From NCBI GenBank assembly GCA_052055015.1, contig JBQJIT010000085.1: DNA of 32,285 nucleotides; one strand, written 5' to 3'. The notes beneath the pieces were generated by a model. That model was not told where the DNA came from and ran no database searches. It saw nothing but the letters and a program-made list of their open reading frames with translations. The DNA comes from Malassezia furfur. Lineage: Eukaryota. Made by a program: the position numbers and the translations under genes. Position 1 is the stretch's first letter. Every line of letters begins with the position of its first letter. Of the stretch, positions 1-32,285 are shown in pieces.

Positions 1-4
1 CTAC

Positions 5-31
5 TCGCTTCGACGCTGCCTTGGTCGCCAT
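5..31 (-). CDS. Probable first exon of a gene running off the left edge; resembles the N-terminus of Ubc6-type E2 ubiquitin-conjugating enzymes
   Basis: Reverse complement of 1-31 reads ATG GCG ACC AAG GCA GCG TCG AAG CGA|GTAG = MATKAASKR followed by a GTAG donor like others in this window. Yeast Ubc6 begins MATKQAHKRL (from memory). Only 9 codons are visible. Confidence 0.4.
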
Positions 32-96
32 GGTCGGTGCACGATGCACGTGACCCGACCGGACGCGAGACGCGCACCACGACGCGTGCTTTGGCC

Positions 97-1085
97 ATGG
101 CGTTTGGGCAGAAAGGACCGGGTCGGCCACGCGGGCGTCCGCCCAAGGATCCCAACGCGCGGGCATATGCTACCGATGACCGCGCATATACGAAGCGTAA
201 ACTCGACGCCGTGGGCGGCAGCGTGCTTGACCCCGTGCTGGCACGGCAGAGCGTCGACGATGTTGAGGCGGCCCTGCAGCAGGTGCGGTCGCAGTACGAA
301 CAGAACATCGATGAGCGCATCGCACAAGCAACACGAGAGCGCGAAGCAATTCAAGAGCAGTTCGACCGGCTCAAGGAGCTGCGTGTCACCCAGAGCGAAA
401 AGACGCTTGTAGAGTGGAAGCGTGCGAGCGAAGCACGGCTACGACGTACGTGAGTTCACTAATTCCAGACATGACAGAGTCGCTCAATGCTTGGAAACAG
501 CGTGCCGAGCACGCTGAGCACCGGTTGCGCGAGCTCGAGCGCGAGGAAGACGCAGGGCCCAGTGCGCCCGCGCCGAATCGGCGCGTGCAGCAACTGGAAG
601 ACGAGGTTGCGCGGCTCACAGAGAAGCTCGCTACCGCTCGGCGCGAGTGCGATGCAGAGACCAAGCGGGCGGCCGAGCTTGAGCAAATGCCCACACGCGC
701 GACGGACGACGAGCGTGCCGTGCGGCGGCTGTACGAGGATCTCACGGGATTCTTTATTAGCGACGTGGAAGTTTACGATTCGACTCACGATTTGCATCGT
801 TTCCGCTTCCTATTTACGAGCGCGGGGTACCATGGTAGGTGCACTGACTGACAAGCAGACCTACAATTCACGCTGGAGGAGTCACAACTCAAAGTGACCC
901 CGCGTGTGGGCACCGCAGCGGACGTGCGCGACGATCTGGTCTATATTCCTCACTTGGATGAGGTGCGCGATGCGGCCCTACTCGATTCGCCAACGATGCC
1001 AAGCCACTTTTTGGAACAGATTCGGTTCGAGCGAAGCGCTGCGCCGAAATTTCTCACGGCGCTGCAGAAAGGGCTGAAGAAGTGA
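97..1085 (+). CDS. CSM1: Monopolin subunit Csm1/Pcs1-like protein, ~313 aa, with an N-terminal AT-hook
   Basis: Exons 97-445, 469-834, 859-1085; introns 446-468 (23 nt) and 835-858 (24 nt, in-frame stop) join three ORF pieces in frame. Coiled coil, then LYEDLTG...DLVYIPHLD...MPSHFLEQIRF...KFL, typical of the Csm1 globular domain. GRPRGRPPK is an AT-hook. Confidence 0.7.
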
Positions 1086-1141
1086 TGTAGTTCGCTAGAT
1101 CGGCAGTGCCAGGGCCGCATGACCTCGGAGACCACACTATC

Positions 1142-1299
1142 TCCACGGACATCATTTCGAACGCTACCCATTCAGCAGCCCCAGTCTCGCGCAAATTCGA
1201 CCATTGATTGGTCCAATGTGTTGTCAGCGCTAAACGCGTGTGTTTTTTTCCTTGTTGCGGTGCAGGAGTAATTAAGTCGCGCGCATCCGCGGACCTCCG
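1142..1299 (+). promoter_or_regulatory. PDRE-like Zn2Cys6 binding sites upstream of ABC transporter 1
   Basis: TCCACGGA at 1142-1149 (reverse complement of TCCGTGGA) and TCCGCGGA at 1286-1293 match S. cerevisiae Pdr1/Pdr3 response elements. Function is inferred only. Confidence 0.4.
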
Positions 1300-1484
1300 G
1301 CCCTAGTAGACTAAGCGCTGGTTGGACCAAACGTGGAGACCGTATGCGTGAATCCCACGGATATGGCACTTTTGTTATTACTCAGGTGCTCGGACATTAG
1401 GGTGAAACGGGCTCGGCGCCGAATGGTTAGGCCCGCGCATTGACATATAATAACATAGACCTCACCGTTCGATCGTTGCCCTAG

Positions 1485-4400
1485 ATGTCGCTCGACGCCG
1501 CACATGCGACCCCCGTGGAGGGGGTTGCTTTTCACGCGGGGCAAGGCCGACTGCCCGAGCACGAACTGGCATCGGCCATCCCCTCCGCGGGTTACCTGTA
1601 CTCGGGCAGGACGACGTCTGAGTCGACGACGTCGCGCCCCGAGAGCCAAGAGTCGCGCTTTGTTGATGCGCCCAGCCAGCCTCTGGATGCGGCGAACACT
1701 CAGTCCGGTGGTGCTACTGCGCCGATTGCGCAAGATGCGCCCACTGTGCTTCCTTCGTATGCGACCGTCCCGACCGAGGGCGCCGCGGCGCCGCTGCCAT
1801 CCAGCGATGCGCCGCTGGTCCACGAGCACCAATTGTACCCCGTGGATGCATCGCGCTCGAGCGACTCGGGCAAGACGCGCGTAAATGTCGAATCGCTCGA
1901 CCCAGAAGGCGCGCGTGCGCTTTCAGAGCGCCTGGGCAAGGAGCACCAGGAGAGGCAGAAGCACGAAGGCGAGGCCGGTGATCCCGAAAAGCAGACGTGG
2001 AACGAGGGCACCGCCAACCCGTTCGAAACGGACAAAAAGTTTTCGCTTGAAAAGTTCCTGAACGGCTACCTCAGCGAGCTGCAGGAGCGCGACATTATCG
2101 TGCCCAACATGGGCCTCGCGTTCCGCAATCTGAATGTGACCGGCCACGGAAGCGGTGCCAAATTCAACATGACGATCGGCTCCATGTTCACCGCGCCGTT
2201 CCGCATGCTGGTCGACTTCCGCCGCCTGTTCAAGCGGCATGTACGTCACATCCTGTACGATGTGACGGGCTGTGTGAAGCCTGGTGAGATGCTTCTGGTT
2301 CTGGGCCGTCCGGGAAGTGGTAGCACGACGCTGCTCAAGTCGCTTTGTAGCTACCGCGATGGCTACCGCAGCATCGAGGGTGACATTAGCTACGAGGGCT
2401 TTGACTACAAGGCGATTCAAGGCCCGCTGCGTGGTGAAGTGGTATATGCGCCCGAGGACGATGTGCACTTTGCCACCCTCTCGGTCAAGAACACGCTCGA
2501 CTTTGCTGCCGCCGCGCGTGCGCCGCGCCGTGACTACCGTGTGACTGACGATACGAAGGACCCACGCCGTGCCTACATTAAGCAGGCTGTCGAGGTCATT
2601 GCGACGATTCTCGGACTGCGTCATACCTACAACACGGTGGTGGGTGACTCGGTGGTGCGTGGTGTGTCGGGTGGTGAGCGCAAGCGTGTGAGTATCGGCG
2701 AGGTTTTCGCGGCGCACGCGCGTATCATCATGTTTGACAACTCGTCGCGTGGTCTGGACTCGTCGACGGCGTACGAGTTTGGTCAGGCGCTGCGTGTGAC
2801 GACGGACGTGGGTCGTACGACGACGCTATCGAGTATCTACCAGTCGGGCGAGTCGCTGACGAACCTGTTTGACAAGGTGGTGGTGCTGAACAAGGGCCAC
2901 TGTGTGTACTTCGGCCCTGTGGGCAAGGCAGTGGACTACTTCAAGTCGATCGGCTACCTGCCGCACAACCGTCAGGCGACGGCCGACTTCCTGGTGTCGG
3001 TGACCGACCCGATCGGCCGCCGCCTGAACCCCGACTTCCACCAGAAGATCCCGCTATCGCCCGAGGAGCAGGCGGCTGCATTCCGCAGCTCGGAGCTGGG
3101 TCGTGCGAACCAGGCCGAGGTGAATGCGTACATGGCGGAGATGGAGGCGAAGCACTCGCGCGAGTTCTCCAACGAGTACATCAGCACTGTTCGTGGGAAG
3201 CGTACGCGTCGTGCGCGCAAGCACTCCCGCTACATGCTTTCGTGGCCGCAGCAAATTCGCCTGGCGATCAAGCGTCGTGCGCAGATTGCGTGGGGTGACA
3301 TGAACACCACGATGGTCACTTCGGCTGCGTCGCTCTTCCAGGCGCTGATTATTGGTTCCGTGTATTTCCTGATGGCCAAGAACACTGCGGCGCTGTTCTC
3401 GCGCAGTGGTGTGATCTTCTTTGCTCTGCTGTACAACTCGTTCTCGGCCATGGCCGAGGTGCCCAACGGTTACATGCAGCGCCCGGTCGTCATCCGTCAA
3501 CAGCGCTTTGCTATGCTCCACCCGTCGGCAGACTCGCTCGGTAATGTCTTGCTGGACATTCCCATCCGTTCCATTACCATGACCATCTTTGTGGTGGTGC
3601 TTTACTTCATGACAGGTCTGGCTGTCCGTGCGGACAAATTCTTCATCTTCTACTTCACCACGATGCTTCTGACGTTCACCATGGTTACCTTTTTCAGAGC
3701 AGTGACCGCCTGGACGCGTTCCGTTTCGGTTGCGACGATGGTGGCCGGTTTGACGATCATTGACTCGGCGCTATACGCCGGCTATGCGATCCCTCGCCCC
3801 TCCATGGTGATCTGGTGGCGCTGGCTGTCGTACTGCAACCCCATTGCGTTCGGCTTCGAGGTGATGATGATGAACGAGTACCGTGAAGAGTACCTGCCGT
3901 GTGCCCCTGGCCAAATGTTCCCGCCGGTACCTGGCGCGAACCCGGCGAACCAGGTGTGTCCGGTGGCCGGTGCTCAGCCGGGCGAGACGTTGATCGACAC
4001 GTCGCGGTACGCCTACTACCAGTACGGCTACAAATGGTCGAGTGCGCACCGCAACATTGGTATCGTGATTGGCTTTTGGATCTTCTTCATCATCCTCTAC
4101 ATGGTGGGTTCGGAGTTCCAGACCGATCCTTCAGCGACCGGCGGTGTGATGATCTTCAAGCGCGGCTCGGTCAAGCGCGAGCAGCTCGAGCAAACCGTGG
4201 CCGCGGCGCAGAACCCCGGCGTGTCGGACGGCCTCGAGGAGAAGCAGCAGCAGGAGGTTGAGCAGCAGCAGAACCAGGAGGCTCCGGCCGACCCCGAGGA
4301 ACACGGCCAGGGTATCCTCAAGGTCTCGGACGAAGTTTTCAGCTGGGAGCATGTCAATTACGACGTGATGATCAAGGGCGAGTCGCGTCGCCTGCTGAAC

Positions 4401-6365
4401 GACGTATCGGGCTTTGTGGCTCCCGGCAAGATGACTGCGCTGATGGGCGAGAGTGGTGCCGGTAAGACGACACTGCTCAATGTGCTGGCACAGCGCACCG
4501 ACGTCGGTGTGGTCCAAGGCGATTTCATGGTCGACGGCCGTCCTCTGCCGCGCTCGTTCCAGGCGGATACGGGCTACTGTCAGCAGCAGGATGTGCACTT
4601 GGCGCAGACGACGGTGCGTGAGGCGCTGCAATTCTCTGCGCTGCTCCGTCAGTCGCGCGAGACGCCCAAGGAGGAGCGTCTGGCGTACGTGGAGAAGGTG
4701 ATTGAGCTGCTTGAGATGGAGTCGTTTGCCGAGGCGATTGTCGGCGAGGTTCCGGAAGGTCTGAACGTCGAGCAGCGGAAGCGCCTGACGATTGGTGTGG
4801 AGCTGGCGGCGAAGCCGAGTCTGCTGCTCTTCCTGGACGAGCCGACGTCGGGTCTGGATGCGCAGGCGGCGTGGTCGATTGTGCGATTCCTGAAGAAGCT
4901 GGCGAGCGAGGGCCAGGCGATTCTGTGTACGATCCACCAGCCGAGTGGTGAGCTTTTCAACCAGTTTGACCGGCTGCTGCTGCTGCAAAAGGGCGGTAAG
5001 ACGGCTTACTTTGGCGAGCTGGGCAAGAACTCGATGACGCTGATCAACTACTTTGAGGAGCGGAGCGGCATCAAGTGTGGTGACAATGCGAATCCCGCCG
5101 AGTACATCCTGGATGTGATCGGTGCTGGTGCGACGGCAACGACGGACAAGGATTGGTTCCAGCTGTACCGCTCCTCGCCGCTTTACGAGGACATGCAGCA
5201 GGAGCTGAAGAAGATTGCTGCCCGCCGCGAACATGCGAACGAGATTTCCGGCGAGGCGCAGGAGCGCATGAACCGTGAGTATGCACAGCCGTTTGCGGTG
5301 CAGTTCAAGCGTGTGCTGCAACGCATGTTCCTGGCGTACTACCGTGACCCGACGTACATCGCGTCGAAACTGTTCCTTAACCTGTTTGGTGGTCTGTTTA
5401 TCGGCTCGAGTTTCTGGGGTCAAGGCAAGAAGGATTCGTCCAACGCCCTCCAGAACAAACTTTTCGCCATCTTTATGTCGCTCGTGCTGTCGACTTCGCT
5501 GTCGCAGCAGCTGCAGCCCGTGTTCATCAACTACCGCACGCTGTTCGAAGCGCGTGAGAAGCCCTCGAAGCTGTACAGCTGGCCGGTCTTGCTCATCTCG
5601 CTGATCATCGTCGAGATCCCATGGAACTTCCTGGGCGGCACGCTCTTCTGGGTTCCGTGGTACTTCATGGTTCAATTCGGCGCAGAAGGCAATCGCTCAG
5701 GGTACAGTTGGGGTCTCTATATGCTCTTCCAGTTGTACTTCGCGACGTTTGCGCAGGCCATTGCTGCTATCTCGCCCAACTCGCTGATCGCCTCGATTCT
5801 CTTCTCGACCTTCTTCTCGTTCGTCATTGTGTTCTGCGGTGTGGTGCAGCCGCCCACACAGCTGCCCTACTTCTGGCGCAAGTGGATGTACCCCCTGTCT
5901 CCCTTCACGTACATTGTCGAAGGGCAGATGGGCAATGCCATTCACGACAAGCCGGTGCGCTGCACGGAGCGCGAAATGAACACGGTGATCCCGCCCGAGG
6001 GTCAGACCTGCGATTCGTACCTCCAGCCGTTCTCCTACCCGCTCAACGTCACGCCGCCGTCGGACCACGAGAGCGTCGGCTACTATGTCACGAACCCTGA
6101 CAACACGTGCGGGTTCTGCTCGATGCGCCGCGGCGAGGACTACCTGACGAGCATTGAGATGCACTCGCGCTACCGTTTCCGTGACCTGGGTATCCTGTGT
6201 GCCTACATTGGCTTCAACCTGATGCTCGCGTTCGCTCTATACTACCTGTTCCGCGAGCATCGCTGGAAGAAGGCGGCCGTGAAGCCGGCCACCAAGAAGG
6301 GCAAGAAGGGGAAGAAGACCAAGGGTGATGCACAGGAGGCGCAGGGTGCAGTGGAGAATGTGTAA
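1485..6365 (+). CDS. Full-size PDR-type (ABCG) multidrug efflux ABC transporter, Snq2/Pdr-like, 1626 aa, intronless
   Basis: NBD1-TMD1-NBD2-TMD2 order. NBD1: GRPGSGSTT, VSGGERKRVSIGE, FDNSSRGLD. NBD2: GESGAGKTT, LNVEQRKRLTIGVEL, LLFLDEPTSGLD, CTIHQPS, NPAEYIL. Confidence 0.97.
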   Translation: MSLDAAHATPVEGVAFHAGQGRLPEHELASAIPSAGYLYSGRTTSESTTSRPESQESRFVDAPSQPLDAANTQSGGATAPIAQDAPTVLPSYATVPTEGAAAPLPSSDAPLVHEHQLYPVDASRSSDSGKTRVNVESLDPEGARALSERLGKEHQERQKHEGEAGDPEKQTWNEGTANPFETDKKFSLEKFLNGYLSELQERDIIVPNMGLAFRNLNVTGHGSGAKFNMTIGSMFTAPFRMLVDFRRLFKRHVRHILYDVTGCVKPGEMLLVLGRPGSGSTTLLKSLCSYRDGYRSIEGDISYEGFDYKAIQGPLRGEVVYAPEDDVHFATLSVKNTLDFAAAARAPRRDYRVTDDTKDPRRAYIKQAVEVIATILGLRHTYNTVVGDSVVRGVSGGERKRVSIGEVFAAHARIIMFDNSSRGLDSSTAYEFGQALRVTTDVGRTTTLSSIYQSGESLTNLFDKVVVLNKGHCVYFGPVGKAVDYFKSIGYLPHNRQATADFLVSVTDPIGRRLNPDFHQKIPLSPEEQAAAFRSSELGRANQAEVNAYMAEMEAKHSREFSNEYISTVRGKRTRRARKHSRYMLSWPQQIRLAIKRRAQIAWGDMNTTMVTSAASLFQALIIGSVYFLMAKNTAALFSRSGVIFFALLYNSFSAMAEVPNGYMQRPVVIRQQRFAMLHPSADSLGNVLLDIPIRSITMTIFVVVLYFMTGLAVRADKFFIFYFTTMLLTFTMVTFFRAVTAWTRSVSVATMVAGLTIIDSALYAGYAIPRPSMVIWWRWLSYCNPIAFGFEVMMMNEYREEYLPCAPGQMFPPVPGANPANQVCPVAGAQPGETLIDTSRYAYYQYGYKWSSAHRNIGIVIGFWIFFIILYMVGSEFQTDPSATGGVMIFKRGSVKREQLEQTVAAAQNPGVSDGLEEKQQQEVEQQQNQEAPADPEEHGQGILKVSDEVFSWEHVNYDVMIKGESRRLLNDVSGFVAPGKMTALMGESGAGKTTLLNVLAQRTDVGVVQGDFMVDGRPLPRSFQADTGYCQQQDVHLAQTTVREALQFSALLRQSRETPKEERLAYVEKVIELLEMESFAEAIVGEVPEGLNVEQRKRLTIGVELAAKPSLLLFLDEPTSGLDAQAAWSIVRFLKKLASEGQAILCTIHQPSGELFNQFDRLLLLQKGGKTAYFGELGKNSMTLINYFEERSGIKCGDNANPAEYILDVIGAGATATTDKDWFQLYRSSPLYEDMQQELKKIAARREHANEISGEAQERMNREYAQPFAVQFKRVLQRMFLAYYRDPTYIASKLFLNLFGGLFIGSSFWGQGKKDSSNALQNKLFAIFMSLVLSTSLSQQLQPVFINYRTLFEAREKPSKLYSWPVLLISLIIVEIPWNFLGGTLFWVPWYFMVQFGAEGNRSGYSWGLYMLFQLYFATFAQAIAAISPNSLIASILFSTFFSFVIVFCGVVQPPTQLPYFWRKWMYPLSPFTYIVEGQMGNAIHDKPVRCTEREMNTVIPPEGQTCDSYLQPFSYPLNVTPPSDHESVGYYVTNPDNTCGFCSMRRGEDYLTSIEMHSRYRFRDLGILCAYIGFNLMLAFALYYLFREHRWKKAAVKPATKKGKKGKKTKGDAQEAQGAVENV
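4767..5004 (+). repeat. 238-bp tract identical to 10542-10779 (NBD2 of the paralogous ABC gene)
   Basis: Base-by-base comparison gtcgagcagcgg...ggtaagacgg found no mismatch; constant offset 5775. Confidence 0.9.
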
Positions 6366-6837
6366 AGTGTGTACTATGTGTTGCCTGCATATGCAGCCCA
6401 TTTCATAATTTCAGCATTAGCAAAGTTGAACAAGAGATTTACTCTGAAGCACACTTGGTGCATTCTTGTCGGGACTACATTGGTAATGTAGCTTCTTGTA
6501 TACTAGCCCGGGCCTGACCTTGACCGGTCAAAGAATCTCGGCTTGGAGAGAGGTGCCCAAAGGCCTACCCTAAAGCGACTACGGCCCGTTGGTGAGCACA
6601 GCCATGTGTTTTCACATGCTAGCGCCTTAGGCGCGAAGCGCGACCAGGGTCTACATCGCACCTAATTAGCGAGGTTCTCACCGGCGGAGATGCAAGGGGA
6701 AGAACGTGGCACTTATTTGCCCACTGTATGTGGGCGTACGCGCCAATTTGCGGTTGGCCTTGGCATAGGCGCCCAATCTCGACACAGGTACCACCCAGCG
6801 CGCGGTGCAACCGCCGCGCCCTAGGGCCGGCCGAGCG

Positions 6838-6852
6838 ACCGCGGAGGTCCGC
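6838..6852 (+). promoter_or_regulatory. PDRE-like element upstream of ABC transporter 2
   Basis: ACCGCGGAGGTCCGC; shares CCGCGGA-NN-TCCG with 1287-1299 upstream of ABC gene 1. Confidence 0.35.
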
Positions 6853-7112
6853 CTGCCAAGTTTGCCCGATTCCTCGGTTTCACGTTTCCAACGTACGCCG
6901 TGCACGGCAAAATCATCGAACGATCGGGCCAGGCAGCCAATCGCCGTTTTTCGTTGCACGTAGAAGTAAGCGTGCATCCAACATCTACGGGGGAGCGTCA
7001 GCCCACCTATCCAGGCCGGCCGAGAATAACACCTGCGTGGGCGTGCGCTTGGATTTTTTGTGCCTCCAGCGCTCGTACGACGCTGTCCCGACGCTTGGAT
7101 CGCTCGGACGTC

Positions 7113-10100
7113 ATGACGACGAGACGCGACGGGCACGGGTTGGATCCGGCATTCGACCCCTCTCCGCCTGAGCAATACTCGCAGCTCTCCGAGGTCGGCC
7201 AGCTGGGAGAGATTCCTCTGGTGCGACTCGAGGCGCATGCGCGCTCGGAGCAGCCGGGCAACAGTCGTCAATATCATGACATTTATGGCCAACGCTACCC
7301 TGAACGATTCGATGATCGGTTTGACGACAGGAGCATCGGCGGGTACACGCCGCAGACTGCGGCCCGGAGCCATATGAACCTGCTGGGCAACGACTCGACC
7401 GACTTCCTGTCACCCCAACTGGACAAACCGCACACACCGCGACAGACATACACGCCACGGATGGATGTGCATACGCCTTACGGCGAGTATGGCACACCCA
7501 AAGAATACTACAGCTCGTCGAGGCAGTTGTACCGCCCCGATGCTGCCGAGGCCGCAGGGGAGTCGCGTCGGCGACAGCGGCGGAGTCGTAAATCAGTTCC
7601 GATGGACTCGCTCGATCCCGAGGGCGTCCAGGCCTTGAGTCGGCGTCTGTCGAAGCACGTCAGCATGTCGCACCCGTCGTATGCTGCGCCTGCGTTGGGC
7701 CCTCCGGCCTCGGCGCCGCCGCGGGGCATCCTGCGTACACCGATGGAATCCGAGGCCCAGCACGAGACCGAAAAGACGGATGACCACGTCAAACAACTCA
7801 CAGCAGACCCGTTCGACGAGGAGAACAAGTTTGACTTGGCGCAAATGCTGCGACAGGTGTACGCCGAATCGGACCAGCGCGGGAACCTGCGCCGGACGAT
7901 GGGCATTGCATTCCGCGACCTGACGGTGACGGGCGTAGGCTCTGGCGCGGAGCTGAACCCGACGTTTGGCAGTGTCCTGTTGTCACCGCTGCGGATTATC
8001 CCGGGGATCCGTGCAATGATGCATCCCCCGATCAAGACCATCATTCAGGACTTTGAAGGGTGCGTCAAGCCCGGTGAAATGCTCCTAGTGCTGGGTCGCC
8101 CAGGGAGTGGGTGCACGTCTTTCCTCAAGGCGCTCTGTTCGTATCGCGATGGGTTCAAGAGCATCGATGGCACGGTCCTCTACGAAGGTCTCGACCATCG
8201 AAGCATCGACGGCCCGCTGCGAGGCGATGTTGTGTACTCGCCCGAGGACGACGTGCATTTCTCCACGCTGACCGTCGGTCAGACGCTCAACTTTGCCGCG
8301 GCGACGCGCGCGCCGAGTACGCGTTACCGCATCACGCTTCCTGATGCGCCCGATCACCGCCAGCAGTACATTGACTACACGCGCGAAGTGTTAGCCACCA
8401 TCTTGGGTCTGCGGCACACGTACAACACCAAGGTGGGAAACGACATGATCCGTGGTGTGTCGGGTGGTGAGCGCAAGCGTGTGAGCATTGCCGAGACGCT
8501 GGCGACGCGTGCCAAGATCGCCATGTTTGACAACTCGTCGCGTGGTTTGGACTCCTCAACGGCGCTTGAATTTGTCACGGCGCTGCGCATCTCGACCAAC
8601 ATTTCGCTGAGCACGACGCTCGCGAGCATCTACCAGGCTGGTGAGAACATCACCCAGCTCTTTGACAAGGTCGTCGTGCTCAATCAGGGCCGCATGGTGT
8701 ACTTTGGCCCGCTTGCCTATGCTGTGGACCACTTCCGCTCGATCGGCTTTGAGCCGTTGGACCGTCAGACTACGGCCGACTTCCTGGTGGCCTGCACCGA
8801 CTTCCAGGGCCAAAACATCAACCCCCACTTCCGTGGCCCGGTTCCGCGGCTCCCCGACGAGCAGGCGCAGGCGTTCCGCGAGTCGCCGGTCGGCCGCGCG
8901 AACCGTGCCGAGGTGGAGAACTACATTGCGGTGATGATGTCGCGCCAGACGAAGCAAAACGCCAACATGTACGTCGACCTGGCGCGCGACGAACGGGCGA
9001 AGCACACACGCAAAGGGAGCAAGTATTTGCTTTCGTGGCCGATGCAGGTGCGTCTTGCGTTGAAGCGCCGTACGCAGGTCGCGTGGGGTGACATGGGCAC
9101 GCACCTGACGGTGATGATTGCCGCGCTGTTCCAGGCGCTTATCATCGGCTCCGTGTTCTACCAGATGCCGGAAGACACCTCGGGCTTCTTCTCGCGCGGT
9201 GGTGTGCTCTTCTTCTCGCTGCTATACAACAGTTTCACCGGCATGTCGGAAATCTCCCTGGGCTACGAACAGCGCCCAATCGTCATCCGGCAGAAGCGCT
9301 TCGCGATGCTGCATCCCAGTGCCGATGCACTGGGTAACACGTTGCTCGACTTCCCCATCCGCATGGTGTCACTGGTGATCTTTGACGTGGTGGTGTATTT
9401 CCTGACCGGCTTGAGCTACGATGCGAACAAGTTTTTCACCTACTTTGGCATTACGTGCCTGGTGACGTACTGCATGACGGCCTTCTTCCGCATGCTCGCC
9501 GCCTCGACCAAGTCGGAGCCGCTCGCGACGATGTTTGGTGGTGTGGCGGTCCTGGACGTTGCGTTGTACACCGGCTATATGATTCCGCGTGGGTCCATGA
9601 TGCCCTGGTGGCGCTGGCTCTCATACTGGAACCCGGTGGCATTTGGATTCGAGATCCTGCTTGCCAACGAGTACCGCGGGATGCAGTTCCGGTGCCAGCA
9701 GCTTGTACCGTATGGCAATGGCTTCGACGACCGTCCTTTGGCCAACAAGGTGTGCCCTGTAGCGGGCGCTCAGCCGGGCAGCGAATACGTCGATGCGCCG
9801 ACCTACCTCGAGGCCACGTACGGCTTCACGTGGGACCACACTGTGCGCAATGCCATGATCGTACTGGGCTTCTGGGGCTTCTTTATCATCATGTACCTGC
9901 TGGCTTCCGAGAAGCAGATCGACCCCGCGGCGTCGGGCGGTACGATGCTATTCAACCGTGCGACGGCCAAGAAAGCTGTGCACGTGGCAGATACCAACGA
10001 TGTCGAAGCCCAAGACCGCAAGGACACCGCCGAGTACCTCCAAGCACAACAGCAGCAGGAGCACATCGACAGCGTCCCGCATCCCTCGCACCTCAAGGTG

Positions 10101-12761
10101 TCCGAGTCCATTTTCAGCTGGGAGAACATCAACTACGACGTCACCATCAAGGGTAACCCCCGCCGCCTGCTCAACAACGTGTCGGGCTTTGTGGCACCCG
10201 GCAAGATGACTGCGCTGATGGGCGAGAGTGGTGCCGGTAAGACGACACTGCTCAATGTGCTGGCGCAGCGCACCGACGTCGGTGTGGTCCAGGGCGACTT
10301 TTTCGTCAACGGCCGTCCTCTGCCGCGCTCGTTCCAGGCGGACACAGGCTACTGTCAGCAGCAGGATGTGCACTTGGCGCAGTCGACGGTGCGTGAGGCG
10401 CTGCAGTTCTCTGCACTGCTTCGTCAGCCGCGCGAGACACCCAAGGAGGAGCGCATCGCATACGTTGAGACTGTCATTGAGTTGCTCGAGATGCAGTCGT
10501 TTGCCGAGGCGCTTGTTGGCGACGTCGGAGAAGGCCTGAATGTCGAGCAGCGGAAGCGCCTGACGATTGGTGTGGAGCTGGCGGCGAAGCCGAGTCTGCT
10601 GCTCTTCCTGGACGAGCCGACGTCGGGTCTGGATGCGCAGGCGGCGTGGTCGATTGTGCGATTCCTGAAGAAGCTGGCGAGCGAGGGCCAGGCGATTCTG
10701 TGTACGATCCACCAGCCGAGTGGTGAGCTTTTCAACCAGTTTGACCGGCTGCTGCTGCTGCAAAAGGGCGGTAAGACGGTGTACTTTGGCGACACGGGTG
10801 AGAACTCGATGACACTCATTCGCTACTTTGAGGAGCGGAGTGGGATCAAGTGTGACGAAAATGCCAACCCCGCCGAGTACATTCTGGATGTGATCGGTGC
10901 TGGTGCGACGGCAACCACCGACAAAAACTGGCACGAGCTCTTCCTCCAGAGCCCGCAGTATGTGGAGATGAAGCAGCAGCTTGCGCAGGTGCACCACGCA
11001 AAGCGCGCGGCCTTGGACGAGGCTGGTGCGCCATCGTCGAGTGCGCAGCGCGAGTATGCACAGCCGTTCTTTGTGCAGCTGTCGGTGGTAACGCACCGCG
11101 CGTTCATTTCCTATTGGCGGAACCCGCTGTACCTCACGACGAAGATGATCCTGAACGTGGTGTCTGGTCTGGTGGTGGGTTCCTCGTTCTGGAAGCAGGG
11201 CAAGGAGCAATCCAAGATTGCGCTGCAGAACCGTCTGTTTGCATGCTTTTTGGCGCTGGTCGCCTCGACGTCGCTGTCGCAGCACCTGCAGCCCGAGTTT
11301 ATCAAGTTCCGCGCCCTGTTTGAGGTGCGCGAGAAGCCTTCGAAGCTCTACTCCTGGCCGGTGATGGTGCTCAGTGCGCTGCTTGTCGAGATCCCGTGGA
11401 ACTTTATCGGAGGCACGGTGTATTGGCTGCCGTGGTACTTCCTGATCCAGTTCCCCTCGGACTCGACGCGCTCCGCGTACAGCTGGGGTCTGTACATGCT
11501 CTTCCAGCTGTACTACTGCACCTTTGCACAGGCGATGGCGGCCATCAGCCCCAACGCGATGATCGCCTCGATCCTCTTCTCCACGTTCTTTTCGTTTGTC
11601 GTCATCTTCTGTGGTGTGGTGCAGCCACCCGACTTGCTCCCCTCGTTCTGGAAGGCATGGATGTACCTTGTGTCACCCTTCTTCTGGATCATGGAGGGCA
11701 TGCTGGGCAACGCCGTGGGTGGTGTCGACGTGCACTGCACCGCGGAGGAGATGCAGCGCCTCATTCCGCCCAGGGGCGAGACGTGCATGGACTACCTGCG
11801 CGGCTTCTCCTCGCCGCAGGGCGATCCGGCGGGCGGCACGGGCTACTTCGAACAGCAGACGGACGGCTCGTGCCTCTACTGCCAGTACCGCCGCGGTGAC
11901 GACTACCTTGCCTCGGTTCGGATGCATGCCTCCGGGCGCTACCGGGACCTGGGCATCATTATCGCATACATTGCCTTCAACACCGCACTTCTCTTTGGCC
12001 TCTTTTACCTCTTCCGCGTCCACAAGTGGAGCTCGAACAAGAACAAGGGCGGCGCCCCTGGCCCCGTGATGCAGGACGAGAGCGAGGCGGGTCCTGTGCC
12101 GCCGCCCACGATGCAGTCGGAGATGCCGACCATGATGCTCGGCCCGCCGCACTCGATCGGGCTCGGCCTTGGGCATCAAGCCGAGGCAAGCAACGACGAC
12201 CTTGGCAAGTCGCCGCTGAGCAACTTTGCGTCGCCGTCGACGGCCAACCTTATGTCCAGTGGGCCTTACCTCGGCGAGGGCGGCTACCAGGGCGGCAAGG
12301 ACGACCCGAGCAACATGGGCATGCACTCGCCCGTGTCGCCATCGCACCCCCTCGCACACAGCACATCGGCGATGTCGCTGGCCTCGCCGGTGATGCAGCC
12401 CACGACGCCGCCCATCGGCGCGGCGATCACCACCGACGAGCGCCAGCCGGAGCGCCCACGGCACAGTCGCCGTGCGTCGCGCAGTGCGCACCGCTCCAGC
12501 AAGCAAGGCGCATCGCGCACGTCGTACGGTGCGCGCAAATCCGAGCGCGACACGTGGTTCGATGAGTACGCCGACCGCGAGCCCGAGCGGTACGCCGAGC
12601 GCGGCGGGGAGCACTACCCCGACCGTGTGGTGGAGCGCTACTCGCGGCACAAGCGCGGGTCGTCGCGCACGTCGCGCACGTCGCGTGCCATGTCTGGCCT
12701 GTCGTACTACTACGACGACGAATATGACCAATCCGGCCCGTACTACGAGGCGCATGGATAG
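7113..12761 (+). CDS. Second full-size PDR-type (ABCG) ABC transporter, ~1882 aa, intronless, with long low-complexity N- and C-terminal tails
   Basis: First in-frame ATG is 7113 (the ORF track starts at a GTG, 6900). GRPGSGCTS, VSGGERKRVSIAE, GESGAGKTT, LNVEQRKRLTIGVEL. Tandem paralog of 1485-6365. Confidence 0.95.
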   Translation: MTTRRDGHGLDPAFDPSPPEQYSQLSEVGQLGEIPLVRLEAHARSEQPGNSRQYHDIYGQRYPERFDDRFDDRSIGGYTPQTAARSHMNLLGNDSTDFLSPQLDKPHTPRQTYTPRMDVHTPYGEYGTPKEYYSSSRQLYRPDAAEAAGESRRRQRRSRKSVPMDSLDPEGVQALSRRLSKHVSMSHPSYAAPALGPPASAPPRGILRTPMESEAQHETEKTDDHVKQLTADPFDEENKFDLAQMLRQVYAESDQRGNLRRTMGIAFRDLTVTGVGSGAELNPTFGSVLLSPLRIIPGIRAMMHPPIKTIIQDFEGCVKPGEMLLVLGRPGSGCTSFLKALCSYRDGFKSIDGTVLYEGLDHRSIDGPLRGDVVYSPEDDVHFSTLTVGQTLNFAAATRAPSTRYRITLPDAPDHRQQYIDYTREVLATILGLRHTYNTKVGNDMIRGVSGGERKRVSIAETLATRAKIAMFDNSSRGLDSSTALEFVTALRISTNISLSTTLASIYQAGENITQLFDKVVVLNQGRMVYFGPLAYAVDHFRSIGFEPLDRQTTADFLVACTDFQGQNINPHFRGPVPRLPDEQAQAFRESPVGRANRAEVENYIAVMMSRQTKQNANMYVDLARDERAKHTRKGSKYLLSWPMQVRLALKRRTQVAWGDMGTHLTVMIAALFQALIIGSVFYQMPEDTSGFFSRGGVLFFSLLYNSFTGMSEISLGYEQRPIVIRQKRFAMLHPSADALGNTLLDFPIRMVSLVIFDVVVYFLTGLSYDANKFFTYFGITCLVTYCMTAFFRMLAASTKSEPLATMFGGVAVLDVALYTGYMIPRGSMMPWWRWLSYWNPVAFGFEILLANEYRGMQFRCQQLVPYGNGFDDRPLANKVCPVAGAQPGSEYVDAPTYLEATYGFTWDHTVRNAMIVLGFWGFFIIMYLLASEKQIDPAASGGTMLFNRATAKKAVHVADTNDVEAQDRKDTAEYLQAQQQQEHIDSVPHPSHLKVSESIFSWENINYDVTIKGNPRRLLNNVSGFVAPGKMTALMGESGAGKTTLLNVLAQRTDVGVVQGDFFVNGRPLPRSFQADTGYCQQQDVHLAQSTVREALQFSALLRQPRETPKEERIAYVETVIELLEMQSFAEALVGDVGEGLNVEQRKRLTIGVELAAKPSLLLFLDEPTSGLDAQAAWSIVRFLKKLASEGQAILCTIHQPSGELFNQFDRLLLLQKGGKTVYFGDTGENSMTLIRYFEERSGIKCDENANPAEYILDVIGAGATATTDKNWHELFLQSPQYVEMKQQLAQVHHAKRAALDEAGAPSSSAQREYAQPFFVQLSVVTHRAFISYWRNPLYLTTKMILNVVSGLVVGSSFWKQGKEQSKIALQNRLFACFLALVASTSLSQHLQPEFIKFRALFEVREKPSKLYSWPVMVLSALLVEIPWNFIGGTVYWLPWYFLIQFPSDSTRSAYSWGLYMLFQLYYCTFAQAMAAISPNAMIASILFSTFFSFVVIFCGVVQPPDLLPSFWKAWMYLVSPFFWIMEGMLGNAVGGVDVHCTAEEMQRLIPPRGETCMDYLRGFSSPQGDPAGGTGYFEQQTDGSCLYCQYRRGDDYLASVRMHASGRYRDLGIIIAYIAFNTALLFGLFYLFRVHKWSSNKNKGGAPGPVMQDESEAGPVPPPTMQSEMPTMMLGPPHSIGLGLGHQAEASNDDLGKSPLSNFASPSTANLMSSGPYLGEGGYQGGKDDPSNMGMHSPVSPSHPLAHSTSAMSLASPVMQPTTPPIGAAITTDERQPERPRHSRRASRSAHRSSKQGASRTSYGARKSERDTWFDEYADREPERYAERGGEHYPDRVVERYSRHKRGSSRTSRTSRAMSGLSYYYDDEYDQSGPYYEAHG
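10542..10779 (+). repeat. 238-bp tract identical to 4767-5004
   Basis: Direct sequence comparison. Confidence 0.9.
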
Positions 12762-12791
12762 ATGTATAGAAGGTTCATCCTGGGTATCATA

Positions 12792-13446
12792 CTACAAGAG
12801 AAGCACCGCGAGCAGCAAGAGAAACAGCAGCTGGAGGCGTCAGCATGTACACACGTACCGCGATTAGAATCCACACGCACCACCCGTTGAGGCGCGCGTC
12901 GGCGTGCACCAGGAAACGGTCCATGCGCTTGACCGCCGCCTGGAGCTGTGTTTGCGCGCGGTCGACATCGGTGTCGAGGTCGTGCAGCATCACGGCATGC
13001 TCATCCGCCTCAGTGCCGATCAGCTCCGCCTGCGACCGCAGCGTGGTGAGCGACGAGCCGATCTGGTTCAGCGCGCGGTCCTGGTTCGCGAGGAGCAGTT
13101 GCTGCTGCTCCTGCTCCCACGCCAGCGACGTCGTGGGCCGCACGTCCAAAGCGCCCGCGCCGGTGTGCAGTGCATGCTCGAGGCGGCTCAGCTCGCGCTC
13201 GCTCGTCTGTACAAATGCCTTGCGCCGCTCCAGCTCGGCGGGCGACACGCCGAAACGTGACGCGCCGCCTTGCTCCACGACGTGCACCGTTTGCCGGAGC
13301 TCGGCGAGGTCCTGGCGCAGCGACGTGAGTGTCTCACTGAGCTCTGCGCGCGTGCTTCCGTCGCGCTGGAAGGCGTCGCGCAGCGTGCGTGCTGCGTGAA
13401 AGGAGCTCTGGATGTCCTGCGCGAGGCCTTCGTAGGAATCGCGCAT
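12792..13446 (-). CDS. TLG1: Qc-SNARE, syntaxin-6/Tlg1-like, ~208 aa
   Basis: ATG 13446 (MRDSYEGLAQDIQSS). Syntaxin-6 N-domain-like segment (RFGVSPAELERRKAFV) and SNARE motif (QDRALNQIGSSLTTLRSQAELIGTEADEHAVMLHDLD). Removing intron 12831-12858 (28 nt) restores the C-terminal TM helix WILIALLFLLLLAVLLL*. Confidence 0.8.
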
Positions 13447-13455
13447 CGTGGGCGC

Positions 13456-13467
13456 AGCCACGTGGCT
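13456..13467. promoter_or_regulatory. Perfect 12-bp palindrome AGCCACGTGGCT in the 33-bp divergent SNARE/UGGT spacer
   Basis: Seen directly; has a CACGTG (E-box/G-box) core and GCCACGT on both strands. Confidence 0.5.
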
Positions 13468-13479
13468 CCTCTCGCGACC

Positions 13480-16400
13480 ATGCGCTGGGGGATCGGTGTG
13501 CTGAGCGCCGCGGCCGCGGTCGCGGCGTTTTGGGGCACACCCAAGCCACATGTTGAGCAACCAGAGAGCCCGGTAAGCGTGCGCCTACGGCACCCGTGGT
13601 ACACGGGGGACGCGCGCGCCGCGTACGTCGTCGAGATGCTCGAGGCCGCCGCGCGCATCTGGCCGTCAGACGTCTTTGCGCTGGTCGAGCGCGTCGCGGC
13701 GCCCGACGGACTGGCACGCGCTGGCGATGTCGGCGAGGCAAGTGCCCAGACGCTGTACGAGGCACTTGATGCAATCATTGGCGAGCATGCGCTCATTTCG
13801 GACGCCATTCCCGCCCAGGACGAATGGCGCGCGGCGGTTGCGATGCATTCGCAGGCCGCGCACGTCGCGTCCTACTACCAGCTCTTCCACACGAGCCGTG
13901 CACTGCACGGCATTGACCTGGAATGTGCCTACATCTACTTTGACCACCACGGCTACTGCGGCGTCGACGAGGCGCGCGCGGCGATTGAGCGGCGCCGGAG
14001 CGAAGCGGTCGACGGCGCGGCCGGTGCGCCGCTGCCGAGCGACCACGTGTATGCGCCGCGCGCATCCGTGGCACAGGTGCTGCCGACGGCCGTGCTGTAT
14101 GCGGACCCGTTTGACCCCGCGCTCGCGGCGAAGCACACGCTGCTGATGCAGCTGGCGGACGATGTGCATGCGCCGATTCAGTATGTGCTGCGCTGGCGTC
14201 CGACGCCGCAGCGGCACGACGATGCGCTCACGTACCTGTCCGGCTTTGGCGCTGCGCTGCACCTCAAGAAAGTCGACTACCTCGTGATCGACGACCGCAA
14301 AGTCGACGCGGCGCCGAATGCGACGCTGGACGCGGCGACGACGGCGCTGCTGCAGCACGAGCGCGAGACGTACCACACGCTGTCCTCGCAGTTGTATGCG
14401 CCGGGTAAGGCGCCGAAGCGCGTGCAGGACGCCGTCGCGGCGCAGAGCGCGCTCAAGGACGACGACCGTGCGCGGCTTGGCATCGGCGCGGCGCATGCGG
14501 TGCTTACGGCGACCGACCCGCTTGAGACGCTGATTGAGCTGACGCACAACTTTCCCGCGCACGCGGCGGGCGTTGCGCAGTATGCCGCGCGCCTGCCCGC
14601 AGGCAACACGGTGACCAAAGCCGTCGAGGAGCTGCAGGAGCGCGTGGTTGACGCAGGGATGTCGATGGCATGGATGAACGGCAAGGCACTCCCGCTGACC
14701 GAGTACGCGCCGCACGAGGTGCTGGAGCGCGTGCGCAGCGAGCGTGTGCTCCTGACGCAGTTTGCCGCGCCCGAGATTGGCATCGATGCACAGAATGCGC
14801 TGCTGATGCTCACCAATGCCCAGGTAAATGCGGCGTTCTTGCCCGGCGTGCCGTCCGCGGCGCGGTACGACGCCAGCGACCGGATCGAGCGCGCCGCACA
14901 CGACGCACCCGTGGTTGCATGGCGCAACGACCTGGCCGTCGACGGTGCGGAGCGCTGGCCGACGGATCTGCGCGTGCTGCTGCAGCCGCGCTGGCCAGGC
15001 CAGCCCGTGTCGCTCGCGCACAACCTCTTCCACTTGGTCGTGGTGGTGAACATGACGGATGCCAGCGCGGTGAGCCTCTGTGCGCAGATCGTCGCGTCGG
15101 AGCTCGAGGCGTACGGCCTGCACCTCGGCCTCGTGCCGCTGCTCGATGCGTCGCCCGCGGCCGAGGCGATGGCCGAGGTACTGTGGCATGCGACCGACGC
15201 GCTCTCGAACGACGACCTCACCACGTTCCTGTCCGCACTCGCCGACGCACCCGACGCGGCGGCGGCGCGCCGCCTCCTCGCGCCGTTTGTGCGCGACCAG
15301 CCAGCGAGCGCCGCACGCGCGTTTGTCGAAAAGGGCGCGCGGACGCCGGCGATGGAGGCGCGTCTCGCCGCGACGCGCGCGTACCTGCAGCGCCTCGGCG
15401 TGCCGTTGGGCGGGCCCGGCGCCGCGTTCCTGAACGGCCAAGAGGTGTCGTACAGCGACGCGGTGCTCCAAGAGGCCATGGGCGTGCAACTGTCGCAGAC
15501 GCGCCTCGCCGCCGCCGACATCCACGCTGGGCGCATCGCCGAGGACGCTGTGCCGACCTACTTTTACGACCTGCCCGACACGCGCCGCTGCCGCTCGCGG
15601 CTCGTGTCGCGCCTGGCGGGCACCGAGCCCGCGTCGTTCGTCAACCTGCCCGACGTCGTCACGCAGCTCGCCACCACGGCGGCGGCACCGCACCTCGGCG
15701 TGCTGCGCGACTTTGTGTACCACGACGAGCGGCCCGTGAACGTGTCGGTGCGCCTCGTGGCGGACTTGGACGCGCCGGCGGGCCGCGCGCTTGCCGTGCA
15801 CGCGCTCGAGGCGCTGCAGCACACGCCGTTCCGCGTGAGCTTTGTGCATGTGCCCAGTACCGCCGCGTCCGGCCGCGTGTCGCGTTTCCTGTACGCGGCG
15901 CAGGCGCAGGGCGTGCTCAGCACTCTGGCGCCTGCGACGCTGCGTGACGCACTTGCGGGCGACACGCTCGACGCGCTGGCGCGCTCGCTCAAGCTCGACG
16001 TCGCCGCGCAGGCCGACGCCGCCGACGCGTTCTGGGCGACGGCGGCCGTGCCGTTTGCGGCCGCGGTGCGCGGCGCCGGTGTGCTGCTCAATGGGCGCGT
16101 GCTTGATGCGATCGACGTCGACGCGATGCATGCCGACGAGTTTGCGGCGATCGTCGACTGGGAGCAGCAACAGCATGTCGCGCCGCTGCTCGACACGCTC
16201 GACATCAACGACGACGAGCGCGGGATGGCGGCCCAGGCGCTCGAGTTTGTCACGGCGCTGCTCGGCGCGGCGTTCTCGGTGCCCAACGGCGGCGAGGGTG
16301 CGTACGCGTCGCGTCCACCGACGCGCATGGCGCTCGGCGCATCGCTCGAGCAGTCTGCCGCGGCGTTCAGCGTCGGCGCCGCCGACGCCGACGTGCACGT

Positions 16401-18109
16401 GGCGCTCATCGTCGACCCGCTGAGCGACCAGGCGCCTGGGCTTGCGGCGACGACGCGCATGCTCGCGGGCCTCGACGGCGTGCGCGTGACGGTGATCCTG
16501 AATCCACGCGTGCACGAGACGCGGCTGCCGCTGCAGCAGTTTACGCAGTACGACGCGCGTCTCCGCCCGCTGTTTGGCGACACAGGGAGCGAGCAGCCGC
16601 CGGGCGTAGCGTTTGCGCTGCTTCCGCCGCAGGCGGTGCTCACGATGCAGCTGCTTGCGCCGCGCACGCTTGTCGCGATGGCGGCCGAGGCCGTGTACGA
16701 CCTGGACAACATCCGCCTCGCCGACCTGGCGCCGGCGGCGCGCGGCACCGGCGTTGAGGCCGTGTACGCGGTGCAGAGCGTGCTCGTCGAGGGCCATGCA
16801 CGCACCAACGACGGTGGCGTCCCGAGCGGTCTGCAGCTCCTGCTCATGACCGACGACGAGCGCGAGGTGCTCGACACGATCGTCATGGAGAACATGGGCT
16901 ACTTCCAGTTCCGTGCGCAGCCCGGCGCGTGGCGCCTGGCCATCCGCCCGGGGCGCAGCGCCGACGTGTATGCCCTCGAGCGTGCCGGCACTGCGGGGAG
17001 GTCGAATGCGCCGGCGGCGTCGACGGATGGCGCACTGGTCGTCGCCTCGCTGCTGGGCAAGCCGCTGTATCCCGTGGTGGCCAAGCGCCCGGGGATGGAG
17101 TCGGCCGACTTGATTGCCGAGATGGATGCCCCCACGCCGTCCGACGTCGCGACGTCGCGCCGCGGCGGGCACGCCGACATCAACGTGTTCACGTTGGCGA
17201 GCGGCCACCTGTACGAGCGCATGACGTACATCATGATCCTCTCGGTGCTTGAGCACACGCAACACTCGGTCAAGTTCTGGTTCGTGGAGAATTTCCTCTC
17301 GCCATCGTTCAAGGCATTCATCCCGCACCTCGCGGCCGCGTACGGCTTCCGCTACGAGATGATCACCTTTGCCTGGCCCCAGTGGCTGCGTGCCCAGACT
17401 GAGAAGCAGCGCACCATCTGGGCGTACAAAATTCTGTTCCTGGACGTGCTCTTCCCGCTCGACCTGGACCGCGTCATCTTTGTGGATGCGGACCAGATTG
17501 TACGTGCGGATCTGTACGAGCTCGTGACGATGGATTTGCACGGCGGTACGTGTGCACGACTTACCCAGCGCCGTACGGCTACCCCCCGATGGGCGACGAC
17601 AGCGAGGACATGGATGGCTTCCGTTTCTGGAAACACGGCTACTGGCGCAGCTTCCTGCGCGGCCGGACGTACCACATTTCCGCGCTGTACGTCGTCGACC
17701 TGCACCGCTTCCGTGCGGTGGCCGCTGGCGACCTCTTGCGGCGGCACTACCAGCGGCTCACGGCCGACAAAAACTCGCTGGCCAACCTTGACCAGGACCT
17801 GCCGAACCACCGTATGTCGCGCATGCTCACCCAGTGCAACACCTCTTGCCCATCTACACGCTCGACAAGACATGGCTGTGGTGCGAGACGTGGTGCTCGC
17901 ACGACTGGCTGCCCCAGGCCAAGACGATCGACCTGTGCAGCAACCCCAAAACCAAGGAGCCCAAGCTCGACCGCGCGCGCCGCCAGATCCCCGAGTGGAA
18001 CGTGCTGGATGCGCAGGTCGCGGCGCTCGCCGCCCGCGTCGCCCAGGGCGATGCACCGGCCTCGGACGCGGCCGAGGCTTCCGCGGACACGGTGCACGAC
18101 GAGCTCTAG
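13480..18109 (+). CDS. KRE5: UDP-glucose:glycoprotein glucosyltransferase (UGGT/Kre5), ~1527 aa
   Basis: Signal-peptide-like N-terminus. GT24 motifs [63 protein letters not shown] and a C-terminal HDEL. Introns 17546-17568 and 17812-17834 (23 nt each) join the catalytic domain in frame. Confidence 0.95.
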
Positions 18110-18140
18110 GCTATAAAGGCTATCGCTGCTCCGTAGGGTA

Positions 18141-20012
18141 TCAAGACATTTCCATACATGCCGGCGCCGCATCGGCCTCGCGCGCCGCTGCCTCTGTCGC
18201 GTCGGCCCGCTGGCGGTATACGCGGTGCAGCACGACGGGCAAGGCACTGGCGGCACTCAGCAGCGCCAGCTTCACCATCATGTCCACGGTCCAGATCCGC
18301 GCGAGCAGCACACTCACGACGCCGCTCGCGAGCAGCGACTCGGCGGCACCCGTCGCCTGCGTCGACGCCTCGAGGGGGCTCGCGGCGCTGACCTGGGCCG
18401 CGAGGAGATGGCTGCGCTCCGCCTGGATCGCCGACACGACGTCCTGCAGAATCTCACCGATCTGCGCCGTGCAAAAGTTCCACGGAATGCTCCCGATGCC
18501 GAGCGTCACGGCGAACGGCAGGAGCGGCACACGCAGCACCCCGCACGCAATGTTCATCATGCCGTACGGCACAATCGGCAGGAGGCGCAGAAAGAGCAAA
18601 TAGTTCCACAGGTTGCGCGGCGGGTCGCCTGCATCCACACGCGGCGTCGGCGGCCGGTCGCGGTGCTGCAGCGATGCAGGCTCTTCGACAATCGCCAGCG
18701 CGCGGCGCATTGCATGCAACGGCTTGGCCAGGCCAGGGACATGGGAGACGACCTCGCCAAACGGCATCGCAAGCAGGTAGCACAGCACGCCGCCAAACGC
18801 CGTGAGAAGCGACGCAAAGAACGAGCCGGCATACGCACCGTACATCGCACCAAACACGATGTTGGTGATCAGACTCCCGGGCACACAGAACGCCTGCTTC
18901 CACGTGAAGAAGAGCGACAGGACAATCCACACGTGCCACATGGCCAGTGTGCTGCTCTGCGCGTAGGTCTGCAGCGCAGCGCACATGTCGCGCACCTCGG
19001 TGAGCGTCAGCTGCGCGAGGTGCGTCGGGAGGTGCAGCGGCAGCGTGCGGAGGCAGGCGCCCAGCACCGCCGTCGCCGCGACAAACGTCACGCCGAGCAG
19101 CACAAGCTTCCACGCGTGCGGTGCAAGCGTCGCGACCCACTGCGACTGCGCGCGGGGCTCGACGTCGGCGCGCACCGCCGCCGACGGCCACAGGCGCAGC
19201 ATCCCCGCGCGGCACGCGTGTGTCACTGCCGCAAACCGGGAGGGGCCGCGCGCAGCCGCCCGCTTGTTCTCGTCATCGGCTCGCGACCATGACAGCGAGC
19301 GTGCACTCGACAGGCTGCTTGGTGTGGACACGCGCTCGTTGAGCACGGGGAACGGCAGCGGCTCTGCCACGCGCGGCGCTGTCCACGGCTCGAGCGGCGG
19401 TGGCGAGAAGGGCTTCTCGACGGATGCTGCGTCGGCCGCCGCCTGTGCGGCACTCCACGCATGTCGCGGGGGGACGTAGTGCGGGCGGTCGACGCTGGCA
19501 ATCGACGCCGTGTCGTATGTGGCGGTGTCCGGCTCCCCGTCCGAGTTCTCGTCGTCCAGCACGGGCGAGAGCGGCGGGCTGTCGCTATTGAGCATGGGGA
19601 TGGCTGCCCGGCGCGCCTCAGGCATCACGATCCGCGTCGGCCGCATGGGCTGGTACTCGGTGGTGTCCGCGGCGTTCGACGAAGACCCCGGCGTGACTTT
19701 GTGCAAAAACGTCCGGAGCCCCGCGAAGCGGGGGGTATCTTGCTCCGACACCGGCGACGCCAGCTGCTGGTTCCATGTATTGCGCAGATGGCCGCGTCGG
19801 GGGGGCGAAAGGGTGACATCGGGTGTGCCGGGTTTGGGCTCGTGCTGCACCCGTCGGTCGAGGCGCATCAGGGTCCGCAGCGGGGCACTGCTCTCCCTGC
19901 TGTGGCTGGGAGGCGAGGACGGCGCCGACGGTATGGACGACCGCCGCGCCTTGTTGTGCCATTTCGGGCTCACGTGCGGCCCCATGGTCTGCAACCGTGG
20001 CTCGTCCATCAT
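18141..20012 (-). CDS. DedA/SNARE-associated (VTT) family membrane protein, TMEM41-like, ~623 aa, with a long Ser/Pro-rich N-terminus
   Basis: WKQAFCVPGSLITNIVFGAMYG and LFLRLLPIVPYGMMNIACGVL are VTT/DedA-domain motifs. Start uncertain: first ATGs at 20012/20009; the frame is open to 20147. Confidence 0.8.
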   Translation of the reverse strand: MMDEPRLQTMGPHVSPKWHNKARRSSIPSAPSSPPSHSRESSAPLRTLMRLDRRVQHEPKPGTPDVTLSPPRRGHLRNTWNQQLASPVSEQDTPRFAGLRTFLHKVTPGSSSNAADTTEYQPMRPTRIVMPEARRAAIPMLNSDSPPLSPVLDDENSDGEPDTATYDTASIASVDRPHYVPPRHAWSAAQAAADAASVEKPFSPPPLEPWTAPRVAEPLPFPVLNERVSTPSSLSSARSLSWSRADDENKRAAARGPSRFAAVTHACRAGMLRLWPSAAVRADVEPRAQSQWVATLAPHAWKLVLLGVTFVAATAVLGACLRTLPLHLPTHLAQLTLTEVRDMCAALQTYAQSSTLAMWHVWIVLSLFFTWKQAFCVPGSLITNIVFGAMYGAYAGSFFASLLTAFGGVLCYLLAMPFGEVVSHVPGLAKPLHAMRRALAIVEEPASLQHRDRPPTPRVDAGDPPRNLWNYLLFLRLLPIVPYGMMNIACGVLRVPLLPFAVTLGIGSIPWNFCTAQIGEILQDVVSAIQAERSHLLAAQVSAASPLEASTQATGAAESLLASGVVSVLLARIWTVDMMVKLALLSAASALPVVLHRVYRQRADATEAAAREADAAPACMEMS

Positions 20013-20180
20013 GTACGGGCTCTCGGTGCGCCAGATGGAGTCGCGCGGACGTGTCAAGATGTCCACGGACTTTTTACCCTGGTGCGTGCGCCCGTACGCT
20101 GCGTCAGCACGTGGGAGGGTCGATCCCCGCGGTGCCCGCGGCCACACACCGCCCGCTGACTCAGCGCTTGTGCACAGACG

Positions 20181-21373
20181 ATGTTTCGACGGCTCGCGGA
20201 CGCGCTCGGAGCACCGGGGGGAGCGTGTGGCGCAGTACGCTACTTGTCGTCGGGACCGGCACGTCCGTCCGTCGCTACGCTCCCGCGGCGCACCGTGTTG
20301 TCACTCGAGGGCCGAGACACATTCAAGTTCCTTCAGGGCGCCATCACCAACAACGTCCAGCGCCTCGAAGACGAGCGGCGCACTGGCGGGATCGTGCGCG
20401 ACGTGTTCTATGCCGCATTCCTTAACCCACAGGGGCGCATGGTTGCCGATGCGCTCCTGTACCACAGGACGCAGGCCAGCGAGCCCTCGGTGCTGATCGA
20501 AGTCGATGCGCAGGTCGAAGGCGAGCTAGTCAAGTTCCTCAAGCGCTTCAAGCTCCGGTCCAAGTTTCGTATCACGGACGTCTCGGATGCTTGGGATGTT
20601 CGACAGGTGTGGGGACCGGGTGCCGAGCAGCTCATTGACAGCGCACCTACCGATGACCCCCACGTCGTGGCCGTCCGCGACGTGCGGGCGCCATCGATGG
20701 GCTGGCGTTTGCTGAGTCCAGCCGGCGAGACACGTACGTTGTTGACCTGACACAGCCTCGTTCCTGGCATCAGCGGACCAGGTGTCTCCGGAAGAGTACA
20801 CCGTACACCGCATGCTCTCGGGTGTGCCCGAGGGCGCCGACGAGCTGACCAGCGGCACCAGTCTGCCGCTCGAATGCTGTGTCGATTACATGAACGGAGG
20901 TACGTCGCGGCACTAAGTCCAGTCGATTTCCACAAGGGCTGCTATATCGGCCAGGAGCTCACAGCACGCACGCACTTTACCGGACTTATTCGCAAGCGGG
21001 TCATGCCCGTGATGTTGACGCGCCCTGACGCACCGTACGTTTCGCCTTGCCCTGACACAGTGCGCCACAACCGCCGCATGCCGATCCTGCTCACATCCAC
21101 GCGCTCCCTGCACATGGCGCGGATGTGCGGCTGACGTCTGCCCAGCAAGCCGACAACGGCGGCAAGCCGCGTCGCGCACGGTCTGCCGGCAAATTTTTGG
21201 GCGGTGTCCAGAATGTGGGTCTTGCTCTGCTCCGTCTCGAGCAGGTGACACAGACACAAAATGGGCCTTCCTCGCCCCAGCTGCTGATCGAGTGTGCTGA
21301 CGGCACATCCGCCCAGCTGCATGCATGGCGGCCGGCGTGGTGGCCTGCAAACACCGACGACCGTGGCGAATGA
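20181..21373 (+). CDS. IBA57: Mitochondrial Fe-S assembly factor Iba57/Caf17 (YgfZ/GcvT-like), ~373 aa
   Basis: Arg-rich presequence-like N-terminus; [26 protein letters not shown] and the signature [12 protein letters not shown]. Introns 20734-20755 (22 nt), 20900-20922 (23 nt) and 21035-21060 (26 nt) give one continuous frame. Confidence 0.92.
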
Positions 21374-21474
21374 GCGTGCACCATATACCAAGCATTGGCG
21401 TCCCATAGCGCGACCTCCACACGTGGCCATTTTTTCCCAAGCGTCCGCGCCCTGTCCAGGCTTGCCAAGGTGTC

Positions 21475-23469
21475 ATGAATACGGCCGCGCGCGTGTCGAC
21501 CGACGCGCCGGGACCAAGAGCAAGCGGCGAAGGCGTCGGCTTGTGGCGCGATGCCGAGGGGTTTGAAGACCCCAACATTGCCGAGACGTCGTATGCGCCG
21601 CAGGACGCACATCAGGATAGCAACGCGCACTCCTCCCTCCATGCCATTTTCAATGCGGTCCACGCGCGCTCCAAGAAGCGCGAGGGCGAGCACAAGCACC
21701 TGACAGAGCATGGTTTTGATGTGCCTGTGAAGGTGGCTCACCTGTTCAAACGGCCTGTCGTGCGACAATGGCTGTTCAAGGGAAATCTGTTCCGCGAACA
21801 GGACGAGCGCATTCCGTCACGGTTCGAGCTTTTCTTCGACCTGATGTTTGTTGGTATCGCCCATGTCGTTGCGGAGGGTGCCGCCGAAGATTACTCGGGC
21901 TTCAACGTGCTCAAGTTCGTCATGGAATTTTTTCCCGCCTGGTCGGTGTGGTTCGACGTCCGGACGTTCCTCAACGTGCACGGTACCGACGACATCACTG
22001 AGCGCCTTGGTCTTCTTGGCGTCATGATTTTACTATCTGGATACTCGGCCAATGCAGCGGCCCTAGAAATTTTCCACTGTGGACTGCCGCGCGAGGTGCT
22101 AGCGCGTGGTGGGCAGTGCACCGAAATGAGTGAGGCGCTAGCCAAGCGCGCGACAGGTAAGAGTGTGCAGAACCGCATCGCTGAGTACTACATTGGGGGC
22201 GGGTACTGGTTTGGTGAAGACTACGAAAGACTCATCCGCTCTGCTGTTGCGTTCTACCTGATTTGGCGTCTGTTCCGAACGCTTTTGTACATTTACTACG
22301 GGTTTGCCCTGCCCAAATTTCGTTCGGCGATGTGGACCAATGCCATGGTCAAGGTCTTGACATCCGTGTTCTACTTTCCCATTCTTGCGCTGTGGGATCC
22401 TGGCATGATTGTCGCGCTGATGTTTGTTGGCATGGCCGCCGAAACGCTCAATGGCTTCCTGGCCCTGGGCCTGTTGTGGCTCCAAAATGAGATCCGTGTA
22501 CGGAGGAACAAAGAGCCACTCTATATCCCCGCGCTGTCTCAAGAGCATGCCATCGAACGCATTGTACTTTTCGTGCTGGTCGTGGTCGGTGAAATGATCA
22601 TCAGCTCGACCTACATCGCGACCGAACATACGTATGGCGCCTCACAGCGGTTCGGACGATCAGCTCTGTCGATCATCTGCTCGTTTATGTTGATCTGGCT
22701 ATACTACGATGCGGACAGTTCGCGCACCTACCAGCATGCACTCCGTCGCAATGCATTCACTTCGCTCTTGTTTAACGTGATCCATTTCCCGCTTTCGGCC
22801 GCCCTGATCCTTGCCGGCGCCTCTTTGTCTGAATTGATCAAAAGCAAGGAGGAGGATGGCGGCCTGTTGTGGTACTTTAGCGGGAGCTGTGGCTTGGTGC
22901 TTCTATGCATCACACTCCTGGGTCTTTTGCATCGCAATTTGGATCGGAGACACAGCACCTTACTGCCGCGCTGGATACGGCTCAGCGCACGCATTGTTGT
23001 GGGCGTGCTGATCACGCTGCTCCCCATCATGCGGGACAATTGGCTTACGCACGAATTCTCGGCGGTCTGTGCCGGAATGCTGGCGGCGCTGGTGATTTTC
23101 GAGACCGTCTCGAAGGTGGGCGCTGTGGGCCGCCGCTTTGACGAGAAAAATGCAGCGCTTGTGCGCCGCGCCAAACTCACTACCCTGTCGCGGCGCAACC
23201 CCGAAGAAATGCGTGCGATGAAGGAAGCACGCGCACAGCTGCGCGCTATGGACGTCGTGGAACGTCCCCTGCTGCCCCATGTGGACAAACCGACACCCGA
23301 GGATGAACCGCTGCGTCCGCTGCGGCTGCGCCGTTCTCTCTCCTGGCACCCGTACGACGGACTGACCCTTGGCGAGACGGGCGAAGAGGATGTGGGGATG
23401 GAAGGCGAATTGGGTCATCTCGAGATGAAAGAGCTAAGTGCTGGTCAGAGCTGGGCATTTGCTGCGTAA
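21475..23469 (+). CDS. LtrA (low temperature requirement A) family multi-pass membrane protein, 664 aa, intronless
   Basis: FELFFDLMFV and ERIVLFVLVVVGE match the LtrA-family motifs ELFxDLxFV and ERxxLxxxIxxGE; many hydrophobic segments. Confidence 0.8.
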   Translation: MNTAARVSTDAPGPRASGEGVGLWRDAEGFEDPNIAETSYAPQDAHQDSNAHSSLHAIFNAVHARSKKREGEHKHLTEHGFDVPVKVAHLFKRPVVRQWLFKGNLFREQDERIPSRFELFFDLMFVGIAHVVAEGAAEDYSGFNVLKFVMEFFPAWSVWFDVRTFLNVHGTDDITERLGLLGVMILLSGYSANAAALEIFHCGLPREVLARGGQCTEMSEALAKRATGKSVQNRIAEYYIGGGYWFGEDYERLIRSAVAFYLIWRLFRTLLYIYYGFALPKFRSAMWTNAMVKVLTSVFYFPILALWDPGMIVALMFVGMAAETLNGFLALGLLWLQNEIRVRRNKEPLYIPALSQEHAIERIVLFVLVVVGEMIISSTYIATEHTYGASQRFGRSALSIICSFMLIWLYYDADSSRTYQHALRRNAFTSLLFNVIHFPLSAALILAGASLSELIKSKEEDGGLLWYFSGSCGLVLLCITLLGLLHRNLDRRHSTLLPRWIRLSARIVVGVLITLLPIMRDNWLTHEFSAVCAGMLAALVIFETVSKVGAVGRRFDEKNAALVRRAKLTTLSRRNPEEMRAMKEARAQLRAMDVVERPLLPHVDKPTPEDEPLRPLRLRRSLSWHPYDGLTLGETGEEDVGMEGELGHLEMKELSAGQSWAFAA

Positions 23470-23481
23470 TGTGTATATAAA

Positions 23482-25809
23482 TCAATGTTGACGTGCCCGA
23501 TCGACCAGACGCCCGTCTGCTAGCGCAAGTACAACGGCGAGATTGTCGGGTGTTGTCTGCGCGTCCTTCTGGATTGCCTTGGTGTCGACCTCGGCGTTTT
23601 TGCTGTCCAGCTTGTCCGTGTATTTTTGCGAAGCCGTATCGTGCACGGAATGATGCTCGTGTCCCGCCACAAACAGGGCCTCACGAATGCCGGCAAAGCT
23701 GTTGTCGATGACCACCGGCGTCGTGCCGTTCGTCTTGGACCCGTCGGGCGCATGGCACAAGTTGTAGAAACGTTGCACGGCCGTGTTTGTCTCGGTGGAT
23801 AGGTGCTGGGATGCGCTCATCGAGTCGGTGCTTGTGTCTGCCGACGGAGCATCGGTAATACCGCTCATTCGCTCGCGAAGCTGTTTCCAGCGGTAGATGT
23901 AAGAGGCACCGAGGAGATACTTGCGCACGATGGTCGACATCAACTCGCCGGCCTCGAAATTGACAACAAAGTCGCCATTCATCAGCGCGGTGTACCCATC
24001 GTTTCCACCCGCAAGGTAGCCACGTGTGACGACGTTGTACTTTTTGTCCAGCTGCAGAGGCTCTTTGACGCCCGCCGGCACTCGATGGACGGTCACCACA
24101 TCGTCGTCGGCCCCATCGGAGGGCACGTACTCAAACTCGCCACGAATTTTCATGCACATCTTCTCGCTCGAGGAAAACTTGCCATCGAACGGCAGGCGCA
24201 AAAAGTCGACGCTCACGACGCGGTGGAAAGGCTCCTTTGACGCGTCCCAGACGACGCGCATGCCGGCGATCTGGGGGAAGCGCCCTTCTTGCTTGGGATA
24301 CTGGCTGAACCCATTCTCAAGCGCATCCCACAACTGCTGGCCCGTGAGCTCCTTGACGACGATCGGGTCCTCGAATGGCATGATCTCGAGGATGTTGCCC
24401 AGCGTGATTTCGCCGGGCCCAAACACGGCGTCGCCACGCAGCGAACCACCGCAAATCAAGCAGCAGTCAGCCACACGTTCGCCAGCGCCAATCAACCTGT
24501 TGCTCATTTTTTGCACGCGCAGCATCGTTTCGGTCGAGATGAGCAAAATGTCGGCAAGGAAGTCACCAAGCGGCGACTCCTCCATGCGTACATGACTTGC
24601 GCGGGCATCCCATGGCGTCAGTGTATAAGCCACAGGCTGCCCCACCGATTTGGTCACACGCTCCATGAGATTGTCGAGCATCTTTTTGAGCTCGGGCTGC
24701 GTCGGATCGTCGGGGTGGATCGTGTGCCGTTTGACTGCGTTAGTACAGGCACCTACCTCGGATGCCGGTGATGGTGCGACGCCGCACGGCGTTTTGCGGA
24801 GCAGAAAGGGTAAGTTCGAGCTCGCTCAGGTCGTGGAAGTCGGTGCCACTCTTGATCATGTAGGTACTTTTGTCATTTTCGTTTCCCGGCATGTCCACGC
24901 AGAATTCCTCGCCCTCGTACGTATCCACGCCGCGGCTCACGTAGTATACATGATCGTGGCCACCCAGCACCAAATCGACACCGTGCTGGTTCGCGTCTGT
25001 ATGTTTCACTGCGCCGAGCTCGTTGGCGATCAGGACGTCGTTGGGAACGCGACAATGAGTTGCGGCAATGATCAGTTCACACTGCTCCTCGCCCTCGCGC
25101 AGCTCTTTGGAGAGCTTGCGGGCCACATCGACCATAGAGCGGTACTCAAAGTGCTCTGGGAAGCCCGGTACCGTTTCCAGCCATTCCCTGTGTCAGTGCA
25201 GTCGCGACGTACTCTTCAACCAAGCCAATGATGCCCACTTTGACACCTTTCACCGTCATGGTAATGTACGGCAAGGTGCCTGCGACCTGCTTGTCACGCG
25301 CGTCGATTTGGTCCGTGCGTGGTTCGCCTGCAGGGCGCCACGATGCATCCACCACATTCGCAAAGAGCCACGGAAAGTTATTCTGACTCATAAGCGTGTA
25401 GAGATGCGGGTACCCGAAGTCCCAGTCATGGCTGTGTGAGGTCCCGGCACCTACTTTCCCAGACACGCGGCGTCGACCTGCATGGCGTTAATCACGGGCA
25501 CCATATGCGCACCGCGCGTGATGCTGCTTTCGACGCTCGGGTTAAACAGGTCTCCAGAAAAGATACAGAGCCCATTCCGATCGCGCTTCTGGTGCTCGGC
25601 CCACTCAAATGGGGAGCTGGGTACAGAACGCTGGCACTCTTGCCCCTCTTCCTGCCATGTTTGGCGGATTTCGTTGATTTTCGCGGCGAATTGGTCGGCA
25701 CCCAGCAAGCTGTCGGACCCACGCACTTTTTGCCTCACACGATATACACTGCTGTCAGAGTAGTAGCCTACTCGTTGAAGTGCAGCACGGGGATCTGCAC
25801 GCTCGTCAT
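23482..25809 (-). CDS. 5'-nucleotidase (calcineurin-like metallophosphoesterase plus 5'-nucleotidase C domain), ~744 aa, no signal peptide
   Basis: After splicing introns 25749-25771, 25432-25454, 25188-25212 and 24735-24756 the motifs LHFNDVY, FSGDLFNPS, LGNHDWDFG, LGGHDH, GGSLRGD, GRFPQIAG and YLAGGNDGY appear in one frame. Confidence 0.92.
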
Positions 25810-25832
25810 GGTGTACGGCAGGTCTGTGCACG

Positions 25833-25841
25833 GTCACGTGA
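25833..25841. promoter_or_regulatory. GTCACGTGA E-box (Cbf1/bHLH-type) in the 82-bp divergent spacer
   Basis: Seen directly; the same GTCACGTG core occurs at 47-54 on the minus strand. Confidence 0.4.
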
Positions 25842-25891
25842 GATTGCCCGTGTCCGCGCACCGCGTCCGCGTTTCGCCCCGCACCCACCAC

Positions 25892-26768
25892 ATGCTCTTG
25901 AATCGCGTGTTTGTAGCGAGCGCGTTGCGCTCCGTGTTTGCGCGCCCCTCCCCCGCGGTGGCACTGCGCGCGCCATTGACTACGTCTGTTCCCCTGCAGC
26001 TAGCCAAGTCCGCTGAGAAGCCTAAGGCGAAGCCCAAGCGCGCGACCAAGCCGGCGACCAAGTCGGCGAGCAAGCCGCAGGCCAAGGCCGACAAGCCCAA
26101 GAAGAAGGCGAAGCCGGCGAAGAAGGACAAGCCGTGGGAAGCGCGCGATGCGAATGGCAAACTACGTATGTTTTCGATCTGACCCAGTGCCCCTACCGAT
26201 GGAGTCGAAGCCGACGCGCCGCTCGTCGTTCTTGATCTACTTCACCGAGCGGCTCCCCCAGCTGAAGAACAAGGAAGAATTCCGCAAGGTGAGCCCCTCG
26301 ACCGGAAAGAGCGTCGTGGATGTCACGGCGGTGACCTCGGCGGTCGGCAAGGAATGGAAGACGCTCCCAGACGCGGAGCGTCAGCGTATCGACAAGCTGG
26401 CCGCCCATGCCAAGCAGCAGTACGAAAAGGACCTCAAGGCGTGGCAGGAAAAGCTGACGCCCGAAGACATTCGCCGTCAGAACCTGTACTATGCACACCA
26501 GCGCAAGCTGGGCAAGCACATGCCGAGCAACCTCAAGGACCCCTCGGCGCCCAAGCGCCCACAGGGCGCCTTCCTCTTCTTTGTGCAGCACCTGCGCGAG
26601 ACAGAGCCGAGCGGCGAGCCGGTGCACGTCATTGCGAAGCGGGCAGGTGAGCGCTGGAAGACGATGGACGCGCACGAGAAGCACCCCTTCGAGACCAAGG
26701 CCCAGGGTGAGCACGAGCTGTACCAGCAAGCACTGGAAAAGTATAAGAAAGCTACGACCCATGCCTAA
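25892..26768 (+). CDS. Tandem HMG-box protein with a mitochondrial presequence (Abf2/TFAM-like nucleoid protein), ~284 aa
   Basis: MLLNRVFVASALRSVFAR presequence, Lys/Ala/Pro linker, intron 26166-26187 (22 nt), two HMG boxes (KPTRRSSFLIYF...GKEWKTL; DPSAPKRPQGAFLFF...GERWKTM). Confidence 0.82.
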
Positions 26769-26794
26769 TAGTTTATAAGCAGAGCACCTGGAGC

Positions 26795-28450
26795 TTACTT
26801 GCGATTCGCGAGGTAGTACTTGATCAGGCCCGCCGTGGACGCGTCGTGGCCGTCTGCATCGACCTTGGCGGCGTCACGCGACTGGAGCAGGGGCAGGATC
26901 TTCTTGGCAAGCACCTTGCCAAGCTCGACACCCATCTGGTCGAACGAGTTGATGTTCCAGATGAAGCCCTGCGTGGCGATCTTGTGCTCGTACATCGCGA
27001 TCAGCGCACCGAGCGTCTTGGGCGTGATCTTCTGCACCATAATGCTGTTCGTGGGGCGGTTACCCGGGAACACCTTGGACTTGACGAGCACCTCGTTGGA
27101 GGCCTTCTCGCCGAGCTCCGCCTTGACCTCATCGATGGTCTTGCCGAAGGCGAGCGCCTCGGGCTGGGCGAAGAAGTTGGACAGCAGAATATCGTGGTGC
27201 TCGCGCACCGGGTTCAGCGTCTCGATCGGCGCAATAAAGTCGGCGGGGATCAGCTTGGTGCCCTGGTGGATAAGCTGGTAGAAGGCGTGCTGGCCGTTGG
27301 TGCCCGCCTGGCCCCAGATCACGGGGCCAGTCTGGTAGTCGACGACCTCGCCGTTCTTGCTGATGGACTTGCCGTTCGACTCCATGTCGCCCTGCTGGAA
27401 GTAGTCGGCGAACTTGTGCATGTATTGGTCGTACGGCAGAATGGCGTGCGTCTGGGCGTCGAAGAAGTCATCGTACCAGATGCCGAGCAGGCCGAGAATC
27501 GCCGGCACGTTCTGCTCCAGCGGCGTGTTGAGGTAGTGCATGTCCATGGCATGCGCACCGTCGAGCATCTCCTTGAAGTTCTCCCAGCCGATGGAGACCA
27601 TGATGCTCAAGCCGATCGCCGACCAGAGCGAGTAGCGGCCACCGACCCAGTCCCAGAACTTGAACATGTTCTCCTTGGCAATGCCAAACTTGGTGACCTC
27701 CTTTTCGTTCGTGCTGAGCGCAACAAAGTGCTTGGCAACGTGCGCCTTGTCCTTGGCGGTCTGCAGGAACCAGTCACGCGCCGTCTCGGCGTTGGTGATC
27801 GTCTCGATCGTGGTGAACGTCTTGCTCGCGATGATCACGAGCGTCGTCTCGGGGTCGGACGCACGCAGCGCCTCGGCCATGTGGGTGCCGTCAATGTTCG
27901 ACACAAAGTGCAGCTCGAGGTCGCGCTGCGAGTAGTACTTGAGCGCCTCGGTGGCCATCACCGGACCCAGGTCCGAGCCACCAATGCCGATGTTGATCAC
28001 CGTCTTGATCGGCTTGCCGGTGTAGCCCTTCCAGGACTTGTTGCGCACCGCATCAGTGAACTCACGCATGTGCTGCAGCTCCGACTGGACCTCATCGACG
28101 CCAGGCTCGCTCAGCTTCAAGTCGCCAACGAGGTCGCGCAGCGCAACGTGGAGCACCGCACGGTCCTCGGTCACGTTGATATGCTTGCCCTCGAACATGG
28201 CCTTCTTCTGGCCATCGACGTCGGCCTGCTTGGCGAGCTCGAGGAGCTTGGCAAACACCTCGTCGTCGATGAGGTTCTTGGAGAAGTCGAGCAGCATCGT
28301 CACGTCCTTGTTGTCGGTCGCGAACGAGCGCGAGAAGCGCTCATAGCGGCCCTTGTCGCTGGCGAAAGCCTCCTTGAGGTCGATCTTCTTCGACTTCTGG
28401 AGCTGCTCAAGCTCTTTCCATGCGGGGAGTTGGCTAGCGAGTTTCGACAT
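26795..28450 (-). CDS. PGI1: Glucose-6-phosphate isomerase, ~551 aa, intronless
   Basis: [65 protein letters not shown]. Likely start [11 protein letters not shown] at 28450. Confidence 0.98.
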
Positions 28451-28560
28451 GTTGGAAGAACGGGAAACGTTGTGCCCGTCTGTGCGCACGGGACGCCGCC
28501 ACTCTAGGGCGCATGGAAACTTTCTGATAAATGTTTAATCAGCATATACATCGCGCCTCC

Positions 28561-29709
28561 ATGGCTGAACGCAGAAGCAAGTGGGATCGGCCTGCCGAGG
28601 GCGCTAAGTCGGGCGCGCTCACGATCAATTCGGAGGATGTGAAGCCGGCTGCCCGTGCGGCCGCAGCGGCTGCTTCCAAGATTGCCGCACAGTTTGGGCG
28701 GCCGGACCCGGCGACGGGCACGCTCGTGAAACACAGCGAGCTCGACGAAGATGCGCCGGACGGCGCCTACGTGCACGACATTGACATCAACGACCACCGG
28801 AATCGGTACCTGTTGACCAAGCGCCAGACACAGCTGGATCTGTATCGCGAGTTTGGCACGCGCGTATTCACCAAGGGCACCTGGTACCCGGACCGGACCA
28901 AGGTTCGGCCTCACGACCCGCCGCTTTACCTGCACATCTCGGCGGACACCAAAGAGGCGCTGGACCGCACGATTGCACGTATCTACGAGCTTATGTCGCG
29001 CGATCTCCCGCCGCTGCTTGATGACCGCCTGCACCGGCGCGACGACCGCTTTATGAACTGGCCGGAAGAAAAGGTCCCGGTGGTGATGGAATCGCTACGC
29101 AACTTCAATGTGCGCTCCAAGCTCGTGGGACCCGGCGGTATGTTTGTCAAATACATCCAGAGCGAGACGCGGGTCCGTACGCAAATCCGCGGGCAGGGCT
29201 CGGGCTACTACGAGGCCGAGACCGGCCGCGAGCTCGAAGAGCCGCTCCACATCCATCTCTCGTACGTACACTGCCTGCGCGCCCAACTAACCCCAGGAGC
29301 CCGGAAGAGGCACAGCTGCGCAAGGCCCGCGAGCTTGCACTCGATCTGGTGGACGCGGTCAAGACCGAATGGAAGAAGGCGTACGAGGCCCTTGGATTGG
29401 GCCCTGCACCCGACCCAAGCCAGGTGGCGGCACCGCCGCCGCCGCCGCCGGAGAACGAAGTGCCACCACCGCCCGAGGACGAAGTGCCACGTAAGTATTT
29501 CAACTCACCCAGCGCCGCCCCCGACCGACGAGCCGGCGCAGCCCGAGCCGCCCAAGGAGGAGGCGAACGGCGTGTCCGAGGAAGAGGCCGCACTCCGGCA
29601 ATACTGGAAGGACTATGTTGCGTGGGAGAAGAGCTTCGTGGATTACCATGGCCGCAAGCCGACCAAGGAAGAGGGGGGGCAGGATGTGCCTCCCGAGCAT
29701 CAACAATGA
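28561..29709 (+). CDS. KH-domain RNA-binding protein, KHDC4/Blom7-like, ~363 aa
   Basis: RRSKWD, DIDINDHRNRYLLTK, PLYLHISA, FNVRSKLVGPGG, IRGQGSGY, EPLHIHLS. Introns 29262-29296 (35 nt) and 29491-29512 (22 nt) restore the final KH helix (LRKARELALDLVDAV) and a Pro-rich tail. Confidence 0.8.
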   Translation: MAERRSKWDRPAEGAKSGALTINSEDVKPAARAAAAAASKIAAQFGRPDPATGTLVKHSELDEDAPDGAYVHDIDINDHRNRYLLTKRQTQLDLYREFGTRVFTKGTWYPDRTKVRPHDPPLYLHISADTKEALDRTIARIYELMSRDLPPLLDDRLHRRDDRFMNWPEEKVPVVMESLRNFNVRSKLVGPGGMFVKYIQSETRVRTQIRGQGSGYYEAETGRELEEPLHIHLSYVHCLRAQLTPGARKRHSCARPASLHSIWWTRSRPNGRRRTRPLDWALHPTQARWRHRRRRRRRTKCHHRPRTKCHVSISTHPAPPPTDEPAQPEPPKEEANGVSEEEAALRQYWKDYVAWEKSFVDYHGRKPTKEEGGQDVPPEHQQ

Positions 29710-29738
29710 TGCTGTATACCGTGCTGCACGTAGATCAT

Positions 29739-31022
29739 CTAAAAGCCCCGTTGGTATGTACTTTGCACGATCGGGCGATGACGTCGAGTCCTTTGTGGTC
29801 GAGACTGGGTATCATCCGGTGGTTGGTCGGCCCGTGCGCGTTTGGATGGACGCGACGCCGACGGTGACGGTGGTCGTTTTGGATCAGCGGGTGCATCAAT
29901 CGATGCTTCCTCGCCCGGCGGCTCTGTATCGCTGGACGACGATGACCGCGTAGGGGATGCCTGCATTGACACCAATTCACTGGATGCAGTCGATGGCGTG
30001 GCCATGTCGAGCTCCCCGTCTGATTCCATATCGGACTCGCTGTCCCACGCCAACGCCTCATCGAGGAGAGCATCGGAGTCGGTCGGAATATCCCAAGCAA
30101 AGCGCTGGCCCCATTTCCAGTCATGCCAGCCACTTGGCATCCTCGTCTCGTCAGGGACGACACAAGCCTTACGCCAAATGCCCTCGGGCGTCGTGCCAGG
30201 CAGCGCTTCGCTCACCTCTGCACGTGCTTTGTCGACCAGAGCACGGCGAGCAACAATGTCCGGCATCGGTTTCATAGACCATGTACGCCGCTCCAAATGC
30301 GGCACCACAGGTCGCGCTGCATACAACGAACACATGCGTTCGTATACCTTGTCTGCTGCGAGCTTGGCTCGTGCGTTGTTGGACGTATAGGCAGCGGCAA
30401 GCACGTCACGCCATTCGAGTGAACGTGCCGAAGTCCGGCGGTGCACCACCTCCGGCATACCACGCAGTGTATCGTACAGCGTGCCTGGCGGCAGGGCCGT
30501 CGAAGAGGTGAGGAGCTTAGTCGCTTCTTTCGCGACGGCTTCGGGGGTATAGGAGGTCCCTGGGAACAGCTTGAGGTGGGAGAGAAGCTGGCACAGGGCG
30601 TGGTGCACGGCCATCCAGTGCACACCTGCTGTTTCGCGCGTGAGCGGTCCGCACTGTTCGGCAATTGCCGCGACTTCGTCAGCCAACAAGAAATTTGGTG
30701 CCGGCACCTGGTCGGCATGCATCGGCCAGTGTAGTGGGCCTTTGTGCATCGTGAGAAAACGCGCTTGCTCGAGAACATCTTCACGGCCTGCAGCATCCGG
30801 CACCTGCTCGTCCACCATCGCATGCGTTAGGTGTCGCTGACTCGCCGCAGCCGAGCCCAGCTCGTAGCCGATGTCAACGCCGCATCCGAAATCGAGCGCG
30901 GTAAAGACCGACTGGATGTCTTCAAATTCTTGCTGTGGCAGCGCATTGCTTTTTCCATGCCGCCGAGCCGCTGCGCGCTGAGCCAGACGCTTGGGCGCTG
31001 GACGTGCCGGCTCAGTACGCAT
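29739..31022 (-). CDS. Hypothetical nuclear protein, possibly Rrn9-like (RNA Pol I upstream activation factor), ~427 aa
   Basis: First ATG at 31022. HWPMHADQVP, LEWRDVLAAA and VYERMCSLY recall the WP....VP / W.dVL..A / R...L motifs of fungal Rrn9-domain proteins (from memory). Acidic and basic low-complexity C-terminus. Confidence 0.5.
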   Translation of the reverse strand: MRTEPARPAPKRLAQRAAARRHGKSNALPQQEFEDIQSVFTALDFGCGVDIGYELGSAAASQRHLTHAMVDEQVPDAAGREDVLEQARFLTMHKGPLHWPMHADQVPAPNFLLADEVAAIAEQCGPLTRETAGVHWMAVHHALCQLLSHLKLFPGTSYTPEAVAKEATKLLTSSTALPPGTLYDTLRGMPEVVHRRTSARSLEWRDVLAAAYTSNNARAKLAADKVYERMCSLYAARPVVPHLERRTWSMKPMPDIVARRALVDKARAEVSEALPGTTPEGIWRKACVVPDETRMPSGWHDWKWGQRFAWDIPTDSDALLDEALAWDSESDMESDGELDMATPSTASSELVSMQASPTRSSSSSDTEPPGEEASIDAPADPKRPPSPSASRPSKRARADQPPDDTQSRPQRTRRHRPIVQSTYQRGF

Positions 31023-31149
31023 GCCAAGCCTTAAAGGACGCGCGGACGAACGTTGCGGCGCAATTTTATTTTGGGATTTGCGATTGCCCAATCATTCGGC
31101 GCACGCATTGACGGGCACACGCCAAGACGCTTCTTCCACTCTAGCAGCC

Positions 31150-31798
31150 ATGAACCAACTCCTGATGCTTTTCCAGCGCCACAAGCGCCAGATCATGCGC
31201 TACGGCCGTATGGTATGTCGGCATGAAACTCACGCAGCTTCTTCAGCGCCTTAGCGGCCGTCGCACCAGCGCCGGTATGGGTGCCGGCATGGGCGCCGGT
31301 ATGGGCGGCGGCATGGGCTCCGGTATGGGCGGAGGCATGGGCTCCAGCGGCATGATGGGCGGAAGCAGCATGATGGGCTCTGGCGGCATGGGCTCTGGTG
31401 GTATGGGCGCCAGCGGCATGGGCTCTGGCGGCGGCGGTCTCAGCAACATGGTTAACAGTGTCCTGGGCGGCAGCAGCCACCACAACAGCGGCATGGGCGG
31501 CGGTATGGGCTCTGGCATGGGCGGCGGCCACCATGGCGGTATGGGTGGTATGAGCAGCGGCGGCATGGGTGGCATGGGCGGTGGCCATCATGGCGGCATG
31601 GGCGGCGGCAACATGGGCGGTAGTGGAATGAGTATGATGGGCGGCGGCGGCCACCACGGTGGCCACCATGGCGGCGGCATGGGCGGCATGGGCGGCGGCT
31701 ATGGCGGCGGCTATGGCGGCGGAGGTATGAGTGGTGGCATGGGTGGCGGTGGCTACAACAGTGGCTACGGCGGCGGCGGTGGCTACAACAACTACTAA
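31150..31798 (+). CDS. Orphan Gly/Met-rich low-complexity protein, ~207 aa
   Basis: Exon 31150-31212 (MNQLLMLFQRHKRQIMRYGRM), intron 31213-31237 (25 nt, GTATGT...CTCAC.GCAG), exon 31238-31798. Third codon positions vary among the repeats, as expected for coding sequence. Confidence 0.75.
31271..31795 (+). repeat. Degenerate coding tandem repeats (GGC/ATG-rich; GMG[AGS], GGHH and GGY units)
   Basis: Repeated ggcatgggc / ggtatgggc / ggcggctat units. Confidence 0.85.
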
Positions 31799-31869
31799 TT
31801 GCCCACCACCGTATCGACTTCCGTGACTCGCTAATCCCGCATCAATGTACATCATAACTGCGAATACAA

Positions 31870-32271
31870 CTACATGTCCATGTCCATGGCGTACGCTTCG
31901 TGCGACGCGGTCACGCGCGGCGCGGGGGGCTTTGTATCATGTTCCTTGCGAATCTCTTCCTCTAATAGCAACATTTGATCGATGTCAGGCTCACCGAGTG
32001 CCTTGGCCCCCTCTTGTTCGTACATTTCCCGGGTCCGCTCGTATTCCTCGCGAAGAATTTGCCCGATGATGTCTTCACTCAACGCCGGCGTCTGATGAAC
32101 TTCAGCGTGCACGGCGTCGGCCCACCAAGTGGATGGTGGCGCACGAGCGTTGGCCACCGCCTGGGCCCTACGCTGACCGCGCTCCAGCTCCAGTTGCGCA
32201 CGGCACCGCTCCCGCAGGCGTGCGCGGACTGCCGCCGTGTCCGTACCGCCCTTGTGCACGCGCCGCGACAT
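31870..32271 (-). CDS. Small hypothetical protein, 133 aa; weak resemblance to the RPA-interacting protein N-terminal region
   Basis: ATG-initiated ORF filling the gap; helical basic N-terminus (RARLRERCRAQL) and acidic helices (ILREEYER, LLLEEEIRKE). The family call is weak. Confidence 0.55.
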   Translation of the reverse strand: MSRRVHKGGTDTAAVRARLRERCRAQLELERGQRRAQAVANARAPPSTWWADAVHAEVHQTPALSEDIIGQILREEYERTREMYEQEGAKALGEPDIDQMLLLEEEIRKEHDTKPPAPRVTASHEAYAMDMDM

Positions 32272-32285
32272 GCATGCCGGAGGCA

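Follow-up and report, generated by a model that had tools for sequence, protein, structure and literature searches.

A gene-dense stretch of the genome of the skin yeast Malassezia furfur (the window, 32,285 nucleotides of contig JBQJIT010000085.1) has genes that carry introns of 22-35 nt. These are most probably ordinary U2-type (GT-AG) spliceosomal introns that have been pressed to the minimum of their lineage, in a genus known for very short introns. The introns are real and mostly ordinary, and the descriptive novelty is modest; their tight packing against a minimum size is possibly the only new point about Malassezia introns. How introns far below the roughly 50-nt donor-to-branch distance needed in human extracts are spliced is still unexplained; discussion of this puzzle has so far dealt with ciliates, nucleomorphs, microsporidia and parasitic animals, all of them hard to manipulate.

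The introns and their signals

A sequence-only reading of the window had proposed 16 GT-AG introns of 22-35 nt, and a motif scan together with the table of introns recovered every one of them (16/16) at the coordinates given in Table 1. Four introns are 22 nt long, six 23 nt, one 24 nt and two 25 nt, and the remaining three measure 26, 28 and 35 nt, with a mean of 24.3 and a median of 23 (n = 16). Within the window, 15 of the 16 are at most 28 nt and 10 of the 16 are 22-23 nt.

All donors read GTANG(T/C): GTACGT in eight, GTAGGT and GTATGT in three each, and GTAAGT and GTAGGC in one each. A CTNA(C/T/G) box, the putative branch site, lies 5-9 nt before the 3' end of every intron, and all 16 end in CAG. 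The tails that follow the predicted branch A are 5-9 nt long and mostly C(A/C/G)CAG, which bears out the earlier claim that a polypyrimidine tract is lacking.

Table 1. Introns of the window, in window coordinates; the position of the predicted branch A is counted from the donor, and the tail is the stretch that follows it.
Gene (extent)	Intron	Position	Strand	Length (nt)	Donor	Branch box	Predicted branch A	Tail (nt)	Phase
Csm1/Pcs1-like (97-1085)	1	446..468	+	23	GTACGT	CTAAT	+17	6	1
Csm1/Pcs1-like	2	835..858	+	24	GTAGGT	CTGAC	+17	7	1
Syntaxin-6/Tlg1-like SNARE (12792-13551)		12831..12858	-	28	GTACGT	CTGAC	+19	9	0
UDP-glucose:glycoprotein glucosyltransferase (UGGT, 13480-18109)	1	17546..17568	+	23	GTACGT	CTTAC	+18	5	1
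UGGT	2	17812..17834	+	23	GTATGT	CTCAC	+18	5	1
CAF17/IBA57 (20181-21373)	1	20734..20755	+	22	GTACGT	CTGAC	+17	5	1
CAF17/IBA57	2	20900..20922	+	23	GTACGT	CTAAG	+17	6	1
CAF17/IBA57	3	21035..21060	+	26	GTACGT	CTGAC	+21	5	2
5'-nucleotidase/metallophosphatase (23482-25809)	4	24735..24756	-	22	GTAGGT	TACTAAC	+17	5	1
5'-nucleotidase	3	25188..25212	-	25	GTACGT	CTGAC	+20	5	2
5'-nucleotidase	2	25432..25454	-	23	GTAGGT	CTCAC	+18	5	2
5'-nucleotidase	1	25749..25771	-	23	GTAGGC	CTGAC	+17	6	2
Two-HMG-box (about 25892-26768)		26166..26187	+	22	GTATGT	CTGAC	+17	5	1
KH-domain (KHDC4/BLOM7-like, 28561-29709)	1	29262..29296	+	35	GTACGT	ACTAAC	+29	6	2
KH-domain	2	29491..29512	+	22	GTAAGT	CTCAC	+17	5	1
Gly/Met-rich low-complexity (about 31150-31798)		31213..31237	+	25	GTATGT	CTCAC	+20	5	0

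Every intron begins with GT and ends with AG, as U2-type (major) introns do, and each has an extended donor of the GTNNGY type, the fungal donor type, which would be expected to pair with U1/U6. They do not fit the U12-type (minor) class, which has a rigid /(A/G)TATCCTT donor and a TCCTTAAC branch box: no donor and no branch box in the 16 introns matches that consensus. Within the window the introns also have the lengths of the ultra-short class, with the bulk below about 30 nt and a narrow peak. The degenerate signals without a discernible branch motif that are a trait of that class are absent, a strong donor and a branch box being found in 16 of 16.

Protein-level support for exon joining

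Chance by itself produces such signals fairly often, and the case therefore rests on homology checks and not on the motif count. The window has 22 matches to a loose motif (GTNNGY-N4-25-CTNAN-N1-3-YAG), whereas 200 dinucleotide shuffles of it gave 11.6 +/- 3.7, and frame rescue alone yields 216 donor-type candidates. Exact exon joining has protein-level support for 14 of the 16 introns, in the form of gap-free homologue alignment, Pfam profile continuity or a restored membrane anchor, and the introns must, as judged from the translated sequence, be removed to encode conserved proteins. The sequence-only reading had held that each intron restores the frame of its gene. For 14 introns this was upheld by homology or protein architecture, while for 26166-26187 and 31213-31237 it is the motif, the reading frame and codon usage that speak for it.

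None of the four junctions of the 5'-nucleotidase gene shows a splice-point gap. The junction of 25749-25771 (...LHFND/VYRVRQK...) is gap-free against homologues, and the annotated M. vespertilionis protein P0001 has a 9-aa insertion there. Those of 25432-25454, within the conserved metallophosphatase motif ...CLGNHDWDFGYPHL..., and of 25188-25212, within ...GIIGLVEEEWLETVP..., are likewise gap-free, the latter against homologues. The junction of 24735-24756, within ...AVRRRTI..., has no splice-point gap against the 11 homologues shown, with one indel column 9 residues upstream; left unspliced, this intron leads to a stop after 5 codons. A stop after 5 codons is also met when 20734-20755 in the CAF17/IBA57 gene is left unspliced; the junction of this intron lies in a variable region and is gap-free against the M. 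vespertilionis homologue P0038. Further along this gene, the junction of 20900-20922 is gap-free in most homologues shown, the annotated M. vespertilionis protein having a 9-aa insertion exactly at that point, and the junction of 21035-21060, within ...RKRVMPVML..., is gap-free against homologues.

Both UGGT introns (2/2) are backed by continuity of the Pfam profile Glyco_transf_24 across the segments 1-122, 124-203 and 205-267. The profile stops at position 122, the end of exon 1, and restarts at 124 with the opening residue of exon 2, while the codon split by intron 17546-17568 accounts for position 123; at 17812-17834, positions 124-203 fill the 80-aa exon 2, and 205-267 run from residue 1 of exon 3. 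In the Csm1/Pcs1-like gene, the junction of 446-468 is gap-free against three full-length homologues (P0168, P0172, P0174), with a 6-aa gap in P0169, and the unspliced frame meets a stop after 2 codons. Intron 835-858 is the sole one of the 16 whose length is a multiple of three, and it contains an in-frame TGA. Its junction (...GYHD/LQFTLEES...) is gap-free against Ustilaginomycotina homologues, positions 51-83 of the Pfam Csm1 profile fall in the exon that follows, and the database has four proteins of the ORF type that run straight through the intron. A second CTGAC box in 835-858 would place the branch A at +13. For 12831-12858 the support comes from protein architecture, not aligned homologues: splicing puts a hydrophobic C-terminal tail anchor right after the SNARE domain, whereas the unspliced tail is non-hydrophobic.

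The KH-domain gene is the one gene for which a deposited M. furfur gene model was compared. Its exon 1 is 100% identical to the deposited protein, and the deposited 362-aa protein (P0048) is rebuilt exactly from the window DNA with 29262-29296 removed, in agreement with M. furfur as the organism. The junction of this intron is gap-free in 11 of the 13 sequences shown, P0048 included, and the ORF-type proteins P0049 and P0050 read through it. In place of 29491-29512, the deposited model removes 29460-29484, 25 nt close by that lack a branch box; the product spliced at 29491-29512 (...EVPPPPEDEVP/PPPPTDE...) scores 67-87 bits, against 48-59 for the deposited model, with six of six Malassezia-type homologues. 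Such short introns are easily mis-annotated, as is seen in this deposited model, in the two M. vespertilionis models that carry 9-aa insertions at intron positions (CAF17/IBA57 and 5'-nucleotidase) and in the ORF-type read-through proteins.

Might some of the 16 not be introns at all, but chance motifs beside genes with an internal ATG as their start codon, particularly 31213-31237 and perhaps 26166-26187? We regard this as very unlikely, even though chance would supply about 12 matches to the loose motif in the window. The weakest case is 31213-31237, where the protein could start at an internal Met, with no intron. Searches found neither a homologue nor a Pfam family for the Gly/Met-rich gene, and the 64-codon ORF upstream of it is rated non-coding (-0.01 per codon); over the last 21 codons before 31213, however, the predicted frame reaches 0.51 per codon. 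In the two-HMG-box gene, the predicted frame has strongly positive codon log-odds in both exons flanking 26166-26187 (0.48 and 0.51 per codon); the unspliced frame meets a stop after 5 codons, and the HMG boxes lie in exon 2 (Pfam). Both introns resemble the 14 verified ones in their strict GTATGT...CT(C/G)AC...CAG arrangement and 5-nt tail.

Distances to the branch site and their explanation

The branch A was predicted from the motif, the 3'-most CTNA box being taken. By this rule the distances of the sequence-only reading, in which the predicted A is never below +17 and the tail is at least 5 nt, were reproduced for 16 of 16 introns. The A lies at +17 in eight, +18 in three, +20 in two, and +19, +21 and +29 in one each; the tail is 5 nt in ten, 6 nt in four, and 7 and 9 nt in one each. 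In all but two of the 16 introns the branch box stands 5-6 nt before the 3' end, and length variation is almost entirely in the spacer: intron length correlates with donor-to-branch distance (r = 0.94) but not with tail length (r = 0.39; n = 16). All eight non-modal donor-to-branch distances are above 17 (sign test, p = 0.004), and all six non-modal tails are above 5 (sign test, p = 0.016). The pile-up at 17 + 5 nt is thus one-sided, as had been claimed, but a hard floor is not established, because 16 introns allow up to 17% of introns to be shorter (95% upper bound). The further suggestion that 17 + 5 nt is a steric limit does not hold in general, given the 10-11-nt lariats of Stentor and the 2-nt branch-to-AG gap of Yarrowia (see below).

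How might such a distribution arise? Each intron is little more than its three full-strength signals added together: the donor GTANGY (6 nt), the branch box CTNAY (5 nt) and the CAG acceptor. The spacer that separates donor from branch box is never shorter than 7 nt, and in most introns just 1-2 nt stand between branch box and CAG. Deletion bias in a compacting genome would shrink introns, and shrinkage would stop at the shortest distances that the spliceosome of the lineage handles, about 17 nt plus 5 nt; the one-sided pile-up at 22-23 nt would then arise because shrinkage reaches these minima. Judged by spliceosome structures, the pairing of U6 with the 5' splice site and the U2/branch helix would each occupy about 6 nt and the linker between them about 5 nt, and a 3-nt turn would follow the branch A before the docking AG.

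It is also conceivable, though somewhat unlikely, that the +17/+5 floor is an effect of small sample and ascertainment, and that the genome-wide distribution is soft, with some shorter distances or tails. The upper bound of 17% with n = 16 leaves room for this. The introns were first picked by motif and frame repair, so that stop-free in-frame introns or those with an atypical branch would be missed; a scan that admitted a branch A from +10 and introns from 15 nt nevertheless produced no homology-compatible candidate below +17, and no further one came from frame rescue applied to every GT...AG segment of 12-45 nt. Annotators of sister species, by the published accounts available, permitted introns down to 10-15 nt, and intron 835-858 offers its alternative branch box at +13; in the window, however, the shorter candidates sit within verified exons or antisense to them, and the distribution is sharply one-sided, half of the values being exactly at the minimum.

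A more far-reaching proposal, which we consider quite unlikely, is that the introns are too short for joint occupancy by U1 and the branch- and 3'-site factors, and hence that the spliceosome is remodelled or its assembly changed, for example by sequential instead of simultaneous recognition or by loss or alteration of early factors. In its favour, the distance is 17 nt, against about 50 nt reported for efficient assembly in human extracts (PMC6692369), the introns are too compact to hold a polypyrimidine tract, and the Stentor authors conjecture altered branching factors that avoid tight-lariat clashes (PMC9505925). Yet the window itself carries nothing bearing on the machinery, and the fully canonical Malassezia signals argue for normal U1/U6 and U2 pairing. 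In addition, myxozoans and Stentor, with introns equally short or shorter, are described in the accounts available as keeping canonical U2 snRNA, U2AF1/2 and most spliceosomal proteins. Literature searches turned up no paper on Malassezia branch points or on the make-up of its spliceosome. A rather unlikely variant starts from the joining of ultra-short introns (22-23 nt) with full-strength signals: the spliceosome would pair U6 and U2 normally, yet work across a donor-to-branch distance a third of that allowed by human B-complex geometry, which would imply that its pre-catalytic arrangement is distinct or that the two ends are occupied one after the other. If this were true, minimal-intron splicing would gain its first practical model in a yeast that can be cultured and transformed. 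Malassezia grows in culture, and both gene deletion and transformation by Agrobacterium are described for it; its 22-nt introns with textbook signals could therefore make the minimal-intron question testable by reporter deletions.

Comparison with known systems

Very short introns backed by RNA-seq are already published for Malassezia. M. sympodialis is reported to have 5350 introns with a mean of 30 bp, 99% of them RNA-seq-supported (PMC5389616); M. restricta introns have a median of 30 and a mean of 37.2 bp (PMC9241646), and the annotation of that species used a minimum intron length of 15-20 (PMC6473144). A review speaks of 'very short introns' in Malassezia genes (PMC7426719). These congeners likewise have very short GT-AG introns, in a compact genome of 7-9 Mb, and their published averages are about 30 bp, whereas the median in the M. 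furfur window is 23; either M. furfur differs or the window is unrepresentative. Branch-point position, minimum length and donor-to-branch distance are not given in the available text of the M. sympodialis and M. restricta papers.

With ciliates, the nucleomorph, myxozoans and dicyemids, as described in the reports at hand, the M. furfur introns share narrow lengths at a lineage-specific minimum, the lack of a polypyrimidine tract and the steric puzzle. Introns are reported as 15-16 nt in Stentor, 20-34 in Paramecium and 18-21 in the Bigelowiella natans nucleomorph, with a median of 22 bp in myxozoans and dicyemids, and a 2026 survey of the shortest introns names, in its available text, only ciliates, Microsporidia and Dicyemida as earlier-known exceptions. 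Stentor has the same 5-nt tail as M. furfur, but its lariat loop is 10-11 nt (PMC9505925) against 17. In the ultra-short lineages the branch motif is weak or absent and the donors are weak (PMC2483917, PMC6009652), while in the M. furfur window all 16 introns keep a strong donor and a CTNAY box. The putative branch A of myxozoans is described as lying farther from the AG in longer introns, in contrast to the nearly fixed position of the M. furfur box.

The concept of a lower bound on donor-to-branch distance set by assembly geometry is the same as that put forward for the human and budding-yeast spliceosomes (PMC6692369). In that account, human B-complex geometry is estimated to need about 52 nt between 5' splice site and branch, and short introns depend on Smu1/RED. 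The predicted distance of 17 nt in M. furfur is about a third of this, and the steric puzzle is therefore real; a bound near that value would come from sequence statistics and not from splicing assays.

The strong-signal side of the comparison comes from the intron-poor yeasts (Irimia and Roy 2008, PMC2483917), which likewise have a strong branch consensus at a fixed, very short distance from the AG. They prefer C at -5 and CGCAG-like acceptors, to be compared with the mostly C(A/C/G)CAG tails of M. furfur, but their introns, unlike those of M. furfur, are not short overall. In Yarrowia the commonest branch-to-AG gap is 2 nt, so that the M. furfur tail is not a universal minimum. Short-intron and strong-signal lineages are described in the same work as opposite classes, and it is these two properties, short length and strong signals, that the Malassezia introns unite.

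Splice signals and what they can establish

All 16 of the GT-AG introns put forward by the sequence-only reading were recovered at the same coordinates by a motif scan of both strands, compiled as a per-intron table, and its lengths are correct: 22 nt (four introns), 23 nt (six), 24 nt, 25 nt (two), 26 nt, 28 nt and 35 nt, with a mean of 24.3 and a median of 23. Its account of the splice signals also held. Every intron begins with a GTANG(T/C) donor (GTACGT in eight, GTAGGT in three, GTATGT in three, GTAAGT and GTAGGC in one each), carries a CTNA(C/T/G) box and ends in CAG. When the 3'-most box is used, the predicted branch A, counted from the intron start, lies at +17 in eight introns, +18 in three, +20 in two, and +19, +21 and +29 in one each, as had been claimed. 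The tail that follows this A is 5 nt long in ten of the 16, 6 nt in four, and 7 and 9 nt in the remaining two. Intron 835-858 has an additional CTGAC box, giving an alternative predicted A at +13. Removal by a U12-type or a non-spliceosomal route was rejected from the splice signals.

Neither the motif nor the reading frame is sufficient evidence for an intron here. The window contains 22 matches to the loose motif GTNNGY-N4-25-CTNAN-N1-3-YAG, where 200 dinucleotide-preserving shuffles of the window lead one to expect 11.6 +/- 3.7, and frame rescue by itself yields 216 donor-type candidates at the 57-71% GC of this DNA, where the unspliced frames of two genes stay open over hundreds of codons. 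Both the motif count and frame rescue alone were accordingly rejected as intron evidence; the two are weak in a high-GC window, and independent evidence is required. The GC content is itself uneven, with a 67-71% block at 12001-20000 that comprises the syntaxin, UDP-glucose:glycoprotein glucosyltransferase (UGGT) and VTT-domain genes, the remaining window being at 57-62%.

Several motif matches were discarded as spurious. Those at 24917-24944 (plus strand), 13325-13341 (plus) and 14530-14543 (minus) are antisense to coding sequence, the first of them to a verified 5'-nucleotidase exon. Matches at 731-760 and 20822-20852 lie within exons, where homologues align contiguously in the excerpts shown, and 14731-14760 was judged spurious from its exon location and atypical GTGCGC donor.

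Homology across the junctions and database annotation

Spliced gene models were built and compared with profiles and homologues. For 14 of the 16 introns there is support from a profile, from homologues or from protein architecture.

Intron-bearing genes of the window with independent support for their splice junctions
Gene	Coordinates	Strand	Introns or junctions	Support
Csm1/Pcs1-like	97-1085		two junctions	both align to full-length homologues
Syntaxin-6-like	12792-13551	minus	intron 12831-12858	protein architecture
UGGT	13480-18109		two introns	continuity of Pfam Glyco_transf_24
CAF17/IBA57	20181-21373		three junctions	all align to homologues
5'-nucleotidase	23482-25809	minus	four junctions	homologue alignment
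KH-domain	28561-29709		two junctions	both align to homologues

In the UGGT gene, positions 1-122 of Glyco_transf_24 reach the final residue of exon 1, positions 124-203 make up the whole 80-aa exon 2, and positions 205-267 run from residue 1 of exon 3; the absent positions, 123 and 204, are the codons split by the two introns. All four 5'-nucleotidase junctions align to the Ustilaginomycotina homologues (11 shown) with no gap where the exons are joined, and two of them interrupt conserved motifs, for example LGNHDWDFGYPHL. One CAF17/IBA57 junction falls within the conserved KGCYIGQE region. Removal of the syntaxin-6-like intron places a hydrophobic C-terminal anchor directly after the SNARE domain, while the unspliced reading has no such anchor. 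The full-length Csm1/Pcs1-like homologues came from a representative search; when the two exons of this gene were searched against PDB sequences, one matched nothing and the other drew only coiled-coil noise.

The two remaining introns, 26166-26187 in the two-HMG-box gene and 31213-31237 in the Gly/Met-rich gene, have the support of motif, frame and codon usage, and the latter is the weakest of the 16 cases. Codon log-odds were highest in the predicted frame for every exon tested except CAF17 exon 4. Pfam searches with E up to 10 gave no match to four short junction-flanking pieces of these two genes or to the 36-aa end of Csm1/Pcs1-like exon 2; across seven stretches at that threshold, none of the matching exons gave a junction-spanning hit. 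The Gly/Met-rich ORF itself (31238-31798) encodes 186 aa of low complexity with GMGGG-type repeats and a GGY-rich terminal tail, matches no Pfam family, and lies opposite a strand that is likewise open (31193-31936).

The sequence-only reading was correct in taking the DNA to be from Malassezia. For other window genes the best named hits are Malassezia proteins, about 50% identical, with Ustilaginomycotina next; exon 1 of the KH-domain gene is 100% identical to the Malassezia furfur protein CBS9595_003525. That deposited 362-aa protein (P0048) can be reproduced exactly from the window DNA, only by removing a 25-nt GT...AG segment (29460-29484) in place of the canonical 22-nt intron 29491-29512. 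The 25-nt segment has no branch box and sits inside a short direct repeat, and the 29491-29512 model outscores the deposited one in all six homologues (67-87 vs 48-59 bits). On these alignments the deposited model is probably mis-annotated at its second intron. In M. vespertilionis, two annotated proteins (P0001 and P0038) carry 9-aa insertions exactly at the window junctions 25749-25771 and 20900-20922. To judge from the protein sequences, the insertions resemble in-frame introns of 27 nt that the annotation failed to splice out, and the inserted peptides would fit a CTNAC box lying 6 nt before the 3' end.

Reading through introns recurs among database proteins. An unspliced 382-aa ORF through both KH-gene introns is present as P0049, and the ORF-type proteins P0168, P0170, P0171 and P0173 read through intron 835-858. 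The unspliced UGGT frame remains open to 18603, overlapping the convergent neighbour gene. High GC leaves wrong frames open at 28561-29706 and 13261-18603.

Elsewhere in the window, a tandem pair of PDR/CDR-type ABC transporter genes on one strand (1485-6362 and 6825-12758), in which no introns were detected, have near-identical stretches in common, such as 4462-4493 and 10237-10268. Predicted starts lie only about 60-85 bp apart in two divergent pairs, 5'-nucleotidase with the HMG-box gene (25809-25892) and a minus-strand ORF (29742-31091) with the Gly/Met-rich gene (about 31091-31150); any promoters between them must be very compact. Scanning the window for Rfam families and tRNAs gave no matches. 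A metagenome scan for related Malassezia DNA, made with the glucose-6-phosphate isomerase of the window, matched 592 stretches; in the 80 loci retained from these, the best segment was 48-68% identical, and they were set aside as unusable.

A possible lower limit on intron geometry

The donor-to-branch distance is at its minimum of +17 in eight introns and larger in all eight others (sign test p=0.004), and the tail is at 5 nt in ten and larger in all six others (p=0.016). Intron length correlates with the donor-to-branch distance (r=0.94) and much less with the tail (r=0.39), which places the variation in the spacer after the donor, with the branch box pinned near the acceptor. No credible intron below +17 emerged either from a motif scan of the window permitting an A from +10 and introns from 15 nt or from frame rescue applied to every GT...AG segment 12-45 nt long. 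This one-sided pile-up of predicted branch points (n=16) fits a lower limit; none of 16 below the floor bounds shorter cases only at <17%, and the method of the sequence-only reading was blind to in-frame, stop-free introns. The same blindness touches another feature of the set. Only one intron, 835-858, has a length divisible by three (P=0.014 under thirds), and it contains an in-frame TGA. The scarcity is reminiscent of Paramecium, where stop-free 3n introns are depleted, a likeness confounded by the way the introns were found, and ascertainment by frame repair could be its cause.

The idea of 17 nt plus 5 nt as a general steric limit is contradicted by the lariats of Stentor (10-11 nt, with a 5-nt tail; PMC9505925), the nucleomorph introns found in B. 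natans (18-21 nt; PMC6009652) and the branch-to-AG gap of Yarrowia, most commonly 2 nt (PMC2483917). By comparison with these lineages, any limit in the present introns would be lineage-specific. A plausible reason, suggested by spliceosome structures, would be that Malassezia retains full-length donor and branch pairings, leaving only the linker free to shrink. What is new is modest: a minimal architecture of a 6-nt donor, a spacer of at least 7 nt, a branch box of 5 nt, a gap that in most introns is 1-2 nt, and CAG, with a 22-nt minimum, together with the one-sided pile-up seen in the 16 window introns.

Spliceosomes and other short-intron lineages

For the human spliceosome to assemble, donor and branch site must be about 50 nt apart, and the geometry of the B complex points to about 52 nt (PMC6692369). 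The steric puzzle posed by shorter distances is real, and it is common to every short-intron lineage. The sequence-only reading had drawn from it a remodelled spliceosome in Malassezia, which we consider unlikely: authors working on other short-intron lineages describe canonical U2 snRNA, U2AF and most spliceosomal proteins, and the window sequence has no bearing on the splicing machinery.

The introns are confirmed as genuine, with canonical signals and predicted branch positions, and are typical of a genus with known very short introns. Published work gives a curated M. sympodialis annotation of 5350 introns that average 30 bp, RNA-seq backing 99% of them (PMC5389616), 2150 M. restricta introns with a median of 30 and a mean of 37.2 bp (PMC9241646), an annotation of M. 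restricta in which the shortest intron allowed was set to 20 and 15 (PMC6473144), and a review's mention of 'very short introns' in Malassezia genes (PMC7426719). Tiny, RNA-verified introns were thus already established for the genus; in open PMC and bioRxiv we found no paper on Malassezia branch-point position, donor-to-branch minimum or spliceosome inventory.

Ciliates and nucleomorphs have degenerate splice signals (PMC6009652, PMC2483917), whereas each window intron has a full donor and branch box. Irimia and Roy set short-intron lineages, with weak signals, in the opposite class to intron-poor lineages, which have strong signals, a fixed branch-to-AG distance and C at -5 (PMC2483917). The interest of the window introns is that they join traits of both classes, the shortness of the one and the strong signals of the other.
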